Part shown: positions 1-44,832 of the stretch, in pieces
Numbering within the stretch: position 1 is the stretch's first letter
How the letters are laid out: each line of letters begins with the position of its first letter
Source of the DNA: a phage
Reading direction: 5' to 3' (one strand)
Length of the DNA stretch: 44,832 nt
Sequence record: PX055572.1
The notes under the pieces: generated by a model
Told to the model about the DNA's origin: nothing
Databases searched by the model: none
The model's input: only the letters and a program-made list of their open reading frames with translations
Program-made: the position numbers and the translations under genes

Positions 1-561
1 ATGCAAGGGGATTCTATGAAGCTGAAACTTAAGCAGCCATCGCCAGAGGTGGTGCAAGCTGCACATGAAGAAGCTGTTAGCGCAAACCGTCGCCGTAAAC
101 GACCGCGCGGTAAACAGAGCCTTTATCAATCATCCCGTAATTCTGCGGCATTGTGGGACCCGGACTACTGTGACGCGTTAATCGAGTTCTTCGACCGCAC
201 GTCGTGGGGGCTTGTGCCAACGTCTAAGGGTGATGAACGCCCACTGATTCAGGATAAGCCGCCGTCACTGGCCCGCTTCGCCTTACACATCGGCGTCACT
301 ATCCCTATTATTAAGCTTTGGCTGCGTGAGATTCCCGCATTTGCAGAAGCCTGGGAGACAGCACAGGCGCTGGAAGAGGCATACTTCACTGAGACAGGGG
401 CTGCGGGCATCTCGGCTACGTTTGCCGCGGCTAAACTGGGCCTCAGCAAAGAGAAACCGGTTGCATCCACCGAAGAACCAGCACCGACTGAGATTGTTTT
501 CAGTGTTGCGGAGCCTGTAGGTAAAATCGTAACAACGAACATGGGTGAGGTAGAGGAATGA
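1..561 (+). CDS. Terminase small subunit (possibly 5'-truncated at window edge; alternative start ATG 16)
   Basis: 186-aa ORF immediately upstream of, and overlapping by 4 nt, the Walker-A ATPase terminase gene; basic N-terminus (RRRKRPRGK) and helix-rich DNA-binding-like core; position only, no search run. Confidence 0.55.
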   Translation: MQGDSMKLKLKQPSPEVVQAAHEEAVSANRRRKRPRGKQSLYQSSRNSAALWDPDYCDALIEFFDRTSWGLVPTSKGDERPLIQDKPPSLARFALHIGVTIPIIKLWLREIPAFAEAWETAQALEEAYFTETGAAGISATFAAAKLGLSKEKPVASTEEPAPTEIVFSVAEPVGKIVTTNMGEVEE

Positions 562-1808
562 GTATTCAGCTATCCGCACCACAGGCACTGTTCCTGAATT
601 GCGATAACAAATACAAGGCCTATGTCGGAGGCTTCGGTAGCGGCAAGACATTTGTCGGCTGTCTCGACCTGCTTACGTTCATGCTCCGGAACCCGGGTAC
701 CCGCCTGGGCTACTTCGGCCCCACCTACCCGGCTATCCGCGACATCTTCTACCCGACATTCGAGGAAGCGGCTAACCTCCTCGGCCTCGATGTGCTGGTT
801 AAATCTGGCGACAAAGAAGTCGTGGTCACTCGCGGTAAGACGGTGCTCGGAACTGTTATCTGCCGCTCGATGGATAACCCCGGCTCGATAGTCGGCTTCA
901 AAATCGCGGCTGCGGTCGTGGATGAGCTGGACGTATTGAGCCGTGAGAAAGCCGAGCTGGCGTGGAACAAAATCGTAGCCCGCATGCGTCTGGTTATCCC
1001 GGGGGTAATTAACCACATCTCCGTCACCACGACTCCGGAAGGGTTCAAGTTCGTTTACGCCAAGTTCAAGGAGAACCCGACGCCGAGTTACTCAATGGTG
1101 CAGGCGTCCACTCACGAGAACGCCAGATTCCTGCCGCCGGATTACATTAGCTCGCTGACTGAGACTTACCCGGCGCAACTGATTAACGCGTATCTGAACG
1201 GTGAGTTTGTCAACCTGACATCCGGAAGCGTGTATTACGCATACGACCGACGCAAGCACCGCAGCAAAGAGACAATTCAACCGGGCGACACGCTGTACAT
1301 CGGGCAGGACTTCAACGTTACGAAGAACGCCAGCGCCGTGTATGTGCAGCGTAAAGATGGATGGCACGCGGTTGCAGAACTGAAGGGCCTGTTCGATACG
1401 CCGGACACCGTGCGCGTAATTACCGAGAAGTGGAAGTCACAAGGCCACCGCATCGTCGTTTACCCCGACGCTAGCGGCAAGAACCGTAAGACAAACTCGG
1501 CGTCAATCTCTGATATTGCATTACTCCAGCAGGCGGGTTTCGATGTTCGCGCTAAATCAGCCAACCCCCCGGTTAAAGACCGCGTTTTAGCCGTGAACAC
1601 CGCGCTGGAAAAAGGTAAGCTGTGGGTTAATGACCACTTATGTCCTGAGATAGCCAAGACGCTGGAACAGCAGGCATACGACGATAACGGAGAGCCGGCT
1701 AAAGACGGCATCATTGACCATATGGCTGATGCTCTCGGCTATCCTGTAGTTTATGAGATGCCGGTGGTTAAACCAGTAATCAACATCCCGGTGACTTTCG
1801 CACTTTAA
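558..1808 (+). CDS. Terminase large subunit (ATPase/nuclease)
   Basis: Walker A GGFGSGKT near N-terminus, Walker B-like VVDELD, 416 aa, followed directly by portal-sized ORF. Confidence 0.8.
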   Translation: MSIQLSAPQALFLNCDNKYKAYVGGFGSGKTFVGCLDLLTFMLRNPGTRLGYFGPTYPAIRDIFYPTFEEAANLLGLDVLVKSGDKEVVVTRGKTVLGTVICRSMDNPGSIVGFKIAAAVVDELDVLSREKAELAWNKIVARMRLVIPGVINHISVTTTPEGFKFVYAKFKENPTPSYSMVQASTHENARFLPPDYISSLTETYPAQLINAYLNGEFVNLTSGSVYYAYDRRKHRSKETIQPGDTLYIGQDFNVTKNASAVYVQRKDGWHAVAELKGLFDTPDTVRVITEKWKSQGHRIVVYPDASGKNRKTNSASISDIALLQQAGFDVRAKSANPPVKDRVLAVNTALEKGKLWVNDHLCPEIAKTLEQQAYDDNGEPAKDGIIDHMADALGYPVVYEMPVVKPVINIPVTFAL

Positions 1809-1820
1809 GAGGATTATTAA

Positions 1821-3290
1821 ATGTTAACTATGAACGGTCAGAATCAGGGTGTTAAGACAAAACACCGGGAATGGCTGCATCACTTCGATAAATGGCAGAA
1901 GGTACGCCACGCGCTGGAAGGCGACCTTATTCGCTATCTGCGCAACGTCGGGAAGAACGAACCTGACCCGACCTACGCAGCCCAGCGCCAGGAAGAATAC
2001 GAGAACGGTGCTATCTGTTACAACTTCACTAAACGTACCCTGGCGGGGATGACGGGGTCAGTGATGCGCAAAGACCCTGAGCAGATTATCCCGCCTGAAC
2101 TTGAGTACCTGTTGCACAACGCTGACGGTTCGGGTGTAGGGCTGTGGCAGCACGCGCAGGATACGTTAATGGAGATTGACTCGATAGGACGCGGTGGGTT
2201 GCTGGTGGATGCCCCGGAAACAGCCGCAGCAACGGCGGCAGAGCAGAACGCGGGATTATTAAACCCGGTAATCGCATTCTATACCGCGGAGAACATTATC
2301 AACTGGAGACTCACCCGCATCGGTTCAGTGAACCGCGTGACGATGGTTGTATTGCGTGAGGCATGGGAATACTCGGAACCAGGCGCTGAGTTTGAAACAA
2401 AATTCGGCGAGCAATACCGCGTCCTTGACCTGATTGACGGTCGCTACCGCCAGCGCATCTACCGCTTCGATGCCGAAGGTGGCGCACAGGATGAAGTAAT
2501 CGAAATCTTCCCGGAACTCGGCGAACAGTTGCGCGGTAAAATCCCGTTCACGTTCATTGGCGCAAGCAACAACGACGCCACTATAGACGATGCGCCTTTA
2601 CTGCCGTTAGCTGAGCTAAATATAGGACACTTCAGAAATTCGGCCGATGTGGAAGAGGCCAGCTTTATAGTAGGTCAACCGACACTGTTCATTGCCCCCG
2701 GCGAGAACATGAGCATGGAGCAGTGGAAAGAAGCCAACCCACACGGCATACGCATGGGGTCGCGTTCAGGCCACAACATCGGCTCCGGCGGAAATGCGTT
2801 TCTGGTTCAGGCGGCGGAAACTAACCTCGCCAAACAGAATATGCTGGATAAAGAGAATCAGGCCATCCAGATTGGCGCGCAGCTTATCACCCCGACGCAG
2901 CAAATCACCGCGGAATCGGCCCGCCTGCAACGCGGCGCCGACACGTCAGTCATGGCAACAATAGCACGTAATGTAAGCATGGCGTATACCGATGCGTTGC
3001 GCTGGGTTGCGGGTATGCTTGGGCTTAGTGAAGATACTGAGATTGAGTTCAAGCTGAATATGGAATTCTTCCTGCAACCTATGACAGCTCAGGACCGCGC
3101 TCAGTGGATGGCGGATATTAACGCTGGCCTGCTACCCGCCACCGCTTACTATGCTGCGTTGCGCAAGGCAGGTGTGACTGACTGGACAGATGAGGACATT
3201 CAGAACGCTATTGAAGACGCACCTCTGCCGTTGGGTTCTGTTGCTCAGGTAGCGGGAGAGATTCCGCAGTCGGCGCAGCAACAGGAGTAA
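1821..3290 (+). CDS. Portal protein
   Basis: 489-aa ORF directly after terminase large subunit with SD aagagga 8 nt upstream; gene order and size. Confidence 0.7.
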   Translation: MLTMNGQNQGVKTKHREWLHHFDKWQKVRHALEGDLIRYLRNVGKNEPDPTYAAQRQEEYENGAICYNFTKRTLAGMTGSVMRKDPEQIIPPELEYLLHNADGSGVGLWQHAQDTLMEIDSIGRGGLLVDAPETAAATAAEQNAGLLNPVIAFYTAENIINWRLTRIGSVNRVTMVVLREAWEYSEPGAEFETKFGEQYRVLDLIDGRYRQRIYRFDAEGGAQDEVIEIFPELGEQLRGKIPFTFIGASNNDATIDDAPLLPLAELNIGHFRNSADVEEASFIVGQPTLFIAPGENMSMEQWKEANPHGIRMGSRSGHNIGSGGNAFLVQAAETNLAKQNMLDKENQAIQIGAQLITPTQQITAESARLQRGADTSVMATIARNVSMAYTDALRWVAGMLGLSEDTEIEFKLNMEFFLQPMTAQDRAQWMADINAGLLPATAYYAALRKAGVTDWTDEDIQNAIEDAPLPLGSVAQVAGEIPQSAQQQE

Positions 3291-3296
3291 ATAGAA

Positions 3297-3322
3297 AGGC
3301 CCCGCTAGGGGCCTTAGTTTTA
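3297..3322. terminator. Bidirectional intrinsic terminator (portal / KilA-N convergent)
   Basis: AGGCCCC-gcta-GGGGCCT flanked by T-rich on + and - strands. Confidence 0.6.
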
Positions 3323-3973
3323 ACGTATATTAGCCGCACATTTACGCACAACCCGAGGTATCGCCTCTTTCAGTTCACCCCATGTATTAACGGCCTCCAT
3401 GTCAAGAAGCGTCACCAGAGCTTTCTGGATGTCACTTCGCAACTGATTGGTCTTCGCATCCTGAGAGTCCCATGTATCGAAACCCGTTACGTCGCGGATA
3501 TCTACGGATTCCTTTACCGCTTTAGCCACCTGTATGAAGTGTCCACTGTGGCCAATTCTTCCCTCCGTGCGCTCGATCATTCGACTAACGGCAGCGTTAA
3601 GCTCGACAAAGCTCACCGCGCCAATGTTTCGTAGTTCTACCTGCCGTTGTGTGATAAAGCGGTCGATAACGAGGAAATGGAAATAGGCGCTGTATTGCTC
3701 AGCAATATATACTGCCAGATGGAGACATGCAAAGGTGCGACCGTTTCGGCCTTTCGTCGCCCTTATGGCATTCTCGATTCCGAGTTGTTTTTCGCATTCC
3801 TCCTTGAAAATCTTGAAGCCATCCGTTGCCATGACCTGGCGAAGCTCTCTGGTCCCCATGCCGTTGTCTAAACGCCAACGGTTCATCTGGTCAACCAGCT
3901 CGTTTACGTTAATAAAGTTTTCACGGTCAAAAGTGATTTCTCCATAAGGGAACTCTAATGTTTGCAGTTTCAT
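3320..3973 (-). CDS. KilA-N domain protein (moron-like insert in head module)
   Basis: Reverse-strand 217-aa ORF between portal and head-morphogenesis genes; central segment GRTFACLHLAVYIAEQYSAYFHFLVI resembles KilA-N/APSES core (from memory); SD AGGAGA; own promoter with palindromic operator. Confidence 0.5.
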   Translation of the reverse strand: MKLQTLEFPYGEITFDRENFINVNELVDQMNRWRLDNGMGTRELRQVMATDGFKIFKEECEKQLGIENAIRATKGRNGRTFACLHLAVYIAEQYSAYFHFLVIDRFITQRQVELRNIGAVSFVELNAAVSRMIERTEGRIGHSGHFIQVAKAVKESVDIRDVTGFDTWDSQDAKTNQLRSDIQKALVTLLDMEAVNTWGELKEAIPRVVRKCAANIR

Positions 3974-4000
3974 GTGTATTTCTCCTGTTTAAGTGTACGT

Positions 4001-4034
4001 TTAAATTCTACATTTGAATGTAGAATTTAATCAA
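4001..4034 (-). promoter_or_regulatory. Promoter TTGATT-N18-TAGAAT for KilA-N gene, overlapped by 14-bp inverted repeat operator
   Basis: + strand 4001-4030 TTAAATTCTACATT-tg-AATGTAGAATTTAA is a perfect 14-bp inverted repeat; -35 (rev) 4029-4034, -10 (rev) 4005-4010. Confidence 0.5.
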
Positions 4035-4115
4035 GCTCTTTTTAACCTTAAATGCGTATGATTATGCCAATACGTTACCGACTGATATGATTGTCATATC
4101 GAAACAGGAGGGTAT

Positions 4116-5159
4116 ATGAGCTTACTGACATCACTAATCAGCCACCAGATTTGGCTGCAACGCACCGCATCTGGTGAAGTGAAAGACCTAGCACCGTTCA
4201 TTCAGGAGATGCGGGACGAAATAAAACGGCAGGTGCTGTTATTCGGTGACGACGGGCGAAGCACTGCCCGACTGAATAAATTGTTACGCGACCTCGAAGA
4301 AGCGCTAACTGGACTTACAGGTGACTGGCAAACAAAGCTGACAGAAGACCTTAAGGAACTGGCGGCGTATGAGGCTGAGTGGAACGTAAAGACACTGACC
4401 GCCAACGTAAACGCGGAATTTGTTACGCCTACCGCTGAACAGGTGTGGGCCGCCGCCGAGTTTCAACCCTTATCGTTGAGCGACAAGCCTGTTGACTTCA
4501 CTAAGCTGATGTCAGGTTGGGGTGAAGCGGAGGTGGCGCGCCTGGTCACCGGCGTTAAGATGGGCTTTGTTCAGGGCAAGACAACACGGCAGATTGTTAA
4601 GAATGTTGTTGGCGCTGGTGGACTAGCCGACATCTCAGAACGTAACGCGACTACGGTAATCCGCACCGCGCTGTCCCACGTATCCAACGAGGCCCGTAAC
4701 GAGACGTACCGCCAGAACGACGACATCATCGAGAAATATGAGTGGGTGTCAACTTTGGACAGCCGTACCAGCGCTATTTGCAGGGCCAGAGACGGAATGA
4801 CGTGGGAAATCGGTAAAGGGCCGACACCCCCAGCCCATCCGAATTGTCGGTCGTGCACGGCTCCGGTAATCAGTTCAGAGTTCGACTTCCTCGATAAAGG
4901 CGCAAAACGGGCGGCTAAGGGCGCTGACGGCGGCACTCAGGTAAGCGCGGACACAACATATTACGAGTTCCTGAAACAACAACCAGCATGGTTTCAGGAC
5001 CAGGCGCTCGGTCCTGTTCGTGGTAAGATTTTCCGTAACAGCGGTATATCGCCGGAAGAGTTTCGCGTAAAATCTGTAGATGGTTTCGGGAATCCGCTCA
5101 CGCTTAAGCAGATGGCGGAACTCGATAAACGTGTTGCTGATTATCTGAAAGGGGATTAA
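4116..5159 (+). CDS. Head morphogenesis / minor head protein (Mu gpF / SPP1 gp7-like)
   Basis: 347 aa, SD caggaggg; C-terminal HPNCRSC motif typical of Mu F-like head morphogenesis proteins (from memory); position after portal. Confidence 0.65.
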   Translation: MSLLTSLISHQIWLQRTASGEVKDLAPFIQEMRDEIKRQVLLFGDDGRSTARLNKLLRDLEEALTGLTGDWQTKLTEDLKELAAYEAEWNVKTLTANVNAEFVTPTAEQVWAAAEFQPLSLSDKPVDFTKLMSGWGEAEVARLVTGVKMGFVQGKTTRQIVKNVVGAGGLADISERNATTVIRTALSHVSNEARNETYRQNDDIIEKYEWVSTLDSRTSAICRARDGMTWEIGKGPTPPAHPNCRSCTAPVISSEFDFLDKGAKRAAKGADGGTQVSADTTYYEFLKQQPAWFQDQALGPVRGKIFRNSGISPEEFRVKSVDGFGNPLTLKQMAELDKRVADYLKGD

Positions 5160-5161
5160 CG

Positions 5162-5620
5162 ATGGGCTTTTTCAAAGTAACTGATGTACCGTCGCGCCGC
5201 GTAGTCCAGTACGCCCGAGTGTCTGGCTCTGGCGAGAACGTGGTGTTTATTGGAGATGAAAGTGTACTCGGTACACCAGTAGACGATATGCCGTTTGCGG
5301 ATAAGACTGGCATCGCACTTCCTGCGGCGGGCATGCTTTACGAGATTCCGTATCTGGCTGATGCTGGCGACGTGTATTTCTCTGCGCAACCGCAGGACGC
5401 TGAACTGGCGGGCGGCAGCGCAACCATCACTGTCGAGGTTAAGGCAGGCAAAGCGCCGTATTCTCTGACCTGGTACAAAGACGGTAAGGAAGTGGTGAAT
5501 GCGCCTGAGGAGGCTCTGTCTCTGACGGTTAATGCGGTCGGCGAATACTTCGTTAAAGTTACTGATGCCGATGGAGTAGAGGCGGTAAGCAAAGCGGCGA
5601 AGGTTACTAAGCCAGAATGA
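5162..5620 (+). CDS. Ig-like domain protein (putative capsid decoration)
   Basis: C-terminal ATITVEVKAGKAPYSLTWYKDG...GEYFVKVTD matches Ig-like fold pattern and is paralogous to ORF 8929..9270; followed by intrinsic terminator. Confidence 0.5.
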   Translation: MGFFKVTDVPSRRVVQYARVSGSGENVVFIGDESVLGTPVDDMPFADKTGIALPAAGMLYEIPYLADAGDVYFSAQPQDAELAGGSATITVEVKAGKAPYSLTWYKDGKEVVNAPEEALSLTVNAVGEYFVKVTDADGVEAVSKAAKVTKPE

Positions 5621-5623
5621 TAA

Positions 5624-5652
5624 AAAGCCCCGCTATGGGGCTTTATTTTTAT
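5624..5652 (+). terminator. Intrinsic terminator after Ig-like gene
   Basis: AAAGCCCC-gctat-GGGGCTTT then ATTTTTAT. Confidence 0.65.
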
Positions 5653-5716
5653 ATGAACATCGCGGTGATAGCCGCAGCCGATACCCACAAAACAAAATAA
5701 AACATCACACTATTTG

Positions 5717-6061
5717 TCATTTGCATTTCTCGTCGTATGTTTGTTGTAACTGCGACAGACGATTACCGGCTGTCATCTCGTCCATAGAAGGCCCAGCGCC
5801 TGTGTCCATAAAGAACAGCGGAACAATCAGGAATGCGCCTGTAACACCGAGTACAACGTTAGTACCTATTTGCTTATTAACACGGTGCGTAGCGTTGGCT
5901 TGAGCTTGTTTTGTCGTGGCGATTCTCGATAGTAACTGATTACATGTTGCCGTTGTATCCCCCGCCTGATAAACCTGTAAAGCTGGGTCTGGCAACGACC
6001 TTACGCAACCACTCAAACAAACGGCTACAACACCCGCTACTGCTAATTTAATATATTTCAT
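5717..6061 (-). CDS. Lipoprotein (candidate superinfection-exclusion / receptor-blocking)
   Basis: Signal peptide MKYIKLAVAGVVAVCLSGC with lipobox LSGC; reverse-strand insert in structural module; translationally coupled to upstream small peptide. Confidence 0.55.
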   Translation of the reverse strand: MKYIKLAVAGVVAVCLSGCVRSLPDPALQVYQAGDTTATCNQLLSRIATTKQAQANATHRVNKQIGTNVVLGVTGAFLIVPLFFMDTGAGPSMDEMTAGNRLSQLQQTYDEKCK

Positions 6062-6159
6062 AGTTCACCATTACCCGTGTCAATTTCACCAATACCACTA
6101 CAAGCCCAAAGAAACATCACCGCATCAACTGCAATTACTACTGAAATAACGACTAACAT
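6058..6159 (-). CDS. Small hydrophobic peptide (33 aa)
   Basis: MLVVISVVIAVDAVMFLWACSGIGEIDTGNGEL; strong SD GAGGAGG 6 nt upstream; stop overlaps lipoprotein start (ATGA); downstream of promoter G. Confidence 0.35.
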   Translation of the reverse strand: MLVVISVVIAVDAVMFLWACSGIGEIDTGNGEL

Positions 6160-6186
6160 GACGGCCTCCTCGTTTCGATGTAATGA

Positions 6187-6215
6187 ATAGTACCCTATTA
6201 TATTGGTGTGTGCAA
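6187..6215 (-). promoter_or_regulatory. Promoter G: TTGCAC-N17-TACTAT with AATAG-N4-CTATT palindrome
   Basis: As transcribed: TTGCAC ACACCAATATAATAGGG TACTAT; ~28 nt upstream of small peptide/lipoprotein operon. Confidence 0.55.
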
Positions 6216-6488
6216 ACTATTTATTTACGTATTCCAGTTATTCCACCGAATTGTAAATGTTGGAATAAACTATTCGAATAGTTGACTTTTCACTGAAAAT
6301 ATGCTAAGCTCCACCTGAGCTTGTGAAGTATGAACAAGCGACCGCGGCGCGGGCAGGTAACGGAGCGGGACGTAAGTCCTGAGTGTAGTTACGCTGACGC
6401 GTTCGGAAGGGCCATACTCTATTGCTTGTGTAAAAAGTAACTGGTTTACTGAGATTACGCCGTTTCTATGTTTAAATGATAAGGACTA

Positions 6489-6520
6489 GCGCCCCGCTTT
6501 ATGGCGGGGCTTTACTTATC
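6489..6520 (+). terminator. Hairpin terminator/attenuator immediately upstream of Rz
   Basis: GCCCCGC-tttatg-GCGGGGC followed by TTTACTTAT; ends 16 nt before Rz ATG. Confidence 0.45.
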
Positions 6521-6535
6521 GAGAAAGGGGGAAAC

Positions 6536-6922
6536 ATGAATCTTAAAGCAACCGTCGTAGCAGGAGCATGTTTCATCATCCTGGCTTACACACACGGCAT
6601 TTATCAGTACCGCAGCGGCTGGAGCGAAGGCCGGGCGAATCTCGTTTCGCAGCAACAGCAGAAAGTACAGGCTGAGTTAGCGAAGAAAACACAACGGCAG
6701 CAGCAGGACGAATCAAAGGCCGCCGCCGCTGACAACGAAGGCAAGACGAAATCAGAGGTGATTACCCGTGAAGTCGTTAAGTACATTAAAACGCCTGGTC
6801 GCAGCGTGTGCACTTTCGACGATGCTCGCGTCCTGCTCAAGTCCCACGCCGTCGCAAACGCTAATTCCATTACCGGATACGACGATGATGCAGCCTCCGT
6901 GCAAACTGGCAGCTCCAAGTAG
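6536..6922 (+). CDS. Rz: i-spanin (Rz-like)
   Basis: N-terminal TM helix ATVVAGACFIILAYTHGIY followed by Q/K/E-rich coiled-coil; SD aagggggaa; contains out-of-frame lipoprotein ORF (Rz1) at its 3' end. Confidence 0.6.
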   Translation: MNLKATVVAGACFIILAYTHGIYQYRSGWSEGRANLVSQQQQKVQAELAKKTQRQQQDESKAAAADNEGKTKSEVITREVVKYIKTPGRSVCTFDDARVLLKSHAVANANSITGYDDDAASVQTGSSK

Positions 6923-7031
6923 CGACGCTGACGAGGATTTAGCTATCGACGTTCAGAACGCCGAATGCGTGCGGCAACTGCGTCTGAAAGTATTCCAGTT
7001 GCAGGATTATGTGAGGAATATTCTGGAATAG
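6768..7031 (+). CDS. Rz1: o-spanin (Rz1-like outer-membrane lipoprotein), GTG start
   Basis: GTG start with SD AGAGG 7 nt upstream; signal peptide with lipobox LASC; Pro-rich mature N-terminus CSSPTPSQTLIPLP; overlaps 3' end of Rz in a different frame and extends 109 nt beyond. Confidence 0.6.
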   Translation: MKSLSTLKRLVAACALSTMLASCSSPTPSQTLIPLPDTTMMQPPCKLAAPSSDADEDLAIDVQNAECVRQLRLKVFQLQDYVRNILE

Positions 7032-7113
7032 TTGCCTTGCATGTTGGAATAATTTATTCTTGACATGTAAATCCGGGTGGCCCGGGTTCCAACGTCCAGG
7101 GGACATACTGACT

Positions 7114-7815
7114 ATGAATCGTTTTTTACGTTATCCGTTCCAGGAAGAAGCTGGGGCAGAAGATAAAGCTGGTGGCGGTGACGCGCCGAAAATGTTCACC
7201 GCTGAAGAAGTTCAGGCGCTGATTGAGAAAGAAGTTGCCGGGCTTAAGGCTAATCAGGAAGCATTGTTGGCGGAGAAGAAAGAAGCCGCTCGCAAAGCAA
7301 AAGAGGCCGAAGAAGAACGGCAGCGCGCGCACCAGGAGGCGTTAAAAGCCGCTGGTAAGATGGATGAGTTCGAAAAGACGATTCGTAGCCAGTATGACCC
7401 GGTGTTAGCCGAGAAAGACGGTCGCATCTCCAGAATGGCAGAGCGTATCCTCGGCAGCGAACGTAAAGCGGTGCTAGGCTCTTTCGCGGGTGACTTTATT
7501 ACCCCAGAAGCAGTGGACATTCTTGCGCCGTTCGTTAAGACTGAGTTCGAAGGCGATGATGTGGTTACTAAGTTTGTTGGTGCAGACGGTAACGTAATCA
7601 CGACTGACCCGGAACAGTTCCGCAAATACCTGCGCGAACACAAGGCGTTTTCGCATTTGATCAAAGCAAATGCAGCTTCCGGCGGCGGGGCTTCCGGTAG
7701 CAAAGGCGGCGGGGCCGCACCAGCGTTTAAAGACATGAGTGAAGCAGAGCGTTTAGCCCTGTATAAATCGAACCCTGCCGAATTTGAACGGCAACTTAAA
7801 GCCCTGAGGAAATAA
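7114..7815 (+). CDS. Scaffolding protein
   Basis: Ala/Glu/Lys-rich helical protein (EKKEAARKAKEAEEERQRAHQEALKAAG) immediately upstream of major capsid gene; first ATG in ORF. Confidence 0.6.
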   Translation: MNRFLRYPFQEEAGAEDKAGGGDAPKMFTAEEVQALIEKEVAGLKANQEALLAEKKEAARKAKEAEEERQRAHQEALKAAGKMDEFEKTIRSQYDPVLAEKDGRISRMAERILGSERKAVLGSFAGDFITPEAVDILAPFVKTEFEGDDVVTKFVGADGNVITTDPEQFRKYLREHKAFSHLIKANAASGGGASGSKGGGAAPAFKDMSEAERLALYKSNPAEFERQLKALRK

Positions 7816-7817
7816 TA

Positions 7818-8867
7818 ATGGCAATTACCACTATCGGCGATATCGTAACTGGCAACATCCCGGTCCTGGCGTCTTATATGACCGAGGACCCGGTAGAAAA
7901 AACCGCGTTCTTCCAGTCTGGTATTCTGACCCCGACCCCGTACGCTGCCGAGATTGCCCGCGGCCCGTCCAACGTCGCTAATATTCCGTTCTGGAAAGCG
8001 ATTGATACCTCTATCGAGCCTAACTACTCGAACGATGTATACCAGGACATCGCCACCCCGCGTAACGTGCAGACCGGTGAGATGATGGCCCGCGTTGCAT
8101 ACCTGAACGAAGGTTTCGGTCAGGCGGATTTGACTGTCGAACTGACCAGCCAGAACCCGCTGCAATCCGTAGCGTCCCGTCTGGATAACTTCTGGCAGCG
8201 CCAGGCACAACGCCGTCTGATTGCTACCGCGCTCGGTCTGTACAACGACAACGTAGCTGCTACCGATGCTTACCACGAGCAGAACGACATGGTTATCGAC
8301 GTGTCTGCTACTCTGGGCTTCGATGCGGGCGCGTTCATCGACGCTACCCAGACTATGGGTGATGCGCTGATGGGCAACGGCGGTGAAGTGCTAGGCGCTA
8401 TCGCGATGCATAGCTTCGTTTATGCGCAGGCCCGTAAGCAGCAGCTTATTGACTTCATCAAAGACGCTGACAACAACACCCTGTTCGCCACCTACCAGGG
8501 CTACCGCGTGATTGTTGACGACAGCATGACCGTAGTCGGCACTGGCCCGACCCGTAAGTTCATCTCCATCATCTTCGGCAACGGCGCTATCGGTTACGGT
8601 GAAGGTTCTCCGTCCAACCCGCTGGAATACGAGCGCGAAGCGTCTCGCGGTAACGGTGGTGGTGTAGAAACCCTGTGGACCCGTAAGACCTGGTTGCTGC
8701 ATCCGTTTGGCTACAGCTTCACCAGCGCGGTAATCACCGGTAACGGCACCGAGACTGTTGCACGCTCTGCTTCCTGGCAGGACCTGGCGAATGCCTCCAA
8801 CTGGAACCGTGTGGTTGAGCGCAAGCATGTGCCGATTGCCTTCCTGGTAACTGGTGTCGGGTCTTAA
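7818..8867 (+). CDS. Major capsid protein
   Basis: 349 aa directly after scaffold gene with SD GAGGAAA; followed by hairpin terminator; size and position. Confidence 0.7.
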   Translation: MAITTIGDIVTGNIPVLASYMTEDPVEKTAFFQSGILTPTPYAAEIARGPSNVANIPFWKAIDTSIEPNYSNDVYQDIATPRNVQTGEMMARVAYLNEGFGQADLTVELTSQNPLQSVASRLDNFWQRQAQRRLIATALGLYNDNVAATDAYHEQNDMVIDVSATLGFDAGAFIDATQTMGDALMGNGGEVLGAIAMHSFVYAQARKQQLIDFIKDADNNTLFATYQGYRVIVDDSMTVVGTGPTRKFISIIFGNGAIGYGEGSPSNPLEYEREASRGNGGGVETLWTRKTWLLHPFGYSFTSAVITGNGTETVARSASWQDLANASNWNRVVERKHVPIAFLVTGVGS

Positions 8868-8882
8868 GGTTAAGCTATAATC

Positions 8883-8910
8883 GAGAGGGACTTCGGTCCC
8901 TCTTTTCATT
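8883..8910 (+). terminator. Intrinsic terminator/attenuator after major capsid gene
   Basis: GAGGGAC-ttcg-GTCCCTC then TTTTCATTT. Confidence 0.6.
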
Positions 8911-8928
8911 TACTAAGAGGATTCCTAA

Positions 8929-9270
8929 ATGGCAGACGTATTGAAGCGACGCACCACCGGCGTCTCCGCTGACGCCCCGGGCGCTAAGATTGACATGGAG
9001 ACTATTTCTCCTGCGTCTTTCTCTTCCGCGCTGGCGGCTACTACCGCAGTGACCACAGGTGAAACTATGACACTGACCGTAACCGTAGCGGGCGGTCTGG
9101 AGCCATATTCTTACCAGTGGTATAAGAATAACAACGCCATCGCCGGGGCTACCGCAGCTACCTACGCTAAAGCGTCGACCACTGCCGCCGACTCCGGTAC
9201 GTATAAAGTGGTTGTTCACGATGCGTATGGTAATATTATCTCCAGCAGCACTGTAGCAACTGTGTCTTAA
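8929..9270 (+). CDS. Ig-like domain protein (putative decoration protein)
   Basis: MTLTVTVAGGLEPYSYQWYKNN...DSGTYKVVVHD; paralogous to C-terminus of ORF 5162..5620. Confidence 0.5.
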   Translation: MADVLKRRTTGVSADAPGAKIDMETISPASFSSALAATTAVTTGETMTLTVTVAGGLEPYSYQWYKNNNAIAGATAATYAKASTTAADSGTYKVVVHDAYGNIISSSTVATVS

Positions 9271-9305
9271 TACAGCGGCCCTTCGGGGCCGTAATAAGGA
9301 AAGGT

Positions 9306-9486
9306 CATGGCAGATAATTATGTAATCCGCGAAAAGTACACCCACGTTGATGTTGTTGACGGTCAGGTGATGCCTGTTCGCGGTGCGGTAGAAGCGGAAG
9401 AACTGGTTGCAACACAACCGGACAACGAAGAAGCGCACAACAACGGTGGTGGTACTAAGCGACGTCGCCGTAAGTCAGAGGAATAA
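9306..9486 (+). pseudogene. Small ORF interrupted by apparent +1 frame break at a G-run (9358-9362)
   Basis: ATG 9306 with SD AAGGAAAGG gives MADNYVIREKYTHVDVVDG then continues in frame only 1 nt downstream (...VMPVRGAVEAEELVATQPDNEEAHNNGGGTKRRRRKSEE, stop 9484-9486). Confidence 0.25.
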
Positions 9487-9489
9487 TTT

Positions 9490-10002
9490 ATGCCGCTAAT
9501 CGTGGAAACTGGGGAAATCGTCCCGAATGCCGACAGTTACATTAGTCTGGCTGACGCCCGCGCGTTAGCGGCTAATTATGGTCTGGAGTTGCCCGCGGAT
9601 GATACCGCCGCAGAGGTGGCCTTGCGCAACGGTGCTACTTATGTCGGGCTTGCAGAACCGCAGATGTGCGGGCGTCGCGTATCCGCTGAACAGTCTCTTG
9701 CGTATCCACGCACGGGTGTAACGTTGAATGGTTTCCCAGTAGCTAACAATGCCATTCCGAAACAGGTAATTCTCGCGCAGGTAATCGCCGCTGTTACGTA
9801 TGGAGCTGGCACTGATGTTCGGGCTAACTCCGATGGACGTTCCGTGCAGACCGAGCGTGTAGAGGGTGCGGTAACAGTTACCTACTTCAACAACGGCAAC
9901 AGCGGAGCCACAACCGCGATTACCGCCGCTGACGACGCCTTACGCCCGTTACTGTGTGGTGGTCTTAACAACGGCTTCTCATTTAATGTGTACCGGGGTT
10001 AA
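9490..10002 (+). CDS. Head-tail connector / structural protein
   Basis: 170-aa ORF in neck region between capsid and tail genes; position only. Confidence 0.4.
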   Translation: MPLIVETGEIVPNADSYISLADARALAANYGLELPADDTAAEVALRNGATYVGLAEPQMCGRRVSAEQSLAYPRTGVTLNGFPVANNAIPKQVILAQVIAAVTYGAGTDVRANSDGRSVQTERVEGAVTVTYFNNGNSGATTAITAADDALRPLLCGGLNNGFSFNVYRG

Positions 10003-10004
10003 AA

Positions 10005-10619
10005 ATGGCGAAGACTAAATCAGAGATGTTTACTCTTATCGGCGCAAACCTCCCCGATAACACTACCGGGCTTATTACCCCAGCAGCGTTGCGCGAGGTA
10101 ATGACCCAGATGGCTGACTCACCTATTTACGCCACTCCAGGTGTTAAAGAGGTTGAAGTTCTCCGCGCTGCGTCGACAGTAGCGCAAGCGCCTACCGCAG
10201 TAGATACGGCGTTGCAGGTATCGTTCGGCTCTGCTCAGGGTAGTGCATCTGACCCGGTAATGATTAATGCTGCGGGGCTGGTTACATTCAACACCGCGGG
10301 TAACTATGCCGTTCGCATCAAGTTACAGGCCGGTCGCTCCGGCGCTAGCGGAACGTCTATCCTGTTGTCGCGTATCCGCATTAACGGCGCTCAGTACGGC
10401 TCACCAGCAGCTACGAAACTTGTTAGCTCGGAAACCACCATCCCTATTGAATCCCGTGTAGTGATTAACCCAACCGCCGGGCAAACATTCGCCGTTCAGA
10501 TTATGCGAGATAGCGCCGGGACTAACTTCGGAGGCGTATACCCGCAGGTGGCTACTGTAACTGCATGGGGCACGGCACCGTCCGCGCTACTGGTTATTTC
10601 GAGACTGGAGGCTGCCTGA
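10005..10619 (+). CDS. Structural (neck/head completion) protein
   Basis: 204 aa, tightly packed in structural operon; position only. Confidence 0.35.
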   Translation: MAKTKSEMFTLIGANLPDNTTGLITPAALREVMTQMADSPIYATPGVKEVEVLRAASTVAQAPTAVDTALQVSFGSAQGSASDPVMINAAGLVTFNTAGNYAVRIKLQAGRSGASGTSILLSRIRINGAQYGSPAATKLVSSETTIPIESRVVINPTAGQTFAVQIMRDSAGTNFGGVYPQVATVTAWGTAPSALLVISRLEAA

Positions 10620-10978
10620 TGAGCACTGCTTTCAGTAAACGTATGCAAGGCGTGGGTACACGCCTGCTAACCAAATTCGGTAGCACGGTATCTCTGATTC
10701 GCGCTGGCTCGAAAGTGTGGGATGAAGTTCTCGGTGAGTACGTCTGGTCTGCGGACGAAGTGTTGCCGTTGAAGGCCGTTCCGGTTCCTGTTAATGCGGG
10801 TCTGGTGAACGGTACGACGATTCAGGCTGGTGACATGATTGTTAAAGCCGATTACAGCGTCGTTCCTAAGATGGAAGACAAAGTGCAATTCGGCGGCGAG
10901 CAATGGTCCGTCGTAGCCATTGAGAAGAAGGTGGTTAACGATGATGTTGTGGCCTACTTTATTCAGGTGAGAAAATGA
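10619..10978 (+). CDS. Head-tail joining protein
   Basis: ATG 10619 overlapping upstream stop (ATGA), SD GGAGG; 119 aa; position. Confidence 0.4.
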   Translation: MSTAFSKRMQGVGTRLLTKFGSTVSLIRAGSKVWDEVLGEYVWSADEVLPLKAVPVPVNAGLVNGTTIQAGDMIVKADYSVVPKMEDKVQFGGEQWSVVAIEKKVVNDDVVAYFIQVRK

Positions 10979-11370
10979 GTTTCGCGCTGGACGTCTCTAA
11001 GTTCGTGGAAAAGGCGAAGAAGAACCCTGAGAAGGTGATGCGTCAGGTGTCTATCAAGCTGTTTTCCGCTATTATAAAGGCGAGTCCGGTAGATACTGGT
11101 CGGTTTCGCATGAACTGGATGGCATCTGGCGGTACTCCTGCTTCCGGGATTACGGATGCTACGGATAAATCAGGAAACACAGCAACCGGAAACGCTACAA
11201 GTTTCGTGCTGAAAGCCACCGACTGGCATGAGTTCACGCTGACAAATAACCTGCCGTATGCACAACGGCTGGAGTATGGCTGGTCGCAACAGGCCCCGCA
11301 AGGATTCGTCAGGACTAACGTGTCCCGCTTCCAGCAACTCATTAACGAAGAAGCTAGCAAGGTGAGATGA
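10975..11370 (+). CDS. Tail completion / neck protein (HK97 gp10-like)
   Basis: 131 aa with DTGRFRMNW segment resembling HK97 gp10 family motif (from memory); position before major tail gene. Confidence 0.4.
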   Translation: MSFALDVSKFVEKAKKNPEKVMRQVSIKLFSAIIKASPVDTGRFRMNWMASGGTPASGITDATDKSGNTATGNATSFVLKATDWHEFTLTNNLPYAQRLEYGWSQQAPQGFVRTNVSRFQQLINEEASKVR

Positions 11371-11783
11371 TGGGCTACTTTGAGGACTTAACAAAAGCGT
11401 TTGATGTGCCGCTGGTAGCCTTCGGAACCACCAACGGCATCAAGGTAGCGCTTGAAAACATCGACGCGCCGACGTCAACAGATACGCCGTATCTGGCAAG
11501 TTACATGTTGCTGGCGGATACCGAGCAGGCTGACTTATTCTTCACGGAACAACGCGCCGGTGTCTATCAGATAGACATTAACTACGCATCGGTGAAAGGT
11601 AGCGCGCCAATCAATAAAATGGCAGACTTACTTAACACGGCGTTTAAATCAGGTAAGTCATTTTCACGTAACGACATCTGCGCCGAGGTTCAATCGGTTA
11701 GCCTGGGGCCGCTGATTGTAGAAAACGGATGGGCCAAAAGACCATTGTCAATTAACTTTATTGCATTCACCAAGAGGCTGTGA
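11367..11783 (+). CDS. Tail terminator / completion protein
   Basis: 138-aa ORF immediately upstream of major tail protein; position only. Confidence 0.35.
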   Translation: MMGYFEDLTKAFDVPLVAFGTTNGIKVALENIDAPTSTDTPYLASYMLLADTEQADLFFTEQRAGVYQIDINYASVKGSAPINKMADLLNTAFKSGKSFSRNDICAEVQSVSLGPLIVENGWAKRPLSINFIAFTKRL

Positions 11784-11785
11784 AT

Positions 11786-12952
11786 ATGGCTACAACTCCT
11801 TTTAAGGGCGCGAATACCGCGCAATTCTATGTGGCGGAAACTACCCCGGGCGTAACACCGGCTAACCCGGTATGGTCGCCACTGCGTAACACAGGCGGCG
11901 TTCCTGCCATTACCCGTGACACGCTGACCTCCAACGAACTGGACGGCAGCCGCGAAACTACATCCATCCGCACCGGTAACAAGCAGGTTAGCGGTGAATA
12001 TGCTATTGAGCTTAGCTCGAAAAGCCAGGATGACTGGCTAGCCGGGGCTTTAGGCTCTACGTGGCAGGCTGGCGTATCTCTGTCAGGGCTATCGATTACC
12101 GTCGCACCGGCTGGCAAGACGTTCACACGTGCCACCGGCAGCTTTATCACTGACGGAGTTGGGGTAGGCGACCTGATTGCGTTTACCGATTTAACTGGCG
12201 ATAATGCAAAACCATTTATTGTTACTGCAGTAACGGCTACGGTTGTTACTGGTGCAGGCATCCAACACACCCTGACCACCGAGACAAAAACTAGTAAGGC
12301 TAAAACTGGCGACACGCTGGAAACCGGTAATACGTGTAAGACGTTCTCTATCCTTACCTGGTACAAAGGCCAGTGCGGCGGTACTTACGCGTACACGTTA
12401 ACCAAAGGCGTGGAAGTTTCTGGTTTTACCATCGAACAGGCTGTTAACGCGATGGTAACTGGCAGCTTCCCATTCATCGGTCGCAGTCAGGAGATTCTCA
12501 CCACGCCGCCGAGGGGTTCCAACTTCTCATCTGTTACTTTTGGTGATGAGCCGTTTTCTTCGGTTGACGTTTCCGTGTTCGATGGTTCTACGCCGTTGCG
12601 ATGCGACAGTCTGACTATCACCAACGATAACAGCGCGTCCGCGCAGTTCGAACTTGGTAACACTAACGTAGCGTTTGTTGAGCGTAGCCGCGCGGCTAAC
12701 ACTTTCTCCATCTCCGGCAAGCTGTACGACATGGCGATGATTCAGAAGTTTATCAACGAACAGCAGGTAGAGATTAACTCTATTCTGGCGGGGGTAAACG
12801 GGGCTATGTCTTTCAGTTTGAAACGCGCAGAGCTTACAGCAGTAACACCAGAGATTAGCGGACCAGAGTCAATCACTCAGTCCATTGAGGGGCAGGCCAC
12901 CGGCAACCAGTACCAGTCGTCTATCGTAATTCAACGTATCACCTACGCATAA
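11786..12952 (+). CDS. Major tail protein
   Basis: ATG 11786 with SD AAGAGG 8 nt upstream (ORF track starts at GTG 11780); 389 aa Thr/Gly/Ser-rich beta-type protein; followed by strong bidirectional terminator. Confidence 0.55.
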   Translation: MATTPFKGANTAQFYVAETTPGVTPANPVWSPLRNTGGVPAITRDTLTSNELDGSRETTSIRTGNKQVSGEYAIELSSKSQDDWLAGALGSTWQAGVSLSGLSITVAPAGKTFTRATGSFITDGVGVGDLIAFTDLTGDNAKPFIVTAVTATVVTGAGIQHTLTTETKTSKAKTGDTLETGNTCKTFSILTWYKGQCGGTYAYTLTKGVEVSGFTIEQAVNAMVTGSFPFIGRSQEILTTPPRGSNFSSVTFGDEPFSSVDVSVFDGSTPLRCDSLTITNDNSASAQFELGNTNVAFVERSRAANTFSISGKLYDMAMIQKFINEQQVEINSILAGVNGAMSFSLKRAELTAVTPEISGPESITQSIEGQATGNQYQSSIVIQRITYA

Positions 12953-12954
12953 AA

Positions 12955-12982
12955 CTAAGGCCCCTTTCGGGGCCTTTTTCTT
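12955..12982. terminator. Bidirectional terminator between major tail gene and reverse cassette
   Basis: AGGCCCC-tttc-GGGGCCT then TTTTCTT; A-rich on the other side. Confidence 0.65.
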
Positions 12983-13535
12983 ACAAACCTAATTTTAAAG
13001 CAATGTCTATAACGTTCGATTTAACGTCACCCGGTATGATGTAGGTGTCGTAATCTTTTACACCACTAACATCATACAGATAGCCACGGCTATCGCCGAT
13101 GAACGTATAGCCGTCACGATGGAGGCGAACGATTTGCACGTCATGCCCTGCGGCGACGATAGGGGCAACTTCACTGGCGAATCCACCGTCGGACACTACA
13201 AAAACTTCGTCGCCGTCAGGCAAGTTTTCAGCAAGATACTTACCGAAATAATCATCGCCGAATACCGGTTTAATGAATTGCTCAGAAATGGCAATCATTA
13301 ACTGGCGGCGGGACAACCCATTAAGAAAACCCTCGGGTTTTTCTTTCCGCGCCCGGTCGTCGTAGCCGTCGAGAAATTCGTGGTAAGCATCCTGGCCTAA
13401 CGCTGCCAAAGCAATATTGAACATTGGATTCTTGAAACTGGTAGTTCCTTTCGCAAAGCCCATTTCTACCAGCGCCATAGCAAGCGTGTCTTTCCCGCAA
13501 CCCGCAGGGCCATTAAGAATAATTACCTTAGCCAC
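12981..13535 (-). CDS. P-loop nucleotide kinase (dNMP kinase / polynucleotide kinase-like)
   Basis: Walker A GPAGCGKDT at N-terminus; 184 aa; adjacent to HAD phosphatase in reverse-strand cassette. Confidence 0.6.
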   Translation of the reverse strand: MAKVIILNGPAGCGKDTLAMALVEMGFAKGTTSFKNPMFNIALAALGQDAYHEFLDGYDDRARKEKPEGFLNGLSRRQLMIAISEQFIKPVFGDDYFGKYLAENLPDGDEVFVVSDGGFASEVAPIVAAGHDVQIVRLHRDGYTFIGDSRGYLYDVSGVKDYDTYIIPGDVKSNVIDIALKLGL

Positions 13536-14023
13536 TATTTATCGCTCCCGTGTGGTTTTAAGTGTGTAGAGTTCCCGTTACAGTCGTATTCGGTAACTGC
13601 GTGTGCGGTTATGCCGAGGTCACGGAAATGCTTTATTACCGCTGGAGAGTCGTCGAACGCACACAAGATTCTTTCCAGTCCGAAAGCACGCAACACCTCT
13701 TCTTTAATTACGATGTCTTTTCTGTTGTCGTGTTTGCTGCGCATGATTAGCGTGTCAAACCTAACGTTATTCTCTCGTAACCATTCGCGAGTCTCCTCCT
13801 CAGCGTCATCACTTCGCCCGGTAAGGATAATTATAGTAAGTCCGGAATGCCACAGTACGCTACACAAATGGATATTGTCGTATATCGGAGCGTCATCTTT
13901 GCAGGCCATGTTAAATGGCTTCCACGCCCACGTTTCTCCGTAGTTATCTTTTGGTAACAGGTGTAAGCGATGGGTACCGTCGGCCAATGTCCCGTCTAAA
14001 TCGAAAATTACAATATCTTTCAT
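13535..14023 (-). CDS. HAD-superfamily phosphatase (nucleotidase / 3'-phosphatase-like)
   Basis: N-terminal catalytic motif DLDGTL (DxDxT), 162 aa; translationally coupled to kinase gene. Confidence 0.6.
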   Translation of the reverse strand: MKDIVIFDLDGTLADGTHRLHLLPKDNYGETWAWKPFNMACKDDAPIYDNIHLCSVLWHSGLTIIILTGRSDDAEEETREWLRENNVRFDTLIMRSKHDNRKDIVIKEEVLRAFGLERILCAFDDSPAVIKHFRDLGITAHAVTEYDCNGNSTHLKPHGSDK

Positions 14024-15150
14024 CCCAGCATCTCCGGTGAAATAGTTAAACGTGCGACCTCGCCATATTCGGCGCTATAAGTAATTACATTTGCACTGCG
14101 GCCCGACATCCATCCGCCGCGAGAGGCGTAGGCGTCTTTAGCCGCTAAGGTGCGGTGTTGCTCAACAATCATGTTACGGCTTTCTACAATCTTCTGGTGG
14201 TGCAGATGGCCTACGTGGGCGTAGCTGTAAACACTCTCGCCGAACGCTTTACGGAACTTGGCAATCATAACCGGTTCGATAGCGTCGAATCGTGCTTTAT
14301 GCCCGTGATGGAAGAACAGCGTCGTTTTGCCGTGTCGCACCATCTTGTAAACATCCGGCGACGTATCGACGAATACACGAGGCTCGTTGTCGTACAGTGT
14401 GCTGAACATCTCCGCCAGCCAAATCATCCCGGATTCGTCGTGGTTCCCCTGAACTATAAGCAAGCGAACAGTTTTATGCTTAACCAGAGCCATATCAACA
14501 ACACGGCGGACCATGCGAATCATGTAGCGGACAAGTTTCTGGTAACGCGTGTCGGCGTCAAGGACATGACCACTAGCCGGTGTAACGGCGTCAAGACTAT
14601 CGAAGTGAGCTAAGTCGCCAAGAAGATTAATAACCCCCGTACCTGCATCCGGTGCTTTCTGAAACGCAGCATCAAACCAACGAGAGAATAAGTCCTCCGC
14701 GATTTTCATATCCCAGTCGTCGCCGCTCTCGTCAGCCCAGGCTAACATACCGAGATGGAAATCAGATACCGTGTAAAGATTGAGTAGTTTATCGTCACGT
14801 TTGGCTCGTGCCGGTTTAACAGGCGCAACGGGCGTAATCTCTGACTTCATGCCCTCTATTACGGCTTTCATCAATTCAACCTGACGTTCGGCATCAGCGT
14901 CGGTCTTAACCCATTGCAACTTAGTGTTGCCGAACTCGTCCACCAGGGACGACGTTCCTTTAATCTTGTAACCGTCTGGTACAAGGTGACTAACGTCGCG
15001 CCCGTGGCCTACGCCTTTCTTAGCCAGCTTCGCTTTACGGATACGAATAACGCGGTCTGAGATTCCGTATTTACGGGCGATATCGATATTCTTCATCCCG
15101 GCGTTCAATTCTTCCTGCAACTGTTCGTCGGTTATTTTCTTCTGGGCCAT
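14020..15150 (-). CDS. Calcineurin-like metallophosphoesterase with N-terminal HTH domain
   Basis: Motifs DFH, GDLAHFD, GNHDE, HHGH, GHLHH; N-terminal 60 aa HTH-like (IDIARKYGISDRVIRIRKAK); start ATG 15150 with SD GAGGAA 7 nt upstream (ORF track extends further 5'). Confidence 0.65.
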   Translation of the reverse strand: MAQKKITDEQLQEELNAGMKNIDIARKYGISDRVIRIRKAKLAKKGVGHGRDVSHLVPDGYKIKGTSSLVDEFGNTKLQWVKTDADAERQVELMKAVIEGMKSEITPVAPVKPARAKRDDKLLNLYTVSDFHLGMLAWADESGDDWDMKIAEDLFSRWFDAAFQKAPDAGTGVINLLGDLAHFDSLDAVTPASGHVLDADTRYQKLVRYMIRMVRRVVDMALVKHKTVRLLIVQGNHDESGMIWLAEMFSTLYDNEPRVFVDTSPDVYKMVRHGKTTLFFHHGHKARFDAIEPVMIAKFRKAFGESVYSYAHVGHLHHQKIVESRNMIVEQHRTLAAKDAYASRGGWMSGRSANVITYSAEYGEVARLTISPEMLG

Positions 15151-15188
15151 GCTTACTTCCTCGTGTTTAGGATTTGTCTTATGGTAGC

Positions 15189-15380
15189 CTACTTCTCTTT
15201 CACGTTCGAGTTGCAAGCCCAGATTAAAATGAATACCCACGGCAACAGAATCCACCCGAGAAATAAGTTAGCCATGAATATCGCCAGCTTTGCTTTATGG
15301 TTACGCATATGTGCCACCAAAAACGGGATAAAATAAACGGCTACAAAAATAATTAAGAAGAACATAGTGATACCGGTCAT
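15189..15380 (-). CDS. Small two-TM membrane protein, superinfection-immunity (Imm)-like
   Basis: MTGITMFFLIIFVAVYFIPFLVAHMRNHKAKLAIFMANLFLGWILLPWVFILIWA; start at internal ATG with SD AGGAG 7 nt upstream; LLGW...WxxxLxWA pattern resembles superinfection-immunity family (from memory). Confidence 0.45.
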   Translation of the reverse strand: MTGITMFFLIIFVAVYFIPFLVAHMRNHKAKLAIFMANLFLGWILLPWVFILIWACNSNVKEK

Positions 15381-15422
15381 AACATAACTCCTGATTTGAG
15401 ATAACATCGTTGGTGTAAGTGA

Positions 15423-15451
15423 ATAGTACGCTATTATATTGGGGAGTGCAA
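15423..15451 (-). promoter_or_regulatory. Promoter H: TTGCAC-N17-TACTAT with AATAG-N4-CTATT palindrome
   Basis: As transcribed: TTGCAC TCCCCAATATAATAGCG TACTAT; ~40 nt upstream of Imm-like gene. Confidence 0.55.
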
Positions 15452-15558
15452 GTAGTGTGCTAGAATAATTTTGCGCCTAGTGTCGCACACGAAAAGCGGG
15501 TGGTTCCCGTCTGGCGCATTTCCTTTAACCAGTAACCTCTTAACCAAAGGATTAAAGA

Positions 15559-15975
15559 ATGAAACTTTCTGATTTTTATTACGAAGCGGAAGCCGAAAAG
15601 GGCGCACGTATGCCGATACCGCTAAAAGACGGTACTGATTCCGGGGAATGGCTTAATGTTGTTTCTCCTGAGGCGGACGTTGCCGTTAAGGCTATGCGCG
15701 CGTTCACCCTTGCATACCGGGCAGTATTAGGGAAATTAAAACCGCTTCGTGATAAGTGCGAAGAGATGAAAGATTTCTCTGAATACAACCTGAAGATGGA
15801 AGACGCGGCGACGGACCTTAACCGTCAGTTAGCGATTGAATTGGTTAACGGGTGGAGCCTTGACGACGAATTCAATAAAGAGAATCTGAACACACTCCTG
15901 ACGCAATATAAACGACTCGCGGAACTTGTTGTTGTGTTTCATAACGAACAACTGCACCAGCTACAGGAAAAGTAG
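15559..15975 (+). CDS. Tail assembly chaperone (G-like)
   Basis: 138-aa acidic ORF immediately upstream of tape measure; a -1 frame ORF opens at 15945 before its stop. Confidence 0.5.
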   Translation: MKLSDFYYEAEAEKGARMPIPLKDGTDSGEWLNVVSPEADVAVKAMRAFTLAYRAVLGKLKPLRDKCEEMKDFSEYNLKMEDAATDLNRQLAIELVNGWSLDDEFNKENLNTLLTQYKRLAELVVVFHNEQLHQLQEK

Positions 15976-16340
15976 ACGCGTTGCTCCAGTTCGCCCGTTG
16001 GAACTTCATAACCCGCCACAAACGGCGGGAATTTGACAGTATCGCCGATGGGCATAAAGCCGCGCTAATTGCTATGGGGGTTATGCAAGACGCGCCGGAT
16101 GCAACGCAGGCCGCTGGGCCGGAATGCCCCCCTGAGCTACTAACCACATTTGAGAAGTACAGGGAAATTAAATTCACCCGCCGAGTGGACGACGACGGCA
16201 TCAAGATGTACCCGCGCGAGCAATTACGATGGTCAGATTTAGTGGCGTACAGCACCGTTTCAGGCCAGAATATAGGGATGTTCGAATCCGACATCATCAT
16301 GAGCTTAGACGCTATTTTCGAGGGTAGAAACGATGGCTGA
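15945..16340 (+). CDS. Tail assembly chaperone extension (GT-like, candidate -1 frameshift product)
   Basis: -1 frame relative to 15559..15975 is open from 15945 to 16340; no ATG; near-slippery GGAAAAG at 15966-15972; alternatively TTG start 15981. Confidence 0.35.
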   Translation, partial: RTTAPATGKVDALLQFARWNFITRHKRREFDSIADGHKAALIAMGVMQDAPDATQAAGPECPPELLTTFEKYREIKFTRRVDDDGIKMYPREQLRWSDLVAYSTVSGQNIGMFESDIIMSLDAIFEGRNDG

Positions 16341-18672
16341 TGTAGCTAGTTTAGTAGTAAAAGTAACAGAGCAAGGCGCGAAAGCCACATCAGACCGTCT
16401 TGACAACCTTTCAAAGTCCGCAAAAGTAGCGGGGGCCGCCGTAGCAGGCCTTGCTTCTATCGTAGCGGCTACCGCGTATAAAGCTGCCCAAGAACTGGTT
16501 GACTCACAGCGGCAACTGGACAAGATGTCCGCCAGTTTGAAGACCTTAACAGGAAGTACCCAAGGTGCTAAACAGGCGCTAAGTATCCTGCAAGATTTTG
16601 CCCGCGATACCCCATACGGACTGGAGCAGGCGGTGGAAGGCTTCCGTAAGCTGGTGGCCCTTGGCCTTACCCCATCCGAGGAGGCGTTGCGGTCCTACGG
16701 CAATACCGCATCGGCTATGGGCAAGGACCTTAATCAGATGATTGAGGCGGTAGCCGACGCCAGTACGTTTGAGTTCGAACGCCTAAAAGAATTCGGCATC
16801 AAAGCCAAGCAGAACAAAAACGACGTAGAGTTTACATTCCAGGGGACAACAACCGTAGTTAAGAAAAGCGCTGCCGATATTGAGCAGTATTTACTTAATA
16901 TTGGTAACGTAAATTTTGCCGGTGCCATGGCGGACCAGGCCAACACCCTTAATGGCGCTATCGCGAGCGCCAGTGACTCATGGTCGCAGCTAAAAATGAC
17001 GCTTGCCACCAGTCTTGATGTTGGCGCACTTGCGGAACCTATCAGGTATATCGATGACTTGATCCAGGAATTAAACGCGTCTGTTGCTTCCGGTGAATTA
17101 GCCGCTGAAATGCTGATGTGGGGCGACATAGCGTCGGAAGTAGGAAGCGCTATCGAGATGTCATTCGACGCTGCGTTTGGCTTTGTTGGTGACGCCATCA
17201 ACGGGCTTAATGAACTGTGGGATTTCAGCAGCAAGAGTATTACCGATAGCGGAGAACAAACGGCCACCACCATCGCTGAATCCGCCGCCGATGGTCTTGA
17301 CTTCATCGCGGAAGAGTTCACCGCGATGGAGAGATTCTTTGAAGATATGGTTAAAGGTGCTCAGGACGCTGGCCGTCTTGTACGCGCCGCTTTTACCCCC
17401 GGGGAATCAGTAGACGTAGCTAAAAATATCAACTTCCAGCTTGGCATGGCTTTGGATACCCAGCGCGATGTCGCCGACGTTACGCGTAAAAGTTTCCGCG
17501 AACAGGTAGAAGCTCAACAGGATATTGTAGCGTTAAAACGCGCGGCGTATGACATCGATAAGGAGTCCGCAAAAGCTGAGGGGTTAAACAAATTTAAGGT
17601 AACCGGAACCGGCGGCGGTTCTGACGATGACGGGTCAGCCGCAAAAGCCGCTAAGAAAGCAGTGGACGCGTTCGAGCGCCAGAAAAAGGCGGCGGAAGAC
17701 TTCTACTATCAGTCAATCCATCTTAATGATGACGTATTTCAGAAAATAGAAGCTAACCAGGAAGAGCAACTGTCTAAGTTGCAGGATTTTTATAGCAATA
17801 AGCTTCTTAGCGACCAACAGTACGAAAACGCCAAGACGCAGATTATGCTCTCTGCCGAACAGGCCCGCCAGGAAGAACTGGACAAGAAAAGGAAAGAAGC
17901 CCAGGAGAAGCAGCAGAAAGGTGATGATTTCATGGCTCAGATTATGGGCCAGAACGCCACCGAGCTTGAGCTTCTGGATATTCAGGAACAGCAGAAACTG
18001 GCGGTAGCCGATAAGTACCGGGAACAAGGTCTGATTAGCGAGAAGCAGTATCAGGCCGCGCTTAACGCCATCAACGAGCAGTACGCAACCAAGCGTGCCG
18101 ACGCAACGGCAACAGCTTTCGGTAACATGGCCTCAAACATCGGGTCTGCGTTGGGCGAGGCTTCTGGTGCGTACAAGGCATTCGCTATCGTACAGGCCAC
18201 TATAGCCACGTACACCGCAGCTATCGAGGCGTACAAGTCAACGGCTGCTATCCCTGTTGTTGGCCCGTTCCTGGCCCCTGTAGCCGCTGCCGCTGCCGTC
18301 GGGGCAGGTATGGCGCAGATTTCCGCTATCAGGTCAGCACGTGAACAGGGTGGACAGTTATCCGCCGGGCAGGCTTCCACCATCGCTGAACGCGGTAAAC
18401 CCGAAGTTATCATGCCCGCTGGCGCATCGCGTGTGCGCACCGCGCAGCAGATGAAAGAAATTATGGGGCAAAACGGGTCTTCTTCCGGCCCATCTAATGT
18501 TACCATTGTAAATAATACATCGAGTCAGATTGGCAACGTATCCACCGAGCAGGATGATGAAGGCCGTCTGCGTATCATCATAGAAGAGCAAGTTGCTGCA
18601 TCTTTGCAGAACAGCAACAGTAAGATTAGCAAGGCCCGCAAGGCCACAAGAAACGCGCCGGGGTTTAAATAA
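16333..18672 (+). CDS. Tail tape measure protein
   Basis: 779 aa, Ala/Gln/Glu-rich coiled-coil with C-terminal hydrophobic segments; position after chaperones. Confidence 0.8.
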   Translation: MADVASLVVKVTEQGAKATSDRLDNLSKSAKVAGAAVAGLASIVAATAYKAAQELVDSQRQLDKMSASLKTLTGSTQGAKQALSILQDFARDTPYGLEQAVEGFRKLVALGLTPSEEALRSYGNTASAMGKDLNQMIEAVADASTFEFERLKEFGIKAKQNKNDVEFTFQGTTTVVKKSAADIEQYLLNIGNVNFAGAMADQANTLNGAIASASDSWSQLKMTLATSLDVGALAEPIRYIDDLIQELNASVASGELAAEMLMWGDIASEVGSAIEMSFDAAFGFVGDAINGLNELWDFSSKSITDSGEQTATTIAESAADGLDFIAEEFTAMERFFEDMVKGAQDAGRLVRAAFTPGESVDVAKNINFQLGMALDTQRDVADVTRKSFREQVEAQQDIVALKRAAYDIDKESAKAEGLNKFKVTGTGGGSDDDGSAAKAAKKAVDAFERQKKAAEDFYYQSIHLNDDVFQKIEANQEEQLSKLQDFYSNKLLSDQQYENAKTQIMLSAEQARQEELDKKRKEAQEKQQKGDDFMAQIMGQNATELELLDIQEQQKLAVADKYREQGLISEKQYQAALNAINEQYATKRADATATAFGNMASNIGSALGEASGAYKAFAIVQATIATYTAAIEAYKSTAAIPVVGPFLAPVAAAAAVGAGMAQISAIRSAREQGGQLSAGQASTIAERGKPEVIMPAGASRVRTAQQMKEIMGQNGSSSGPSNVTIVNNTSSQIGNVSTEQDDEGRLRIIIEEQVAASLQNSNSKISKARKATRNAPGFK

Positions 18673-20090
18673 TGAGCGACTTATACTTTCCACGTAGCCT
18701 TAAGCCGGTGGTATCAAAAGGCTACTCAATGACCAGACGTAACAACGTCTGGAGTGTAGATTTAGCCGGTGGCGGGGTGCGTCAGGGCCGTGACACGTAT
18801 TACGACGTGTTCCCTGTTAGCGTAACCCTGATTACATCCGCAATGGGGCGGCAGGCGTTTCTGTCGTTCCTCGAGAAAGTCGATGGTGGCGCGTCAAGTT
18901 TCTGGATGGCGCACGACTTCGGCATGGGTATTGAGGATTATCAGGTAACCATCACGTCCACTATAGCGGAGTCCACCGAAGACGGCATTAACTGGACGAT
19001 TACCTTCACGGCAACCGCCGAGAAATCGCCGTTCCAGGACCAAGAGAACCAGTGCCTGATTAACAATCTTCCAGATTTGTATGGCTGTTATGGTGATTGC
19101 CTGGGCAGTTTCCTGAAAATATATGCGAACTACGAGACTACGTTCCCACGCATCTGGAGTAATGAAGGGCCTGCGGGATACCCGCCAATTAACCTTCTGG
19201 CGTCCGCGCTGGATAGCCGCATTGTTTATGAGGGGCCACAGGTATACCACATCAACCGAAACGGCAATCTTGTGCCAACAGCCGCAAATGAATGGCCCCT
19301 TACGTTTATTGACGGGGTTGCTGTTGGGCGTGTGCCACCAGAAGGCGGTTCTATTAACTACCAGATAGGCGGGTTAGGTATTGGGTGGGTACGTACTTTC
19401 AACCGTATGCCACTAACATCAACAGAGGACAGTGTATATCAAGGCAACCTGGCGGGCACAGTCACCCCAACAGCAGAAAATAACAGCCATTTCTTGTATG
19501 CCGAATCGCTGGGGGATTCAGTAATAGATGTTGGGGAAACATATACTGCTACGGTAATTCTTAAGGCGAATGGTGTCCAGTTTATTCAGGTTTATTGGAA
19601 CGCAGGTAGCACAGGGGTTTCATCGCAATACTCTAACTTCGACCTTATTAATAAAGCTGTATCAGGCACGGCGACATCGGCTTTCGTAACTGAAATATCT
19701 GATGGGTGGGTTCTATGCTCAACTACCACAACCGCGACAGGAGACGGTTCTGCACTATCCTCCATCGCGGTGGCAAGCGTACCGTCTATGACGTCTACCA
19801 GACTCCCGTCTTACGCATCGGATGGAGCATCTTCTTTTTCAGTTGCGTCCGCTCAGGTTGAAAAAAAACCATTTGCCACGTCGCCGATAGTAACTGACGC
19901 ATCACCATCCGCCCGCCCGGCGGCATCGGCAAAAGTAGCAATGAACGGCGCAACAAGCATCGACATTACCTATTCTGACGGCACTGTGGTAAACATTCCA
20001 GCGATTGGAGATTACGCCTCCATACCACAAGCGGATTCGGCGTGGGGTAGTAAATACATCACTCGTATTGATTTTAATGTGGACGGTTAA
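18672..20090 (+). CDS. Minor/distal tail protein
   Basis: 472-aa ORF immediately after tape measure (ATGA overlap). Confidence 0.45.
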   Translation: MSDLYFPRSLKPVVSKGYSMTRRNNVWSVDLAGGGVRQGRDTYYDVFPVSVTLITSAMGRQAFLSFLEKVDGGASSFWMAHDFGMGIEDYQVTITSTIAESTEDGINWTITFTATAEKSPFQDQENQCLINNLPDLYGCYGDCLGSFLKIYANYETTFPRIWSNEGPAGYPPINLLASALDSRIVYEGPQVYHINRNGNLVPTAANEWPLTFIDGVAVGRVPPEGGSINYQIGGLGIGWVRTFNRMPLTSTEDSVYQGNLAGTVTPTAENNSHFLYAESLGDSVIDVGETYTATVILKANGVQFIQVYWNAGSTGVSSQYSNFDLINKAVSGTATSAFVTEISDGWVLCSTTTTATGDGSALSSIAVASVPSMTSTRLPSYASDGASSFSVASAQVEKKPFATSPIVTDASPSARPAASAKVAMNGATSIDITYSDGTVVNIPAIGDYASIPQADSAWGSKYITRIDFNVDG

Positions 20091-20093
20091 TTT

Positions 20094-20609
20094 ATGAGCC
20101 AGGAATCTGTAGAAGCCGCCTATCGCCGTAAGCTGGCCTCAAATCCCGACGGCGAGATGGACTACATCACGTTGCAAATCAGCCACCCGTTGCTGTCAAA
20201 GACGTACTATCTTGTGCGCGGGCTACAGGAACTTACGGCAACGCTGGAGACGGGAGAAACAATCACGTTCGAACCTACTCCTATGGAAGCGTCGGGTGCG
20301 GCTAACAACAGTGATATGGACCAGACGACGACATTTACTTTACCGGATATTCTCAATCAACTTGACGATGAGATGGATAAAATCCCGATGAGCAATACCG
20401 AGTTGCCGAAGTTCGTCTTCCGCCGTTACGTCAGCACCGACCTGTCTTACCCGGCGGATGGCCCTGTCGTGTACGAGTTACAGGCCATCAACCAGGAGAA
20501 GGGCGAGTTCTCTGCGGATGTCGGTACACCTATGCTGAACCAACGAAGCACTGGTATACTGATGACACCTAAAGAGATACCGTTATTACGCGGCCTGTTG
20601 ACTACATGA
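20094..20609 (+). CDS. Minor tail protein
   Basis: 171 aa, tail module position. Confidence 0.4.
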   Translation: MSQESVEAAYRRKLASNPDGEMDYITLQISHPLLSKTYYLVRGLQELTATLETGETITFEPTPMEASGAANNSDMDQTTTFTLPDILNQLDDEMDKIPMSNTELPKFVFRRYVSTDLSYPADGPVVYELQAINQEKGEFSADVGTPMLNQRSTGILMTPKEIPLLRGLLTT

Positions 20610-20971
20610 ATATTAACGACTACACGGGAATACCTTACGACTTTCGCAAACGTAATTGCTGGCATCACGTGCGCATTGTCCGCGCGGATGCCGGGTTAGA
20701 AACCCCAGCGTTCGACGTTGCAAGCCCAACGGCGATTAACGAAGCGTTCGACGAAGGACATCGCAACACGAAGGGACTTACAAAAATTGATAAGCCTGAA
20801 AACTTCTGTGCGGTGCTTATGGGGTATCGCCGCGGCGGTCGTATCGTGTGGCACGCAGGAGTTTACTTCGACGGGATGGTGAGCCATTGCGAGCTTGCTT
20901 CCCATCAGGTACGGCTTGACAGGCTGGCGGATCTCAGAGACACGTACACGGAGATTGAATTTTGGCGATAA
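20606..20971 (+). CDS. Minor tail / tail assembly protein (possible Cys-His hydrolase-like)
   Basis: 121 aa with NCWHH...WHAGVYF...SHCE Cys/His pattern; position before tip protein. Confidence 0.35.
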   Translation: MNINDYTGIPYDFRKRNCWHHVRIVRADAGLETPAFDVASPTAINEAFDEGHRNTKGLTKIDKPENFCAVLMGYRRGGRIVWHAGVYFDGMVSHCELASHQVRLDRLADLRDTYTEIEFWR

Positions 20972-23529
20972 TCCTGCACTACACGCGAAACGCTGATGGC
21001 GCTTTCAACCGTACAAAACACGTCGGGATGCCGATGGAGTTTGTCGTTAACCGTATCCCGGACGGCGTTCCGGTACGCGTCTATCTTGGCGAGATTGGTG
21101 ATGATACTGATGTTACAGACGACTTCGACGCGCTCAAAGACGAGGACGCCGTGTACCACATTATTGAGGGCGCTGGCGGCGGCATTGGCGACGCCATCGG
21201 GAGTGTATTCAGTTTCATCCTTAAGCCAATCGCCAAATTGTTCGGGCTAAACACAGCGGCTAACGCTAATTATTCCGCTACCAACAATCAGGCTACGTCG
21301 CCTAACAACAGTCTCACCGACCGCTCAAACAAGCCACGACCTTATGAGCGTTCCTATGATATCTGCGGGACAGTGCAGACCATCCCCAATGACCTGATGC
21401 AGACATATAAGGTGTTTAATGCCGCGGGTGCGCTTATTGAATATGCGTACTATGACGCCGGTCGAGGGTATCTGCATATTGAGGAAGACGGTGTGACGGA
21501 GGCGGATACCCGAATCAGCGAGATAACTGGCTCGTCGGTGACGGTGTATTCTCCTTACACTTCGCCGAATAACACCAGCACACCACAATTGCATATCGGC
21601 GACCCTATAGACCAGAAATTGTACGTTACATTTAAAAACGCCGATGTCGATGGCGCTGTTCTTCCCGCCCCTAATGATATCGCTATAGACGTGCAGGACT
21701 ACACTGTCCAGCGGCAGGGAACAACCGGCGTTGTAGTAGGCGATGACGCTGGTTTCGATGAGTTTTTGGCCGTCGGAGACCTGGCATATTTCGATAACGT
21801 ATATGCGGACACAACCCCAGGGTCTTTGGGTAATGAGGTTAACCTGGACGGGAGGTACACGGTTCTTTCTGTTAGTGAAACGACCCTTATTGTGGACGTC
21901 AGTACAAATCAATCAATATGGAACCGGCTAGGGTCATCGGTGTGGTTTATAGGTGAAGAGGGTAACCATCTCATAGGTCCGGCGGACACTTACGCGGCTT
22001 CCCTCTCTGAATGGGCGTACATCACCCGCGGTACGGTCAACCGTGTTGTAGCCAATGTCGCCGCCAGCAACGGCATGTATAAATATAACGGCGATTATAA
22101 CCGTGCCTCCGTTACGGTGGAACTGCAATACCAGATGGTGGACGAATTGAAACAGCCCGTTGGTGGCATATTCACCGTGCAAGGCACTGTTACAGGGAGA
22201 AACACCGATTACACTGGTATTACCTTATACGGAAGCTTGCCTACCGCTTCCAGATTCCGCGCCCGTATGCGCCGTGTTTCCGATACTGATAAAGATTTTG
22301 AGGGTACTGTTAGCGACGAGGTTACTTTCACTAACCTGTACGGACAGTCTCTGGACACAACACCGCACTACGGCAACCGCACTACGGTGCACTGTGCCCG
22401 TAAACAAACCCCACGTGCAGCCGAGGTGTCAGAACCGGAACTGCGCATGATTGCTACCGAGATGTGCTACAAATACTTAGGTAACGGCGTATTCGATACG
22501 GTAATGACACCGAACACTCAGGCCGTGCAGTCGCTAATCAGGCTGGCGCGCGACCCGGCGGTGGGTAATCTGGAGCTGACAACAGCAAACATGGACAAGT
22601 TACTTGCGGTGCAGGAAGAGATTGAGTCACATTTTGGCAGTGAATTAGCCGGGCAGTTCTGCTACACATTCGACGACTACGACACAACCATGCAAGACAT
22701 CGTTCAGACCATCGCGGAAGCCGTGTTTTGTACGGCATACCGTAAAGGTGCTGATATTATGCTGCGATTCGACCGTCCTGTTGCGGGGCCTGAGATGGTT
22801 TTCACCCACCGCAGCAAAACGACCGGTACGGAGAAATGGACGCGCACGTTCAACGATTCGACAACCTACGATAGCCTGTCGTTCTCGTACATTGACCCGG
22901 ATACAAACGTACAGGAGACGATTTATATCCCGGAAGAACTCGGCGCGAACACCGAGGAGTACGAATCGAAGGGTGTACGTAACTATCAGCAAGCGTACTG
23001 GCTGGCGTGGCGTCGCTACCAGCGCAACACGTTAAGTAAAGTTGTCGTAGAGTTCGAAGCTACCGAAGAAGGCGCTCTCGCTACTCCCGGCGGCGTAATC
23101 AGTGTGGTTAAAGGCTCGCGTATCGCGCCGCAGGATGGTTATGTTGTTGCCGTCAATGGCCTTACGCTGACGCTGTCTCAGCCTGTTACGTTTACTCCTG
23201 GTGATGACCATTCCATCATTCTTAAGAAGCGCGACGGCTCTGTGCAGAGTATTTCTGTTATCAAAGGAAGCCACGACCGCGAAGTGATTATGCTCTCCGC
23301 GCCGGAGGAGGCAATCTACACGGGGAATAGTGCGCTAAAAACTGAGTTTTCATTCGGCAACGAAGCAAGGCATAATGCTCAGAAGATAGTTGTTTCTTCA
23401 ATCGACCCCGGCGACGACCGCACGGTCAAGATTACGGGCTACAACTATGATGACGGATTCTATAAATACGACGGCGTCGCGCCATACGGCAGCGGTTTCT
23501 CCGACGGATTCAGCAATGGTTTTAATTAA
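20962..23529 (+). CDS. Tail tip / central fibre protein (J-like)
   Basis: 855 aa, largest non-TMP tail ORF; start uncertain (TTG 20962, or ATG 21022/21028, not verified by indexing). Confidence 0.5.
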   Translation: MAIILHYTRNADGAFNRTKHVGMPMEFVVNRIPDGVPVRVYLGEIGDDTDVTDDFDALKDEDAVYHIIEGAGGGIGDAIGSVFSFILKPIAKLFGLNTAANANYSATNNQATSPNNSLTDRSNKPRPYERSYDICGTVQTIPNDLMQTYKVFNAAGALIEYAYYDAGRGYLHIEEDGVTEADTRISEITGSSVTVYSPYTSPNNTSTPQLHIGDPIDQKLYVTFKNADVDGAVLPAPNDIAIDVQDYTVQRQGTTGVVVGDDAGFDEFLAVGDLAYFDNVYADTTPGSLGNEVNLDGRYTVLSVSETTLIVDVSTNQSIWNRLGSSVWFIGEEGNHLIGPADTYAASLSEWAYITRGTVNRVVANVAASNGMYKYNGDYNRASVTVELQYQMVDELKQPVGGIFTVQGTVTGRNTDYTGITLYGSLPTASRFRARMRRVSDTDKDFEGTVSDEVTFTNLYGQSLDTTPHYGNRTTVHCARKQTPRAAEVSEPELRMIATEMCYKYLGNGVFDTVMTPNTQAVQSLIRLARDPAVGNLELTTANMDKLLAVQEEIESHFGSELAGQFCYTFDDYDTTMQDIVQTIAEAVFCTAYRKGADIMLRFDRPVAGPEMVFTHRSKTTGTEKWTRTFNDSTTYDSLSFSYIDPDTNVQETIYIPEELGANTEEYESKGVRNYQQAYWLAWRRYQRNTLSKVVVEFEATEEGALATPGGVISVVKGSRIAPQDGYVVAVNGLTLTLSQPVTFTPGDDHSIILKKRDGSVQSISVIKGSHDREVIMLSAPEEAIYTGNSALKTEFSFGNEARHNAQKIVVSSIDPGDDRTVKITGYNYDDGFYKYDGVAPYGSGFSDGFSNGFN

Positions 23530-23541
23530 AGAGGACTCTAT

Positions 23542-25527
23542 ATGTCAAGCGGATGCGGTGACGTTTTAAGCCTGGCGGATTTACAAACCGCCAAGAAACA
23601 CCAAATTTTTGAAGCCGAGGTTATCACCGGTAAATCCGGCGGGGTTGCTGGTGGTGCCGATATTGATTACGCGACCAACCCTGTTACCGGGCAGACCCAG
23701 AAGACGCTTCCTGCTGTGTTGCGTGATGCCGGTTTTTCTCCCGTATCGTGGGACTTTTCCACCGGCGGTACGTTAACAGTTAATGACCGCGACAAAGTGG
23801 TGTATGACCCCGTAAGCAAGACGTGGTACTCATATGCGGGTACGTTGCCGGTTGTTGTTCCCGCGAGTTTTAATCCAGTCGGTAACGCTAACTGGAAGCC
23901 GCAGACAGACCCAAATTTGCGTAATGATTTGGCGTCAAGTACCGCCGGTTTAGGGGCTTCACTGGTGTCTTTTTCCAACGGTAACACCGTTGAAACATTA
24001 TCTGACGCGGAAGGTGCCAAGAACATAGGCAGTGGCGAAAGGAGTTTGCTTGCACGTAACAATGATATTAAGCATTCTGGCGACTTTTCTACCCTTCAAG
24101 CCGCGGTAGATGCGTCGTTAACTAAAAACGACTTAATTGTTTCTCCGGGTGAGTATACAGAAGCAATCACTCTGGGTAGTAAGCAGATAAAAGGTGTAGG
24201 TGGTGCTGCAATATTAAAACCATCGGCAAACTATGCAAATACTGTACAGGTTAATTTATCCACCCCGCACTGGCAGTTTCGACACAGCGGTGGTTTTGCC
24301 GTAGATGGTACAGGTACAACTGGGGCCGCAGGTATTAGTTTTGACCCGTCAGACCAATATTCCGGACGTCATAATTTTAGTGATTTATACATCCACAACA
24401 TCAACAAGGCCATTCAGAAGCCTTCCGGGAACATCGGTAATACATGGAGAAATATTGGGGTATCTACGTGTGATTGGGGGTATTACGCGATTAGTGGCTC
24501 AGAGATGCATTGCGGGGCCGATACCCTCTACAATATCCACTTCGACGGCATCTCCACCTATGCCGTCTACCTAAACGGCACTGTCGATAACGGTGGGATA
24601 GGCGGATGGTGGCTTAAAGACTCCATTATTGAGGCTTCCGGAGGCGGCGGGATATACTTAAAAAGCAAATCGGGTGACTGTCCTATATCTCCATGCGGGG
24701 TATCCAATGTATGGATGGAAGCTATTGCAACATCATCGGCTGTTCAGGTAGACGGCGTGGCGCAAAAACCGCGAGTTCTCAAGTTGGTAGACACCGCGAT
24801 ATTCTTTGCTGAGTATTCTTATCTCAATAGCATCGAGCTATCCAACTCCAACTTAGTAACTTATGGTTGCCGTTTTGACAACGCCGATGGTAATCAGGAT
24901 ATTGTAGTGGATGCACAAAGCACCATCGTAGCCCACGACGTGTATTTAAACGGCAGCTCTGGAAAGGACGTTATTGTAGAGTCTGTCGCGTCGCAATCCG
25001 CAACGGTAGCCACTACAAACTTGTCTCTACGAGGAAATTTAACAAGGGGACGAGTGTTTAATACGCCGACGGGGAATAAGTTAAAAGCTATCACATTTGA
25101 CTCAGGTAGCCATAATTTTTCTGGTAGCGGTACCGTTAACGGTTCGACTGTATCTGACGGACTTCACGCCGCTACATGTACCGAATTTTCATTCCCTGGG
25201 TCCGGTTTATATGAAATGGTAGCGTCAAGAACGACACTTACATCCGGCAGATGGTACGTGTGGGGCGTCAACTCTCGCCTCCAATCAGGAACAGCAGATG
25301 TGAGTATAACGTCAGGTATTACTATGGGTAGCGTTTATACTAAGTCTGGTGAGTGGATTAGCACATTTGGTGTGGGTAAAGCTTCCGCTAACGGTACTGT
25401 AGGTCTGTACATCTCTACTGGGGGAGGTTCAGGTGCTGTTATCAGATTTAGTGACTTCTTCATCGCTGAGTTTACGACGCAGGCTCAGGCTTTAGCTTTC
25501 GCTAACTCCCGAATGTCGTTGGCTTAA
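23542..25527 (+). CDS. Tail fibre / tailspike protein
   Basis: 661 aa, last gene of tail operon, SD AGAGGA; Gly/Ser/Thr/Asn-rich repetitive segments compatible with beta-helix; followed by terminator. Confidence 0.55.
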   Translation: MSSGCGDVLSLADLQTAKKHQIFEAEVITGKSGGVAGGADIDYATNPVTGQTQKTLPAVLRDAGFSPVSWDFSTGGTLTVNDRDKVVYDPVSKTWYSYAGTLPVVVPASFNPVGNANWKPQTDPNLRNDLASSTAGLGASLVSFSNGNTVETLSDAEGAKNIGSGERSLLARNNDIKHSGDFSTLQAAVDASLTKNDLIVSPGEYTEAITLGSKQIKGVGGAAILKPSANYANTVQVNLSTPHWQFRHSGGFAVDGTGTTGAAGISFDPSDQYSGRHNFSDLYIHNINKAIQKPSGNIGNTWRNIGVSTCDWGYYAISGSEMHCGADTLYNIHFDGISTYAVYLNGTVDNGGIGGWWLKDSIIEASGGGGIYLKSKSGDCPISPCGVSNVWMEAIATSSAVQVDGVAQKPRVLKLVDTAIFFAEYSYLNSIELSNSNLVTYGCRFDNADGNQDIVVDAQSTIVAHDVYLNGSSGKDVIVESVASQSATVATTNLSLRGNLTRGRVFNTPTGNKLKAITFDSGSHNFSGSGTVNGSTVSDGLHAATCTEFSFPGSGLYEMVASRTTLTSGRWYVWGVNSRLQSGTADVSITSGITMGSVYTKSGEWISTFGVGKASANGTVGLYISTGGGSGAVIRFSDFFIAEFTTQAQALAFANSRMSLA

Positions 25528-25529
25528 AA

Positions 25530-25557
25530 CTAAGGCCCCAAACGGGGCCTTTTCTCT
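25530..25557. terminator. Bidirectional terminator after tail fibre gene
   Basis: AGGCCCC-aaac-GGGGCCT then TTTTCTCT. Confidence 0.65.
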
Positions 25558-25693
25558 ACTCTTCTGATAACTTCTCCAGTACAAACGCCAGTTGCGCATT
25601 AGCGGCGTCTCTTTGCTGACGTAGCCGCAGAACCTCTTCTTCGAGTTCCTTGATACGTTTTTGCAATGCCGGAATTGGGGCTATGATGTTCAT
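25556..25693 (-). CDS. Small coiled-coil protein (45 aa)
   Basis: MNIIAPIPALQKRIKELEEEVLRLRQQRDAANAQLAFVLEKLSEE; ATG overlaps Toprim gene stop (ATGA); verified codon by codon. Confidence 0.3.
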   Translation of the reverse strand: MNIIAPIPALQKRIKELEEEVLRLRQQRDAANAQLAFVLEKLSEE

Positions 25694-26205
25694 CTGGTAA
25701 ATTTCCTCGCAAGATACGTTATTTCTTCTTCACAAAGTTCATCGAGGTCGTTAGATACAAATCCTCTGGTGAATGTTTTGCTGAACTTTAAGCCCGCTTT
25801 ATCACTGTCACCGGCGCACACCCATTCATACGGCAAAAGTGACATTTGCTGCCGTAAGTCAGCTGGTATGTTCGACCCCAATGCGCTAACTGCATTAAAC
25901 CCGCAATTCATCAAAGCAACAGCTTTAAATATGCTTTCGGTAACAAATACCACCCCGCTACTTGGCAAATACTCAAGTCCCCATAAACACGGCCTTGTTG
26001 TTCGGGTAAAGTACCGCGCGTCTTTAGGGTTTTTACAGTTCTTTTCAGCATGCGGCTTGTAATGCTGGTATCCTCGTAGCCTGCCGTCAAAACCCCACAA
26101 GTAGAATGTAGCAACGCCAGGGGCTAAGACTACCTGGAGACGGTCTGCGTCAAAACCTCGTGACAGCAGATGCGCCTTAAGTAGAAACTCTTCGAAATCC
26201 ATCAT
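25690..26205 (-). CDS. Toprim-domain protein (primase-associated)
   Basis: Conserved Glu (VFVTESIF) and DxD (CAGDSDKAG) spaced as in Toprim folds; 171 aa. Confidence 0.45.
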   Translation of the reverse strand: MMDFEEFLLKAHLLSRGFDADRLQVVLAPGVATFYLWGFDGRLRGYQHYKPHAEKNCKNPKDARYFTRTTRPCLWGLEYLPSSGVVFVTESIFKAVALMNCGFNAVSALGSNIPADLRQQMSLLPYEWVCAGDSDKAGLKFSKTFTRGFVSNDLDELCEEEITYLARKFTR

Positions 26206-27626
26206 TTCTTACTCCTACGTTTCATATAATTAAGTAGTTCATCCTGTACAGACCTTTTCTCGTCGGTACGCGCGGCGACAACCTCGTCCAGAGTGTCTTT
26301 AGCAACGATGTGATAAAGGAACACCGGGCGCTCGTGACCCGCCTGTTTCTGGCGGACTGGGCCTATGCGCTCAACAACCTGCAAATAGTGCTCAAGGTTC
26401 CAGCCTTGCGAGATGAACGCCAGATGATGACCCCCGTCCTGTAAATTCAAACCATGCCCGGCTGACGCAGGATGCACGCATAAAATCTCGATTTCCCCAC
26501 GGTTCCACGCTTCCATCTGCTTGTTCCCCTTAGCGCCTTTGGCGAACGCCTGTGCCTGTGGGAATCGCTTAAGGATACGCTCCAGTTCGTGTTTAAACTG
26601 ATAGGCTACCAGCAACGGCGCACCCTGCAACTCCTCAACAATCGACTCGAGCGCATCCAGTTTCGTGTCGTGCACTTTCTCCCAGTCTTTGGTCGCTTCG
26701 CCATCCGGCCCTGACACATACACGGCACCAGATGCAATCTGCAAGCACTTTGAGGTCTTCGCCGCAGCGTTAGCCGCTTCAACTTCCCCGCTCTCCAGTT
26801 CTGCGAATAACTTCTCCTCCATATCTATGTACGCCTGACGCGCTTTCTTCGGCAGGTCGATTTCCACCGGTACGATAACAGGCGCTTCACAACCGAACCA
26901 CTCGGCGGCGTCAATCGTCAGACTGATGTCCTTCATCTTCTGGTGAATCTCGTTATCTGCACCAGGGCGGGCGTGATATTCACGTGCCATCGCAGATTTT
27001 CCTTTCTGTACCGAATTAAACCAGCGGTCGGTGAATGCTGTATACGACGAACCTAGGCGCTCGCCAGCGTCGATAAACCAGTTCTGGCCCCACAAATCCT
27101 TGAGGCCGTTTGGTGACGGTGTACCAGTCAGGTTAATAAAACGCTTAACCCTTCCGAAAGCCACTTTACTAAGCGCCTTTGCACGCTTGCTACCACCTGA
27201 ACGGCTGCGGAATGATTTAAGCTTCGTGCTTTCATCTGCAACGATAACCGTAAAAGGCCAGTCGTCTTTGCCGTAGTAGTCAATCAGCCACTCGATAACC
27301 TCATAGTTCGTGCAAACCACGTTAGCATCTGACTCCAGCGCTGCGATGCGGCGCTTCTCCGAACCAGTTGCATCTACGACACGCAGACAAGGGAATTGCC
27401 ATTTCTCTTGTTCAGCGGGCCACGTACCGGACGCAACACGTAACGGGGCAAGGATTAACACGCGGTCCTCTTCCGTAAGCTGCCCGTTGCGGAACAGGCG
27501 GTTGAGCACCCACATAGTGGAGGAGGTTTTACCTCCCCCCATTCCGCACCATATATTACAGCGCGGGTGTTGCAGCATAAACGAAGTCATGAGCTTCTGG
27601 TATTCGCGCCTTTGAAACTTACTCAT
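26202..27626 (-). CDS. SNF2/DEAD-like superfamily 2 helicase
   Basis: Walker A GMGGGKT, DEAD-like box IVADEST, C-terminal helicase motifs; 474 aa. Confidence 0.75.
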   Translation of the reverse strand: MSKFQRREYQKLMTSFMLQHPRCNIWCGMGGGKTSSTMWVLNRLFRNGQLTEEDRVLILAPLRVASGTWPAEQEKWQFPCLRVVDATGSEKRRIAALESDANVVCTNYEVIEWLIDYYGKDDWPFTVIVADESTKLKSFRSRSGGSKRAKALSKVAFGRVKRFINLTGTPSPNGLKDLWGQNWFIDAGERLGSSYTAFTDRWFNSVQKGKSAMAREYHARPGADNEIHQKMKDISLTIDAAEWFGCEAPVIVPVEIDLPKKARQAYIDMEEKLFAELESGEVEAANAAAKTSKCLQIASGAVYVSGPDGEATKDWEKVHDTKLDALESIVEELQGAPLLVAYQFKHELERILKRFPQAQAFAKGAKGNKQMEAWNRGEIEILCVHPASAGHGLNLQDGGHHLAFISQGWNLEHYLQVVERIGPVRQKQAGHERPVFLYHIVAKDTLDEVVAARTDEKRSVQDELLNYMKRRSKK

Positions 27627-28578
27627 TTACCGCCCCCATGAATGCCTTTATAAATTCAGCGGCTACTTGCGGGACGATGGCATTGCCGTAACCGCGCAAT
27701 CGTCCCACTCTGGCGGGTATCCCATTAGCCAGCGGGAATGTGCTGGGTTCAACTGGCCGGAACTTTCCATCCCTGCATCCGAGCCAGTCAGCATCTGACC
27801 AGAAGCTGTGATGCGGGTCGGCTTCGCCACCGGCGGTAAGTCGCTGTTGTCTGTTAGTTGCGCTATGGCCTGCGTTTGCAGATGCGTAGCCCGATGCATC
27901 GGCCTCCCACTGGTTCGGGGTGTCGCAAACACCCCGTCCATTGCCTTCGGCGTTTGCCACGCCGCCATCAAACCCTGTTCCGTAGCATAATCCAGACGGT
28001 CGAAGGTTCTGTCCTTCCCATCCTTGCGTATCACTGTCACCCCGCTGCCTTTGAAGTCGTTCGCTGTCGGTGTAGGCCAATTGGTGTGCGCCAAAGAACA
28101 GTCTGTCGCGTTTGTGCGGTGCGCCGACGCTACAAGCTGGGAGTACGGCAAACCCGACGGCGTAGTCTTCTCCTTCCAGGTGAGTTTGTAAATCGCACAT
28201 CCACGATTTTGCAATTGCTGGCGCAACCTGTTCCCCAAAGAGGACTGGAGGGTGGCACTCGCTGATGAGGTCGAGGAACACAGGTGCGAGGTGTCTCGGG
28301 TCGAACTGTCCGAGTTGCTTTCCTGCCGCGCTAAACGGTTGGCAAGGCGGGCTTCCCGTCCAGATAGGCGTATCTTCCGAAACTCCCGCAAGTCTGAGCG
28401 CGAGAGGCCAGCCGCCGATACCAGCGAAAAAATGACACTGGGTGAACCCGTCGAGGTCTTCTGGCTTAACTTCGGTAATGCTTCTTTCATCTACAACTCC
28501 AAAAGGTATATGACCCTGTTTTATTAGTTCACGCAGCCACGCGGCTGCGCCTTTATCCCATTCGTTGTAATAGTTCAT
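27619..28578 (-). CDS. DNA (cytosine-5)-methyltransferase
   Basis: Motif I FAGIGG, motif IV catalytic PCQ (SPPCQPFS), motif VI-like GEQV, motif VIII RDR, C-terminal [10 protein letters not shown]; 319 aa with Gly/Asn-rich variable region. Confidence 0.75.
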
Positions 28579-28766
28579 TTCGCCACCAGAACTAACTCTT
28601 TACGCCCGAATGCCGTAACGTTACCGGTTACATCTTCGATAACCAGTTTACCGTTTGACTCGACGAATACCGTATCAACGGCAACAGGGCGGCGGGTCTT
28701 AACGTTGAAAATCATGTCGCCCGGTACGATGTCACGTGCTGGTTTGCGGTCGTATTCGTGTTTCAT
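28575..28766 (-). CDS. Hypothetical protein (63 aa)
   Basis: SD AAGGAA upstream; directly downstream of promoter A; coupled to methyltransferase gene. Confidence 0.45.
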   Translation of the reverse strand: MKHEYDRKPARDIVPGDMIFNVKTRRPVAVDTVFVESNGKLVIEDVTGNVTAFGRKELVLVAK

Positions 28767-28796
28767 TTCTCAATTCCTTATATTGTTGGTGTAAGG

Positions 28797-29084
28797 CTAA
28801 CTATAATAGTTCGCTATTAGGGTGTCAACCTGTTTGAACGAACCAACTACAAAAACATTTGCACCACGCTTACGCATCCGCTCGTGCTCTCGTAACTGGT
28901 GCGGGTCAGGCTTCGTGCTTTCGTCTTTCTTCACCTCGACGAACCAGACGATGCCGCCAGGGAGAATTACCAGCAGGTCGGGAGCGCCGGAACGCCCCTC
29001 ATACACTATCTTACGAACGAGGCCACCAATGGCCTCGAATCGGTCTTTTGCGTATTTCTGTATTTTGCCCTCAGGCGTACTCAT
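28797..29084 (-). CDS. VRR-NUC domain nuclease
   Basis: PD-(D/E)xK-type core GAPDLLVILPGGIVWFVEVKK; ATG 29084 with SD GAGGGG (ORF track starts at upstream GTG). Confidence 0.6.
   Translation of the reverse strand: MSTPEGKIQKYAKDRFEAIGGLVRKIVYEGRSGAPDLLVILPGGIVWFVEVKKDESTKPDPHQLREHERMRKRGANVFVVGSFKQVDTLIANYYS
28800..28828 (-). promoter_or_regulatory. Promoter A: TTGACA-N17-TATAGT with palindrome in spacer
   Basis: As transcribed: TTGACA CCCTAATAGCGAACTAT TATAGT; between VRR-NUC gene and ORF 28575..28766. Confidence 0.6.
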
Positions 29085-29165
29085 CCACACACCCCTCACG
29101 TTTCGTATGTTCAGTACCGCAGCGCGGACAGATTCGACAGTCTTCTTCGTAGAACCAGTAAATTT

Positions 29166-29297
29166 TCATTCCAGCACCCACAGATAAATTGCGATGAACA
29201 TGCCCAATATGGCAACCATCATGCCGTATTGACCCTCGTGACAGTAGACACCTGCGGCAAATCCCGCCAGTACCGCGATAATCAGTTTACTTAGCAT
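29166..29297 (-). CDS. Small membrane peptide (43 aa)
   Basis: MLSKLIIAVLAGFAAGVYCHEGQYGMMVAILGMFIAIYLWVLE; start 8 nt beyond DNA polymerase stop; verified codon by codon. Confidence 0.3.
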   Translation of the reverse strand: MLSKLIIAVLAGFAAGVYCHEGQYGMMVAILGMFIAIYLWVLE

Positions 29298-31473
29298 AGC
29301 GTTTTAACTCCTGACCTTCCGCTACAAGAGGGAACCCCTCCGCCCATTCTGGTAATTCGCACATCAATCGCTCAAGCTCTGCGACATTGTATTCCGGCGT
29401 ATCTGGAGTTTCGCAGATAATCTCATCGTGGACATGAAGTACAATTGGATAACCGTTTGCTTCAACGTTAAGTAGCGCATTAGCCAGCAAGTCACGGCAC
29501 AGTGCCTGAGTGCAGTTTTCCACCAGTTTACCGGAGTAGGTGTACTGGAAGCCCCACTGCCTGGTTAACTGATTTTCACCCTGATACTTGATGCGCACGT
29601 TAGTAGAAACTTTTCCGTCTTCGTCTGTCTCTTTTGACACGCTCAACCCGACGCCCGGGTATGACATAACGCGACCTGACGGCAACGTCATGCGCAACCA
29701 CCAACCAGCGACTTTGTTGCCGTTGTTGTCTGTTTCTACGTTGCGAGAAAACTTAACCCCGCGAGGGCCAGCGGTGAACTCTTTCCCCGGATTACGGATT
29801 GCTGCCATAGCTGCGTCTTCAATATCGCGCCAGAATTGGACTATTGCAGGATTAGCTTCCCGGTACATGCGCTTTAAAGCGTCACAGGTGCGCCAAACTT
29901 TCTTATCAAGGATATATGAGGGTCGGTCATCTTTTTCACCAGGACGTGGTGGTCGCTTGGCTTCCTGAATACGCGCCCATTCGTATCCGCGTGCGGTAGC
30001 GGCCCAAATATGGTCCGGGAATGTACCGTCTAAAGTGTTAGTCATGTCATTCAAATCAAGACCTAAGTTTTTAGCAAACGTGACGAAAGCACCGACGCCC
30101 CCCGCGTAGCCGAGTCCCAGAACCATTGCTTTGGCTATTTGTCTTTGGTCCTTTGTTACGGCTTCATATGCAACATTGAACACCGTTGATGCGAGTTTCT
30201 TATACACATCAACCCCGTTTACAAATACTTCGATTAAATCGTCTTCACCCGCCAGCCACGCAAGACCGCGGCCTTCGACGTTAGAGTAATCGGCAACGAC
30301 AAACTTATGCCCTGCTTCCGGTATGATGCAGCTACGAACGGTCGATGCCGTTAGCTTGGCTACGTCAAATCGGCGGTGCGCCCGGCCCTTAAGTAACGCT
30401 GAAATGCCTTTATCCAGTTCATCATCGTGATAGTACCCACGCGCGAGGTTCTGCGGCTGAAAGCCTTTACCGGCAAATCGTAATGTACGCTTGGCTCCGC
30501 CGTACTGAATGCAACCACGACGGCGGTCGTCCGACGAGCGCCCTAACAGCAGCGGGTTATATTTCGTTGACGCTGTGGACGCGGCCCCGAGGCGCATTTC
30601 GATAATCGTGCGTGCGTCGTCCGGTAAATCATCATCCGCCAACAGGTCGTTAAGCGTAGACTTCTGCGCGTTGTGGATGCGGTGCGCTGGTGCAAGTTCA
30701 CGCAGAATCGGCAGGAAGTCTTTACCAGTAAGCGAGCCGCCGTATTTGCGCTGTGCTTCTTCCTGTAGCTGCGCTTTGTGCTTCTCCACGGCTTCAATCG
30801 CGGCTTCTGCCAGTGCAACGTCAACCTTAAATCCGCGGTCGTTAATCAACTGGTCCAGTTCCAGTACACGGTCTTCGAACTCGGAGTTACCCCAACGCGG
30901 CAGCTTATGGAAGACTTCACGCATCGCAGTGATGTCGCTCACGGCGTACCTGATGAACATCGCCCACTCGTCAGGGTGAGTTTCTGCGGTGTAGCGGCGG
31001 ATTTTGTAGTTCTTCGGCGTCGGTTTAGAGAAACGCTTAATCAGAGCCTTGCCGCGTTTATCTTTCGCGTTGTCTGCAGACACGCCCAGCACTTCGCACA
31101 GCGCATCAAGAGAACCCGGCAGCGCGTGACGGAACGCCCAAATCATAGTATCAATGGTGTTACTTACCGGAATATCAAAGTCCCAGCAGTGTTTCATGAT
31201 TAGGCGATCGAACATTGAACCGTTGTGCCATACCATCTTAATGCGGCTGTTGGGCTTAACAAGGCGGCGCAGTGCGCGGTGTAAATCCCCCGGCATGTCG
31301 CTGCCGTCGGTGCAATCCCATACCCGCACAGGTTCGTCGTCAAAAGCATATGTACAGATAAGCACTTCGGTTGACGGGTGTTCGGCGTAAGCGTAAGAAC
31401 CGACTTTCTTCAAATCGGCTTCTGAGAATGTTTCAAAGTCTAAGTAAAGCAATGTGTTCATAGTCTGTACCAC
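29287..31473 (-). CDS. DNA polymerase, family A, with 3'-5' exonuclease domain
   Basis: Exo I-like LYLDFETFS at N-terminus; polymerase motifs KAMVLGLGYAGG and HVHDEIICE; 728 aa. Confidence 0.85.
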   Translation of the reverse strand: MVQTMNTLLYLDFETFSEADLKKVGSYAYAEHPSTEVLICTYAFDDEPVRVWDCTDGSDMPGDLHRALRRLVKPNSRIKMVWHNGSMFDRLIMKHCWDFDIPVSNTIDTMIWAFRHALPGSLDALCEVLGVSADNAKDKRGKALIKRFSKPTPKNYKIRRYTAETHPDEWAMFIRYAVSDITAMREVFHKLPRWGNSEFEDRVLELDQLINDRGFKVDVALAEAAIEAVEKHKAQLQEEAQRKYGGSLTGKDFLPILRELAPAHRIHNAQKSTLNDLLADDDLPDDARTIIEMRLGAASTASTKYNPLLLGRSSDDRRRGCIQYGGAKRTLRFAGKGFQPQNLARGYYHDDELDKGISALLKGRAHRRFDVAKLTASTVRSCIIPEAGHKFVVADYSNVEGRGLAWLAGEDDLIEVFVNGVDVYKKLASTVFNVAYEAVTKDQRQIAKAMVLGLGYAGGVGAFVTFAKNLGLDLNDMTNTLDGTFPDHIWAATARGYEWARIQEAKRPPRPGEKDDRPSYILDKKVWRTCDALKRMYREANPAIVQFWRDIEDAAMAAIRNPGKEFTAGPRGVKFSRNVETDNNGNKVAGWWLRMTLPSGRVMSYPGVGLSVSKETDEDGKVSTNVRIKYQGENQLTRQWGFQYTYSGKLVENCTQALCRDLLANALLNVEANGYPIVLHVHDEIICETPDTPEYNVAELERLMCELPEWAEGFPLVAEGQELKRYAK

Positions 31474-31736
31474 GTCTGATAGTCTGCTTCTGTGAGATGG
31501 TCGTCGCGATCTTGTTTCTTGTTTTTACCGCGTTCTATGATTTCTGCCCAAGTCCGGTCTGGGTCTGTGTCTTCTATTAAATGTTTATGCTCCTCGCATG
31601 CATAGTGTTTATACCAGTCTCGTACACCGTAAGCTGGAGGGTATTTAGTCATCCAAATTGCTCTAACTTTTTTACCTTCTGCCTTACAAAATTTGCAGTA
31701 TGTGATGCGTCTGTATCTCTTAAGTTCCGCTGCCAT
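31458..31736 (-). CDS. Cys/His-rich hypothetical protein (zinc-binding-like)
   Basis: CKFC...CEEHKH pattern; 92 aa; overlaps polymerase start by 16 nt. Confidence 0.4.
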   Translation of the reverse strand: MAAELKRYRRITYCKFCKAEGKKVRAIWMTKYPPAYGVRDWYKHYACEEHKHLIEDTDPDRTWAEIIERGKNKKQDRDDHLTEADYQTWYRL

Positions 31737-31749
31737 TATTTTCGACCCT

Positions 31750-31776
31750 TAGTAAAAAGGCCCAATGAAGGGCCTT
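31750..31776 (-). terminator. Intrinsic terminator after SSB-like gene
   Basis: AAGGCCC-aatgaa-GGGCCTT; on - strand followed by TTTTAC. Confidence 0.5.
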
Positions 31777-31795
31777 AGTTAAATTGATTCAGAAA

Positions 31796-32419
31796 TTAAC
31801 GGCGGCGACGTTCGCGACGCGGTGCGTCTTCTTCGTCGTCTTCCAGGTCCTCGACGCTTGCAGCTACTTTAGAACCACCGAACGCTTTACCTTCGCCTAC
31901 GTATTTAATCGCCAGCAGGTTAACGCCGAGGACTTTGTATTTCTGGCTGAACCAGATTTCAACGCTTACGTTAGCTAAGCATCCGCTGTAAACCTGTTCA
32001 CCTTCAATCTGTTCGCCGTCTACGTTGAAGTCCTGCTCTACCTGAGTCTCACCTTTTTTAGAGGTTACAATCAGCGGCTGTTTCTGTGCCTTCGCTTTGA
32101 AGTAGAAGCCTTCCGGGAAGTCTTCAAACGGATTGTCGCGCTCGGCAATGTCTTTAATCGCGCATTTATCCATGTGCTTACCTTCACCGTAGTTGGACTT
32201 CATCCATTTCTCGGCAGCGGCTGCGCCTAACGCTTCTTCAACTACAGCGTAAACGGTGTCGTAGAGTGCATCGATTTGAGCATGGTCAGACGGCAGGATG
32301 ATAGTCGCGCTGTACTGGCCTTTAGTGATTGAGCCATCATCGTTTTCACGGTCTTTTTCACGTTCAAATACGTTAACCCATGCAGTGTTTACTTTACGCA
32401 GATTCAGTTTAATACCCAT
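31796..32419 (-). CDS. Single-stranded DNA-binding protein-like (acidic C-terminal tail)
   Basis: 207 aa with strongly acidic C-terminus SVEDLEDDEEDA followed by RRERRRR; position beside polymerase and exonuclease; downstream of promoter B. Confidence 0.45.
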   Translation of the reverse strand: MGIKLNLRKVNTAWVNVFEREKDRENDDGSITKGQYSATIILPSDHAQIDALYDTVYAVVEEALGAAAAEKWMKSNYGEGKHMDKCAIKDIAERDNPFEDFPEGFYFKAKAQKQPLIVTSKKGETQVEQDFNVDGEQIEGEQVYSGCLANVSVEIWFSQKYKVLGVNLLAIKYVGEGKAFGGSKVAASVEDLEDDEEDAPRRERRRR

Positions 32420-32487
32420 CGTGATTTCTCGCTTTTCAGTTTATATTTCAAAGTTTACTCCGGGAAGCTGCCCGGCCAGTGATTAGA

Positions 32488-32516
32488 ACTATAATAGCTA
32501 ACTATTCAGGTGTCAA
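32488..32516 (-). promoter_or_regulatory. Promoter B: TTGACA-N17-TATAGT with palindrome in spacer
   Basis: As transcribed: TTGACA CCTGAATAGTTAGCTAT TATAGT; upstream of SSB-like gene. Confidence 0.6.
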
Positions 32517-32520
32517 CACT

Positions 32521-33762
32521 TTATTCCAAATCTTCTTCACTAACCTGATTCCACTCAGGCCGTTTGTCGTCTGCCGTTGTGACGCATGGGGCACCTGGCT
32601 TACGTGTGATGAAGTCTTTCAGTTCTTCTTCCGGTATCACTTTAACAGCTTCGGCTGGCGTCATGAGCACTTCTTTAGTCAGCTTGTCGCCGTAGAGTTC
32701 TGTTACTTTCTCCGCGTCTTTCCACGCACGATTGCCCATCTTACCTTCAACCAGCTTGTACCCAGGAACTTTCTTACCAGAATGCAATGCGGCGGCCATC
32801 GCTTTCTCAACCTTGTCGATGTGCTGCCGCAACAACGGCAACTTCTCATACTCAACTACGAGTTGCTCCGGCGTCAGTTCTAGCACAAAGTCGTCTTCAA
32901 GTCCTTCCGCCAGTACAGAGTTAACGGTTTTTGTACGCGCGGCGCACTGTTCTGAGAACCGGCACCACTGGCAACCATCGACCGACGGCCTGAAGTCCGA
33001 CGCTTTCAGGTTCTTCTTACCGCGGAAATATGCATCTAACGCTAACAGGGCACGTTTCTGTGCGAACTTAGCGAACAGCTCCAGACCTTCGACCGAGATG
33101 TCCCACTCTGACGCACCTCCCGCGTACGGCTGGAAGATGACCAGGCGCACTACCGTGATGTTATAACGTCTCTTGAGTCGGCGATAAACACCGAGAGCGT
33201 AAAGCATAAGCTGCTTGTTCTCTTTCGCTTCGACACGATGCCGTCCTGTTTTAAGGTCGCCGATAATAAGCATGTGCTCGTCGGTGTTGGCCTGTTCCTG
33301 CACGGCAACAAGGTCGGCCGTTCCGAACGTCTCAACACCTTCATACCCCGGATGCAATACCTCAGTAAGATTGACACGCATTTCCAGCTTGGCGTAAGTC
33401 GCTACATCGATAACAGCTTTGCAGTAGTCGGTGTACTTGCGCACCTGCTCAATCATGTCAGCCGTAATCAGGACAGCGCCTTTCATCGGGCTAATTAGTG
33501 CCTTAATCTGGCCTTTGCCTTCATCCAGCACGTAAGCACCGACTTCACGTTCTAACGGCAACGCAGTGCCTTTGATGTACTGGTTTAGGTGCATCTCAGC
33601 TATTGTGTGCATTGCCGTACCTAATACGGCGGCTTTACCGGACGTGTTAGGGATATCTTTTTCACAGGCCAGTGATGCGGCACAGCTTAGCCACTTTTTA
33701 GCGCCAGACGGTGATAGTAAAGCGTGTACGTCGTTATTACCGCCGCGTTCTTTTAGAATCAT
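32521..33762 (-). CDS. PD-(D/E)xK exonuclease with C-terminal Cys cluster (Cas4/RecB-like)
   Basis: 413 aa; IIGDLKTG...MLYALG core and C-terminal CQWCRFSEQC cluster; ends in EEDLE. Confidence 0.55.
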   Translation of the reverse strand: MILKERGGNNDVHALLSPSGAKKWLSCAASLACEKDIPNTSGKAAVLGTAMHTIAEMHLNQYIKGTALPLEREVGAYVLDEGKGQIKALISPMKGAVLITADMIEQVRKYTDYCKAVIDVATYAKLEMRVNLTEVLHPGYEGVETFGTADLVAVQEQANTDEHMLIIGDLKTGRHRVEAKENKQLMLYALGVYRRLKRRYNITVVRLVIFQPYAGGASEWDISVEGLELFAKFAQKRALLALDAYFRGKKNLKASDFRPSVDGCQWCRFSEQCAARTKTVNSVLAEGLEDDFVLELTPEQLVVEYEKLPLLRQHIDKVEKAMAAALHSGKKVPGYKLVEGKMGNRAWKDAEKVTELYGDKLTKEVLMTPAEAVKVIPEEELKDFITRKPGAPCVTTADDKRPEWNQVSEEDLE

Positions 33763-34121
33763 CGTAAACTCTCCAAATACAAGTTTAATGCCTGTAGCTG
33801 TTCTTCTGTGGGAATGAAAGAATGATCGCGATGTAAGTCGCTTAACTGTTGCAGCATTCCTGCGAACTTACGTCTTGCGTCAATAGCGACCATGTGATGC
33901 TTTTCACTTTTATATATTAATGTTTTCGGGTAATCCTCAAGCCTACCAGACGATTTATTCACGCGGAGCGCCCGAGCTTCATGCACAATGTGAATGTACT
34001 TTTTGCCGTTTTGTAACACAGTAGCTACGCCGCTGCTCTTTCTGCGGTCGCCGACTGTGTAAACCTTGTCGCCACTACGCAGATTAAGCCACCATTTATC
34101 GGTCATACCCTGTTCTCCCAC
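33759..34121 (-). CDS. Hypothetical protein
   Basis: 120-aa ORF coupled within replication operon. Confidence 0.35.
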   Translation of the reverse strand: MGEQGMTDKWWLNLRSGDKVYTVGDRRKSSGVATVLQNGKKYIHIVHEARALRVNKSSGRLEDYPKTLIYKSEKHHMVAIDARRKFAGMLQQLSDLHRDHSFIPTEEQLQALNLYLESLR

Positions 34122-34375
34122 TGGTCAATTAAATGTCGTGTCTGGTGCTGGCAGTGCATGGCCCAGCTATACATCGACTCGAAGACATAAAAGTCAGGCT
34201 TGGCAAAAGTCGTGCGCTTAATCTGCGACACGTGACGGCCTATATCTTTGGGCCTGGGTACTTTGCCTAAGTACGCCATCTCTTCCATCTGGTGCGCACC
34301 GGAAGGAGCGCGCAATAGCCATAGAGCCTCCGTGTTATCCCGTCGGTCAATACCTCGGTAGAGTTGGTAAATCAT
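34103..34375 (-). CDS. Hypothetical protein
   Basis: 90-aa ORF in replication operon. Confidence 0.35.
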   Translation of the reverse strand: MIYQLYRGIDRRDNTEALWLLRAPSGAHQMEEMAYLGKVPRPKDIGRHVSQIKRTTFAKPDFYVFESMYSWAMHCQHQTRHLIDQWENRV

Positions 34376-34417
34376 ATTACGACCCTCAGTTAAAGCGGCC
34401 CGAAGGCCGCGGGATAG

Positions 34418-34936
34418 TTATTCTTCTTCGAAATACTTGTTCTTGATTGCCGTCAGGCGTTCAAGGTACTCGGGCAGGTCTTCATCTTTAATCGCGGCAA
34501 TCTTCATTTTCTTACCGGTGAACTCCTCCAGCAGTTCATCGGAATCGTCGCACGCAGCATCGCTAGGACCTTCGTTAATTGCATCGTCGATAGCCTGAAT
34601 CTGGTCACGCAGAGACTTATAATCTACTTCTTCCTTCTCTTCTTCCGGCTCTGGCGTAGGCTCCTCTGCTTTAGCTTTACGCGGCTTGCGTTTAGGCTTC
34701 TCTTCTTCTGCCGGTTTAGTGTCGACTATGTCTTCACCTTCTACCGGGATTTCTTTCGTTACTTCTTTCACAACAGTAGGCTCTATTGTTGCAGTTTCTG
34801 CGACACCACTGTCGGCGTCTTTACCATATGGCGCCGTGATAGCCTTCGGCAGTTCAGTACGGCGTGCACTGTTCGCGGCAATCAGTTCATGTGCAACTAC
34901 GAAACGTTCCAGCAATACTAAGAATTTCTCTAACAT
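34418..34936 (-). CDS. Acidic hypothetical protein
   Basis: 172 aa, Glu/Asp-rich with lysine cluster (KPKRKPRKAK). Confidence 0.4.
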   Translation of the reverse strand: MLEKFLVLLERFVVAHELIAANSARRTELPKAITAPYGKDADSGVAETATIEPTVVKEVTKEIPVEGEDIVDTKPAEEEKPKRKPRKAKAEEPTPEPEEEKEEVDYKSLRDQIQAIDDAINEGPSDAACDDSDELLEEFTGKKMKIAAIKDEDLPEYLERLTAIKNKYFEEE

Positions 34937-34960
34937 TTGTTTCTCTCCTGTTTGTGTAAG

Positions 34961-35188
34961 TTACTCACCGTCGCCTTCAGTAAGGCTATCGTCTATTAGT
35001 TCAAATTTACCGTTTGAGTGTTGAATAGCTTCTTGCCCGCAATGGTCACAGACAACAAGTTTATCGAACCCATCAAACTCATCCCCTACTACGCAAGAAA
35101 GTACAAATTTATGTTTTGTGCACACTTCTTGCGGAGCGCCGAAAATTGCTCGAAAACCTTTAGCTATGGCCCCAGTGATTGTGTTCAT
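34961..35188 (-). CDS. Small Cys-rich (zinc-ribbon-like) protein
   Basis: CxxxxxxxxC...CDHC pattern; 75 aa; first gene downstream of promoter C. Confidence 0.4.
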   Translation of the reverse strand: MNTITGAIAKGFRAIFGAPQEVCTKHKFVLSCVVGDEFDGFDKLVVCDHCGQEAIQHSNGKFELIDDSLTEGDGE

Positions 35189-35216
35189 ATCTGCCCCTCT
35201 CGTTTGGTATGGGCTA

Positions 35217-35245
35217 ACTATAATAGCGAACTATTCACATGTCAA
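35217..35245 (-). promoter_or_regulatory. Promoter C: TTGACA-N17-TATAGT with palindrome in spacer
   Basis: As transcribed: TTGACA TGTGAATAGTTCGCTAT TATAGT; in divergent region facing Cro-like gene. Confidence 0.6.
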
Positions 35246-35289
35246 TGGGCTTTTCTAAAATAATTAATATGGTACTATTCACATATCAA
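35234..35289 (+). promoter_or_regulatory. Candidate rightward promoter and operator-like half-palindrome for Cro-like gene
   Basis: TTCACA (35234-35239)-N16-TAAAAT (35256-35261) overlapping promoter C; downstream element GGTACTATTCACATATCAA (35271-35289) resembles the palindrome. Confidence 0.35.
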
Positions 35290-35309
35290 CTGACTAAGGA
35301 GTAACTGAC

Positions 35310-35525
35310 ATGCAACCATCTGAACTAGGCACCCGTGTAGAACAACGCCGTAAAGAACTCGGCATCTCCCAGCGCCGTTTGGCGGTCCTGACCGGCGTTT
35401 CCCAGGGCGCAATTAACCAGCTGGCTCTCGGTGTAACTCAGGACGTCCGCCCGGCAACGTTGTTTAAACTGGCGGAAGTGCTGGAAGTAGACGCTAAGTG
35501 GCTGGCGTTCGGTGAAGGGGCTTGA
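35310..35525 (+). CDS. HTH XRE-family transcriptional regulator (Cro-like)
   Basis: ISQRRLAVLTGVSQGAINQL helix-turn-helix; 71 aa; SD AAGGAG; divergent from replication operon; followed by terminator. Confidence 0.65.
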   Translation: MQPSELGTRVEQRRKELGISQRRLAVLTGVSQGAINQLALGVTQDVRPATLFKLAEVLEVDAKWLAFGEGA

Positions 35526-35542
35526 CGCCCCTTTCTTTTTAT
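35515..35542 (+). terminator. Intrinsic terminator after Cro-like gene
   Basis: GGGGC-ttgac-GCCCC then TTTCTTTTTATT; overlaps the stop codon. Confidence 0.6.
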
Positions 35543-35736
35543 TGCACCTTTATCGGGTATCTTTTGCGAAACTTACCTAACCCGCAGTACACGCTGTAAG
35601 CCTCTGTGTAACTGAACACAACATGATACCCGCGCCCATAAGGAACTACGTTAAGAACTTCTACTACTTCGCCTCTGTGGTTGGTGTATTTATTACCTTT
35701 CAGTTCGTCGCTTACTTCTTTAAATTTACCGCTCAT
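35539..35736 (-). CDS. Hypothetical protein
   Basis: 65 aa, coupled to primase-helicase stop. Confidence 0.35.
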   Translation of the reverse strand: MSGKFKEVSDELKGNKYTNHRGEVVEVLNVVPYGRGYHVVFSYTEAYSVYCGLGKFRKRYPIKVQ

Positions 35737-38018
35737 TCCAAATCCTCCTCTGTCACTGTCAACATTTCATTCGGTTCGTATATTGTCTTTGGAATCTTGT
35801 TATCAGTTATTCTGGTGTTCAGCCTGTAACGACCTGGGATTATCTGATTGTTTTCGTCAGTACCCGGAACAAGATACCCGGCCTCAACCATTTTCTTAAT
35901 CTTCCCGCGTTCTATGGCTTCTTTGGAGTTAAACGCCTTTGCGTTGGGGTCTGACTGTGCGAGCTTATTCGCCGCGGCGACTGTGATGCCTTCGTTGCCG
36001 TTGTAGGTTCCTTCCGCCAGTTCAAACGCCGCGAGTATCGTGGCCTCCGAACTGTTGACGGCGTTCTCTACGGTTTTACGTACATTTTCTTTACCTTCTT
36101 TCGTCAACCCTTCTTCCCGCTCTTTCTCCTCGTCAGTTTTGAACGGCTCGAAACCCCACGGCATCAACACAAGCGCCTTGTGTGGTTCAGGCAGGTCCAG
36201 GTTTACGATTGTGCCGTATTCCTCTGTGCTACCCGGGAACTCAACCGCTCGGTATTCTTTAGGCGGCGGCGCTTCACGGAACTGTACCGACTCCAGCACC
36301 ATGCCAACCGTCTTCTGCTGAGGCCCGTGCTTGAATTTCGAGTGATATACGTTTATCTGACGGTCGGTTGCACGTTCGATTGTCAGTTCCACGTCAACAC
36401 CCGCATACAGCGCCCCACTGCCGCGTGCTTTCTTTCCACCCTTCGGCGTATGGTGGACAACGCCTACTGCGGCTTTAGTTGCATCGCGTACTTCTTTCAG
36501 AATGGCGATAACTTTACCCATGCCGATTGCTGTTGATGAACTGTTCTCGTCGAACTTATCAATCGTCAGGGCCAGCGTCTGGTTAAGGGTGTCGAAGGCA
36601 ACCATGCCAATAGGTTCATCCCCTGCGGTTTCGCGCATCCTGCGGATTAGAGCTGGAATTTTTTTATCACCATGCGTAGCGAGTATTTCGCCCATATCGA
36701 TGACATGTACATAATCTTTACCTTCCTCGCCATATTTAGCCGCGAGTGCATCAATACGTGTTCGTGTAGCTGCACCACCCTCGCCGTCAATATAGAAATG
36801 GTAGCAACGTTGGGTGTCAGCCCCCGCAAACCGGTACCCGGCGGCGCTCAGGTACATCATCCCCAGCGTATAGAATGATTTGTACGTGCCGGATTCCCCG
36901 ACAATATCCCAGATACAATCCGACGGCATGTACCCCTCAACGACGAAATCAGCCTTTACCGGTTCTGGTAACTCGTCCTCCTCTGAGTCCTCGTCGTCTT
37001 CCAGGTCGTCGAGGCTGCATGAGACAGATTCACGCGCCCCCCAACCGATGGCCTCTGCGACTTCACTGAACGGCAGCCCGGTCGCATCGCACGCGTACTT
37101 CCACACCTCTTTCGGTGACAGGCCTTCTGTCGCCGTAATGTCTGTGTCGTGAATCATGGTTACGTTTGGCGCTTCATACCCCTCGCGCGGGAAGCACAGC
37201 AGGAAGTCGTCCGGGCGCGGTGCCGGGGCGCTGTAGTTTTCGGCATGTTCCGGTGTGGCTGGCATCTTAAGGCCGCGCGGCGTCATGACGCCGCCGTACT
37301 CAAACGCCAGTGCTTCAAACGCGTCTGTAAACGCGGTGCGCAGTTCTTCCGGTATCTGGTAATCCGATGCGCTGCTAACGTCAACGGCGGGGATGCCTTC
37401 CAGTAACTCGTTCGGGTCGATCAGGTCGTTGCGGCGCGACCAGATAACGGTAGCGCCGACCGGCGGCAGGTACATCGGCTGCGACAGAGTGAACCCGCTG
37501 CGGTCCGCACCCATGCCTTTGAAGAAGTGCTCCAGCAACCCATGACGAACACGGATGATGTCACCACCCTCCACCGGACGGGCCAGTGGCATTACGACGC
37601 GAAAGCGCGGTGACTCATCAGTATGTGATGCCGTGGTATAGAGGCACATGGCCCAGCGGCTGCGCTTAACCAGGCGCACCGCTTCCTGATACTCTTCCGG
37701 TGTTGTGCTGTCGAAATCCAGATAGGCCAGCGACGATTTGCTTACAGACGCATCGCAGCGGTAGAAAAAACCTTTACGCGCTTGCTTAAAGTCTCCAGTT
37801 TCCGGGTCTTTTACGGTGCTGTGCGTTGAGTCGCACGCGGCGGTGATATAACCGGGCGCGGTCTTAGGGTTAATCCCGTCGCGAACGGCATCGAGCGGCT
37901 GGATTAACTCTTTCAGGTCGTCCAGTGTTGCCGTGTGTGCGGTTCTGACATTTATATCCTTTTTTCCCGCCCGCGCGTTGCGGCGTGACCACGAGTAGGA
38001 TAAAATTACATCGGACAT
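35733..38018 (-). CDS. Bifunctional primase-polymerase (AEP-like) / RecA-fold helicase
   Basis: N-terminal LAYLDFD (DxD) and SH motifs of prim-pol type; central Walker A GESGTYKS and Walker B-like MVAFDTL; C-terminus ends EEDLE; 761 aa. Confidence 0.7.
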   Translation of the reverse strand: MSDVILSYSWSRRNARAGKKDINVRTAHTATLDDLKELIQPLDAVRDGINPKTAPGYITAACDSTHSTVKDPETGDFKQARKGFFYRCDASVSKSSLAYLDFDSTTPEEYQEAVRLVKRSRWAMCLYTTASHTDESPRFRVVMPLARPVEGGDIIRVRHGLLEHFFKGMGADRSGFTLSQPMYLPPVGATVIWSRRNDLIDPNELLEGIPAVDVSSASDYQIPEELRTAFTDAFEALAFEYGGVMTPRGLKMPATPEHAENYSAPAPRPDDFLLCFPREGYEAPNVTMIHDTDITATEGLSPKEVWKYACDATGLPFSEVAEAIGWGARESVSCSLDDLEDDEDSEEDELPEPVKADFVVEGYMPSDCIWDIVGESGTYKSFYTLGMMYLSAAGYRFAGADTQRCYHFYIDGEGGAATRTRIDALAAKYGEEGKDYVHVIDMGEILATHGDKKIPALIRRMRETAGDEPIGMVAFDTLNQTLALTIDKFDENSSSTAIGMGKVIAILKEVRDATKAAVGVVHHTPKGGKKARGSGALYAGVDVELTIERATDRQINVYHSKFKHGPQQKTVGMVLESVQFREAPPPKEYRAVEFPGSTEEYGTIVNLDLPEPHKALVLMPWGFEPFKTDEEKEREEGLTKEGKENVRKTVENAVNSSEATILAAFELAEGTYNGNEGITVAAANKLAQSDPNAKAFNSKEAIERGKIKKMVEAGYLVPGTDENNQIIPGRYRLNTRITDNKIPKTIYEPNEMLTVTEEDLE

Positions 38019-38075
38019 GTTGTATTTCCTTCAGCAAGTAATTTGGCCTCGGCGCTCTAACGTCGGGGCTTTCTT

Positions 38076-38309
38076 TTATTCCAGGTCTTCTACAGTAGCG
38101 GTCATTCCGCGAACTTCAGCAACTGCGCTATATTTCCCACCAACATTTTTCACGACACCATATTTAACCAGTACCTTCAACGACCCTTCAATAATGGCGG
38201 AACTATAGTACTTAAAATAACTACGGCGCAAGTCCATAACGCTGCACGACCCTTTTTTACGTGTTAATGAAACGACTGCCGTAAATACGCGTGACTGGAA
38301 CTCGGTCAT
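38076..38309 (-). CDS. Small protein, ends in EDLE
   Basis: 77 aa; C-terminus TVEDLE matches the EDLE tails of the exonuclease and primase-helicase. Confidence 0.4.
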   Translation of the reverse strand: MTEFQSRVFTAVVSLTRKKGSCSVMDLRRSYFKYYSSAIIEGSLKVLVKYGVVKNVGGKYSAVAEVRGMTATVEDLE

Positions 38310-38476
38310 TTTACATTCTCCTTAATCCACGCTTCCACTTTCTCCCGGTCAAACGTACCTGGCTGACGGCGGCCCATAATGCGGATACAACAATCCGGGA
38401 ACTTCCCACTCTTTAACCAGTTATTCAGCGTGCGACGGGTAACCCCGATACGCTCAGCTACCTCATTCTGTGTCAT
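38306..38476 (-). CDS. AlpA-like HTH DNA-binding regulator
   Basis: MTQNEVAERIGVTRRTLNNWLKSGKFP... resembles AlpA/excisionase-type HTH (from memory); first ATG downstream of - strand promoter TTGATT-N17-TATACT; ORF track starts at TTG 38503. Confidence 0.5.
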   Translation of the reverse strand: MTQNEVAERIGVTRRTLNNWLKSGKFPDCCIRIMGRRQPGTFDREKVEAWIKENVK

Positions 38477-38508
38477 CCTCAAGCCCCCATTATCAGTTAA
38501 CAAAATCG

Positions 38509-38537
38509 AGTATACATTGTGAATAATGGGAAATCAA
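38509..38537 (-). promoter_or_regulatory. Leftward promoter TTGATT-N17-TATACT for AlpA-like gene and replication operon
   Basis: -35 (rev) 38532-38537, -10 (rev) 38509-38514, spacer 17. Confidence 0.5.
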
Positions 38538-38712
38538 ACATAATCGCACCTATTGACATTATGAAAATCTTCGTTTAAGGTGCTTTTATATCTTAGTTAC
38601 TTTGATTCTTGTTCACCTTGTAATACCCGCTTGAAACGCAGCGGCGCACCAGCGCCAGCGAAGTGTTAAGCGGCAGATTACTGAACATATGAATTATCGT
38701 AACTTTCCTTCC

Positions 38713-38775
38713 TAAGTATCTCAGGTTGCCCTGGGCAAGCTCTATTCTCATCGACGGCATATCTCTTAAGTATCT
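38713..38775. repeat. Direct repeats TAAGTATCT (x2) in divergent intergenic region
   Basis: cctAAGTATCTcagg at 38713-38721 and cttAAGTATCTgata at 38767-38775. Confidence 0.3.
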
Positions 38776-38813
38776 GATAATTAAAAGTTTCTATAGTTGC
38801 CGTGAGCAATGTT

Positions 38814-38870
38814 GAGAGTACTTCACTCCGCTGGGGTGGGCTAAAGCCCACCCGCTGCGTTGCGTACTCT
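38814..38870 (+). other. Composite stem-loop in divergent intergenic region
   Basis: Outer stem AGAGTAC/GTACTCT enclosing GGGTGGGC-taaa-GCCCACCC; followed by TTTTAAG; no ORF. Confidence 0.35.
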
Positions 38871-38912
38871 TTTAAGAAACGAAAGAATCACAACGGCAAC
38901 GTAACTATTCTC

Positions 38913-38941
38913 TTGCACACCCCAACATAATAGGTTACTAT
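38913..38941 (+). promoter_or_regulatory. Promoter D: TTGCAC-N17-TACTAT with AATAG-N4-CTATT palindrome
   Basis: TTGCAC ACCCCAACATAATAGGT TACTAT; 35 nt upstream of ATG 38976. Confidence 0.55.
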
Positions 38942-38975
38942 TCACTTATAGAAACGAGACAGAGGAGTGAGGGTT

Positions 38976-39164
38976 ATGTTTAAACGCGGTCAGTTGGTGA
39001 AAACAGCATATGGCTTTGGTGTTGTCGGAAAAGAGTCTGTCGTATACCCAGGGTCTTATATCATCCGTTATATCAGGCGGGACGGATTAACTCCTTCGGT
39101 TTATTACGAAGCTAATGAGTTAAAACTCATCGGCAACAATTTTAAATTCAAAGGGGCGAAGTGA
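38976..39164 (+). CDS. Small hypothetical protein
   Basis: ATG 38976 with SD AGAGGAG 8 nt upstream; first gene downstream of promoter D. Confidence 0.45.
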   Translation: MFKRGQLVKTAYGFGVVGKESVVYPGSYIIRYIRRDGLTPSVYYEANELKLIGNNFKFKGAK

Positions 39165-39397
39165 TGCAAATCATAATTACAGATAACACCGTTATCTACG
39201 AAGAAGATGGTGATACTCTCGAGAAAATAGGCGTAAATGTGGGTGATGTTTTCAATGTACTGGATTCCTGTGAGGATGGCTGGTGGATTAAGACAGGAAG
39301 ATACACAATCCCGGTAACTAAGGCAGAAGCGAAGGTATACACAACGGCATCTAATCATGATGCTCGTGCCGACGACTCTGAGGGAGGTTGCCGTTAA
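39164..39397 (+). CDS. Small hypothetical protein (paralog of 39397..39552)
   Basis: Shares IIITD / GVNVGDVF motifs with next ORF; ATG overlaps upstream stop. Confidence 0.45.
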   Translation: MQIIITDNTVIYEEDGDTLEKIGVNVGDVFNVLDSCEDGWWIKTGRYTIPVTKAEAKVYTTASNHDARADDSEGGCR

Positions 39398-39552
39398 TGA
39401 AAATTCGAATAACTGACCGCAGGCTTATAGATTTCGGTATCTCGGTAGGTGATGTTTTTCTGGCGTTCAGCAGCAACCATTATGGTTTTATGATTGAGTA
39501 CAAAGGGTCATTATTGTTCGTGTATCGGGATGAATGCGAGGTTCTGGTATGA
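39397..39552 (+). CDS. Small hypothetical protein (paralog of 39164..39397)
   Basis: MKIRITDRRLIDFGISVGDVF...; 51 aa; verified codon by codon; ATGA coupling on both sides. Confidence 0.4.
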   Translation: MKIRITDRRLIDFGISVGDVFLAFSSNHYGFMIEYKGSLLFVYRDECEVLV

Positions 39553-39710
39553 GAGAAGCATTCGAACGGTGGGCCATCGTCGAGGGTCTGCCGGTTAATA
39601 AGGGTTCGAAGAAAGAGTACCTGAACGTTAAGACGCGTCTCGCGTGGCGGGCGTGGAAAGCTGGTGCGAATGTAATGGCTGGCGCATTTGAGAAGAGAGG
39701 CGATTTATGA
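39549..39710 (+). CDS. Small hypothetical protein
   Basis: 53 aa; verified codon by codon; overlaps neighbours by 4 nt. Confidence 0.4.
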   Translation: MREAFERWAIVEGLPVNKGSKKEYLNVKTRLAWRAWKAGANVMAGAFEKRGDL

Positions 39711-39892
39711 GCAAGTGGATTAAGTGTAGTGAGCGGATGCCGGAGCCTTATGAATACGTTCTTGTAACTGATTGTTTTGTTGGCTGTGAGGTTATGCGTG
39801 TTAATTCAGATGGCTACTGGGGGCCTGCAAAGAGTTTATATCACGGTGATATAACGCACTGGATGCCGTTACCTGAGCCGCCGGAGGTGTGA
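39707..39892 (+). CDS. Small protein with THWMPLPEPP C-terminus (DUF551-like)
   Basis: C-terminal motif recalled as typical of a phage domain of unknown function (from memory). Confidence 0.4.
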   Translation: MSKWIKCSERMPEPYEYVLVTDCFVGCEVMRVNSDGYWGPAKSLYHGDITHWMPLPEPPEV

Positions 39893-40039
39893 TGTTCAAT
39901 AGTTTGGGATTTTACTGAGTGACTTACGCTGCTACACAGCAGCGTATCATTTTTCTCATTTTTGTTCTATTTCACCAAACGCAACAATCGAAGCGACTAT
40001 TGCAGGAGATGCAATAATACAAACACCAATAAAATTTAC

Positions 40040-40068
40040 TTGCACACTGGGATAGAATAGGCTACTAT
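40040..40068 (+). promoter_or_regulatory. Promoter E: TTGCAC-N17-TACTAT with AATAG-N4-CTATT palindrome
   Basis: TTGCAC ACTGGGATAGAATAGGC TACTAT; 32 nt upstream of ATG 40100. Confidence 0.55.
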
Positions 40069-40099
40069 TCATTTACACAAACGAGAGGAGAGACAGAAG

Positions 40100-40447
40100 A
40101 TGAGTAACAAAAACGAAGTATTCGAGTACCTGATTGACCAACTACGGCAGCAGGTAAACAGCAACCAGTGCGAAGACCTGGTGCATGAAGTGCAGTCACT
40201 TAAGAATCAGTTACGTGATGCTTCGGCGCTGGTGGCGGAGTTGCAGGAAGAACTGGGTGCTTCAACTAACACCGTAGTTCGTTTGCGCAAAGAGGTAGCT
40301 AAGTATACTGGTGACACTGGAGAATATATCGACGCCACTGAGCAATCTGGTTGCAGTAAAGATGATACCAGGGAATGTGAGCACGATTGGTACTGGTACT
40401 CCGGTTCCAAGGAACGTATATGCCGTAAATGCGGGGAAGAGAAATGA
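40100..40447 (+). CDS. Coiled-coil protein with C-terminal Cys pairs
   Basis: 115 aa; SD GAGAGGAG; downstream of promoter E; C-terminal CEHD...CRKC. Confidence 0.45.
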   Translation: MSNKNEVFEYLIDQLRQQVNSNQCEDLVHEVQSLKNQLRDASALVAELQEELGASTNTVVRLRKEVAKYTGDTGEYIDATEQSGCSKDDTRECEHDWYWYSGSKERICRKCGEEK

Positions 40448-40647
40448 CTACATTACTTTTCATCTGGGTGCTGTCCGCGGGCCAGATGCAACTGGCGGCA
40501 GCAGAAACGTTTTACTCGATGGAGGCGTGCCAGTCAGCGGCACGCGCTGCAGAGAACGCGCACTTTCTGTTTCAGGGCGACAAGCCCAACGATTCAGAGG
40601 TACGCGCTATCTGCTCACCTAAGAGACTTGGTAAACAGGAGAAGTGA
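40444..40647 (+). CDS. Small secreted protein (signal peptide)
   Basis: MTTLLFIWVLSAGQMQLAAA hydrophobic leader with AxA-type site; ATG overlaps upstream stop. Confidence 0.4.
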   Translation: MTTLLFIWVLSAGQMQLAAAETFYSMEACQSAARAAENAHFLFQGDKPNDSEVRAICSPKRLGKQEK

Positions 40648-40925
40648 TTATGGTTCGGAAATATGAGGTGCGAGGGACTGAATTAGGCGGGGATGCGTTC
40701 TATGAGGATTGGGTTGAGGTCGTTCGCTACGAAGACTACGAGGAACTTGAGCGTAAGTTCAAAGAACTCATGGCGTGGCGTGTGCAGATACTCAATGACG
40801 CTTTCGACTTTTTGACGCGGGCAGAAAAAGCGGAAGCCGAGTTACAGAAATACAAAGACCAGTACCCTGATTACGTCGAGTGCGCGAACTGTGGGTCAGT
40901 TACACATGTGGAAGGGGTGGAGTGA
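40644..40925 (+). CDS. Small hypothetical protein (YEDY-motif paralog A)
   Basis: VVRYEDYEELERKFKEL shared with next ORF. Confidence 0.4.
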   Translation: MIMVRKYEVRGTELGGDAFYEDWVEVVRYEDYEELERKFKELMAWRVQILNDAFDFLTRAEKAEAELQKYKDQYPDYVECANCGSVTHVEGVE

Positions 40926-41152
40926 TGGTACAGAGATACTTATTACAGGGTGGTTTAATAGGGCCGCACGATGAAGGTGATTGGGTAGGTTACGAAGACT
41001 ACGCGAAACTCGAAGCCGAACTTCTGGAAATAAAAGCCGCAGCCCGTTGTCTTGTGCGAGAAGCGAGTAAGGTGTATAGCGACTATAGTGACGTTATAGC
41101 GCCTGAGTTTGTAGACCAGCAAACCATATACGAACTGGGCATTCTGCTATGA
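40925..41152 (+). CDS. Small hypothetical protein (YEDY-motif paralog B)
   Basis: WVGYEDYAKLEAELLEI; ATG overlaps upstream stop. Confidence 0.4.
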   Translation: MVQRYLLQGGLIGPHDEGDWVGYEDYAKLEAELLEIKAAARCLVREASKVYSDYSDVIAPEFVDQQTIYELGILL

Positions 41153-41442
41153 GCCTATCAACTGACATCCTGAAACGAAGCGGCCTTGCGCCGCTGTCAC
41201 CGAGAGCGAAGACACGTATACACAAGCGTCGCCGTAACGTGCTGTACCCAGAGATACAAGAACGGCGTAAAGCTATCCGCGCCTGTGGATTCCAGAACGG
41301 GAAGGCCGTTAACCTCGGTGAGTTTAAAACACAGGAACGCGCAGCTATCGCTAATCGGTTATTTAATTACTGGAAATCGCTGGGATACGATGATATTCCA
41401 TCGAAACCGCAGAGACGACAATACATCTGGCGTCATAAATAA
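41149..41442 (+). CDS. Basic hypothetical protein
   Basis: 97 aa, Arg/Lys-rich. Confidence 0.4.
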   Translation: MSLSTDILKRSGLAPLSPRAKTRIHKRRRNVLYPEIQERRKAIRACGFQNGKAVNLGEFKTQERAAIANRLFNYWKSLGYDDIPSKPQRRQYIWRHK

Positions 41443-41472
41443 ACCGTTATTAAGATAATTCCTAACCGTGGT

Positions 41473-41512
41473 ATCCTCCAGTTACTGCATACTTAATACG
41501 CACCTGGAGGAT
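41473..41512 (+). promoter_or_regulatory. SD-sequestering stem-loop upstream of holin-like gene
   Basis: ATCCTCCAG (41473-41481) pairs with CTGGAGGAT (41504-41512), burying the GGAGG SD; TTG start at 41518. Confidence 0.45.
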
Positions 41513-41517
41513 TCATC

Positions 41518-41826
41518 TTGGATAAATTTACTGAAACAGTGACGGGGTGGCTTCTCGCTGCCGCACTGGTCGGTGGATTGGTCGGACTAAGGCAACATAA
41601 AAAGTCTATATCCGGGCCGATTGACGGACTGGTATTTCTTCTCACCGGCTTCGCGTGCGCCATTTTCGGCGCACCTCTTGCCGCTCAATGGTTTGGTATT
41701 ACTGGCGAGCGCGAGATAGCTGGCCTCGGATTCATCATTGCCATTCTCTGGATGCCTATCTATTCCCGCCTTTCTGGCATCGTATCGGGCGGCGATATTG
41801 CCCGCCCAGGAGGACCGCATGACTGA
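41518..41826 (+). CDS. Holin-like membrane protein (three predicted TM segments), TTG start
   Basis: Three hydrophobic segments; TTG start with SD GGAGG sequestered in a 9-bp stem; immediately upstream of second membrane protein and lysozyme. Confidence 0.45.
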   Translation: MDKFTETVTGWLLAAALVGGLVGLRQHKKSISGPIDGLVFLLTGFACAIFGAPLAAQWFGITGEREIAGLGFIIAILWMPIYSRLSGIVSGGDIARPGGPHD

Positions 41827-42091
41827 GCTATTCTGGTTTGTCGTAATGCTTTCAATGGGCGCTTCGTCCCTGTTCAACGTGTATAACGAACACGTGGACG
41901 ACGGGCTGTTCGGGCGTGTGCTTTATATTCTGACTGCTATTGTCTGCGCCGCCGGATGTATCCACCTGTTACAGGGCAGCATGTCACCGACGCTGCCTGA
42001 GACATTAATCACATTAGTTGCGCTGCGTCAGATTCGTCAGGCGTGGCTGTCGTACGGAGGACATAAGCGTGTCTCGAAACATTTCAGATAA
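41819..42091 (+). CDS. Two-TM membrane protein (holin/antiholin-like)
   Basis: ATG 41819 with SD AGGAGG; two hydrophobic helices; overlaps both neighbours. Confidence 0.45.
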   Translation: MTELFWFVVMLSMGASSLFNVYNEHVDDGLFGRVLYILTAIVCAAGCIHLLQGSMSPTLPETLITLVALRQIRQAWLSYGGHKRVSKHFR

Positions 42092-42557
42092 TGGCATCAA
42101 ATTCACCGCCGCGTTCGAGGGATTCCGCGGAACCGCGTATCGCGCTACACCGAACGAGAAGTACCTTACGATTGGGTATGGTCACTACGGGCCGGACGTT
42201 AAGGCGGGGCAGACCATCACACCGGGACAAGGACTCCTGTTACTTAATCGCGATATGGCTAAAGCCGTAGCTGCGGTTGATGCGGCAGCGCACCATTCAC
42301 TGACACAGGCACAGTTCGACGCTGTGTGTGACCTGGTCTACAACGCAGGCGCTGGCGTGATTGCCGCTACCACGGGCACAGGTAAGGCGCTGCGTTCTGG
42401 TGACATCGCGACGCTGCGGGCTAAGCTGACACTGTTCATCAACCAGAACGGCAAACCGATACTTGGACTGCGTCGTCGTACCGCCGGTCGTCTGGCGCTG
42501 TTCGACGGTAAACCGTGGCAGGAGGCTGAGGCTATCGGGCGCGCGGTGAAAGGTTGA
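42069..42557 (+). CDS. Endolysin, lysozyme-like
   Basis: N-terminal AAFEGFRGTAYRATPNEKYLTIGYGH resembles phage lysozyme catalytic region; GTG start with SD GGAGG 8 nt upstream (ORF track starts ATG 42018); followed by strong terminator. Confidence 0.65.
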   Translation: MSRNISDNGIKFTAAFEGFRGTAYRATPNEKYLTIGYGHYGPDVKAGQTITPGQGLLLLNRDMAKAVAAVDAAAHHSLTQAQFDAVCDLVYNAGAGVIAATTGTGKALRSGDIATLRAKLTLFINQNGKPILGLRRRTAGRLALFDGKPWQEAEAIGRAVKG

Positions 42558-42621
42558 CACATAAGACTAATCCGACGATACTTAAATCACCTCCTGTTCC
42601 ATCCCTCTGCTCTCCAGTTTT

Positions 42622-42656
42622 ATCCCGGCCCTGACCCAGCCGGGATTTTTTTTTAT
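42622..42656 (+). terminator. Strong intrinsic terminator after lysozyme gene
   Basis: CCCGGC-cctgaccca-GCCGGG followed by ATTTTTTTTT. Confidence 0.7.
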
Positions 42657-42676
42657 CTATTTTCTGTAATGACTAG

Positions 42677-42705
42677 TTGACTATTACCTACGACCCTATT
42701 ATATT
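42677..42705 (+). promoter_or_regulatory. Promoter F: TTGACT-N17-TATATT
   Basis: Located after the lysozyme terminator, 34 nt upstream of ATG 42739. Confidence 0.5.
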
Positions 42706-42738
42706 TACTCCATCGACAACGAGAACGGAGTAGAGAAG

Positions 42739-42987
42739 ATGAGTAACGTACAGACAATCGCAATAACCGAGGAACTTGAAGCCAAATGTATCGCATGGAC
42801 TATGGGTAATGACCCGGTTGCTATGCGTAAATTTCCAATGAAAATCACAGACATCGAAGCATTCAAAGATGCACAACTGATGGCACGCATCGCCGTTAGT
42901 AACCTGAGCAATAGCATCCCTGCGGACGCGTTCTGGTTCGCTGCAATGCAGACCCTGAAGGCCGCTTATGCAGGAGAGAAGAAATGA
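42739..42987 (+). CDS. Hypothetical protein
   Basis: 82 aa; SD GGAG; downstream of promoter F. Confidence 0.4.
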   Translation: MSNVQTIAITEELEAKCIAWTMGNDPVAMRKFPMKITDIEAFKDAQLMARIAVSNLSNSIPADAFWFAAMQTLKAAYAGEKK

Positions 42988-43181
42988 AAGTTAAAGCCGC
43001 TAAAATTCTCTGGTTAGCCGCCCTTGACTATGTGACAGAGGGTAAAGTGTATGATGTATACAACCCGACAGCTACTGGTTTCGGTTATATAGACTCCGAC
43101 GACGACTGCTGTATTTTCATAGACTTTGGTAACGATGAAGGTGATGGCTTCCGCGGCGTTAAATGGGAGATTGTAGAATGA
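42984..43181 (+). CDS. Hypothetical protein
   Basis: 65 aa, ATGA coupling. Confidence 0.4.
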   Translation: MKVKAAKILWLAALDYVTEGKVYDVYNPTATGFGYIDSDDDCCIFIDFGNDEGDGFRGVKWEIVE

Positions 43182-43339
43182 GCGAACAAGGCCAAGTAAG
43201 CCAACCACTACGGGTAGGCCGTAAAGTCAGCCACACCCCGTTCCCGACACGCGAGGAACTGATGAAACGTAACAGTTTCCCTGGGCCGGACAAGAACAAG
43301 TATCTCAATCGCATGTGGGGAGAGCGTAAAGAATGACTG
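43178..43339 (+). CDS. Small hypothetical protein
   Basis: 53 aa; verified codon by codon; contains G5 run 43317-43321. Confidence 0.3.
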
Positions 43340-43460
43340 ACCGCGAATACGAGAAGGCATGCGTAGAGTCGGCGCTAGGTATGTACGCTATTGAAGAGTG
43401 CGACAAGACGATTGCCGAATTAGAAAAGGCGTTATCTGTGGTACAGGAGCATCGTCGTGA
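43332..43460 (+). CDS. Small hypothetical protein, possibly frame-broken at G-run 43439-43441
   Basis: ATG 43332 reads MTDREYEKACVESALGMYAIEECDKTIAELEKALSV then stops at 43458-43460; the +1 frame continues ...QEHRRELINRFNLNKGDTNA to 43506. Confidence 0.25.
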
Positions 43461-43498
43461 ATTGATTAACCGCTTCAACCTGAACAAAGGTGACACCA

Positions 43499-43789
43499 AT
43501 GCCTAAAATCACAATCGCGTCACTTGAGCGTCGTATTCTGGTCCTTGAGTCAGAGAAACAGACGTTAGGCGGGCAACTGTCAATTAACGGTGAGTTTCAA
43601 CTGGAGGCGTTTAAGGAGTTACTGGCTATTAAGACGCAAGAACCGAACGTGTACGCGGGGTTGTTCGTTGGTGAAGATAGTTCTTCTCTGGCTTACTACA
43701 ACACGGCAACCGCAGCTTCAAAGGATGGGGCGGATGTAATAATCCCCCTGTATGACAATGTTGTTGGGCCAGAAGATGAAAGCGCCTGA
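43499..43789 (+). CDS. Hypothetical protein
   Basis: 96 aa from first ATG. Confidence 0.4.
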   Translation: MPKITIASLERRILVLESEKQTLGGQLSINGEFQLEAFKELLAIKTQEPNVYAGLFVGEDSSSLAYYNTATAASKDGADVIIPLYDNVVGPEDESA

Positions 43790-43958
43790 GCCAGTAGTTA
43801 TCGATGGCGTCCTGTGGAAACCTTACGCGGTTAACCACATCGACGCCGACGGTAAGAAGTTTAGCTTCTACATTTTTGCAATTAGCCGCGAGCACGCCGC
43901 TTGTGTGGTCGACGATATACGAGAAACGGCGTGGCTAGGTGATGAGATAGTGGGGTAA
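43776..43958 (+). CDS. Hypothetical protein
   Basis: 60 aa from ATG 43776. Confidence 0.35.
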   Translation: MKAPEPVVIDGVLWKPYAVNHIDADGKKFSFYIFAISREHAACVVDDIRETAWLGDEIVG

Positions 43959-43962
43959 GAGT

Positions 43963-44046
43963 ATGAGTCTTGAGGTTGTTATTGGCCTGGTCGGTCTTAG
44001 TTACTTCATCGGACTATTGGTTGGGTTTCTGTGGGGCAGATACTAA
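43963..44046 (+). CDS. Small membrane peptide (27 aa)
   Basis: MSLEVVIGLVGLSYFIGLLVGFLWGRY; SD-like GGGGTAAGAG; stop overlaps next ATG. Confidence 0.3.
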   Translation: MSLEVVIGLVGLSYFIGLLVGFLWGRY

Positions 44047-44216
44047 TGTTCAGCGACATCAACGCAGCAATCGAAGAGGCAATCTGGCGCCGCTACAACG
44101 GAGAGCAGCAGCGGCACTTCTGCCTGGTGCAACGTGGTAACATGATTGCCGTAGTGCAGGACCGCGATAACAAATACCCGAATGCGATGTGGACAACGAG
44201 GAATTTCGTAGGATGA
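44046..44216 (+). CDS. Hypothetical protein
   Basis: 56 aa from ATG 44046. Confidence 0.35.
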   Translation: MFSDINAAIEEAIWRRYNGEQQRHFCLVQRGNMIAVVQDRDNKYPNAMWTTRNFVG

Positions 44217-44449
44217 TTACCAGCATTCCGAACCTGATTAAAGAATACGGCACGATGGCCGAGACATGCCGACAAACCGGCATCAACGAAATGACGATTG
44301 CCAAGTACAGCAAAGACGTTGATTGCGAGCGCCATGTAATTTATAACAATCGTCTGATGACACATGTTAAGACAAGCCCGGTGTTATTCACGCGCCGAGG
44401 TATCACTAAAACTGAGCAACGCATTGCTAAAGGGGAGAGTGGGGAATGA
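44213..44449 (+). CDS. Hypothetical protein
   Basis: 78 aa from ATG 44213. Confidence 0.35.
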   Translation: MITSIPNLIKEYGTMAETCRQTGINEMTIAKYSKDVDCERHVIYNNRLMTHVKTSPVLFTRRGITKTEQRIAKGESGE

Positions 44450-44628
44450 TTGAGATTTTGAGGGCTACGAATGTTGCTGGTGACCTGGTGTTTTGGCTGG
44501 CCTTTCTCGGTGTGCTGATAAAACAACCGACTCTGTTTAACAGTCTCCCTCGTTACCTGTGGTGGCCTATGTTTTTAGGCATGGGTGTATCAGGCGTGGC
44601 AGGCATCCTTTTGTGGTTTTTCAAATGA
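44446..44628 (+). CDS. Small membrane protein
   Basis: 60 aa with two hydrophobic segments. Confidence 0.4.
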   Translation: MIEILRATNVAGDLVFWLAFLGVLIKQPTLFNSLPRYLWWPMFLGMGVSGVAGILLWFFK

Positions 44629-44726
44629 GACTACTAATCATCCCTAACGCCTGGGCCATTCCCGTAGCCAACGACCATTACGGCGGCGACGGTAAAAGAG
44701 CGCAACGACACGGCCTATACAACTGA
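44625..44726 (+). CDS. Small hypothetical peptide (33 aa)
   Basis: ATG overlaps upstream stop; followed by terminator. Confidence 0.25.
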   Translation: MRLLIIPNAWAIPVANDHYGGDGKRAQRHGLYN

Positions 44727-44729
44727 TAC

Positions 44730-44756
44730 AAGCCCTCTACGGAGGGCTTTTCTGTA
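44730..44756 (+). terminator. Intrinsic terminator at end of right-arm small-gene cluster
   Basis: AAGCCCTC-tacg-GAGGGCTT then TTCTGT. Confidence 0.55.
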
Positions 44757-44807
44757 CATCCCGCCCAATCCCCTTATATAATCTATTTAGACGCGTAGGG
44801 CGCGTCT
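44753..44807 (+). promoter_or_regulatory. Candidate promoter (TGTACA-N18-TATAAT) and 7-bp inverted repeat upstream of terminase genes
   Basis: -10 TATAAT 44777-44782; inverted repeat AGACGCG-TAGGG-CGCGTCT 44789-44807; at end of window, upstream of terS if genome is circular or permuted. Confidence 0.3.
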
Positions 44808-44832
44808 GGTGCGCTCTGATGGTCAGACGCAT

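Follow-up and report, generated by a model that had tools for sequence, protein, structure and literature searches.

A KilA-N gene with a predicted cognate operator in its promoter at the portal/head junction of Guernseyvirinae-type phages

Inside the head operon of the siphophage analysed here lies a gene of the opposite strand, and a perfect inverted repeat is found in its promoter region. This raises the question of what the gene encodes, how it came to stand at this place, and which protein the repeat may serve.

The stretch of DNA that we analysed as a whole (44.8 kb; called the window in the following) represents a complete-looking Guernseyvirinae-type siphophage genome, and its nearest record is that of Escherichia phage EcoPhCCP1. 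Genes for the terminase, the portal protein, a head-morphogenesis protein and a Hoc-like protein are all found on its plus strand. The original prediction of a reverse-strand gene for a 217-aa protein within the head operon proved right: the ORF is real, strongly conserved and starts with an ATG at 3973-3971 (minus strand). Its G+C content is 48.5%, compared with 54.6% and 53.4% in the neighbouring genes and 32% in the intergenic region. Rfam gave matches at chance level only in this region, and no tRNA was found there. The features of the junction are the following:

558-1808, plus strand: terminase gene
1821-3290, plus strand: portal gene
3279-4163 (approximate): block near-identical to EcoPhCCP1 (9 differences in 885 bp), with flanks that are ~12% divergent
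3296-3315: G+C-rich hairpin AAGGCCCC-GCTA-GGGGCCTT where the portal and KilA-N genes converge, predicted to be a shared terminator
3320-3973, minus strand: KilA-N gene, 217 aa, between the portal and head-morphogenesis genes
3728-3859, minus strand: type-determining patch, codons 39-82, predicted helix-turn-helix and wing; residues 39-50 are MGTRELRQVMAT
3986-3982, minus strand: ribosome-binding site AGGAG, 8 nt 5' of the ATG and kept in related loci
4001-4030: perfect palindrome TTAAATTCTACATT-TG-AATGTAGAATTTAA, predicted operator of type A
4010-4005, minus strand: -10 hexamer TAGAAT from a promoter scan, within the promoter-proximal palindrome arm
4034-4029, minus strand: -35 hexamer TTGATT from a promoter scan, sharing 2 bp with the outer end of the 14-bp arm
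4064-4091, plus strand: candidate promoter of the head-morphogenesis operon, ATGCCA-16 nt-TG-n-TATGAT (extended -10), by consensus only
4116-5159, plus strand: head-morphogenesis gene, Mu-F/SPP1-gp7-like

Sequence inspection showed extended -10 motifs also 5' of the downstream gene where this gene stands in other contexts.

A Pfam search with the 217-aa protein revealed a KilA-N match (PF04383) for residues 13-105 with an E value of 3e-4 and 21.0 bits, which is just under the gathering score of 23.8 and sets the protein apart from the KilA-N/APSES proteins P1 KilA, poxvirus N1R/p28, fungal Mbp1/Swi4 and Bqt4. KilA-N matches at an E value of 1 or better were obtained for 11 of 12 close homologues (best 2.9e-5). 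Among 1.84 billion representative proteins, a profile search detected 138 relatives, mostly 200-230 aa long and built on the same two-domain plan, and 35 of the 51 remote relatives tested matched the Pfam KilA-N family (best E = 7e-18). As a free-standing gene between conserved structural genes, the locus resembles those of the GIY-YIG/T5orf172 homing-endonuclease-like proteins that bear KilA-N or Bro-N domains and of their domesticated derivative CapR (PMC8096241), and a few longer remote relatives do carry extra N-terminal GIY-YIG, T5orf172 or MUG113 nuclease domains; in contrast, Pfam detected no nuclease domain in the 217-aa protein itself.

Residues ~1-95 were found to have the KilA-N/APSES fold of a DNA-binding domain, composed of a beta-hairpin and a winged helix-turn-helix. 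Fold and family evidence together confirm the KilA-N assignment. DNA binding is predicted, with indirect support from co-variation of the protein with the neighbouring palindrome (see below). Residues ~96-217 form a helical domain for which, unlike the KilA-N/APSES proteins named above, no Pfam family was detected. Structural matching showed its resemblance to the linker and four-helix bundle of DdrC from Deinococcus radiodurans (PDB 7qvb; 15% sequence identity). Homology to DdrC is not established by this match, because four-helix bundles are common; DdrC itself binds DNA without sequence specificity and senses breaks (PMC9303277). The resemblance to the dimerising part of DdrC suggests that the C-terminal domain probably dimerises.

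Searches of the PDB by sequence revealed no match with a close profile, and a wide profile detected only Mbp1 (E = 0.2). In the profile alignment with residues 14-89 of Mbp1, a variable patch of the window protein (residues 39-82) falls on helices A and B and the wing. From this alignment we infer that residues 41-64 of the window protein form both helices of the helix-turn-helix, with the wing at residues 65-85.

Close homologues of the protein are almost invariant in their C-terminal half and variable in residues 12-83. Between the window and L007, a contig from a different phage lineage described below, codons 83-215 showed 70 synonymous and 11 nonsynonymous codon differences, and this part of the gene is under strong purifying selection. 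The corresponding synonymous/nonsynonymous counts for codons 39-82 were 15/10, 18/14 and 11/27 against increasingly different types of the protein.

In many GenBank records the protein is labelled 'amidase' (PHROG 6095). Neither Pfam nor NCBIfam detected an amidase, none was among the structural matches, and the label appears to be a propagated annotation. A literature search found no paper on the KilA-N gene of the window, on its promoter or on Jerseyvirus transcription, and to our knowledge, after searching the literature, there is no phage KilA-N protein with a defined operator or known regulatory logic.

The origin of the gene at this junction can be read from K1G (type Kagunavirus), in which the portal gene ends at 2745 and is followed by a hairpin (AGCCCCGAAAGGGGCT) and the start of the head gene (ATGAGCTTACTGACAT), with no ORF between them. 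The equivalent hairpin of the window lies 4 nt past the stop of the KilA-N gene and 5 nt past that of the portal gene and folds as DNA at -9.9 and -9.2 kcal/mol (z about -3). Its presence in K1G without the gene implies that the hairpin is ancestral to the junction and that the cassette is the insert. The original prediction had placed a bidirectional terminator at 3297-3322 as a flank of the KilA-N moron. A hairpin is indeed present (3296-3315), but the scan found it terminator-like on the minus strand only, because its plus-strand tail consists of just 4 T, and as K1G has its equivalent, it does not belong to the insert.

Morons were reportedly described by Hendrix and colleagues as units of promoter, gene and terminator that stand between two genes which are direct neighbours in related phages. 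The cassette is missing at the K1G junction, has its own predicted promoter and a lower G+C content, and moves independently of the phage backbone, all of which bear out the claim that it is a moron; a predicted terminator and the opposite orientation are further likenesses. Unlike in a moron as described, the terminator hairpin pre-exists in the cassette-free K1G, and the gene is nearly universal in Jerseyviruses. Among the Escherichia phage records, 89 match the flanking genes and only 3 carry the KilA-N gene, whereas ~335 Salmonella phage records carry it. The latter are mostly Jerseyviruses, and the gene was found at the same portal/head junction in every Jerseyvirus locus examined; in the Salmonella Jerseyviruses it is nearly universal, not sporadic. 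All carriers are virulent siphophages belonging to the Guernseyvirinae or similar to them. As the carrier is virulent, the cassette does not follow the lysogenic-conversion logic of a typical moron.

Movement of the cassette is seen on two scales. Phage ASO78B carries the gene and its promoter, both of the type found in the window (type A, see below), in a different context 3' of the tape-measure gene, and its nucleotide homology to the window ends at ~4042, which is ~8 bp past the -35 hexamer and ~12 bp past the palindrome. L007-L009, three contigs of 45-48 kb related to ASO78B, likewise contain a type-A gene and its promoter in a different context, together with the upstream sequence of ASO78B, and in a metagenomic contig (L041) a variant cassette is flanked by a helicase-like gene on one side and the gene for the small terminase on the other. 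Comparison with EcoPhCCP1 showed 88.0% identity for the portal gene, 88.5% for the head gene and 99.5% for the KilA-N gene. Such a near-identical block in divergent flanks indicates a recent exchange by recombination in the flanking genes. As judged from these sequence comparisons, the cassette is a horizontally mobile transcription unit, and a moron in the E. coli phage lineage of the window.

The inverted repeat in front of the gene is present exactly as it had been described, with two arms of 14 nt (4001-4014 and 4017-4030) that are 100% complementary and separated by a 2-nt spacer. Its conserved core comprises 4003-4028 in an 11+4+11 layout. No other perfect inverted repeat exists in the window if arms of 10 nt or more and spacers of up to 10 nt are considered, and 3 12-mer seeds were observed against a mean of 0.04 in block shuffles. 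The window has 7 sites of an AATAG-N4-CTATT palindrome elsewhere, to which the repeat had been said to be unrelated; in sequence the two are indeed unrelated. Neither a second copy nor a half-site of the repeat was found elsewhere in the window, a search of 185,579 genomes of bacteria and archaea gave no exact copy, no meaningful match turned up among 5,426 genomes of E. coli, and in IMG/VR it was detected only within the same cassette. With a single palindrome in the phage and none detected in host genomes, the target of the protein would not be another copy of this operator. Boxes of LexA, ArgR and TyrR do not fit the palindrome, and the type-specific variation described below argues against any host factor.

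The palindrome also overlaps the gene's own promoter, as proposed. By consensus only, this is a sigma-70-like promoter with a -35 hexamer TTGATT and a -10 hexamer TAGAAT at a spacing of 18 nt, and the palindrome fills it from the -35 through the -10. A promoter is annotated at the homologous place in the GenBank records of the phages AG11 and Jersey.

We compared this arrangement in 69 loci carrying a close homologue of the gene, with all promoters read in the sense of the gene. This revealed at least four cognate types, in which a distinct promoter repeat in the same register is combined with distinct residues 39-82. The repeat is a 26-bp palindrome in most types and consists of direct repeats in one. 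The types are given with their residues 40-50, their promoters and the loci in which they were found:

Type A: GTRE[LI]RQVMAT; TTGATT or TTGCAA, then AAATTCTACAT-N4-ATGTAGAATTT; 20 of 20 loci, for example the window, EcoPhCCP1, L007-9 and ASO78B, with the variant AAAAGCTACAT in L048-53
Type B: GFKHLRQLMTT; TTGAC-AAATGGTATAT-N4-ATATACCATTT; 28 of 31 loci, Jersey and many others
Type C: QPRNLAQILKT; TTGCAT-N18-TATAAT, without a long palindrome; SETP3 and SE2
Type D: GEKNLSQLLST; TTGAC-GAATACTATAT-CTAG-GTGTAGTATTC; S55
Type E: GTKNLSQLLAT; TTGACT-AAATACTACGT-CTGG-ATGTAGTATTT; L044-47
Type F: GDKNLSQLLAT; direct TACTACA repeats; L041-43

Across the 69 loci the type of the protein predicts the type of the palindrome, with AG11 as the sole complication, although the palindrome and the variable coding patch are only ~150 bp apart and the association could therefore partly be linkage. 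This co-variation of the palindrome with the predicted helix-turn-helix and wing supports, at the level of sequence, the proposal of a separate, probably autoregulated circuit. The remaining 3 of the 31 type-B loci are copies of AG11, which has retained the B promoter and, downstream of it, carries an additional type-A palindrome with a -35 decayed to TCGGTT. The AG11-like phages, with a type-A palindrome beside a type-B gene, count against the palindrome as cognate operator. Proteins with the motif xKNLSQLL[SA]T have ATACTA-based repeats in 10 of 10 loci; the repeats of types D and E are inverted, those of type F direct. Type C (SETP3-like) is a large type with a promoter near consensus; because it has no long palindrome, autoregulation via such a site would not be universal in the family. 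In Vibrio phage 1.054.O, the only remote locus inspected, the promoter showed weak repeats only.

The palindromes share the 11+4+11 geometry, and their register is identical in types A, B, D and E. In the palindromes the promoter-proximal arm includes the -10 (TAGAAT, TACCAT or TAGTAT). At the corresponding place, the -10 of the types other than that of the window reads TACCAT, TAGTAT, TATAAT or TATACT, and their -35 reads TTGACA, TTGCAA, TTGACG, TTGACT or TTGCAT. Most differences between the half-sites fall on positions 5, 6 and 9. The first two of these coincide with positions 3-4 of the -10 hexamer, which belong to the least constrained part of this hexamer.

Alignment of 12 distinct palindromes showed complementarity at 96% of the arm positions and changes on both sides in 4 of the 11 pairs; these symmetric changes are not independent, because template switching within hairpins can copy one arm onto the other and thereby equalise them, so that symmetry alone is no proof of selection. 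The complementarity score was reached by none of 500 shuffles, and no slid register came close. Template switching does occur within the palindromes, as is evident from near-identical phages that carry the centre in opposite orientations (type A, TCAA/TTGA; type B, CTAT/ATAG and TTAT/ATAA; type E, GTCTGGAT/ATCCAGAC). The window and EcoPhCCP1 are one such pair, as 2 of their 9 differences fall on 4015-4016 (TG vs CA) and represent an inverted palindrome centre.

Identities of the consecutive segments, within and between types, were the following:

Palindrome: 0.86 within, 0.65 between types
5' UTR and codons 1-38 (142 nt): 0.87 within, 0.82 between types
Codons 39-82 (nucleotide identity): 0.86 within, 0.66 between types
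Codons 83-217: 0.83 within, 0.83 between types

The two type-specific patches, palindrome and codons 39-82, are hence separated by DNA that does not follow type. In the two non-type segments the window is nearer to type-B Jerseyviruses (0.89-0.94) than to other type-A loci (0.78-0.82). The type-A arms of the window recur unchanged in the L007/ASO78B lineage, where the gene beside them is only ~78-85% identical.

With a probability of roughly 0.6, we read these data as negative autoregulation of the KilA-N gene by a dimer of its own product at the palindrome, a scheme in which we infer binding, dimerisation and repression. The palindrome would be the cognate operator of the KilA-N protein, and a dimer would occupy its two 11-bp half-sites (AAATTCTACAT), which span the -35 to the -10. 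Once bound, the dimer would exclude RNA polymerase from the gene's own sigma-70 promoter, and the gene would in this way keep its expression at a low set level. Autoregulation fits the position of the site, the conservation of its arms amid diverged DNA and the cognate co-variation, and also the single site in the phage, its absence from bacterial genomes and a C-terminal domain of a dimerising kind. Similar relations are found in heteroimmune pairs such as lambdoid cI/cro and the C proteins of P2 and WPhi, where a palindromic site also lies over the core promoter beside the regulator gene, several specificity types exist in similar phages, and recognition residues co-vary with the site. In contrast to these pairs, the present locus combines another DNA-binding fold with only one operator; a divergent partner of the regulator is absent, and so is lysogeny.

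Rather than, or in addition to, serving autoregulation, the palindrome may be the self-recognition site of a module for competition between phages, in which the protein would act on foreign DNA or on the host and the carrier's own palindrome would mark or titrate it and so spare the carrier. We regard this as rather unlikely. The model for it is the prophage-borne BstA, which has a KilA-N-like N-terminal and a separate C-terminal domain and is neutralised by a cognate DNA element, aba, at the start of its own gene (PMC8585504). BstA/aba and the present locus are alike in that the cognate element is co-located with the gene and that specificity differs between variants. A competition module would also agree with the presence of several specificity types in one phage genus, combined with a nearly invariant C-terminal 'effector' half, and with a cassette that is 99.5% identical in backbones only 88% identical. 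Tandem genes of different type point in the same direction: TUMS_E19 has D and B genes in tandem and retains, as a scar, a C promoter with five codons, and in five further records two places match. Displaced promoters have also left scars in L044-47, where a decayed A-like palindrome and ribosome-binding site lie upstream of the E cassette. However, aba overlaps the coding start, depends on direct repeats inside the gene and is not described as a promoter operator (PMC8585504), which differs from a promoter palindrome. The gene of the window lies in a virulent phage and not on a prophage, and in a PADLOC search no sequence relation to BstA was detected beyond the KilA-N domain class. This search, whose database may hold no BstA model, gave no BstA match for the window protein, only a weak one to the unrelated candidate PDC-S22 (E = 0.002).

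Carried further, the same idea would make the KilA-N protein and the palindrome a 'heteroimmunity-like' self/non-self module of virulent phages, which we likewise hold to be doubtful. The C-terminal domain would then act against co-infecting relatives or the host, the palindrome would provide self-recognition, and conflict between phages would drive the types, the tandem stacking, the promoter scars and the recent horizontal sweeps.

It is improbable that the palindrome is bound by another protein, either a host factor or another phage regulator, and that its association with the KilA-N gene is mere co-inheritance. Such a binder would be compatible with the distance of only ~150 bp between the two patches and with type C, which works without the palindrome, and the 7 AATAG-N4-CTATT sites of the window indicate that other regulators exist. 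Yet the association persists where the intervening and downstream segments have been reshuffled, and also across three genomic contexts. No host factor could track three to four different half-site sequences, and for a single site beside a DNA-binding gene, with none in host genomes, the gene's own product is the simplest candidate.

The centre inversions, which occur in four sequence families and in part between near-identical phages, could suggest a mainly structural role of the palindrome, as a cruciform or hairpin that promotes recombination or cassette exchange, is kept perfect by template switching and needs no specific protein. Folding of its single strands is indeed favourable (-9.5 and -9.8 kcal/mol, z -6.6 and -6.8), the homology of the ASO78B cassette stops ~12 bp past it, and AG11 has tandem promoter modules. 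Nevertheless, we consider a purely structural role very unlikely, since all types keep the same register to the -35 and -10, the half-sites are type-specific and track the protein, the recently exchanged block ends at ~3279 and ~4163 and not at the palindrome, and an AT-rich 14-bp stem would form a modest cruciform only. Least credible by far is a stem-loop acting in the transcript, for instance as a 5' UTR hairpin or antisense terminator: in AG11-like phages the B promoter does lie upstream of the type-A palindrome, which would then be part of a transcript, but in the window the predicted start is located downstream of the -10 inside the palindrome, so that the mRNA would lack the palindrome and the latter would act as DNA, not RNA, and the AT-rich stem has no T tract as in a terminator and matches Rfam at chance level only. 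Another binder, a structural element and an RNA hairpin are each less well supported than autoregulation.

Among the DNA-binding domains found in phages and large DNA viruses, KilA-N is one of the most widespread. Morons are a known kind, and so are DNA-binding genes that regulate themselves; what is new in this locus is a well-delimited member with an unusually informative series of KilA-N proteins and predicted operators. The locus provides at least three pairs of protein and predicted site on one scaffold; the proteins differ in a few residues of the predicted helix-turn-helix and wing, the sites at half-site positions 5, 6 and 9. This natural series would be sufficient to probe DNA recognition by KilA-N in a small cross-binding matrix. 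The analysis also corrects the 'amidase' mis-annotation, which is carried by many Salmonella phage genomes considered for biocontrol, and draws attention to an accessory gene that passes between phages of Salmonella and of E. coli.

Comparison of the centre of the promoter palindrome (4001-4030), the predicted operator of the KilA-N gene, in the window (4015-4016) and in the related loci L002, L005, L017, L018, L019, L044, L046 and L064-L076 revealed both orientations among near-identical phages: TCAA and TTGA, CTAT and ATAG, TTAT and ATAA, and GTCTGGAT and ATCCAGAC. Two of the nine differences between the window and the closest record, Escherichia phage EcoPhCCP1, over 885 bp are a flip of this centre at 4015-4016. 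Judged from the sequences, such flips look like frequent inversion via template switching within hairpin or cruciform structures.

In type-E cassettes, one of the pairings of KilA-N helix-turn-helix/wing sequence with promoter repeat, the palindrome reaches far past its core.

L046, about 1435-1484: perfect 21-bp arms including the -35, GAACTATTGACTAAATACTAC-N8
L044, 1419-1498: 39-nt arms with 79% complementarity, reaching the RBS

This extension implies a putative mirror-image promoter on the opposite strand of type-E cassettes.

Stacked cassettes and a duplicated promoter module were observed in Salmonella phages. TUMS_E19 (OL519843 3323-5014; L031/L032) carries two tandem KilA-N genes, type D followed by type B, both preceded by a palindrome promoter of their own. 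A remnant type-C promoter persists there as well, along with codons 1-5 of a type-C gene; two matching places were also found in five further phage records. In AG11 (JX297445 about 3974-4177; L001/L006) the promoter module is duplicated, and the B promoter with its palindrome is followed by a repeated 30-bp spacer, a type-A palindrome bearing a degraded -35 and the type-B gene. Many other Salmonella phage records align to the window at the AG11-like promoter region in two pieces, and the 62-bp insert of AG11 is probably common to them.

Another palindrome, unrelated to the one at 4001-4030, recurs in the window, and one copy lies close to an RNA family match.

6186, 15422, 28805, 32493, 35222, 38929 and 40056: seven copies of AATAG-N4-CTATT
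15470-15534, forward strand: match to int-alpA RNA (Rfam RF02996) that, at 36.6 bits, narrowly exceeds the gathering score (35.8)

Several copies are adjoined by GTGTCAA or TGCACA, which on the opposite strand reads as a TTGACA-like -35, and the copies resemble a distinct family of promoter-associated operators that would serve another regulator. The copy at 15422, AATAGTACGCTATT, has the int-alpA match about 35 nt downstream of it.

The structural region contains a second reverse-strand gene.

5717-6061, reverse strand: 114-aa gene

Its product has a lipoprotein-type signal MKYIKLAVAGVVAVCLSGC and is assigned to PHROG 13472, a family with no function attached; the G+C content dips to 0.42-0.46 at the gene. 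It may be another moron, e.g. encoding a surface-exclusion lipoprotein.

The head-morphogenesis gene is far longer in some relatives, with 619 and 645 aa (L072 1-222, L066 1-258). These long genes also match an intein-splicing domain, and together the two features suggest an intein within the Mu-F-like head protein.

Structural comparison of the whole model of the KilA-N protein identified Deinococcus radiodurans DdrC (PDB 7qvb; PMC9303277) as the top PDB match, as did that of the C-terminal domain alone (residues 96-217; window 3320-3688). DdrC has been described as being without structural homologues. On these modelled structures, DdrC and the KilA-N two-domain proteins may be distantly related.

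Follow-up and report, generated by a model that had tools for sequence, protein, structure and literature searches.

Capsid decoration proteins with Ig-like domains are well known from phages, and the corresponding label is already found on genes of close relatives of the phage studied here. In T5 pb10 (164 aa; PDB 5lxk, 8zvi), an N-terminal capsid-binding domain is combined with a solvent-exposed Ig domain (PMC5292684). Other decoration proteins bearing on the present case are the non-essential Hoc of T4 and RB49 (PDB 3shs), N4 gp17 and Moo19 (PDB 9e99, 9d7z), and gp12 of SPP1, a collagen-like trimer residing on a capsid built from gp13. The Guernseyvirinae group has been termed structurally uncharacterised (PMC13243795).

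The window, i.e., the whole stretch of 44,832 nucleotides analysed (PX055572.1), shows 93–96% identity to sequenced Kagunavirus phages, for example Golestan, and is that of an ordinary Kagunavirus-type coliphage with little new to it. Two genes of its head module, ORF1 and ORF2, are the subject of the present comparison.

Results

Both reading frames, which the sequence-only reading had located at 5162–5620 and 8929–9270, are present together with the peptides quoted for them (Table 1), and are 92% identical to gp04 (ORF1) and gp11 (ORF2) of Golestan. In the RefSeq record of the latter, both homologues are labelled "Hoc-like head decoration". The neighborhood likewise agrees with what had been claimed, ORF1 following a head-morphogenesis gene, with its start 3 nt past the Mu-F stop, and ORF2 following the major capsid gene and preceding the head-tail adaptor gene Ad1 (9490). 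With dN/dS values of 0.06–0.09 for ORF1 and 0.13–0.18 for ORF2, compared to about 0.07–0.10 for the capsid gene, both are real genes under purifying selection. ORF2 occurs in 58 of 58 related loci from Guernseyvirinae, so there is no natural sign of its dispensability among them. ORF1 is missing in three related loci of one lineage, in which MuF, ORF2 and the capsid gene are all retained; an accessory protein that can be dispensed with would be expected to show such a pattern. Moreover, the occurrence of both genes is restricted to phages with a capsid protein identity of at least 86%, which fits N-terminal anchors adapted to this particular capsid. In the relatives, the gaps between head genes are a hot spot for accessory genes, harboring lipoprotein, spanin, head fibre and PAPS-reductase-like genes as well as a 129-aa ORF.

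Table 1. Features of the head-module region comprising ORF1 and ORF2 (positions counted from the first nucleotide of the window).
Feature	Position	Strand	Evidence
Mu-F/SPP1 gp7-type head morphogenesis gene	4116..5159	+	Pfam PF04233, E 3.5e-13; PHROG 241, E 3e-154
Shine-Dalgarno site of ORF1, AGGGGA	5150..5155	+	read from sequence; 6 nt ahead of ATG 5162
ORF1, 152 aa, putative decoration protein	5162..5620	+	full-length match to PHROG 3945 'Hoc-like head decoration' (E 3e-85)
Proposed virion anchor at N-terminus of ORF1, aa 1-72	5162..5377	+	AF2 beta strands 2-9, 14-20, 27-30, 59-63
ORF1 C-terminal Ig-like domain, aa 73-152	5378..5617	+	AF2 beta-sandwich; Foldseek; hhalign to ORF2
Bidirectional intrinsic terminator, post-ORF1, facing the convergent lipoprotein gene	5624..5644	both	terminator scan
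Lipoprotein gene, convergent with ORF1	5717-6061	-	
Major capsid protein gene, SPP1 gp13 family	7818..8867	+	PDB 4an5, E 7e-43; 6r3a, E 2e-42; PHROG 247, E 2e-119
Terminator-like C(UUCG)G hairpin with T-tract (CTCTTTTCATTT), proposed leaky attenuator	8883..8904	+	between capsid gene and ORF2; terminator scan
Shine-Dalgarno site of ORF2, AAGAGGA	8915..8921	+	read from sequence; 7 nt ahead of ATG 8929
ORF2, 113 aa, putative decoration protein	8929..9270	+	full-length match to PHROG 4069 'Hoc-like head decoration' (E 4e-51)
Proposed anchor peptide, N-terminal arm of ORF2, aa 1-34	8929..9030	+	AF2 pLDDT <50 at residues 4-32
ORF2 C-terminal Ig-like domain, aa 35-113	9031..9267	+	Pfam; hhalign; PDB sequence matches; Foldseek
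C(UUCG)G hairpin without U-tract, post-ORF2	9275..9292	+	4 nt past ORF2 stop; MFE -15.9 kcal/mol, z -2.1
59-aa ORF, ribosome-binding site just 3' of post-ORF2 hairpin	9307-9486		

AF2 models of ORF1 and ORF2 are of moderate confidence (pLDDT 72 and 65, respectively) and show 6–8 strands across residues 73–149 of the former and 36–112 of the latter, with pLDDT values of 70–87 in these segments. ORF2 scores above the Pfam gathering thresholds (given in brackets) for Ig_2 at 32.6 (27), Ig_3 at 32.0 (30) and I-set at 24.6 (23.7). ORF1 does not reach the gathering threshold of any Pfam Ig model (Ig_3 at 22.8 versus 30; also BiPBP_C at 24.5 versus 26.8), and its Ig assignment is based on the AF2 beta-sandwich, Foldseek matches and the hhalign result with ORF2. 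Structures matched by the two domains in Foldseek are Ig domains of NCAM, CD22, Hoc, gp17 and pb10, with NCAM (E 6e-5), N4 gp17 (E 8e-5) and Moo19 being found for ORF1, which in BFVD also matches Hoc, outer-capsid and decorating proteins. The best structural matches of ORF2 are capsid decoration proteins, i.e., N4 gp17, Moo19, RB49 Hoc and pb10, the similarity to RB49 Hoc being weak in Foldseek as well as in sequence. Kinship with the pb10 Ig domain is evident for ORF2 from PDB sequence search (8zvi/5lxk, E about 1e-13) and hhalign (98.3%, E 1.3e-14, 42% identity over 74 columns), and also for ORF1 from the latter method (90.9%, E 1.2e-6).

In line with the homology proposed previously for the two Ig-like segments, the C-terminal parts of ORF1 and ORF2 align with each other in BLASTP (38% identity over 58 aa, E 3e-7) and in hhalign profile-profile comparison (96.3% probability, E 1.9e-9). 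Their N-terminal parts are unrelated, BLASTP aligning the Ig part only, and for the ORF2 Ig domain, scores are higher with pb10 and with PHROGs 2973, 3995 and 158 than with the family of ORF1. A duplication in situ was considered and rejected, as the ORF2 domain is nearer to the Ig domains of pb10 and tail-tube proteins than to that of ORF1 and the N-terminal parts are unrelated. Hence, the term paralogous used in the sequence-only reading applies only loosely, in the sense of one domain family and not of a local duplication.

The N-terminal parts of both proteins lack resemblance to any known capsid-binding module. Foldseek matches are confined to the Ig part of both proteins, hhalign with pb10 aligns only the Ig part of the latter (72–147) and nothing to its residues 1–70, and the AF2 models are devoid of helices in the N-terminal part of either protein. 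For ORF1, this part is modelled with pLDDT of about 78 at residues 1–30 and below 50 at 43–52 and 66–71; it gave no match in the Pfam scan, and tblastn matched it only in 489 Guernseyvirinae/Serratia-type phage records. In the ORF2 arm, residues D3, V4, K6, R7, R8, T10, G11, V12, S13, D15, I21, D22, M23 and P28–S32 are invariant among close relatives, many of them despite low pLDDT.

Each gene is followed by a GC-rich hairpin, the second one lacking a U-tract, exactly as had been noted before. A GC stem-loop with subsequent U-tract, as required for intrinsic terminators, is found at 5624–5644 on both strands, the stem AAAGCCCC/GGGGCTTT having T-rich runs on each strand, and at 8883–8904. The latter hairpin is absent from the earlier reading. 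With variable loops, the post-ORF1 hairpin is kept in all 43–45 distinct related sequences, and its type, AAGGCCCC-N4-GGGGCCTT, recurs in the window at 3296, 12957 and 25532. Past the capsid stop, a GC-rich hairpin is present in nearly all of 50 distinct related sequences, including most of those with only 40–72% capsid protein identity. The post-ORF2 hairpin, with CGGCCC-TTCG-GGGCCG as perfect core stem (9276–9291), continues into TAATAAGG (AATAAGGAAAGG) without U-tract and thus falls outside the definition of an intrinsic terminator. It is located at the same position in 32 of 32 distinct related sequences, where the GC stem of 6–7 bp (5 bp in two) varies by genus (ACGGCCC/GGGCCGT versus GCGGCC/GGCCGC) and the T-run behind it does not exceed TTT in any case. 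While shuffling of individual sequences yields weak z-scores (−1.0 to −2.1), the hairpins are judged to be real due to their conserved position combined with variable loops and changed stems. Stable intercistronic UUCG hairpins are reportedly known from T4 since the work of Tuerk et al. in 1988. Such hairpins occur along the whole genome as ordinary operon punctuation and are not tied to the Ig genes.

Discussion

ORF1 and ORF2 most likely encode accessory capsid-surface proteins, a reading that follows from their PHROG families, the matches to solved decoration proteins, the site in the head module and the natural absence of ORF1. This part of the earlier suggestion is favored by the present data, while the adhesion role put forward along with it is only an analogy. 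Regarding virion location, capsid binding site, copy number, ligand and hairpin roles, we infer the following scheme, which appears probable though by no means assured. ORF1 and ORF2 would be two separately translated accessory head proteins, each being fixed to the SPP1-type capsid lattice by a family-specific N-terminal part, i.e., some 70 residues rich in beta structure in ORF1 and an arm of about 32 aa, disordered alone, in ORF2. The one C-terminal Ig-like domain of each protein would point into the solvent, as in T5 pb10, and might bind carbohydrates on host or mucus surfaces in a weak and non-essential manner or make the capsid moderately more stable. Expression of ORF1 may proceed from a terminase-portal-MuF transcript ending at the bidirectional terminator, and that of ORF2 via read-through of the leaky terminator at 8883–8904, resulting in a level below that of the capsid protein. 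Judged by sequence only, the latter hairpin would be an attenuator, and the one following ORF2 may be a 3' stabiliser or processing barrier, not a terminator.

Alternatively, one or both proteins might sit on the virion but off the capsid shell, as neck or collar whiskers or as tail-tube decorations displaying Ig domains along neck or tail. We regard this as unlikely. In PDB sequence search, the ORF2 Ig domain indeed scores still higher against tail-tube Ig-repeat proteins (9ncf_S, E 2e-32; 9c2d_S, E 4e-29) than against pb10, and 9occ_A, a 'putative neck whiskers protein gp24', is also among the matches; however, the tail-protein totals come from 3–4 repeated Ig domains, and pb10 is equal or better per domain. 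PHROG matches also include the major-tail and tail families 158, 3995, 853 and 290, but Ig domains swap freely among phage structural proteins, and the domain alone does not set the location. ORF2 is positioned directly upstream of the neck genes. ORF1 is part of the operon of portal and MuF, at a great distance from the tail genes. GenBank names of the homologues (tail protein, fibritin, neck whiskers, head decoration) are automatic transfers and mutually contradictory.

Even less probable is a role outside the virion, with ORF1 and ORF2 acting as soluble or assembly-phase factors or representing moron-like accessory genes within the head module. The dispensability of ORF1 in one lineage and the accessory-gene hot spot between head genes would be compatible with this, as would the fact that neither protein is seen in the accessible proteomic data; the virion proteome of Serratia phage eta, in which the Mu-F homologue gp43 was detected, is derived from excised gel bands of at least 38 kDa only and is uninformative on ORF1 and ORF2. 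On the other hand, both genes experience purifying selection of the same strength as the capsid gene, ORF2 is found throughout the subfamily, both genes are on the structural-gene strand and tightly coupled to structural genes, and all homologous Ig domains of phages whose location is known belong to virion proteins.

Finally, programmed ribosomal frameshifting as a means of fusing the Ig domains to the capsid protein or MuF, reportedly described for Ig domains of other phages by Fraser et al. in 2006 and conceivable from the frames (ORF1 at −1 versus MuF, ORF2 at +1 versus the capsid gene), is refuted by the sequence and has practically no probability left, as TGA at 5138–5140 closes the ORF1 frame with only 7 codons left and no X_XXY_YYZ slippery site, TAA at 8926–8928 closes the ORF2 frame right before its ATG with the terminator hairpin also intervening, both ORFs have strong Shine-Dalgarno sites of their own, and a head-fibre gene, not found at this place in the window, separates capsid gene and ORF2 in 52 of 58 relatives.

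Starting from the capsid-surface reading, a further-reaching idea, possible but rather doubtful, is that a single SPP1-type capsid in this phage family carries, as a modular kit, as many as three surface proteins independent of one another (ORF1, head fibre and ORF2), of which ORF1 and ORF2 would employ two undescribed anchors, a beta-rich one of 70 aa and a 32-aa arm ordering only when bound, at different lattice sites. If this were true, lineages could gain, lose and swap Ig displays with the capsid protein untouched, and the short arm of ORF2 would amount to a minimal tag that anchors itself, for use in capsid display.

Compared with known systems, both hairpins around ORF2 have the C(UUCG)G tetraloop of late-operon hairpins and terminators, and the one at 8883–8904 with its T-tract resembles the late-operon attenuators common after capsid genes, whereas the post-ORF2 hairpin differs from late-operon intrinsic terminators in the missing U-tract. 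SPP1 gp12 is similar insofar as it is accessory to a capsid of this family, gp13 being homologous, but has no sequence or fold kinship to ORF1 or ORF2; a closer gp12 analogue in this phage family is the 99-aa 'head fiber' gene present in most relatives and missing in the window. Hoc of T4 and RB49 is an Ig-like, non-essential decoration protein of the capsid, and the PHROG labels of both ORFs read 'Hoc-like'. However, Hoc has the opposite polarity and another domain number, ORF1 and ORF2 each possessing one Ig domain at the C-terminus. Membership in the T4 Hoc family was rejected on domain grounds, the name being a PHROG label only. N4 gp17 and Moo19 provide the best structural matches to the ORF2 Ig domain (34–39% identity, TM about 0.5 on query) and are matched by ORF1 as well, in contrast to the layout here of a single Ig domain plus putative non-Ig anchor. 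From T5, the present phage differs in the capsid, which is T=13 and made of an HK97-type protein with fused scaffold in the former and SPP1 gp13-like with separate scaffold in the latter, and in the anchor, which is alpha-helical and binds hexamer centres in pb10 but is predicted to be beta-rich in ORF1 and a disordered 32-aa arm in ORF2. Nevertheless, pb10, itself dispensable, is likewise small and encoded in the head module, and its order of N-terminal anchor and single C-terminal Ig domain matches the AF2 domain order of ORF1 and ORF2.

Two Ig-like genes in the head module

The window represents a Kagunavirus-type siphophage genome (44.8 kb, Guernseyvirinae) with 94-96% identity to Escherichia phages vB_Eco_K-02, phiEc4 and Golestan over its first 25 kb and about 93% in the stretch 4000-10000. 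Both Ig-like ORFs, ORF1 (152 aa) and ORF2 (113 aa), were found with their peptides where the sequence-only reading had placed them. ORF1 is preceded by terminase, portal, a minus-strand gene and the Mu-F/SPP1 gp7-type head-morphogenesis gene (MuF), and is followed by a minus-strand lipoprotein gene, spanins, scaffold and major capsid genes. The capsid gene, coding for an SPP1 gp13-family protein (PDB 4an5/6r3a, E ~1e-43), precedes ORF2, a 59-aa ORF and the head-tail adaptor gene Ad1.

ORF1 and ORF2 are real, independent genes. Both possess a strong Shine-Dalgarno sequence, and dN/dS values amount to 0.06-0.09 for ORF1, 0.13-0.18 for ORF2 and 0.07-0.10 for the capsid gene (49-58 related sequences); at the domain level (0.07-0.13), the exposed Ig domains showed no sign of diversifying selection. 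The reading frames are shut by stop codons shortly upstream of the starts, hence frameshifting cannot attach the Ig domains to MuF or the capsid protein; such a fusion is ruled out by these in-frame stops together with the genes' own ribosome-binding sites.

Features of the Ig-like gene region and related elements of the window
Feature	Position	Strand	Remark
Hairpin	3296-3315		perfect, AAGGCCCC-N4-GGGGCCTT
217-aa gene	3320-3973	-	between portal and MuF
MuF	4116-5159		uninterrupted
Stop closing the ORF1 frame	5138-5140		TGA
Shine-Dalgarno of ORF1	5150-5155		AGGGGA
ORF1	5162-5620	+	Ig-like
Terminator	5624-5644	both	canonical bidirectional, AAGGCCCC-N4-GGGGCCTT type
114-aa lipoprotein ORF	5717-6061	-	convergent to ORF1
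Spanin pair	6476-7031		Rz start probably at 6536
Terminator-like hairpin	6491-6510		upstream of likely Rz start
Rz1 ORF	6768-7031		short form about 47 aa
Scaffold gene	7060-7815
Major capsid gene	7818-8867
Capsid gene-ORF2 interval	8868-8928		without head fiber gene
Hairpin	8883-8904		C(UUCG)G loop, then CTCTTTTCATTT
Shine-Dalgarno of ORF2	8915-8921		AAGAGGA
Stop closing the ORF2 frame	8926-8928		TAA
ORF2	8929-9270	+	Ig-like
Hairpin	9275-9292		just 5' of next ribosome-binding site
59-aa ORF	9307-9486		acidic middle, basic tail (GGGTKRRRRKSEE)
Hairpin	12957-12976		perfect, AAGGCCCC-N4-GGGGCCTT
int-alpA RNA match	15470-15534	+	RF02996, marginal
Hairpin	25532-25551		perfect, AAGGCCCC-N4-GGGGCCTT

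Several neighboring genes deserve mention in their own right. The 217-aa gene carries discordant labels: 'amidase' (lysis) from PHROG 6095 (E 4e-120), and KilA-N from a weak Pfam match (E 3e-4). The 114-aa ORF, flanked by the bidirectional terminator and the spanins, bears a lipoprotein signal (MKYIKLAVAGVVAVCLSGC...), belongs to PHROG 13472 (no function label) and, among 79 loci, is present only in Golestan (L001/L003); it is possibly a moron, acting, e.g., in superinfection exclusion. The spanin pair, with Rz1 embedded in another frame, lies amid the head-gene block at a position occupied in Serratia phage eta by the entire lysis cassette (PMC3918226). The 59-aa ORF (PHROG 4451, no function label) is conserved in all relatives. 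Besides, the int-alpA match (36.6 bits, E 5e-4) lies just above the gathering score of 35.8.

Domain architecture and origin

The C-terminal parts of both proteins are homologous, as shown by BLASTP (38% identity over 58 aa, E 3e-7) and hhalign of the family alignments (96.3%, E 1.9e-9). ORF2 scores above threshold with the Pfam models Ig_2, Ig_3 and I-set, and ORF1 stays below in every case, its Ig assignment being based on a predicted beta-sandwich and Foldseek matches to Ig domains. In the AF2 models, ORF1 (pLDDT 72) shows beta strands within residues 2-63, followed by an Ig sandwich (73-149), and ORF2 (pLDDT 65) consists of a disordered arm (residues 1-32) and an Ig sandwich (36-112). Both models were built on shallow alignments of at least 70% identity, because only about five 50%-identity clusters with the full ORF1 architecture exist among 1.8 billion representative proteins; an exhaustive search for distant ORF1 relatives was swamped by giant multi-Ig proteins. 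The N-terminal part of ORF1 is confined to 489 Guernseyvirinae/Serratia-type phage records, and many residues of the ORF2 arm are invariant in close relatives despite the predicted disorder. With Foldseek, neither N-terminal part matched any entry in PDB or BFVD.

The two genes had been described as paralogous. This holds loosely, for homologous Ig domains of the same family, but not in the sense of a local duplication, as the N-terminal parts are unrelated and ORF2 is nearer to others: its match to the ORF1 family is outscored by those to PHROGs 2973, 3995 and 158, to pb10 and to the Ig repeats of tail-tube proteins (9ncf_S, 9c2d_S). This is consistent with a widely exchanged phage Ig domain having been recruited twice, separately.

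Distribution among relatives

For surveying related phages, 78 IMG/VR loci retrieved by means of the capsid protein (L001, L002, etc.) were compared. ORF2 is present in all 58 loci of sufficient extent with a capsid protein at least 86% identical, and no Ig-like ORF lies by the capsid gene in relatives with a capsid protein at most 72% identical. ORF1 is missing in L023, L029 and L041, which retain MuF, spanins, capsid gene and ORF2, and thus appears dispensable in nature. Moreover, Kagunavirus-type ORF1 alleles are paired with Jerseyvirus-type ORF2 alleles in L040, L052 and L061; hence, the genes are exchanged independently. Between capsid gene and ORF2, 52 of the 58 loci encode a 'head fiber protein' (about 99 aa; PHROG 4366, E 6e-42), which is alanine-rich with a coiled-coil-like segment at the C-terminus (compare L002 5610-5909). 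The gene is lacking in the window, Golestan, L016, L018 and L020, where the ribosome-binding site normally belonging to it directly abuts ORF2.

In nine loci (L005, L006, L018, L030, L034, L035, L038, L049, and L052), ORF1 lies 0.7-1.3 kb farther from the MuF match, or that match is split, which points to an insertion inside MuF or behind it in part of this group. A large intein reported for phage Snoke, in its capsid morphogenesis gene (PMC6776784), agrees with this. In the ORF1-less lineage, L041 carries a 283-aa ORF between spanins and scaffold gene (2770-3621, minus strand) whose product looks PAPS-reductase/DUF3440-like.

Hairpins as operon punctuation

The hairpins following ORF1 and ORF2 are present as described from the sequence, the second without U-tract, and a third one with T-tract, not mentioned there, separates capsid gene and ORF2. 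As a whole, these elements punctuate the operons and are not specific to Ig genes. That behind ORF1, between convergent genes, occurs with variable loops in all 43-45 distinct related sequences, and perfect hairpins of the same bidirectional terminator type recur at three sites in the window, the first two (3296-3315 and 12957-12976) at convergent gene boundaries. Directly 3' of the capsid gene stop, nearly all related sequences have a GC-rich hairpin, among them most of the distant ones. Since head-completion and tail genes follow on the same strand, we infer that this element may act as a leaky attenuator, keeping capsid protein output high relative to that of the genes downstream.

The hairpin 4-9 nt past the ORF2 stop is kept in 32 of 32 distinct related sequences, with stems differing by genus; its conservation was established from per-sequence folds, as MAFFT set the two stem variants out of register for RNAalifold covariation. 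A U-tract never follows it, so this is no canonical terminator. Tentatively, it might be a 3' stabilizer or processing barrier, analogous to the stable UUCG hairpins between T4 cistrons. Rfam matched no family in the hairpin/Ig-gene region. In two relatives (L016, 5996-6385, and L018 at the same place), an extra 129-aa ORF (PHROG 322, no function label) is inserted between this hairpin and the 59-aa ORF; hence, the hairpin marks a boundary for accessory-gene insertion.

Putative function and comparison with known decoration proteins

Accessory capsid-surface proteins with possible adhesion roles had been proposed. Capsid decoration of the pb10/Hoc kind is indeed the best-supported reading, reasonable but unproven, with family labels, homology to solved decoration proteins, the head-module position, the apparent natural dispensability of ORF1 and the restriction to one capsid lineage all speaking for it. 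An adhesion role would follow by analogy only, from the mucus or glycan binding proposed for Hoc.

A location on neck or tail is unlikely but stays a live rival, as the names assigned to these genes in GenBank disagree (head decoration, tail protein, fibritin, neck whiskers) and the accessible literature holds no experiment placing an ORF1 or ORF2 homologue on a Guernseyvirinae virion. In the virion proteome of Serratia phage eta, only gel bands of at least 38 kDa were analyzed, and the MuF homologue was detected; the T102 virion study reports 26 of 29 function-annotated proteins, with the endolysin among them. No Guernseyvirinae head structure is present in the PDB copy searched, nor was a cryo-EM structure found in the literature, and a 2026 paper terms the group structurally uncharacterized (PMC13243795). 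A non-virion role, the minor rival to capsid decoration, is still less probable.

The feature is ordinary, and a 'Hoc-like head decoration' label is already on these genes in RefSeq relatives; its importance is small beyond annotation hygiene. If the anchors were mapped, small, genetically tractable coliphages (e.g., BASEL Kagunavirus isolates) could supply compact tags for display on capsids and a system for probing the roles of exposed Ig domains.

Ig-like accessory proteins on phage heads have long been known, as with Hoc, pb10 and N4 gp17. The Ig domain of T5 pb10 is 42% identical to that of ORF2 (hhalign 98.3%, E 1.3e-14), with a weaker match to ORF1 (90.9%). A pb10-like N-terminal anchor was dismissed, as hhalign aligns nothing beyond the Ig domain in either ORF; the putative anchors are family-specific and uncharacterized. 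T4 Hoc, in contrast, shows the opposite domain order, and order and homology together point to pb10 rather than Hoc as the probable counterpart.

Follow-up and report, generated by a model that had tools for sequence, protein, structure and literature searches.

Exclusion proteins determine which phages can co-infect a cell or succeed one another, and they are relevant to phage cocktails as well as to the competition between mobile elements. To our knowledge, only a few families of exclusion lipoproteins have been described, namely Cor, Llp, Ltp and TraT. The genes for Cor and Llp are located beside receptor-binding genes. Ltp of the Streptococcus phage TP-J34 is lipid-anchored outside the cytoplasmic membrane, binds the tape measure protein and blocks DNA injection, and phage T4 makes two early exclusion proteins, Imm and Sp, whose sites of action are the membrane and the periplasm. 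The SieA protein of phage P22 spans the inner membrane several times, carries the cytoplasmic motif FxRYPxEAxxFNK, blocks the gp16/gp20 DNA-delivery conduit and is encoded between the P22 genes 16 and 9 (PMC10883804). Among the functions of the F plasmid, TraT is responsible for surface exclusion and TraS for entry exclusion, the latter recognising TraG of the donor (PMC7555446).

The window, i.e. the whole stretch of 44,832 nucleotides that was analysed here (record PX055572.1), is a near-complete Kagunavirus genome, from a phage of E. coli; where it was compared with phage Golestan, the identity was about 96%. Kagunaviruses are under characterisation against urinary-tract and multidrug-resistant E. 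coli. Between a Hoc-like head-decoration gene on one side and the Rz/Rz1 spanin genes (6476-7031) on the other, the window harbours a short cassette with the following features:

6184-6215, minus strand: conserved promoter-like element of 32 nt, TTGCACACACCAATATAATAGGGTACTATTCA
6165-6171, minus strand: Shine-Dalgarno sequence GAGGAGG, 5 nt 5' of the ORF1 ATG, read from the sequence
6058-6159, minus strand: ORF1, 33 aa, from the ORF list
5717-6061, minus strand: ORF2, prolipoprotein of 114 aa, from the ORF list, member of phrog_13472
5649-5726, minus strand: ORF3, 25 aa, from the ORF list
5624-5644, both strands: bidirectional intrinsic terminator hairpin AAAGCCCCGCTATGGGGCTTT, from a terminator scan

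As judged from its sequence, the region 5624-6215(-) is a self-contained moron cassette with three translationally coupled ORFs, which occupies a hypervariable slot. The initial annotation had placed the unit at 5717-6215 and had proposed it as a superinfection-exclusion module. The genes and the promoter-like element are present in this interval, ORF3 and the terminator had been omitted, and the true span is 5624-6215 because the bidirectional terminator is located at 5624-5644. This hairpin is accompanied by T-runs on both strands and ends the cassette on the minus strand as well as the Hoc-like gene on the plus strand. The 33-aa hydrophobic ORF with its Shine-Dalgarno sequence and the lipoprotein of 114 aa with the lipobox LSGC at Cys19 were both found where the initial annotation had put them, and the stop codon of ORF1 overlaps the ATG of ORF2 as ATGA. 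All three ORFs look like real genes; purifying selection on the ORFs and the lipobox of ORF2 agree with the previous claim that the cassette genes are real and predicted to be targeted to the envelope. The search for structured RNAs in or near the cassette with Rfam at E<=1 returned only a chance-level match to Phe_leader (21 bits compared to a gathering score of 55).

The insert is present in only 11 of 181 related phage records, and the flanks are conserved. In the BASEL phages Bas70 (direct comparison) and Bas71, 72 and 75 (tblastn) the slot is filled with different cargo, which in Bas70 encodes an unrelated acidic soluble protein behind the same promoter. Cargo exchange between flanks of more than 92% identity was likewise seen in the comparison of Bas70, K1H, L014 and EM1. 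The promoter-like element is retained in the slot of Bas70, K1H and L014 irrespective of the cargo, and these three also keep an equivalent terminator hairpin. A promoter-like element and a bidirectional terminator flank exchangeable cargo, as is typical for a moron. This arrangement also bears on the GenBank label 'putative structural protein', which is attached to the identical protein gp035 of phage HSE2 and which would, together with the position of the gene among head genes, make the lipoprotein a component of the virion. The lipoprotein signal peptide, the opposite strand, the own promoter and terminator and the lack of the gene in most relatives argue against such a role. In the HSE2 publication the structural status derives from annotation only, and neither SDS-PAGE nor mass spectrometry turned up in a text search of it (PMC5967307). 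Since the label goes back to annotation, the virion reading was rejected and is regarded as hardly credible.

The promoter-like element at 6184-6215(-) is identical in 29 of 32 positions to a copy at 15420-15451(-), which bears out the near-identity to the promoter upstream of an Imm-like gene at 15.4 kb that had been noticed before. The assignment of this gene was likewise correct: the protein encoded at 15189-15407(-) genuinely belongs to the Imm_superinfect family (PF14373, 50.6 bits at a cutoff of 27.9; phrog_1039 at 3e-24). None of the three cassette ORFs gave a Pfam match to PF14373. Further full copies of the element exist at 38913-38941(+), with one mismatch to the pattern when read as 38913-38944(+), and at 40040-40068(+), and partial copies at 35215-35278(+), i.e. 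the class comprises at least four copies in the genome; the pattern was never matched in 100 dinucleotide shuffles. The element can be read as TTGCAC-N17-TACTAT with TATAAT inside the spacer and matches only 7 of 12 consensus positions. A simple sigma-70 scan did not call it, hence it is named here a conserved promoter-like element. In phage fBC-Eco01, its 3' 20 nt carry the PHIRE label 'phage promoter'. Elements of this class also precede the exonuclease/PNK/dNMP-kinase operon containing the Imm_superinfect gene as well as small ORFs at 38.9-40.4 kb, a likely early region. Judged from the promoter class, the cassette is probably transcribed early. The initial annotation had tied the promoter class to membrane-targeted cassettes and had derived a coordinated exclusion function from it. 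The first statement was overstated, and the second was not supported, because the class is a general one. It drives DNA-metabolism genes, small ORFs and, in the slot of Bas70, the acidic soluble protein, hence promoter sharing indicates at most co-timing and not a common function.

The small peptides of the cassette behave differently in related phages. ORF1 (MLVVISVVIAVDAVMFLWACSGIGEIDTGNGEL) has a hydrophobic N-terminal segment that is long enough for one membrane crossing and an acidic C-terminal tail (…GEIDTGNGEL). It is found in all 11 phage records with the cassette. A homologue of equal length and 52% identity is the sole cargo of the slot in K1H, and the comparison with the window revealed an excess of synonymous changes (pS 0.72, pN 0.30, binomial P=0.009). 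ORF1 is missing in the metagenomic relative L014, though the lipoprotein and ORF3 are present there. The peptide and the lipoprotein, which had been combined into one module, are separable, given that K1H has the peptide alone and L014 the lipoprotein without it. ORF1 might be an older, independent cargo of the slot, which in this phage may also hand ribosomes over to the lipoprotein start via the ATGA overlap. ORF3 (MQMTNSVMFYFVLWVSAAAITAMFI) is hydrophobic as well; translation from its second ATG (5718-5720), which again forms an ATGA with the stop codon of the lipoprotein, would give 23 aa. In the divergent cassette of L014 it is conserved as MQMTNSLGFYAVLWVTAAVITGMFI, and the differences (13.7 synonymous versus 8.3 nonsynonymous; pS 0.91, pN 0.14, P=1e-5) indicate that ORF3 is under purifying selection. 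Within the phage collection ORF3 was confined to the 11 records with the lipoprotein. Both known Kagunavirus variants have the pair, and the peptide of 23-25 aa is probably a membrane partner of the lipoprotein.

The ORF2 protein starts with MKYIKLAVAGVVAVCLSGC and shows the characteristics of a lipoprotein, i.e. a signal peptide (residues 1-18) whose positively charged n-region and hydrophobic core precede the lipobox MKYIKLAVAGVVAVCL-S-G-C19 (L-S-G-C, consistent with the pattern [LVI][ASTVI][GAS]C). All of the 88 homologues compared have the lipobox Cys, and lipid modification is predicted at Cys19. The +2 position is occupied by V in ORF2 and by A, G or V in the family, never by D; because Asp is lacking at +2, the protein is predicted to reach the outer membrane in enterobacteria and to face the periplasm there. 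A dN/dS of 0.10 was calculated in comparison to a variant of 82% identity. The AF2 model (mean pLDDT 85.4) displays an alpha-hairpin of two helices, 40-78 and 90-112, with a conserved hydrophobic tip at N68-D86 that contains the almost invariant sequence NxxLGVTGAFLIVPLFFMD. Cys40 and Cys113 were lost together, since both sequences without Cys113 also lack Cys40, and this paired loss makes a C40-C113 disulfide probable. The co-variation of Cys113 with Cys40 also argues for a C-terminus on the periplasmic side. The hydrophobic segment (68-85) is internal and only marginal as membrane-spanning helix, its best 19-mer reaching +2.4 on a summed position-independent scale. Structural comparison of the hairpin provided no informative match, the fold being generic, and the family profile retrieved nothing below E=0.6 from PDB sequences.

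It could be argued that such a protein is a lysis factor, either similar to a unimolecular spanin or acting as modulator of spanins or holins, because its gene adjoins Rz/Rz1 and because the N-terminal lipobox, the internal hydrophobic segment and the coiled hairpin are combined as in membrane-fusion-type proteins. However, the cassette is read from the other strand and has a promoter-like element for itself, which belongs to the DNA-metabolism class, and it is optional cargo, as most Kagunaviruses do not have the lipoprotein gene, yet keep Rz/Rz1. Homologues also exist in settings that involve no cell lysis, namely a likely integrative and conjugative element (ICE), plasmids and chromosomes. 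Moreover, the hydrophobic segment is not a C-terminal membrane anchor, because the paired Cys40/Cys113 put the C-terminus into the periplasm. A unimolecular spanin of the T1 gp11 type, which is expressed late and anchored by a C-terminal transmembrane segment, does not fit the internal position of the segment, the opposite strand and the Rz/Rz1 pair that the phage already has. A function in lysis is accordingly judged to be very improbable.

Regarding relatives, ORF2 matched phrog_13472, a PHROG of unknown function, with an E-value of 1.2e-44 (residues 3-114 against the profile positions 1-113 of 113). The family-conserved residues include D35, C40, the motif NxxLGVTGxFLIVPxFFMD, R101 and C113, with invariant or nearly invariant motif columns. 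The profile collected 1,464 clusters at 50% identity (E<=1e-3), and the family, which is unnamed and without a Pfam entry, is large and spread over many diderm phyla; its members are all called 'hypothetical' or 'lipoprotein' in the source records. Pfam was searched with the three ORFs, 21 family members and ten long members with C-terminal extensions, and the best Pfam-A match for ORF2 and the 21 family members was T2SSF with E=0.048, below the cutoff. NCBIfam gave sub-threshold noise only with the cassette ORFs, and PADLOC gave no match. Over Pfam-A, NCBIfam, PADLOC and PHROGs, the only matches were phrog_13472 and one SHOCT tail. Neither the cassette nor the homologous gene from Citrobacter had a DNA match in 5,426 complete genomes of E. 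coli.

These searches were also decisive for the analogy to Llp and Cor, on which the initial annotation had based its assumption that the lipoprotein blocks the phage receptor. According to this explanation, an outer-membrane lipoprotein would inactivate the protein receptor of the phage itself. The small size, the absence of Asp at +2, the predicted outer-membrane location and the phage-borne gene with a promoter class common to DNA-metabolism genes are in line with it. However, ORF2 matched the Cor PHROG (phrog_1119) only with E=0.29 (12.6 bits) along residues 1-37, i.e. the signal peptide, no exclusion family was found in Pfam, NCBIfam or PADLOC, and no named family of envelope lipoproteins in Pfam or NCBIfam, TraT and Lambda_Bor included, was matched above the curated thresholds. 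The gene is not placed beside receptor-binding genes; it sits between the Hoc-like gene and the spanins. Kagunaviruses have been described as glycan-dependent, glycan receptors have been stressed and no protein receptor has been defined for them (PMC11990801), which also speaks against masking of a protein receptor. The conserved part of ORF2 is the hydrophobic tip and not a variable binding surface. Finally, homologues belong to P22-like prophages, to T7-like phages of Aeromonas, to a likely ICE and to plasmids in distant phyla, and elements so diverse cannot have one receptor in common. With no named exclusion lipoprotein matched, glycan receptors and a spread over many diderm phyla, the receptor-blocking analogy was not supported and is regarded as quite unlikely.

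The genomic contexts of the homologues, examined with a bias towards close relatives of the phage protein, point in another direction. Two P22-like prophage lineages have the order gp7-gp20-gp16-[lipoprotein]-mnt/arc/ant-tailspike, and the homologues P0007 and P0004 are thereby located in the interval where sieA lies in P22, which is not the case for the gene in the window. ORF2 has no FxRYPxEAxxFNK motif, and it has a single lipobox signal plus one marginal hydrophobic segment. No SieA-like protein was found in the P22-like prophages that carry the homologues. A 149-aa gene beside the Citrobacter homologue was considered as SieA and rejected, because it has no motif and a single C-terminal hydrophobic segment. 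In Alcaligenes prophages, the homologue is situated between the N antiterminator and CI/Cro, or near Acb2/Tad1 and an S24 repressor. An element of Seleniivibrio, likely an ICE, bears the homologue directly 3' of traH-traG_N, followed by defence-like cargo; in the F plasmid, traS/traT have this place. Other homologues adjoin integrases, one is found on a resistance plasmid, and in lytic T7-like Autographiviridae of Aeromonas the homologue has small hypothetical genes as neighbours and is close to the primase gene. The interpretation given in the initial annotation is supported in part: homologues next to traG, in immunity regions of lambdoid prophages and in the sieA interval of P22-like ones point towards exclusion, whereas receptor blocking and the idea of one module were not supported.

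Many copies of the gene are found off mobile elements, which together with the lack of a dominant partner and the generic fold argues against exclusion. Chromosomal homologues occur in ordinary contexts such as the nusG/rplK interval or next to regulators and transporters, in Photorhabdus between a symporter on one side and MlaA/FadL on the other. In about 40 replicons of Rhizobium, a distant member is part of a two-partner secretion operon with the order TpsB-lipoprotein-x-x-TpsA. It might hence be that the protein is a general envelope-modifying or fitness lipoprotein, which acts in housekeeping or under stress in the outer membrane or periplasm and is not aimed at incoming DNA. It could serve membrane/lipid homeostasis or aid Omp85/TpsB-type transporters, and as a moron of phages and other mobile elements it could stabilise or remodel the envelope of the infected cell or benefit the carrier host, as Bor of phage lambda does. 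The non-mobile chromosomal contexts, the conserved site in the Rhizobium operon and the MlaA/FadL adjacency favour this explanation, as does the observation that the strongest conservation concerns a generic hydrophobic motif and not a variable specificity region. On the other hand, no partner is conserved throughout the family: a Pfam census of 145 neighbour ORFs at 55 bacterial loci, which covered the first half of the neighbours, revealed none that dominates and mostly housekeeping genes. Furthermore, the closest relatives of the phage protein are overwhelmingly located on mobile elements, in immunity/exclusion regions. A genome scan based on an alignment of 21 sequences returned only 55 hits for the strict motif among 185,579 species, each represented by one genome, and an accessory gene fits this patchy distribution better than a core gene. 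A fitness role is, on balance, considered rather unlikely.

Exclusion acting at the level of the envelope is our best guess for the lipoprotein cassette, held tentatively and at somewhat less than an even chance. According to this scenario, the host RNA polymerase would transcribe the cassette early from the promoter class of the Imm_superinfect/DNA-metabolism operon. The ORF2 protein would be exported, lipid-modified at Cys19, as suggested by the lipobox, and delivered to the outer membrane, where it would face the periplasm, as the missing Asp at +2 implies. There, the predicted fold would form a long alpha-hairpin, probably stapled by Cys40-Cys113, with the hydrophobic tip at its far end. 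The tip might interfere with a periplasmic or membrane step of DNA delivery, i.e. after adsorption and not at a surface receptor, and the target would then be the conduit that a second phage forms from tape-measure or ejection proteins. A point against this scenario is that Kagunaviruses appear virulent, so that exclusion would pay off only during the latent period or in a carrier state. Based on gene reality, modularity, family membership, predicted fold and contexts we regard the cassette as a reasonable but unproven exclusion candidate, for which we infer timing, localisation, disulfide, target and exclusion function.

A more far-reaching assumption is that the family represents a general entry-exclusion device common to virulent phages, prophages, satellites/islands, ICEs and plasmids across diderms. 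The invariant hydrophobic tip of the disulfide-stapled hairpin would jam membrane-inserting conduits for DNA delivery in the periplasm, those made of tape-measure or ejection proteins in phages as well as those of conjugative type IV secretion, with the 23-25-aa membrane peptide as dedicated partner in Kagunaviruses. This generalisation is speculative and, taken as a whole, unlikely. The large family with its unusually invariant motif deserves attention for the presence of homologues in classical exclusion/immunity regions of several unrelated kinds of mobile elements. Natural controls exist in collections, namely the BASEL Kagunaviruses with other cargo and K1H with ORF1 only. If the function is not exclusion, the outcome would still be the first phenotype for a widespread envelope-lipoprotein family of diderms.

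Compared to the described systems, ORF2 resembles Cor (phi80/T1/N15/HK022) and Llp (T5) as a small phage lipoprotein of the predicted outer membrane with a presumed role in the exclusion of other phages. However, there is no sequence relationship to them, nothing points to FhuA or any other protein receptor, and a long alpha-hairpin with hydrophobic tip is predicted for ORF2, whose family extends across many phyla and types of mobile elements. By sequence, the family is unrelated to Cor, Llp, Ltp and TraT. SieA and the ORF2 homologues are encoded in the same part of P22-like genomes, the interval from gene 16 to gene 9, and the demonstrated mechanism of SieA, a block of DNA delivery after adsorption, is the one proposed here for ORF2, but the two are not homologous, and ORF2 has a lipobox and a single, marginal hydrophobic segment. 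TraT is an outer-membrane lipoprotein, too, as predicted for ORF2; in contrast, it is surface-exposed and comprises 244 aa, and the ORF2 family has no match to the Pfam TraT entry. The combination of a true Imm_superinfect gene and a lipoprotein cassette behind the same, probably early promoter class is reminiscent of Imm and Sp in T4, although Sp is unrelated to ORF2, the promoter class is general here and the exclusion role is putative. With the lambdoid morons (HK97 gp15, lambda Bor) the cassette has in common the autonomous insert of promoter, gene and terminator with variable cargo in collinear genomes; it differs by its virulent-looking siphovirus carrier, the phage-wide promoter class and the three coupled small ORFs. 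Ltp belongs to a phage that infects Gram-positive bacteria; its fold differs from that of ORF2, and it showed no similarity in the Pfam and PHROG scans. By analogy, it would nevertheless be the closest mechanistic counterpart to the mode of action proposed for ORF2.

The 1.2-kb query around the cassette matched 181 Guernseyvirinae phage records, the closest relative being Escherichia phage VB_EcoS-Golestan (Kagunavirus golestan; genome 44,829 bp, window 44,832) which is 96% identical across the entire query. Golestan-like genomes already have the cassette genes annotated as hypothetical proteins, and the sequence itself is not new. The initial annotation correctly placed the SD, the 33-aa ORF1 and the lipoprotein gene ORF2 on the reverse strand, but it was incomplete, because it left a third ORF (5649-5726) unlisted, which is newly recognised here as a gene of the cassette. 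The features in window coordinates are:

4116-5620, plus strand: Mu-F-like head morphogenesis gene and Ig-domain Hoc-like decoration gene, one flank of the cassette
5624-5644, both strands: bidirectional terminator hairpin
5649-5726, minus strand: ORF3, 25 aa, second ATG overlapping the ORF2 stop as ATGA
5717-6061, minus strand: ORF2, lipoprotein of 114 aa (MKYIKLAVAGVVAVCLSGC...), ATG overlapping the ORF1 stop as ATGA
6058-6159, minus strand: ORF1, 33 aa
6165-6171, minus strand: SD GAGGAGG
6184-6215, minus strand: conserved promoter-like element of 32 nt, TTGCACACACCAATATAATAGGGTACTATTCA
6330-6440, plus strand: 36-aa ORF, annotated in some records
6476 onward, plus strand: Rz/Rz1 spanin pair, scaffold and major capsid genes, the other flank
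6491-6510, plus strand: strong terminator hairpin

From the cassette promoter to the start of the spanin, approximately 300 nt (6216-6535) are highly conserved in all Kagunaviruses regardless of the cargo in the slot between the Hoc-like and spanin genes. This stretch gave no Rfam match and may constitute a short transcription unit of its own or an RNA. In homologues the i-spanin starts with MNLKATVV (6536), versus the ATG at 6476 in the ORF list.

A metagenomic Kagunavirus contig (L014) carries in the same slot a lipoprotein of 82% identity (DNA identity 76%), and the comparison with ORF2 yielded a dN/dS of 0.10 (Nei-Gojobori counts). ORF3 differs from its counterpart there by 13.7 synonymous and 8.3 nonsynonymous changes (pS 0.91, pN 0.14; binomial P=1e-5) and is, judged from this substitution pattern, a real gene that travels together with the lipoprotein. 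ORF1 is entirely missing from the contig, in which the lipoprotein gene comes after the promoter with an SD of its own and a GTG start, while the K1H slot contains the promoter, an SD, a 33-aa ORF1 homologue (MMVAISFVLLVNLGLFVWAVSGVEDADSGNGEL), the terminator and nothing else. The two 33-aa peptides share 52% identity, equal length and the GNGEL end (pS 0.72, pN 0.30, P=0.009). Since L014 and K1H each carry one part, ORF1 and the lipoprotein with ORF3 are separable modules, and the initial reading of peptide and lipoprotein as one unit is not supported; they form no obligate pair. Bas70 and roughly 30 further phage records carry an unrelated acidic soluble protein of 67 aa between the same promoter and terminator. 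Given these differences in cargo among L014, K1H and Bas70, the slot represents a moron cassette with interchangeable content, a modular nature that is new. The Bas70 cargo (L002 1751-1954) belongs to phrog_27256, to which no function is assigned, and occurs in 33 records including Salmonella and Klebsiella phages; the slot region of phage EM1 harbours a gene annotated as Dam-type methylase. Overall, the slot resembles a general hotspot of accessory genes. ORF1 residues 17-20 (window 6097-6108) read L-W-A-C after a hydrophobic stretch and resemble a lipobox; however, ORF1 is probably not a lipoprotein, because a basic n-region is missing, W at -2 is atypical and the Cys is replaced by V in K1H.

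Copies of the 32-nt element were found at 15420-15451(-) with 29/32 identity, at 38913-38944(+) and, as fourth full copy, at 40040-40068(+), in addition to two partial copies at 35215-35278(+); shuffled sequence gave zero matches. The proposed near-identity to the promoter upstream of the Imm-like gene at 15.4 kb was thereby confirmed, and the gene behind that copy encodes a real Imm_superinfect protein (PF14373, 50.6 bits; phrog_1039). A generic sigma-70 scan made no call at the cassette element, which, read as TTGCAC-N17-TACTAT, matches just 7/12 consensus positions; hence, it is treated as a conserved promoter-like element. The promoter class lies upstream of the Imm_superinfect gene, behind which the same strand carries DNA repair exonuclease, polynucleotide kinase and dNMP kinase genes, and upstream of small ORFs at 38.9 and 40.0 kb; its partial form precedes an HTH regulator gene. 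The products of the small ORFs have matches only to PHROGs of unknown function and, weakly, to a Gp5.9-like RecBCD inhibitor. Such a gene set fits an early class, which makes early expression of the cassette probable. Since DNA-metabolism genes and small ORFs also belong to the class, the suggested coordinated exclusion could not be upheld; the common promoter class points at most to co-timing, not to a dedicated exclusion regulon. The partial copies ATAATAGCGAACTATTCAC and TAATATGGTACTATTCAC lie just upstream of the 71-aa HTH regulator (PHROG transcriptional repressor families; 35310-35525, plus strand), and the conserved spacer and -10 core of the class might serve as the operator of this protein, which would lead to autoregulation or shut-off. 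The Imm_superinfect gene (15189-15407) is the first behind its promoter within a minus-strand run (12981-15451) surrounded by plus-strand ORFs.

The ORF2 protein aligns along its whole length with phrog_13472 (unknown function) and has no Pfam, NCBIfam or PADLOC match. A first search retrieved 20 relatives, among which C19, D35, C40, N68, the block LGVTGxFLIVPLFFMD, R101, L105 and C113 are invariant. A profile search of 1.84 billion cluster representatives returned 1,464 clusters at E<=1e-3, 713 of them at E<=1e-10, and a second indexed search gave 579 90%-identity clusters, with any names being 'hypothetical' or 'lipoprotein'. AlphaFold2 (mean pLDDT 85.4; 88-sequence alignment) predicted a signal helix, an extended linker (18-39), a helix (40-78), a short helix (80-84) and a further helix (90-112), i.e., a long alpha-hairpin with the conserved hydrophobic block as its turn. 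On a summed position-independent scale this block is marginal as membrane-spanning helix. C113 is missing in two of the 88 sequences, which both also lack C40, and this joint loss supports a predicted C40-C113 disulfide, which would place the C-terminus in the periplasm. In the 88 sequences the lipidated Cys is followed by A, G or V but never by Asp, so that sorting to the outer membrane is predicted under the Lol rule established for enterobacteria. Size, motif and predicted architecture of the family are new.

Among deposited phages, a protein of at least 99% identity occurs in 11 Kagunavirus records. Ten records of T7-like Aeromonas phages encode a homologue with about 30% identity, whose gene is surrounded by small hypothetical ones close to the primase gene. 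The homologues P0251 and P0011 adjoin integrases, the latter between int and alpA. In lambdoid prophages of Alcaligenes, P0247 has the N antiterminator on one side and CI/Cro on the other, or else neighbours Acb2/Tad1 and an S24 repressor. The Seleniivibrio homologue P0009 comes directly after traH-traG_N, with SNF2/DUF4391/methylase or OLD-type cargo behind it; in F, traG is followed by traS and traT. The roles of the latter two in F have been described (PMC7555446). In P22-like prophages, P0007 (Citrobacter) and P0004 directly follow the gp7-gp20-gp16 ejection protein genes and precede mnt/arc/ant and the tailspike. The position between genes 16 and 9 is occupied by sieA, carried by just one third of P22-like phages (Leavitt et al. 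2024, PMC10883804). A resistance plasmid contig encodes a protein identical to P0007. The 149-aa neighbour of the homologue in one P22-like prophage (L004 6375-6824, Citrobacter) lies downstream of mnt in the usual sieA region; it is not SieA, has a Gly/Ser-rich N-terminal part, a coiled-coil-like mid-region, and a single C-terminal hydrophobic segment, and matches nothing in Pfam. It is possibly a further, uncharacterised moron of the prophage. Another locus, L083 (CP088689.1, pC16EC0033-2), is a 44,086-bp circular 'plasmid' of an E. coli isolate from human blood with Kagunavirus-like genes in the 3.3 kb examined (spanin-sized gene, the ORF2 lipoprotein, Ig-domain protein, minor capsid protein). 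Its size fits one whole phage genome, and the record points either to a carrier state or pseudolysogeny or to phage DNA that was assembled together with that of the host; exclusion would weigh more heavily in a carrier state.

Other members occupy ordinary settings, such as P0216 between nusG and rplK, P0020 among regulators and transporters, and a Photorhabdus copy between a symporter and MlaA/FadL. A distant member, matched at protein level in about 40 Rhizobium replicons, is located inside a TpsB...TpsA two-partner secretion operon, as read in one replicon. In that replicon, Rhizobium pRLG202 (L089 5224-14339), the 155-aa member and two hypothetical genes are flanked by a ShlB/FhaC-type TpsB transporter and a TPS-domain haemagglutinin-repeat exoprotein, an arrangement that may parallel BcpO, a small lipoprotein in Burkholderia CDI loci. 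When 145 neighbours at 55 bacterial loci were classified by Pfam, housekeeping genes prevailed and no partner was dominant. Members of the family are widespread in diderm bacteria as stand-alone lipoproteins of the envelope, and the copies near nusG/rplK, MlaA/FadL and TpsB...TpsA speak for an envelope role outside exclusion, the main rival, which we regard as somewhat less likely; against it, the branch borne by mobile elements is repeatedly found in immunity or exclusion regions. This recurrent placement in unrelated elements is new. Lysis-related and structural (virion) roles of the lipoprotein are unlikely.

Exclusion at the envelope is only tentatively put forward as the most likely reading of the lipoprotein, on sequence grounds. 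After adsorption, delivery of incoming DNA would be blocked. The cassette offers a well-defined, cheaply testable lead. The initial annotation drew an analogy to Llp and Cor, which act by receptor masking. We prefer a block of DNA delivery instead, because the lipoprotein has no homology to either protein, the carrier hosts and elements cannot share one receptor, and what is conserved is a hydrophobic tip of generic type. The proposed mode is that of SieA and Ltp, which block DNA delivery after adsorption, and if the lipoprotein excludes, it would represent a structurally distinct version of a known system type.

Follow-up and report, generated by a model that had tools for sequence, protein, structure and literature searches.

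The promoters G, H, D, and E and their genes

The analyzed DNA (44,832 nucleotides, PX055572.1; referred to as the window hereafter) is the complete genome of a Kagunavirus (Guernseyvirinae), an E. coli phage, and it is collinear with and about 93% identical to the phage Golestan. Phages of the Guernseyvirinae are common proposals for therapy and food biocontrol. The features treated below are listed in Table 1; the statements on the content of genes for RNA polymerase, sigma factors, CI and integrase are based on the 78 annotated genes of Golestan.

An earlier note had reported four near-identical promoters, here called class A. Indeed, TTGCAC-N17-TACTAT occurs without any mismatch at G, H, D, and E and at no other place in the window (about 0.005 occurrences of the exact 12-base pattern are expected on both strands of 44.8 kb), and TCA directly follows the −10 hexamer in all four. 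The genes downstream of them are also those described: a peptide and a lipoprotein (lipobox LSGC) behind G, the Imm-like cassette behind H (Pfam Imm_superinfect, 1.8e-13), and blocks of small genes behind D and E. Each promoter points toward its genes, with the start codon lying 25–37 nt past the −10 hexamer. The identity extends beyond the hexamers, although not base for base over about 40 bp as had been claimed: the pairwise identity is 31–38 of the 45 nt counted from the −35 hexamer, and the spacer of E, ACTGGGATAGAATAGGC, diverges from that of the others, ACaCCAAyATAATAGGn. The class A hexamers agree with the sigma-70 consensus TTGACA/TATAAT at only 7 of 12 positions, and for this reason these promoters may be the weaker ones of the set described below. 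The TATAAT within the class A spacer was considered as the true −10 hexamer and rejected, because no −35-like hexamer lies 16–18 bp upstream of it. The E unit runs from the small genes through the holins to the endolysin and ends at a terminator near 42615–42650, the terminator scan having found none earlier.

Table 1 Positions of the promoters, putative operators, and genes in the window
Feature	Position	Strand	Description
G cassette	5717-6159	-	33-aa hydrophobic peptide (6159-6058) and 114-aa lipoprotein (6061-5717); Golestan gp05/gp06
Promoter G (class A)	6187-6215	-	TTGCAC-N17-TACTAT; putative operator AATAGGGTACTATT at 6186-6199, overlapping the -10
H cassette	12981-15407	-	Imm_superinfect protein, metallophosphoesterase, PNKP-type phosphatase, 184-aa ORF
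Promoter H (class A)	15423-15451	-	putative operator AATAGCGTACTATT at 15422-15435
Promoter B1 (class B)	28800-28828	-	TTGACA-N17-TATAGT; putative operator at 28805-28818, in the spacer
Promoter B2 (class B)	32488-32516	-	upstream of DUF2815/DNA polymerase genes; putative operator at 32493-32506
Promoter B3 (class B)	35217-35245	-	divergent from the HTH gene; putative operator at 35222-35235
HTH-gene promoter	35266-35279	+	degenerate putative operator AATATGGTACTATT, over the -10 TACTAT (35273-35278)
71-aa Cro/C1-type HTH protein	35310-35525	+	proposed operator-binding repressor; Pfam HTH_3, 2.3e-12
HTH_17 (excisionase/MerR-like) protein, 56-65 aa	38306-38503	-	rival candidate binder; upstream region 38504-38912 without the palindrome
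Promoter D (class A)	38913-38941	+	putative operator AATAGGTTACTATT at 38929-38942; small-gene block
Promoter E (class A)	40040-40068	+	putative operator AATAGGCTACTATT at 40056-40069; small-gene block
Promoter X	42672-42705	+	TTGACT-N17-TATATT, 3' of the terminator; one-mismatch palindrome ACTAGTTGACTATT over the -35

A palindrome common to eight or nine promoters

The identity beyond the hexamers in G, H, D, and E is a perfect 14-base palindrome, AATAG-N4-CTATT, which the earlier reading had missed and which is found at four or five further promoters as well. Three features of this palindrome were found. One is its abundance: it is by far the most over-represented palindrome of the 5 + gap + 5 form (seven exact copies in the window, all seven within promoters, and eight in Golestan), and with up to one mismatch it occurs 10 times in the window as compared with 1.05 expected, a number reached in none of 100 shuffles. 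A chance origin was rejected, since both the exact 12-base pattern in four copies and the exact 10-base dyad in seven copies far exceed the expectation. Another is its register: it starts 10 nt past the −35 hexamer in class A and 4 nt past it in class B, and lies over the −35 hexamer in X. This difference between the promoter classes marks the palindrome as an independent element, and not one that arises from the hexamers. The last is the contrast in conservation between its parts. When the orthologous promoters of Kagunavirus and Jerseyvirus are compared, 47 of 50 half-site positions agree, as against 7 of 20 in the center and 21 of 40 in the 4-nt flanks (Fisher test, 6e-7 against the center and 5e-6 against the flanks). 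Within Kagunavirus, 13 of 60 half-site columns vary, as compared with 17 of 24 columns of the center (4e-5).

The class B promoters B1–B3 serve replication genes, and their hexamers agree with the consensus at 11 of 12 positions; B1 lies within the 3′-terminal part of its upstream ORF. The putative operators of B3 and of the HTH-gene promoter are separated by 44 bp from center to center, and the latter is kept in both Kagunavirus and Jerseyvirus, with one half degenerate in both. The palindrome of X is possibly a weak operator. The full set comprises eight or nine promoters: G, H, D, E, B1–B3, the HTH-gene promoter and, probably, X. Conservation of the promoters extends over 30–39 Kagunavirus loci and to Jerseyvirus, whose −35 hexamers vary (TTGACG, TTGGCA, and TTGCAT). 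No RNA family of Rfam was found at the promoters themselves.

G, H, D, and E can still be regarded as a co-oriented sigma-70-like subclass in which the extended identity marks shared regulation, but the regulatory class proposed in the earlier note is larger than these four. Besides the early blocks and membrane cassettes named in that note, the set takes in the replication genes and the regulator itself.

Could the palindrome be incidental? The promoters might belong to the host type, be constitutively active, and have multiplied as copies of one promoter-leader cassette, in which the palindrome does no more than supply −10-like hexamers on both strands. In fact, the dyad yields TACTAT on one strand and TATTAT or TATAGT on the other, and the promoters have in common, besides the core, a leader containing AAACGAGAGGAG, which suggests a cassette ancestry. 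However, the upstream half-site in class B lies in the spacer, where sigma-70 requires no particular sequence, and yet it is invariant between the two genera while the neighboring spacer bases are scrambled. Spreading of a cassette also leaves unexplained the association of a recognition helix with the palindrome in unrelated genomes (see below). We judge this explanation to be quite improbable.

The polymerase that reads the promoters

Both class A and class B have the form of host sigma-70 promoters, TTGnnn and TAnnnT 16–18 bp apart, and they are conserved in relatives; each is followed by a gene in the same orientation, with a Shine-Dalgarno sequence and only a short leader. A different reading is found in the literature. 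PHIRE analysis extracted a 20-mer in seven copies each from Golestan, where it is listed under "phage promoters" (PMC7203180, Table S4), and from fBC-Eco01, with the consensus tgAATAGTa-ccTATTat-T (PMC9825357, Table S2), and the latter paper considers the sites to be promoters of a phage RNA polymerase. These sites occupy the same positions as the present ones, namely, ahead of the cassettes G and H and of the blocks of small genes, and also upstream of the HTH gene and the genes for replication. The repeat is listed in both papers, while its dyad symmetry, the sigma-70 hexamers, and the link to the HTH gene are noted in neither. That the phage supplies its own RNA polymerase or sigma factor for these promoters is, however, hardly credible: neither gene is among those annotated in the collinear Golestan, and the phage RNA polymerase was rejected on this ground. 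Moreover, the fixed orientation and register expected for the promoters of such a polymerase are not seen, because the 20-mer points one way relative to transcription in class A and the other way in class B, and takes three registers relative to the hexamers, and every copy is framed by TTGnnn-N17-TAnnnT.

Candidate proteins for binding to the palindrome

The 71-aa protein encoded next to B3 is a small HTH_3 protein whose best sequence match in the PDB is 434 Cro (phmmer, E 1.3e-6, residues 6–68, nearly the full length). Its AlphaFold2 model (pLDDT 81) gave 434 Cro (2cro) and 434 repressor (1pra) as the top Foldseek matches, with a TM score to 434 Cro of about 0.72–0.78. A search of the genome collection with a four-sequence alignment returned 13 loci with homologues. 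Homologues with the recognition helix G(V/I)(S/T)QG.I.Q were found in unrelated prophage-like loci (L055, L056/L066, L058, L059, L060, L063, and L064; 46–63% GC), and in these A(A/T)TAG-N4-CTAAT lies 11–77 bp upstream of the gene; the palindrome was present upstream of none of the 11 homologues with other recognition helices. This co-occurrence of the helix with the palindrome type in unrelated loci lends indirect support to the proposed dimeric binding of the palindrome by the Cro-like protein.

The comparison between the genera is less favorable to this protein. It is only 49% identical between Kagunavirus and Jerseyvirus, and the recognition helices, SQGAINQ and SQSLITH, have four differing positions in spite of a common operator. 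The covariation of helix and operator over the three phage clades is for this reason not clean. The second HTH protein, of the HTH_17 family, tracks the motif better: it is 85% identical between the two genera, matching the identical motif. It could act by repression, by activating the class A promoters, which are weak, or, in the manner of AlpA or Q, by being loaded at the promoter; its family match is to HTH_17 and not to AlpA, while terminators do follow the blocks D and E. Its gene is the first one in the only early operon that lacks the palindrome, and there is none in its own upstream region. However, direct repeats are the usual targets of excisionase-type HTH proteins, 186 Apl being an example (PMC7498355), and a dyad in a 19–20-bp spacer, as in MerR-type promoters, is not found here: the class A and class B spacers are 17 bp (18 bp in some relatives). 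In addition, palindromes of the same type adjoin homologues of the HTH_3 protein, as described above, in unrelated loci.

A further comparison was provided by the St162/Cornell-like clade, which infects Salmonella. By reading the upstream regions, we spotted a related motif, AWTAC-N4-CTAAT, at about eight promoters, and a subsequent pattern search gave nine matches as compared with 2.1 in shuffles. Neither the window nor wksl3 shows an enrichment of this motif, and its form is asymmetric throughout, which is odd for a homodimer. A PHIRE-like 16-mer search of this clade (L051 and L052) returned noise from coding sequences only. The Cro-like gene is retained in the clade, while no homologue of the HTH_17 protein was found there despite the related motif at the same promoters. 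Taken with the points above, the palindrome is unlikely to be the operator of the HTH_17 protein.

The St162 clade also bears on a host transcription factor as the binder. Kagunavirus infects E. coli and Jerseyvirus infects Salmonella, hosts that have many regulators in common, and the identical motif in the two genera would agree with a shared host protein. Nevertheless, the St162 clade has an altered motif in spite of having Salmonella as the host like Jerseyvirus, which argues for a phage-encoded binder, and homologous HTH genes in distant bacteria are flanked by the same palindrome type. A host factor is accordingly considered very improbable.

A possible Cro-type circuit

On balance, we lean slightly toward promoters of the host sigma-70 type that the Cro-like protein represses through dispersed operators. 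In this circuit, the host RNA polymerase would transcribe from G, H, D, and E, where the 14-bp dyad operator overlaps the −10 hexamer; the same operator would lie in the −35/−10 spacer of the three near-consensus replication-gene promoters and, in a weakened form, over the −10 hexamer of the Cro-like protein's own promoter. The protein, made early from that promoter, would bind each operator as a dimer and block the polymerase, so that all eight or nine units, including the regulator's own gene, would be turned down. This would be a shut-off circuit of a virulent phage that operates with Cro alone and lacks a CI partner. What is shown directly is the sequences with their statistics and conservation, the family and fold of the protein, and the association of its recognition helix with this palindrome type; that the protein binds, in which direction it regulates, and when it does so are inferred. 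With hexamers agreeing at only 7 of 12 positions, the class A promoters may instead be activated. A wider claim can be put forward only tentatively and with considerable doubt: that nearly the entire set of host-polymerase promoters (those of the replication, small-gene, lysis, and membrane/immunity units and of the regulator) is under one Cro-only repressor in both Kagunavirus and Jerseyvirus, with a dyad that doubles as the −10 hexamer in either orientation.

As for timing, the only Kagunavirus time-course found in the literature is that of K1B4, which gives gene-level peaks at low resolution (PMC12645636). There, the four genes that peak earliest include one labeled "HTH domain", possibly the HTH_17 gene, which would favor that protein as the binder. 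The Imm gene belongs to the latest-peaking class together with the DNA polymerase and methylase genes, and at that resolution neither the H cassette nor the replication genes are obviously shut off early. With the Imm gene peaking latest and the E unit reaching the holin and endolysin genes, the label "early" given to the blocks in the earlier note is not established. No operator or footprint study and no 5′-end data were found in the literature on the Guernseyvirinae.

The small "repressor" gene of Guernseyvirinae is sometimes flagged as a possible lysogeny marker. If the circuit is true, a Cro-type shut-off role with eight or nine operators would explain the presence of such a gene in strictly lytic phages, the transcription units could be drawn as a testable map, and the published label of phage RNA-polymerase promoters would be corrected. 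Under the wider and doubtful claim above, and because the operator is identical in both genera, a cell already infected might even keep related genomes silent when they enter, a cross-immunity at the level of transcription. Use as a compact orthogonal part for gene regulation is conceivable for the operator/repressor pair with its natural variants (AATAG, ATTAG, and AATAC). The current understanding is not overturned by these results. The repeat is already recorded in sister phages, and the proposed circuit is of an ordinary kind.

Comparison with known systems

The operators of phage 434 are 14 bp long. The present system resembles those of 434 and P22 in the HTH_3 fold of the regulator, in a dyad with conserved halves and a variable center, and in an operator placed where the regulator itself is transcribed; in both, the regulator gene is bordered by two divergent promoters that have operators. 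The closest likeness is to 434 Cro, also an all-helical HTH_3 protein of 71 aa and the nearest in sequence and fold, together with the N-terminal domains of 434 cI and P22 C2, and to their OR/OL operators, 14-bp dyads that overlap core promoter elements and have contacted half-sites of about 5 bp around a free 4-bp center. The half-site itself is different, AATAG here and ACAA in 434. Unlike in 434 and P22, neither a second Cro/C1-type gene (CI) nor an integrase gene is found in the Golestan annotation, and in place of the tripartite clusters of OR/OL a single operator is found per promoter, scattered over eight or nine promoters. Also unlike in 434, some operators are located at cassettes inside the structural-gene region, and the genome is that of a virulent phage. 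The turn-off of PL and PR by lambda Cro has the same logic as that proposed here, an early small repressor lowering early transcription including its own, whereas the fold of lambda Cro is not the one found here and its targets are two operator clusters. The last likeness is to the CI-type repressors of uncharacterized prophages of beta-, gamma-, and alphaproteobacteria (L055–L064), which have a homologous HTH with the helix SQG.I.Q and A(A/T)TAG-N4-CTAAT in the divergent upstream region; unlike the phage studied here, these loci are GC-rich temperate elements with the look of a classical immunity region and a divergent second HTH gene.

Class A promoters and their transcription units

By megablast, the entire 44.8-kb window was placed in Kagunavirus (Guernseyvirinae), and BEU33, phiEc3 and Golestan are collinear with it at ~93% identity; the annotated Golestan genome served as the gene map. 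The terminase, portal, head, tail, small-gene blocks and lysis genes are on the plus strand, and the replication genes are on the minus strand (~25.5-38.5 kb). Within the structural region, two small cassettes lie on the minus strand.

The four near-identical promoters claimed in the earlier note (G, H, D and E; class A) were all found where it had placed them, as the exactly four mismatch-free copies of TTGCAC-N17-TACTAT (see the table), with TCA directly 3′ of the -10 in 4/4. The claim that they align base for base was somewhat generous: the similarity is extended (31-38 of 45 nt identical from the -35), but E diverges in the spacer. Each element is oriented toward its own genes, with 25-37 nt from the -10 to a start codon preceded by a Shine-Dalgarno sequence. 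The unit of E extends past the small genes into the holins and the Phage_lysozyme endolysin, and then reaches the next terminator. G, H, D and E are real and form a single promoter subclass.

Promoters, candidate regulator genes and neighboring elements in the window
Feature	Position	Strand	Description
G	6187-6215	-	class A; 33-aa hydrophobic peptide, lipoprotein
H	15423-15451	-	class A; Imm_superinfect protein, metallophosphoesterase, PNKP phosphatase
D	38913-38941	+	class A; small genes
E	40040-40068	+	class A; small genes
B1	28828..28800	-	class B, TTGACA-N17-TATAGT
B2	32516..32488	-	class B, same hexamers
B3	35245..35217	-	class B, same hexamers
Cro-like gene promoter		+	one-mismatch dyad over TACTAT -10
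X	42672-42705	+	TTGACT-N17-TATATT (42677-42705), directly after terminator; one-mismatch dyad overlaps -35
Cro-like gene	35310-35525	+	71 aa, HTH_3
HTH_17 gene	38306-38503	-	
Shared leader	6160-6186, 15390-15420, 35190-35216, 38945-38975, 40072-40099, 42706-42738		
AATAGTTGACTTTT site	6277-6309	+	one-mismatch dyad
Degenerate dyad	39897-39911		CAATAGTTTGGGATT
int-alpA RNA	15470-15534	+	Rfam RF02996
KilA-N-like ORF	3320-4034	-	217 aa

A dyad in two registers

Between and beyond the hexamers, the four promoters have a perfect dyad in common, AATAG-N4-CTATT, which the earlier note overlooked. No other 5+gap+5 palindrome in the window genome is as over-represented: seven exact copies occur, against at most four for any other, and 10 matches at ≤1 mismatch, against 1.05 expected. 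The dyad is also carried by the three class B promoters, which have near-consensus hexamers and head replication-gene operons. In class A it starts 10 nt past the -35 and provides the -10, while in class B it starts 4 nt past the -35 and lies within the spacer; this difference in register indicates an independent element, not a by-product of the hexamers.

The repeat itself is not novel, since it has been recorded in sister genomes: PHIRE searches detected the same 20-mer seven times in each of two phages, Golestan (PMC7203180, Table S4) and fBC-Eco01 (PMC9825357, Table S2). The fBC-Eco01 consensus, tgAATAGTa-ccTATTat-T, was ascribed to a 'phage-encoded RNA polymerase' (PMC9825357); none is annotated in this genome type, according to the Golestan annotation. 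Dyad symmetry and a regulator are unmentioned in both papers. Among relatives, the -35 hexamers vary as ordinary sigma-70 forms (TTGCAC, TTGACG, TTGGCA, TTGCAT), which fits the host polymerase.

A leader (..ACA/TCnAAACGAGAGGAG.., leading into the Shine-Dalgarno sequence) is common downstream of both classes, which suggests that promoter-leader cassettes may have spread through the genome by duplication. B1 is nested in the final 30 nt of an upstream ORF (28797..29099), whose TAG stop immediately follows the -10 (28797-28828 in all). In the AATAGTTGACTTTT site, the center and right half of the dyad make a TTGACT -35; this site, 90 bp from G and pointing to the spanin and head genes, is kept in Golestan, precedes a ~165-nt GC-rich leader, and resembles X and the sites with a dyad over the -35 in the clade of phage St162. 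In many Kagunaviruses, a further perfect dyad, AATAGGTTACTATT, lies just 5′ of the block-D terminator (Golestan 38971-38984), with no flanking promoter hexamers; its window counterpart is degenerate. TATAG-TATG-CTATT lies past the portal terminator and ~30 nt before the head-morphogenesis gene in Golestan (2776-2789) and wksl3 (42386-42399), a spot occupied in the window by the KilA-N insertion.

Conservation of the half-sites

The comparison covered 37 Kagunavirus and ~11 Jerseyvirus loci from IMG/VR, together with the whole genomes of wksl3 and St162. The orthologous Jerseyvirus promoters bear the same dyad, TAATAG-N4-CTATTA. Between the genus consensuses of five orthologous promoters, identity was 47/50 in the half-sites, 7/20 in the central bases (Fisher 6e-7) and 21/40 in the 4-nt flanks (5e-6). 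Across genera, AATAG in class B is invariant, while the adjoining four spacer bases on the -35 side are scrambled. Among Kagunavirus sequences alone, variation affects 13/60 half-site columns but 17/24 in the center (4e-5). Conserved half-sites with a free center are what a protein binding DNA as a dimer is expected to leave.

The Cro-like protein as candidate binder

Among all PDB sequences, the closest to the Cro-like protein is 434 Cro, likewise of 71 aa (E 1.3e-6, residues 6-68). Its single-sequence AF2 model has five helices (pLDDT 81), and 434 Cro and the 434 repressor N-terminal domain head the structural matches. Two back-to-back promoters are found at its gene, each with a dyad, 44 bp apart.

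Distant homologues (36-44% identity) were taken from unrelated prophage-like loci of 46-63% GC. Where the recognition helix is G(V/I)(S/T)QG.I.Q, A(A/T)TAG-N4-CTAAT occurs 11-77 bp upstream of the gene in all loci but one (L055, L056/L066, L058, L059, L060, L063, L064), against 0/11 loci whose homologue has another helix. This association is the strongest, though indirect, support for the Cro-like protein as the probable binder.

Like Jerseyvirus, the St162/Cornell-like clade infects Salmonella, yet it has AWTAC-N4-CTAAT at ~8 promoters (9 matches versus 2.1 in shuffles), a motif without enrichment in the window or wksl3. An altered motif in the same host genus points to a binder encoded by the phage rather than the host. 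In this clade (St162 9779-12685), the helicase-primase module is inverted, so that it immediately follows the Cro-like gene and shares its strand.

The main rival for the dyad is the HTH_17 protein. With 85% identity across the two genera, Kagunavirus and Jerseyvirus, it tracks the unchanged motif better than the Cro-like protein, which reaches only 49% and has four substitutions in the recognition helix. Nevertheless, we consider the HTH_17 protein an improbable binder: no homologue turned up in the St162 clade, its family usually targets direct repeats, and it plays no part in the HTH_3 helix-palindrome link in unrelated genomes. A MerR-type mechanism was ruled out by the 17-bp spacers.

Regulation and timing

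The best explanation for the extended identity of G, H, D and E is that they share a Cro-type operator with at least four other promoters. The Cro-operator logic of 434, P22 and lambda is well known; in contrast to these systems, the window phage is virulent and Cro-only, with dispersed operators, single per promoter. We infer operator binding, the sign of regulation and its timing alike. Because the dyad overlaps the -10 or occupies the spacer, repression by occlusion would be the natural reading, and the degenerate dyad at the regulator's own promoter may give weaker autoregulation.

The one Kagunavirus time course found is the K1B4 RNA-seq series, with eight time points to 120 min, probably multi-cycle (PMC12645636). 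There, an HTH gene is one of the four earliest-peaking genes, and the latest-peaking class holds the Imm gene, methylases and DNA polymerase together, which is consistent with shared control of the H cassette and the class B operons, but not with a simple 'early' label.

Other elements near the promoters

The int-alpA RNA match lies between H and the tail-assembly-chaperone gene; it covers the full model, barely exceeds the gathering score (36.6 versus 35.8 bits), and has a U-rich run after the 3′ stem. The KilA-N-like ORF (weak match, E 3e-4) is missing from Golestan. Its own promoter, TTGATT-N18-TAGAAT, lies within a 9+4+9 inverted repeat, ATTCTACAT-TCAA-ATGTAGAAT, an operator-like dyad distinct from AATAG-N4-CTATT.

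Follow-up and report, generated by a model that had tools for sequence, protein, structure and literature searches.

The locus and its neighbouring genes

The window analysed here is the whole 44,832-nucleotide stretch of sequence record PX055572.1, which is the complete genome of a Kagunavirus (Guernseyvirinae) with E. coli as its host. Escherichia phage VB_EcoS-Golestan is nearly equal to it in length and about 95% identical over the 4 kb that were tested. The region under study, 6230-6520, is flanked by a reverse-strand two-gene cassette and by the Rz spanin gene, the ATG of which lies at 6538. The neighbouring features are as follows.

5624-5644: bidirectional terminator upstream of the cassette, closing the head-decoration gene
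5717-6061, minus strand: lipoprotein gene of the two-gene cassette
6058-6159, minus strand: gene for the 33-residue protein of the same cassette
6187-6215, minus strand: cassette promoter TTGCAC-17-TACTAT, one of seven copies of a genome-wide promoter motif
6538-7031, plus strand: Rz and the embedded Rz1 spanin genes, which have no promoter of their own after the hairpin that precedes them

In the paper on fBC-Eco01, the consensus tgAATAGTa-ccTATTat-T was reported (PMC9825357). The lipoprotein cassette is absent from many relatives, Sciku among them, and in these the conservation starts exactly at window position 6230. This position, the beginning of the half-site array described below, is the left edge of the conservation shared by all relatives. 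Other plus-strand terminators were located by a terminator scan after the capsid gene (8883-8904) and at 12957-12976.

Promoter and half-site array upstream of Rz

The DNA directly upstream of the part predicted to be transcribed holds the following elements.

6230-6281, no strand assigned: operator-like array, a cluster of GAATA/TATTC half-sites upstream of promoter P1
6257-6268, plus strand: first copy of the 12-mer ATGTTGGAATAA, its 3' part being the left half of the proximal palindrome
6270-6281: palindrome CTATTCGAATAG, just before TTGACT
6282-6310, plus strand: promoter P1, with TTGACT (6282-6287), a 17-base spacer, TG at 6302-6303 and TAAGCT (6305-6310)

Judged by its sequence, promoter P1 is a promoter of the host sigma-70 type with an extended -10. 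The hexamers and the TG are invariant in the 27 type-A sequences, all six variable positions falling in the spacer, and the same design recurs in other leader types (TAGACT-17-TGtTACGCT and TGGACT-17-TGaTAACCT). A simple promoter scan overlooks promoter P1, as TAAGCT fits the consensus at three of six positions, namely T1, A2 and T6; the PVP-SE2 record carries an in-silico promoter annotation at this place. From the promoter spacing, transcription would be expected to start near 6317.

The features that the earlier note had listed (12-mer, palindrome, TTGACT, GC-rich segment and hairpin) all exist, at coordinates shifted by one or two bases. The repetition of the 12-mer turned out to be unexceptional in itself: the window holds 181 same-strand exact 12-mer pairs, compared with about 63 in shuffled sequences, and 11 pairs lie no more than 1 kb apart (about 2.8 in shuffles). 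When two mismatches were allowed, this particular 12-mer occurred at three sites in the window against 2.96 expected, with no excess over chance. The first copy is mostly kept in relatives, with one or two variant sequences at each of five positions. Transcripts from promoter P1 would not include the 12-mer, because this lies 14-25 bases ahead of the -35 hexamer, and the idea of a noncoding RNA that begins at the 12-mer is thereby contradicted.

A different result was obtained for the GAATA/TATTC 5-mers. They cluster at two places only in the window, 6230-6281 (five copies) and 6991-7060 (six copies), whereas in 200 shuffles there were never more than four copies per 70 bases. Both copies of the 12-mer fall within these two clusters. 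Hence, the suspected late-regulator site would stand insofar as the 12-mer belongs to an operator-like half-site array, though not in the form of the exact 12-mer, which by itself is not above chance. The array upstream of promoter P1 contains two direct TTATTCC repeats about 78 and 87 bases upstream of the predicted start (TATTC at 6230 and 6239, nine bases apart), and an inverted half-site pair, GGAATAaacTATTC, at 6262-6275 with its center about 49 bases upstream of that start. The 12-mer forms the left half of the palindrome GGAATAnnnTATTC within the array, and GAATAG (6276-6281) abuts the -35 hexamer. The layout of the half-sites relative to the -35 is the same, position for position, in the otherwise diverged leader types A, J and E. 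The paralogous copies in the early region of related phages (see below) are headed by the same core promoter but have no half-sites, and the array is therefore a distinguishing mark of the late copy.

In its arrangement, the array 6230-6281 looks like an operator. Short half-sites in direct and inverted arrangement are also a feature of the operators, overlapping or flanking phage promoters, that phi29 p4 and lambda CI use. The palindrome GAAT-N5-ATTC resembles the core of the ArgR ARG box, GAAT-N4-ATTC, and is one base longer. A third copy of the palindrome, at 9480, was set aside; it lies on a junction of stop codon, ribosome-binding site and start codon, which explains its conservation.

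The second array and a putative internal promoter

The second cluster of half-sites lies ahead of the scaffold gene, with these features.

6991-7060, no strand assigned: second half-site cluster (six copies), conserved in Kagunavirus and Jerseyvirus
7032-7060, plus strand: putative internal promoter P2, with TTGCCT (7032-7037), 17 bases and TATTCT (7055-7060)
7041-7052: second copy of the 12-mer ATGTTGGAATAA, inside the second cluster
7046-7059: palindrome GGAATAAtTTATTC, overlapping the spacer and -10 of promoter P2
7073-7085, plus strand: hairpin CCGGG-tgg-CCCGG, between promoter P2 and the ribosome-binding site of the scaffold gene

Neither hexamer of promoter P2 changes across 24 sequence variants or in Jersey; the part of the spacer at 7039-7044 varies. 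With eight of twelve consensus positions promoter P2 falls under the scan threshold, and it may be a weaker promoter, internal and overlapped by an operator, that serves the scaffold and capsid genes. The TTGACA that had been pointed out at this second site is present (7060-7065), but it is not conserved, being TTGTTA in Jerseyvirus jersey, and is probably irrelevant. The hairpin at 7073-7085 is maintained in Jersey by changed bases (CACCG...CGGUG).

The half-sites lie upstream of promoter P1 (center about -49) but over the spacer and -10 of promoter P2. Because of this difference in placement, one protein could act oppositely or co-ordinately at the two promoters. Most likely, one DNA-binding regulator would use both arrays to co-ordinate them. 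That the same regulator also serves the seven AATAG-N4-CTATT promoters besides the GGAATA-N3-TATTC sites is speculative, the half-site spacing differing by three bases. When 20 small early ORFs were searched with PHROGs and Pfam, only two HTH proteins were recognisable as DNA-binding:

35310-35525: Cro/CI-type HTH protein, an early ORF
38306-38503: excisionase-like HTH protein, an early ORF

No member of the Q, N or AlpA families was found among the same 20 ORFs, a set that is not exhaustive.

A conserved structured RNA downstream of promoter P1

The part of the region predicted to be transcribed, on the plus strand, is composed of the following elements.

6311-6429, plus strand: structured RNA core, scoring 150.6 bits with covariance model R1
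6319-6324 with 6334-6339, plus strand: hairpin P1 of the RNA
6342-6406, plus strand: long interrupted helix P2 of the RNA
6367-6380, plus strand: apical hairpin P3 of the RNA, with a GUAA loop
6402-6413, plus strand: conserved unpaired purine-rich stretch UUCGGAAGGGCC
6417-6424, plus strand: CUCUAUUG, following the unpaired stretch
6430-6488, plus strand: 3' part of the RNA, with a diversity of 0.021 and less conserved than the core
6491-6519, plus strand: terminator-like hairpin GCCCCGC-tttat-GCGGGGC followed by TTTACTTAT, found by the scan and ending 18 bases before the Rz start codon

Homologues were gathered from IMG/VR and GenBank, and model R1 was built on leader types A and B; it finds a single copy in the window. 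The core has 57% G+C, and the GC-rich segment that had been placed at 6340-6380 was confirmed, with 63-65% G+C measured across 6310-6399. The nucleotide diversity of the core is 0.009, about 12 times below that of the adjacent Rz gene (0.114), and that of the next intergenic region is 0.117. The 110-base core hardly varies in sequence within any one leader type. Salmonella phage ER13 shares 95% identity with the window over the element, against 83% over the flanking genes. Recent spread of the cassette by recombination could be part of the cause of the low core diversity, besides constraint.

Compensatory changes, together with frame-breaking indels, were first met in the diverged copy of Ec1-ASingh. 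For the covariation test, 27 distinct sequences were realigned to model R1, and it was found that 96.7% of the cells had standard pairing and that 18 of the 30 pairs had changes on both sides, values that none of 500 shuffles reached. In slid controls, where the partners were moved by 1-3 columns, pairing fell to 27-45%. The alignment was fitted to model R1 and so favors the structure; the covarying pairs were visible already in the first MAFFT alignment. When RNAalifold was left to derive its own structure from the realigned sequences, it recovered the three helices with 13 compensatory pairs. The many G-U pairs establish that the RNA lies on the plus strand. On this comparative evidence, 6311-6429 is a conserved structured non-coding RNA.

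The unpaired stretch UUCGGAAGGGCC is nearly constant over types A, B and J; variants are UUUGGGAGGCCC in Shashou and in the early copy of Golestan, and UCCGGAAGGCCA in one further homologue (L088). A loop pairing of AGUAUG (6327-6332) with CAUACU (6413-6418), suggested by alifold, was rejected, since its changes are mixed and it is missing in types B1 and J. A likeness of CUCUAUUG to boxA was also discarded; CUCU is all they have in common, and it is not kept across types.

Rfam 15 gave no family match over 6100-7150 at gathering and permissive thresholds (best E = 1.9), nor did Rfam match leader types J1, J2, D, E or B. ARAGORN detected no tRNA or tmRNA, either in the window or at 15 related loci. 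Several GenBank records annotate a tRNA-Ser; it covers the upstream terminator on the minus strand and has no relation to the RNA core. No description of the core was found in the literature and databases, and by these comparisons it is a family not yet described, of the phage promoter-proximal leader or small RNA kind.

Coding potential of the region

The sole sizeable ORF in the region has 36 codons (6330-6440) and is annotated as a hypothetical protein in several GenBank records (Sciku, SHAK7858 and PVP-SE2). A C-terminal reading, FGRA..YC, is kept in several leader types, which would suit a small protein. In Golestan, however, the insertion of a single base shifts the frame, as do indels in another three type-A genomes (L021, L053 and L061). 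Type B lacks a start codon, and its frame is open for only 17 codons. The nucleotides are conserved nonetheless. With the frame broken or the start codon missing in many homologues, no convincing ribosome-binding site, and variation that tracks base pairing and not codons, it is extremely improbable that a small protein is made from this ORF. The earlier statement that 6230-6520 holds no credible ORF is therefore upheld. A mini-ORF from the conserved UUG of CUAUUG behind the SD-like GGAAGG was also considered; it is a weak candidate and was rejected, because UAUUG is deleted in one homologue (L088) and altered in another (L067).

The 3' part and the hairpin before Rz

The 3' part of the RNA is homologous in types A and J, A and J1 being 68% identical over 147 bases, and it contains ACUGAnAnU and GUUUCUAU, both of which are common to the early-region copies. 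It is followed by the terminal hairpin, which had been placed at 6489-6520 and was found at 6491-6510, after which comes TTTACTTAT. The stem has eight pairs, seven of them G-C, with a U-tract directly after it, as is expected of an intrinsic terminator, and it is similar in quality to the terminators at 5624-5644, 8883-8904 and 12957-12976. It covaries at 6495/6506 (C-G to U-A or A-U), and its T-tract is invariant. The type-A RNA tail is UUUACUUAU, which differs from the long uninterrupted U tail of Hfq-type small RNAs. The corresponding hairpin of types J, D and E lacks a U-tract.

The gap between the hairpin and Rz holds a ribosome-binding site alone. As there is no promoter after the hairpin and transcription from upstream is blocked, Rz and Rz1 would depend on read-through. 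Since they need the terminator to be read through, the RNA of the window would be a small RNA where it is terminated and, on read-through, the 5' leader of the message for Rz and Rz1. In the Jersey and SE1 types, where the hairpin has no U-tract, the RNA would be the 5' leader of the Rz message and not a discrete small RNA. The small RNA that the earlier note had suspected is borne out in part, by a conserved, structured plus-strand RNA with its predicted end at the hairpin near 6510-6519; in the Jersey and SE1 types that hairpin is not followed by a U-tract. Overall, the initial guess of a 'small RNA or late-regulatory site' is partly supported, both halves being right in direction and different in the details.

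Distribution and leader types

Among about 484 Guernseyvirinae records, about 450 have one or another version of the leader in the slot upstream of Rz. Type A is present in 181 GenBank records, which comprise Kagunavirus and a subset of Salmonella phages. Type J1 is present in 269 records and has a rare deletion variant, J2, in Jerseyvirus jersey without helices P2 and P3; given this natural variant, these helices are not essential. Types E and D are known from a few genomes. In the 181 and 269 records, the element is always directly upstream of Rz and in the same orientation. Model R1 matches type J1 at an E value of about 1e-11 and type E at 0.03. The leaders are mosaic: the operator region is common to A, J and E and the 3' part to A and J, while a different 3' part is common to D and E. 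Helices P2 and P3 span about two helical turns in types A, B and J but about 10-11 base pairs in types D and E.

In the nearest outgroup, Pseudomonas phage PMBT14, there is no leader, and the scaffold gene directly adjoins the morphogenesis gene. When 185,579 species genomes were scanned with a sequence pattern, there were 10 matches, as many as chance would roughly yield, and no chromosomal copy; the sole real match was on a 738-base scaffold that is most likely phage contamination.

At least 41 Kagunaviruses, including Golestan, have a paralogous core, of type B or B', in their divergent early control region. It lies downstream of the same promoter; after it come first a terminator-like hairpin and next the separate promoter of the early genes. 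The window has no early-region copy of the core that is detectable by model R1. At 38553-38900 it has a similar promoter (TTGACA-17-TAAGGT), where an unrelated 5' sequence is joined to the shared 3' part.

Comparison with known systems

The closest parallels are phage RNAs and control modules located just downstream of promoters. The putL and putR RNAs of HK022 mediate protein-independent processive antitermination (PMC9378689). As with these, a folded stem-loop RNA lies here directly downstream of a sigma-70 promoter; in relatives there is a second, paralogous copy, and the two head separate long operons that have terminators downstream (the window has one copy); and no partner antiterminator protein was recognised for the Guernseyvirinae RNA. 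The core is, in contrast, about 100-120 bases long and not about 70, and its second stem is missing in a viable natural variant. In a one-way test of model R1 against the HK022 immunity region with filters off, the best E value was 4.3. The put RNAs render RNA polymerase resistant to terminators in cis and without proteins, through contact with the beta' zinc-binding domain. Because no similarity to HK022 put and no Q-like gene was found, the likeness to the put and Q systems is one of analogy only.

The lambda PR'-6S RNA-tR' module shares with this locus a promoter, a transcript of about 200 bases, an intrinsic terminator before late genes and DNA sites clustered at the promoter. The differences are that no Q-like gene was found here, that most relatives lack the terminator, and that the DNA sites lie upstream of the -35 and not between the -35 and -10. 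The lambda 6S RNA is not known to be a conserved structured RNA.

An int-alpA RNA motif (Rfam RF02996), which is phage-associated, was detected in the window itself at 15470-15534. Like the RNA core, it is a short structured RNA that immediately follows an extended -10 promoter, here the one heading the tail genes, which form the next rightward operon. Its structure and sequence are different, and the core matches no Rfam model.

Proposed mechanism and alternative explanations

Our preferred reading, which we hold tentatively and at a little short of an even chance, is that the region is the control head of the transcription unit beginning with Rz and that the folded nascent RNA acts in cis. 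Host sigma-70 RNA polymerase would start at the extended -10 promoter 6282-6310, while a regulator bound to the GAATA arrays 6230-6281 and 6991-7060 would co-ordinate promoters P1 and P2. The first 200 or so transcribed bases would fold into a 5' hairpin and a long helix, about 25 base pairs in length and topped by an apical hairpin, followed by an unpaired purine-rich stretch. Part of the RNA would stop at a moderate, leaky intrinsic terminator directly before the Rz ribosome-binding site, and polymerase would have to read through this leader terminator to reach Rz-Rz1. The folded RNA may set the passage of polymerase at the leader and later terminators, by attenuation or by put-like antitermination, and the terminated product would be a by-product or have a second role. 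In favor of such cis action are the fixed position and orientation upstream of Rz, the fold that starts a few bases from the predicted 5' end, the plus-strand terminators further downstream, the absence of the leader terminator from most relatives and the paralogue that heads the early rightward genes, which form another long operon. On the other side, the promoter, RNA of 200-260 bases and terminator of types A and B have the look of a stand-alone small-RNA gene, and the early-region copy is separated from the early genes by their own promoter. A bolder version, that the RNA is a second put-like class, structurally unrelated to the first, for protein-independent processive antitermination in the virulent Guernseyvirinae siphophages, is doubtful. 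If it were so, the host polymerase would be carried through the terminators of the long rightward operons, and cassettes A, B, J, E and D would be tuned to enterobacterial polymerase.

The alternatives differ in what they make of the RNA and of the terminator. It is possible, if rather unlikely, that the region is a stand-alone gene for a small RNA that acts in trans, made abundantly from promoter P1, about 200 bases long and with its end at 6510-6519, with read-through into Rz incidental and a host or phage target contacted through, for example, the unpaired stretch UUCGGAAGGGCC. The pairing, in types A and B, of a near-consensus promoter with a conserved RNA and a terminator-like hairpin whose T-tract is invariant agrees with this, as does the early-region copy, a separate unit before the early genes' own promoter. 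The 12-base unpaired motif is kept over types A, B and J in the manner of small-RNA seed regions, and the cassette has been swapped between E. coli and Salmonella phages without its flanks. Against a role in trans, a U-tract is missing from types J, D and E, to which most of the subfamily belongs, and the type-A tail UUUACUU fits Hfq-type small RNAs poorly; the motif itself is not invariant (UUUGGGAGGCCC and UCCGGAAGGCCA), and the constant placement and orientation of the element upstream of Rz argue in the same direction.

If the locus were instead a module of the lambda PR' type, the promoter would be constitutive and the terminator would stop most transcripts; a phage protein loading at promoter-proximal DNA sites would render polymerase terminator-resistant, and the RNA would be a by-product, as lambda 6S RNA is. 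The layout (promoter, about 200 bases, terminator, late genes) agrees, DNA sites are clustered at the promoter, and AAGTAT (6326-6331), at about +10 to +15, fits the -10-like pattern NANNAT in type A. Type B has no equivalent of this element, however, the leader terminator is missing in types J, D and E, and the 20 small early ORFs, although not an exhaustive set, contain no Q-, N- or AlpA-like protein. Above all, a by-product RNA would not show compensatory changes or 12-times-lower diversity, and this explanation appears improbable. We attach similarly little weight to a message-stabilising or processing leader, where the 5'-terminal hairpin and the one ahead of the ribosome-binding site would shield the late message, or RNase III would act on the long helix. 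In types A, J and E, hairpin P1 does start 2-8 bases from the predicted 5' end, all types have a G+C-rich hairpin ahead of the ribosome-binding sites of both Rz and the scaffold gene, and helices P2 and P3 together reach about two helical turns in types A, B and J. A stabilising role needs structure only, yet the 110-base core is almost invariant in sequence per type; the P2/P3 helices of types D and E, with their 10-11 base pairs, are short for it, and the early-region copy has no adjacent ORF to protect.

Significance for Guernseyvirinae biology

Few phages are isolated and sequenced as often as Kagunaviruses and Jerseyviruses, which are of interest in therapy and food safety where E. coli and Salmonella are concerned. 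The locus described here provides a handle on how they schedule late gene expression without an RNA polymerase of their own, in the form of a conserved promoter, two operator-like arrays and an unannotated structured RNA in about 450 genomes. Whichever way the RNA acts, the annotation of the 36-codon ORF needs correction and the family could join the RNA databases. Should the RNA control elongation, it would be a new instance of an RNA that regulates RNA polymerase; should it act in trans, it would be a small RNA widespread among lytic phages.

Doubtful database records

Several GenBank records annotate a tRNA-Ser beside the leader, as in Salmonella phage templet:

MT074462.1 9732-9809 (229-306 of locus L102), minus strand: annotated tRNA-Ser (GenBank annotation)

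The annotated gene lies on the strand opposite the leader and overlaps the end of the head-decoration gene together with its terminator. Since ARAGORN found no tRNA in 15 related loci, the annotation is probably a false call. Two further records call for caution. A Jersey-type leader scoring 49.3 bits with R1, the covariance model built from leader types A and B, was found on a 738-base scaffold of Taishania pollutisoli (NZ_JACVEL010000048.1, locus L101), which most likely represents Salmonella-phage contamination of that assembly. The taxonomy line of Escherichia phage vB_EcoM_SHAK7858 (OR594183.1, locus L003) reads Autographiviridae; Kayfunavirus. Its matched region is 93.6% identical to the Kagunavirus of the window and has the same gene order; hence, judged by sequence, the record seems to be misclassified.

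Promoters and gene cassettes of the window

A small cassette separates the upstream terminator from the operator array:

5649-6215, minus strand: two-gene cassette with its own promoter (sequence)

Its genes encode a lipoprotein, whose lipobox is LSGC, and a hydrophobic protein of 33 residues. The cassette looks like a moron, as many relatives (Sciku, LSPA1, SHAK7858) either lack it or have other sequence in its place. Seven copies of a conserved promoter (TTGCAC or TTGACA, 17 bases, TACTAT or TATAGT) occur in the window:

6186, 15422, 28805, 32493 and 35222, minus strand: repeated promoter copies (sequence)
38929 and 40056, plus strand: repeated promoter copies (sequence)

These promoters are host-type and agree with the "phage promoter" consensus of fBC-Eco01 (PMC9825357). 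In all seven, the palindrome AATAG-N4-CTATT spans the spacer and the -10 element, possibly as a common operator.

Two features belong to the head genes:

8883-8904, plus strand: strong terminator-like hairpin (sequence)
9480-9494, plus strand: GGAATAATTTATGCC, identical to the second-site palindrome at 12 of 12 bases

The hairpin is located within the late operon, immediately 3' of the major capsid gene, and transcription of the head and tail genes beyond it depends on read-through. The 9480-9494 sequence is kept in 23 related loci because it forms the stop, ribosome-binding-site and start junction joining two head genes.

Leader variation and other known or possible RNAs

In Jerseyvirus jersey UPWr_S1 (locus L044, 1760-1818), a natural deletion with endpoints at two CCGCG repeats has removed the entire P2/P3 domain of the leader, and this phage is apparently viable. 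The variant appears rare: among the 269 Jersey-type records, 268 span 80% or more of the query leader.

Two more regions of the window are relevant here:

38553-38900, plus strand: early divergent control region, promoter and ORF-poor stretch (sequence)
15458-15534, plus strand: int-alpA RNA and its promoter (Rfam match, sequence)

The early region contains the promoter TTGACA-17-TAAGGT and about 300 bases in which no ORF is credible; a long hairpin and then UCUUUU close the stretch. At its 3' end, positions 38768-38902 share 95.6% identity with the sequence that follows the type-B RNA copy, the early-region paralogue of the leader carried by other Kagunaviruses. Because the 5' part is unrelated, the stretch may hold a different RNA in the type-B slot. 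The int-alpA RNA (RF02996) is the sole Rfam match in the window, with a score of 36.6 bits (threshold 35.8). An extended -10 promoter (TGcTAGAAT, 15458-15466) immediately precedes it, and the tail assembly chaperone gene is situated just downstream; thus, the next rightward operon is also headed by a promoter-proximal structured RNA.

Follow-up and report, generated by a model that had tools for sequence, protein, structure and literature searches.

On sequence grounds, positions 6536–7031 of the phage DNA analysed here (44,832 nucleotides; hereafter, the window) are the two-component spanin of a Kagunavirus, which belongs to the published 'Jersey' family of spanins; this family includes the pairs of Jersey, SETP3, SE2, K1G, K1H, K1ind1-3 and other phages (Kongari et al. 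2018, BMC Bioinformatics 19:326). The initial annotation had described an overlapped Rz/Rz1-type pair set apart from the holin and endolysin genes, and this description is borne out by PHROG matches, by the topology of the two proteins and by the published family. Earlier publications already cover this spanin family, the overlapped arrangement of its genes and their distance from the remaining lysis genes, and the finding is correct but ordinary. Taken as a whole, the explanation favoured here, that of a Jersey-family pair acting through a lambda-like mechanism and expressed late from its own promoter and leader, is very likely to hold.

The source genome is assigned to Kagunavirus (Guernseyvirinae) from its similarity to the Kagunavirus Escherichia phage VB_EcoS-Golestan, to which a 2.3-kb query (window 5600–7900) is 96.4% identical. 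The i-spanin proteins of the window phage and Golestan share 92% identity. The same region, with the scaffold and major head genes flanking it, was found in 482–491 Guernseyvirinae records.

The i-spanin and o-spanin proteins

The i-spanin (Rz-like) gene runs on the plus strand from an ATG at 6536 to the TAG ending at 6922 and encodes 128 amino acids, exactly as originally delimited. The product matches phrog_2536 ('Rz-like spanin', E 2.8e-53). It begins with an N-terminal transmembrane segment (approximately residues 5–23), followed by a long helix in the periplasm, a linker in which Cys92 lies, another helix and a C-terminus that varies. The transmembrane stretch, ATVVAGACFIILAYTHGIY (residues 5–23), directly follows Lys4 and has counterpart segments in all relatives. 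Its mean Kyte-Doolittle value, calculated by hand, is approximately 1.59, a borderline figure that falls just below the scan cut-off of 1.6. The protein is predicted to have a single N-terminal transmembrane segment of type II orientation (N-in/C-out). In the AlphaFold2 single-sequence model, which is of low confidence (mean pLDDT 61), residues 3–84 form a helix that includes the transmembrane stretch, residues 85–93 a linker and residues 94–107 a second helix. This helix-linker-helix arrangement agrees with the secondary structure given for the Jersey family by Kongari et al. (2018). Cys92 sits in the motif G[RK]xVC, which is present in 52 of 53 relatives.

The o-spanin (Rz1-like) gene extends from a GTG at 6768 to the TAG ending at 7031 on the same strand and encodes 87 amino acids. 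All coordinates of the earlier reading hold: the gene starts within Rz, is read in the other (+1) frame and continues for 109 nt beyond the Rz stop. Both PHROG profiles that it matches are labelled 'Rz-like spanin', namely phrog_1267 (residues 8–86, E 1.4e-17) and phrog_5672 (residues 41–87, E 6.4e-30). The N-terminus forms a lipoprotein signal, MKSLSTLKRLVAACALSTMLAS, preceding Cys23, with LAS/C23 as the lipobox. The lipobox cysteine is found in every relative for which the frame was identified, in the forms LASC, LSAC, LSGC, LNGC, ITGC, LTGC or LFGC. Under the rule of the E. coli Lol pathway, sorting to the outer membrane is associated with the absence of Asp at position +2. The +2 residue here is Ser (CSS...), and among relatives it is Ser, Asn, Arg, Gln, Ala or Pro, and never Asp. 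The mature protein is 65 amino acids long with seven prolines and comprises a proline-rich linker, with Cys45 and Cys67 conserved among relatives, and a C-terminal helix (residues 55–86) that is modelled by AlphaFold2 from the single sequence with pLDDT 83–94, the overall confidence of the model being low. The conserved periplasmic cysteines, Cys92 of Rz and Cys45 and Cys67 of Rz1, are likely to be joined in intermolecular disulfides of the kind usual in spanins.

Profile searches outside PHROG returned little. Neither protein had a significant match in NCBIfam or among PDB sequences. Against Pfam, Rz gave only sub-threshold similarity (DUF2514, E 0.007, 16.8 bits versus a cut-off of 26) and Rz1 gave no match; the pair thus had no significant match to any Pfam family, including those of the lambda-type Rz and Rz1 (Phage_lysis and Rz1).

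Promoter-like motif, leader and stem-loop upstream of Rz

Rz and Rz1 are probably the leading two cistrons of a late transcription unit. This unit would be driven by an extended -10 promoter-like element at 6282–6310 (plus strand), through a leader of approximately 220 nt ending in a stem-loop at 6478–6520. The element is of the sigma-70 type and consists of TTGACT, a 14-nt spacer, TGc and TAAGCT. In the form T.GA.T-N14-TGn-TAnnCT it lies 226–261 nt upstream of Rz in 51 of 52 loci, and it occurs once in the window when both strands are scanned. The palindrome AACTATTCGAATAGTT (6268–6283), which contains an ACTATTC half-site common to the phage's early-promoter motif, abuts the element on its upstream side, and TTATTCC/GGAATAA repeats are found at 6228–6267. 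Second copies of these upstream motifs, such as a put-like multi-site system might show, were not found elsewhere in the window.

The structured 5' leader of the putative spanin-scaffold-capsid transcription unit would span 6317–6535 on the plus strand. Four helices are 98.3% paired across 37 distinct sequences, with seven pairs changed on both sides, against 31–49% for slid controls, and the many G-U pairs point to a leader that acts as plus-strand RNA. An Rfam scan of 5500–7300 at E<=1 found nothing relevant. A 36-amino acid ORF within the leader (6330–6440) was rejected as a gene because an 11-nt deletion in Jerseyvirus removes its ATG while the RNA helices are kept. A tRNA-like leader was likewise discarded, as an ARAGORN search of the window and of eight loci gave no tRNA. 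In horsemountain, a 'tRNA-Ser' has been placed on the opposite strand, over the end of the Hoc-like gene; it is most likely a false call. The promoter, the transcription start and the roles proposed for leader and hairpin are deduced solely from conservation.

The stem-loop at the end of the leader (plus strand) has its core at 6491–6510 and finishes 15 nt before the Rz ATG, just 5' of the Shine-Dalgarno sequence of Rz (GGGGG, 6527–6531). The core stem contains eight pairs, seven of them G-C, and the extended stem has a predicted dG of -23 kcal/mol with z-scores between -3.3 and -4.3. Compensatory substitutions are found in both the upper and the lower stem across Kagunavirus, Jerseyvirus, Cornellvirus, phiEap-2 and TS33. 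The hairpin reported upstream of Rz in the initial annotation is, by these compensatory changes, real, but the label of terminator or attenuator attached to it is only one possibility.

According to that label, the core at 6491–6510 would be a working Rho-independent terminator or attenuator gating Rz/Rz1 and the head genes. In analogy to lambda pR'-6S RNA-tR', transcription of a short leader, or of the upstream operon, would stop there, and polymerase would pass only with the help of an antitermination factor. A consensus scan does score the hairpin as terminator-like, counting its eight pairs, seven G-C pairs and the tail TTTACTTATC, and its Golestan homologue is listed as predicted terminator T03 (by ARNold) in the supplement on that phage. 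Its location, with the conserved promoter-like motif approximately 200 nt upstream and a long late operon immediately following, and the co-varying helices of the structured leader are also in keeping with this idea. The tail TTTACTTATC, however, has only three consecutive U residues, is interrupted and is base-paired within the extended lower stem. The corresponding tail in Jerseyvirus is UUAGCGUAU, which is not U-rich, and Cornellvirus, phiEap-2 and TS33 have no U-run while retaining the extended stem; moreover, no Q-like antiterminator is named in the RefSeq annotation of Golestan. A working terminator at this site is possible, but we regard it as doubtful. Because other genera of the subfamily do not keep the U-tail, the comparative data are better explained by a conserved stem-loop in the 5'-UTR than by a canonical terminator; the structure at 6478–6520 may act as a weak terminator, serve as a site of processing or stabilise the mRNA.

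The arrangement recalls the lambda late region (pR', 6S RNA and tR'), in which a promoter, a leader of approximately 200 nt and a hairpin also precede the first genes of the late operon, those for lysis. This is an analogy only, as a Q-like gene is not annotated and the U-tail is not conserved. The promoter-like block and co-varying leader precede Rz in almost every relative examined and may be undescribed. A search of the literature on Guernseyvirinae promoters and terminators gave nothing useful. That the leader is a new cis-regulatory RNA, for example an antitermination leader of the put or 6S kind, or an element for RNase III processing or stability, is a more speculative proposal still, and on present evidence an unlikely one.

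Genomic position and proposed lysis function

Two overlapping holin-family genes (41518–41826 and 41819–42091, plus strand) match phrog_2359 (E 2.4e-32) and phrog_2508 (E 9.7e-34), respectively, and encode transmembrane segments. They are followed on the same strand by the endolysin, a phage lysozyme (42069–42557; PF00959, E 6.2e-27; phrog_7/33703), the ORF of which is open from 42018 and has its best Shine-Dalgarno sequence at GTG 42069. The PHROG and PF00959 matches confirm the original placement of holin-like genes and lysozyme at 41.5–42.6 kb (41518–42557). The distance of 35 kb between these genes and the spanins, in contrast, applies in linear numbering only. The end-to-start junction of the window is one contiguous stretch in Golestan, and headful packaging has been reported for this phage group. 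The genome map is circularly permuted, and the 35-kb distance stems from the point of linearisation; on the same strand, the endolysin stop therefore precedes Rz by approximately 8.8 kb. These 8.8 kb of the circular map hold small genes and the genes for terminase, portal, MuF and Hoc-like proteins. Terminal direct repeats that would fix the genome ends were looked for in the window, and there are none. The spanin genes are thus not adjacent to the holins and endolysin, and the phage does not have a canonical contiguous lysis cassette.

The immediate surroundings of the pair also differ in part from those first described, between the head-morphogenesis and scaffold genes. The next gene downstream is indeed that for head scaffolding (7114–7815, plus strand; phrog_206, E 2.6e-55; start as in the Golestan annotation), but the left neighbours are a Hoc-like decoration gene (5162–5620) and a moron, and not the Mu-F gene. 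The moron (5717–6159, minus strand) is an inserted accessory unit, flanked by the Hoc-like gene and the spanin leader, that encodes a 114-amino acid lipoprotein (5717–6061) and a 33-amino acid membrane peptide (6058–6159). It is missing from most relatives, is carried by only 11 phage records, all at least 99% identical, and is outside the spanin system. A bidirectional terminator-like hairpin at 5624–5644, listed as T02 in the Golestan supplement, closes both the upstream packaging and head genes on the plus strand and the minus-strand moron. The order MuF, Hoc-like, Rz/Rz1 and scaffold is found at 47 of 47 viral-contig loci and in phiEap-2, FSL SP-031, TS33 and horsemountain. The pair holds a fixed slot throughout the Guernseyvirinae, in the order Hoc-like gene, variable moron site, Rz/Rz1, scaffold and major capsid.

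The window was also scanned for a second or a unimolecular spanin near the endolysin. Besides Rz1, the lipobox scan gave the moron lipoprotein, the hydrophobic segment of which is internal rather than C-terminal, and a match lying within a transmembrane segment of a holin; neither was retained, and the window yielded no other plausible spanin candidate.

The closest counterparts of the pair are those within its own family. Kongari et al. (2018) place the pairs of the Kagunaviruses K1G, K1H and K1ind1-3 in the overlapped 'Jersey' i-spanin and o-spanin families, and report a 155-bp overlap in phage Jersey, constant o-spanin residues Cys45 and Cys67 and a nearly separated variant in FSL SP-031, each of which was reproduced here from the sequences. 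The window pair shares with the family the 155-bp overlap, the i-spanin of two helices and a linker, the o-spanin with a C-terminal helix and Cys45/Cys67; there is no difference of substance, and the window represents another Kagunavirus isolate. In Golestan, ORF7 and ORF8 have been called spanins, and a placement of the spanins away from holin and endolysin had been pointed out before in Escherichia phage Schulenberg, a Guernseyvirinae-like phage with Golestan as its closest relative.

Outside the family the resemblance is one of architecture. The prototype of the overlapped layout is the LysB/LysC pair of P2, the genes of which lie in a lysis cassette beside holin and endolysin. As in P2, the o-spanin gene of the window opens within the i-spanin gene, in the +1 frame, and continues beyond its stop, and the membrane topology is the same, but no sequence similarity was detected between the two pairs and the window spanins are not beside the holin and endolysin. 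The lambda Rz/Rz1 system combines a type II inner-membrane protein with an outer-membrane lipoprotein, has periplasmic cysteines and plays a part in the last step of lysis. The window pair follows the same two-protein logic. Rz1 of lambda, however, is fully embedded and has no predicted secondary structure, whereas the window genes are overlapped and the o-spanin has a confidently modelled C-terminal helix; the lambda spanin genes directly follow S and R, while those of the window stand apart from holin and endolysin. Judged from sequence and topology, the window pair is a functional analogue of lambda Rz/Rz1 in a different sequence family. In T4, the spanin genes PseT.3/PseT.2 are also unlinked from holin and endolysin. 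That pair has a separated architecture and all T4 lysis genes are scattered, whereas in the window phage the holins and endolysin form one cassette and only the spanins are displaced.

The spanin function proposed for the pair is argued from topology and from homology with an annotated family. The N-terminal transmembrane helix would fix the i-spanin to the inner membrane, and a mostly helical domain would extend into the periplasm. The o-spanin would be translated from GTG 6768, lipidated at Cys23, sorted to the outer membrane (Ser at +2) and brought into contact with the i-spanin through its conserved C-terminal helix. By analogy with lambda Rz/Rz1, the resulting periplasm-spanning complex would be kept inactive by the peptidoglycan mesh until holin and endolysin destroy the wall, whereupon it would disrupt or fuse the outer membrane and complete lysis. 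A position in the head module is tolerable, as spanins do no harm until the wall is gone, so that late expression suffices and co-regulation with the holin is unneeded.

The fixed slot between head decoration and scaffold genes across the subfamily could instead be taken to mean that the pair serves outside lysis, as a membrane factor for capsid assembly or DNA packaging or as a superinfection-exclusion pair, and our literature search on the Jersey spanin family found no experimental lysis data, whether from complementation, lipidation or lysis phenotype. However, the two proteins show all the topological features that mark i- and o-spanins, the genome, from a phage of a Gram-negative host, encodes holins and an endolysin yet offers no other plausible spanin candidate, and unlinked spanin genes have a precedent in T4. 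A non-lysis role is accordingly highly improbable, and a spanin function is preferred.

Start of the o-spanin and implications

The dual-coding overlap covers 155 nt (6768–6922, plus strand), in which the C-terminal 51 codons of Rz and the signal peptide and linker of Rz1 are superimposed. Within the overlap, variability among relatives tracks the Rz frame. The +1 frame is open in all 45 distinct relatives, down to 68% nucleotide identity, whereas the third frame contains 6–11 stops. Beyond the Rz stop, the variable sites fall mainly at Rz1 third codon positions (28/36, against 13/35 and 7/35). The codon at the position homologous to 6768 is GTG in 41 distinct sequences and ATG in four. A strong Shine-Dalgarno sequence, GAGGTGAT (6755–6762, plus strand), ends 5 nt before GTG 6768, its GAGG core ending 9 nt ahead of that codon, and is kept across relatives as GAGGTGAT, GAGGTAAT or GGAGGC.

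In the RefSeq entry for Golestan the o-spanin (gp08) begins at the second ATG (6888 in the window), giving a product of 47 amino acids that does not include the lipoprotein signal. The view that this short form, which also corresponds to the 47-position profile of phrog_5672, is the o-spanin and that the upstream GTG-initiated part is untranslated is scarcely tenable: a product devoid of signal peptide and lipobox could not get to the outer membrane, the 40 upstream codons are open in 45 of 45 relatives and encode the lipobox cysteine wherever the frame was identified, GTG and ATG alternate at 6768 behind a strong Shine-Dalgarno sequence, the phrog_1267 alignment (residues 8–86) covers the long form, and the long form with its 155-bp overlap is that adopted by Kongari et al. 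(2018). On this comparative evidence, GTG 6768 is the supported start and is better than that of the RefSeq Golestan annotation.

Correction of this start, truncated in RefSeq and in phrog_5672, helps the curation of several hundred Guernseyvirinae genomes that serve phage-therapy work. By itself the finding matters little; it confirms that a reading made without any tools is able to recover a correct overlapped pair, GTG start included. That lysis genes may be divided between a holin-endolysin cassette and spanins within the structural module has been documented before, both in this group and in T4, and it fits the accepted view that spanins require only late expression. Of the elements described, only the conserved structured leader might reward experimental work; were it a new cis-regulatory RNA, it would control when, or how strongly, the late spanin-scaffold-capsid transcription unit is expressed.

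Identity and dual coding of Rz and Rz1

Related phages were identified with a 2.3-kb query around Rz/Rz1, which matched 482 phage records, the majority Salmonella Jerseyvirus and Escherichia Kagunavirus. The nearest was Escherichia phage VB_EcoS-Golestan (Kagunavirus, Guernseyvirinae; 96.4% identity). The annotated records that matched best name these genes 'Rz-like spanin' (x2) or 'putative spanin', and the genes beside them 'Hoc-like head decoration', 'head scaffolding protein' and 'major head protein'. When the ORFs were re-read from the sequence, the gene coordinates of the initial annotation proved exact: on the plus strand, Rz runs from ATG 6536 to TAG 6922 (128-aa product) and Rz1 from GTG 6768 to TAG 7031 in the +1 frame (87-aa product). 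The two genes overlap by 155 nt, and Rz1 reaches 109 nt beyond the Rz stop.

ORF length has no evidential value here, as the window holds 117 ORFs of at least 80 aa, and the +1 frame was therefore tested by comparison with 47 related viral contigs and annotated relatives. All 45 distinct sequences compared keep this frame open, even at 68% nucleotide identity, and each has 6–11 stops in the third frame. At the homologous Rz1 start, 41 of the distinct sequences have GTG and 4 have ATG; the start follows a strong Shine-Dalgarno sequence, GAGGTGAT in the window, which is kept in relatives. Past the Rz stop, variable sites fall at 28/36 third codon positions of the Rz1 frame, versus 13/35 and 7/35 at the others. 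Taken together, these features bear out the proposed GTG start. In RefSeq Golestan (gp08, NC_042084) the o-spanin starts at the second ATG (window 6888), as in many Pharokka-style annotations, giving a 47-aa form with neither signal peptide nor lipobox, from which the PHROG family phrog_5672 was built. The start at GTG 6768 is better than the RefSeq annotation, and the conserved GTG/ATG codon, Shine-Dalgarno sequence and lipobox show that the 87-aa form is the real o-spanin gene.

In the PHROG search, Rz matched phrog_2536 'Rz-like spanin' over its full length (E 2.8e-53), and the 87-aa product matched phrog_1267 over residues 8–86 (E 1.4e-17) and phrog_5672 (47 positions) over residues 41–87. 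In Rz, Lys4 precedes a hydrophobic segment (residues 5–23; mean hydropathy about 1.59 by our own calculation, just below the scan cut-off of 1.6), after which two helices, the first of them long, are joined by a short linker that contains Cys92 (AF2, single sequence, pLDDT 61); the motif G[RK]xVC is present in 52/53 relatives. Rz1 opens with MKSLSTLKRLVAACALSTMLAS and the lipobox Cys, a classic lipoprotein signal whose +2 residue is Ser. The mature protein has seven prolines, Cys45 and Cys67, and its C-terminal helix 55–86 is predicted with confidence (AF2, pLDDT 83–94). All relatives in which the frame was identified retain Cys45 and Cys67 as well as the lipobox Cys. A lipobox scan of the window returned no second plausible spanin candidate; its other returns were the opposite-strand moron lipoprotein and a hit within a holin transmembrane segment. 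Neither Rz nor Rz1 had a significant Pfam, NCBIfam or PDB sequence match; the pair is analogous to lambda Rz/Rz1 in function but not homologous to it in sequence.

The overlapped 'Jersey' i-spanin and o-spanin families, of 27 members each, were defined by Kongari et al. 2018 (PMC6139136) and take in the Kagunaviruses K1G, K1H and K1ind1–3. That study described a 155-bp overlap, constant Cys at o-spanin positions 45 and 67, a conserved second o-spanin helix that probably contacts the i-spanin, and a nearly separated pair with an 8-bp overlap in FSL SP-031. Each point is independently reproduced here, including the Cornellvirus arrangement and a small-overlap variant. With the PHROG match and topology signals, this published family makes the original reading as a spanin pair essentially correct. 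In the Golestan paper, ORF7 and ORF8 appear as spanins and ORF66–68 as holins and endolysin. Published work already covers the spanin family, its overlapped architecture, its separation from the lysis cassette and the prediction of the hairpin.

Genomic position of the pair

The initial annotation placed the pair in the head module, about 35 kb from the holin-like genes and lysozyme. The holins (41518..41826 and 41819..42091) and lysozyme, or endolysin (42018/42069..42557; PF00959), were found at the position it gave (41.5–42.6 kb). The head-module site also holds, except that the immediate left neighbours of Rz are the Hoc-like decoration gene (5162..5620) and a two-gene moron inserted as an accessory unit on the minus strand (5717..6159), with the Mu-F-like head-morphogenesis gene (4116..5159) next to the left of the Hoc-like gene. 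The separation from holin and endolysin is real, but 35 kb reflects linear numbering only. The window opens at the small terminase gene and the Golestan record at the large one, and the last and first 600 nt of the window, when joined, form one co-linear 1,044-nt block within Golestan. Headful packaging has been predicted by PhageTerm for Schulenberg and a Jerseyvirus; Schulenberg is a Guernseyvirinae-like phage with Golestan as closest relative (genome announcement, PMC6763661), and for it the location of the spanin genes away from holin and endolysin had already been noted. The circular order is holin, holin, endolysin, about nine small genes, terS, terL, portal, MuF, Hoc-like, Rz/Rz1, scaffold and capsid, on the plus strand throughout except for two inserted minus-strand units, and the endolysin stop lies about 8.8 kb upstream of Rz.

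All 47 viral-contig loci, as well as phiEap-2, FSL SP-031, TS33 and horsemountain, have the arrangement MuF, Hoc-like, variable spacer, Rz/Rz1, scaffold. The spacer, which separates the Hoc-like gene from the Rz leader, is a hot spot for insertions (window 5645–6190; related loci L051 676–1530, L050 566–1551 and L053 510–1079). It lacks extra genes in minimal Kagunavirus and Jerseyvirus genomes, holds the lipoprotein moron in the window and 10 other records, a minus-strand PAPS reductase gene in FSL SP-031, and other, unrelated small genes in phiEap-2 and TS33.

The moron encodes a 114-aa lipoprotein (phrog_13472, unknown function; lipobox LSG-C, internal hydrophobic segment at residues 64–89) and a 33-aa membrane peptide. 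Its carriers are only 11 phage records, all at least 99% identical, and it could function in superinfection exclusion. The promoter-like motif preceding it (~6181–6200) is one of the phage's repeated early-promoter-type motifs and corresponds to the Golestan PHIRE motif 'Before ORF7, backward'. Another minus-strand gene (3320–3973, 217 aa), between the portal and MuF genes, is absent from Golestan. It matches phrog_6095 'amidase' (lysis; E 8e-121), a label that looks doubtful because the sole Pfam signal is a weak, below-cut-off match to the KilA-N domain (E 3e-4). In locus L037 (2501–3089; contig IMGVR_UViG_3300045988_013393), whose backbone is Kagunavirus-like with a 97% identical scaffold gene, Rz has 118 aa and is paired with an o-spanin with a different signal peptide (ITG-C), overlapping by only 8–14 nt like that of Cornellvirus FSL SP-031, which looks like mosaic exchange within the spanin locus.

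Sequences upstream of Rz

The ~340 nt from the Hoc-like terminator to Rz are conserved in every lineage. They include TTATTCC/GGAATAA repeats, the palindrome AACTATTCGAATAGTT (6268–6283) and a promoter-like motif, T.GA.T-N14-TGn-TAnnCT (TTGACT...TGcTAAGCT at 6282–6310), which lies 226–261 nt upstream of Rz in 51/52 loci and occurs once in the window when both strands are scanned. Across 37 distinct sequences, the GC-rich leader that follows (~6317–6535, ~220 nt) accommodates four helices with 98.3% of cells paired and seven pairs changed on both sides, against 31–49% and 0–3 in slid controls. Frequent G-U pairs point to a plus-strand RNA. Neither the promoter-like block nor the leader has a second copy in the window. 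The leader had no Rfam match, and its conservation is not protein-coding, since a 36-aa ORF within it has lost its start in Jerseyvirus.

The hairpin immediately before Rz, initially read as a terminator or attenuator, does exist. Its core stem (6491–6510) has eight pairs, seven of them G-C, and the extended stem (6478–6520) has a fold energy of -23 kcal/mol (z about -4). The upper stem is GCCCCGC/GCGGGGC in Kagunavirus, with a C-G to U-A change in locus L016; GCCCGGC/GCCGGGC in Jerseyvirus, with GCCCGAC/GUCGGGC in L044; GGGGU/ACCCC in Cornellvirus; and AGGGA/UCCCU in phiEap-2 and TS33. The lower stem co-varies too (GAUAAG/CUUAUC, UAUACG/CGUAUA, GUAAUGGUG/CACUGUUAC), and this cross-lineage comparison shows a structure evidently under selection. 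The Golestan homologue had already been predicted by ARNold as terminator T03. The 3' tail in the window, however, is only UUUACUUAU and pairs into the lower stem; Jerseyvirus has UUAGCGUAU there, and the Cornellvirus group lacks a U-run. The short, base-paired tail and the U-run not kept elsewhere favour a conserved 5'-UTR stem-loop, acting in processing, stability or weak pausing, over a canonical terminator, although in Kagunavirus the hairpin may be a leaky attenuator.

Several other elements were observed. Near-identical G+C-rich hairpins at 12947–12978 and 25522–25553 (GGCCCCnnnnGGGGCC between A- and T-runs) sit at the two gene-orientation switch points and are probably bidirectional terminators. 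Between the Rz1 stop and the scaffold start (7060–7092), a TTGACA hexamer precedes the hairpin CCGGGTGGCCCGG. The 'tRNA-Ser' annotated on the minus strand of horsemountain (NC_073171; L052 1435–1512), over the Hoc-like gene end and its terminator, is probably a false positive; an ARAGORN scan of the homologous stretches in the window and eight related loci other than L052 yielded no tRNA. Minus-strand-read repeats at 28795–28828, 32483–32516 and 35212–35245 (weaker at 1822–1855) have the form TTGACA-17-TATAGT with an embedded palindrome AACTATnATAGTT; they correspond to PHIRE motifs reported for Golestan and are probably early promoters with an operator. An ACTATTC half-site is common to these repeats and the palindrome at 6268–6283 beside the Rz-leader promoter, which hints at one regulator for both.

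Proposed mode of action

By the lambda/T4 paradigm, Rz and Rz1 would form a periplasm-spanning complex, restrained by peptidoglycan, that would disrupt the outer membrane once holin and endolysin had acted. Before that the spanins would be inert; late expression would suffice, so a position in the head module would be tolerated. Conservation of the upstream elements suggests that a late transcription unit with a promoter of its own and a cis-acting leader has Rz/Rz1 as its first cistrons. The promoter-like block and leader may together constitute a cis-regulatory leader, not described before, that serves the late spanin-scaffold-capsid unit.
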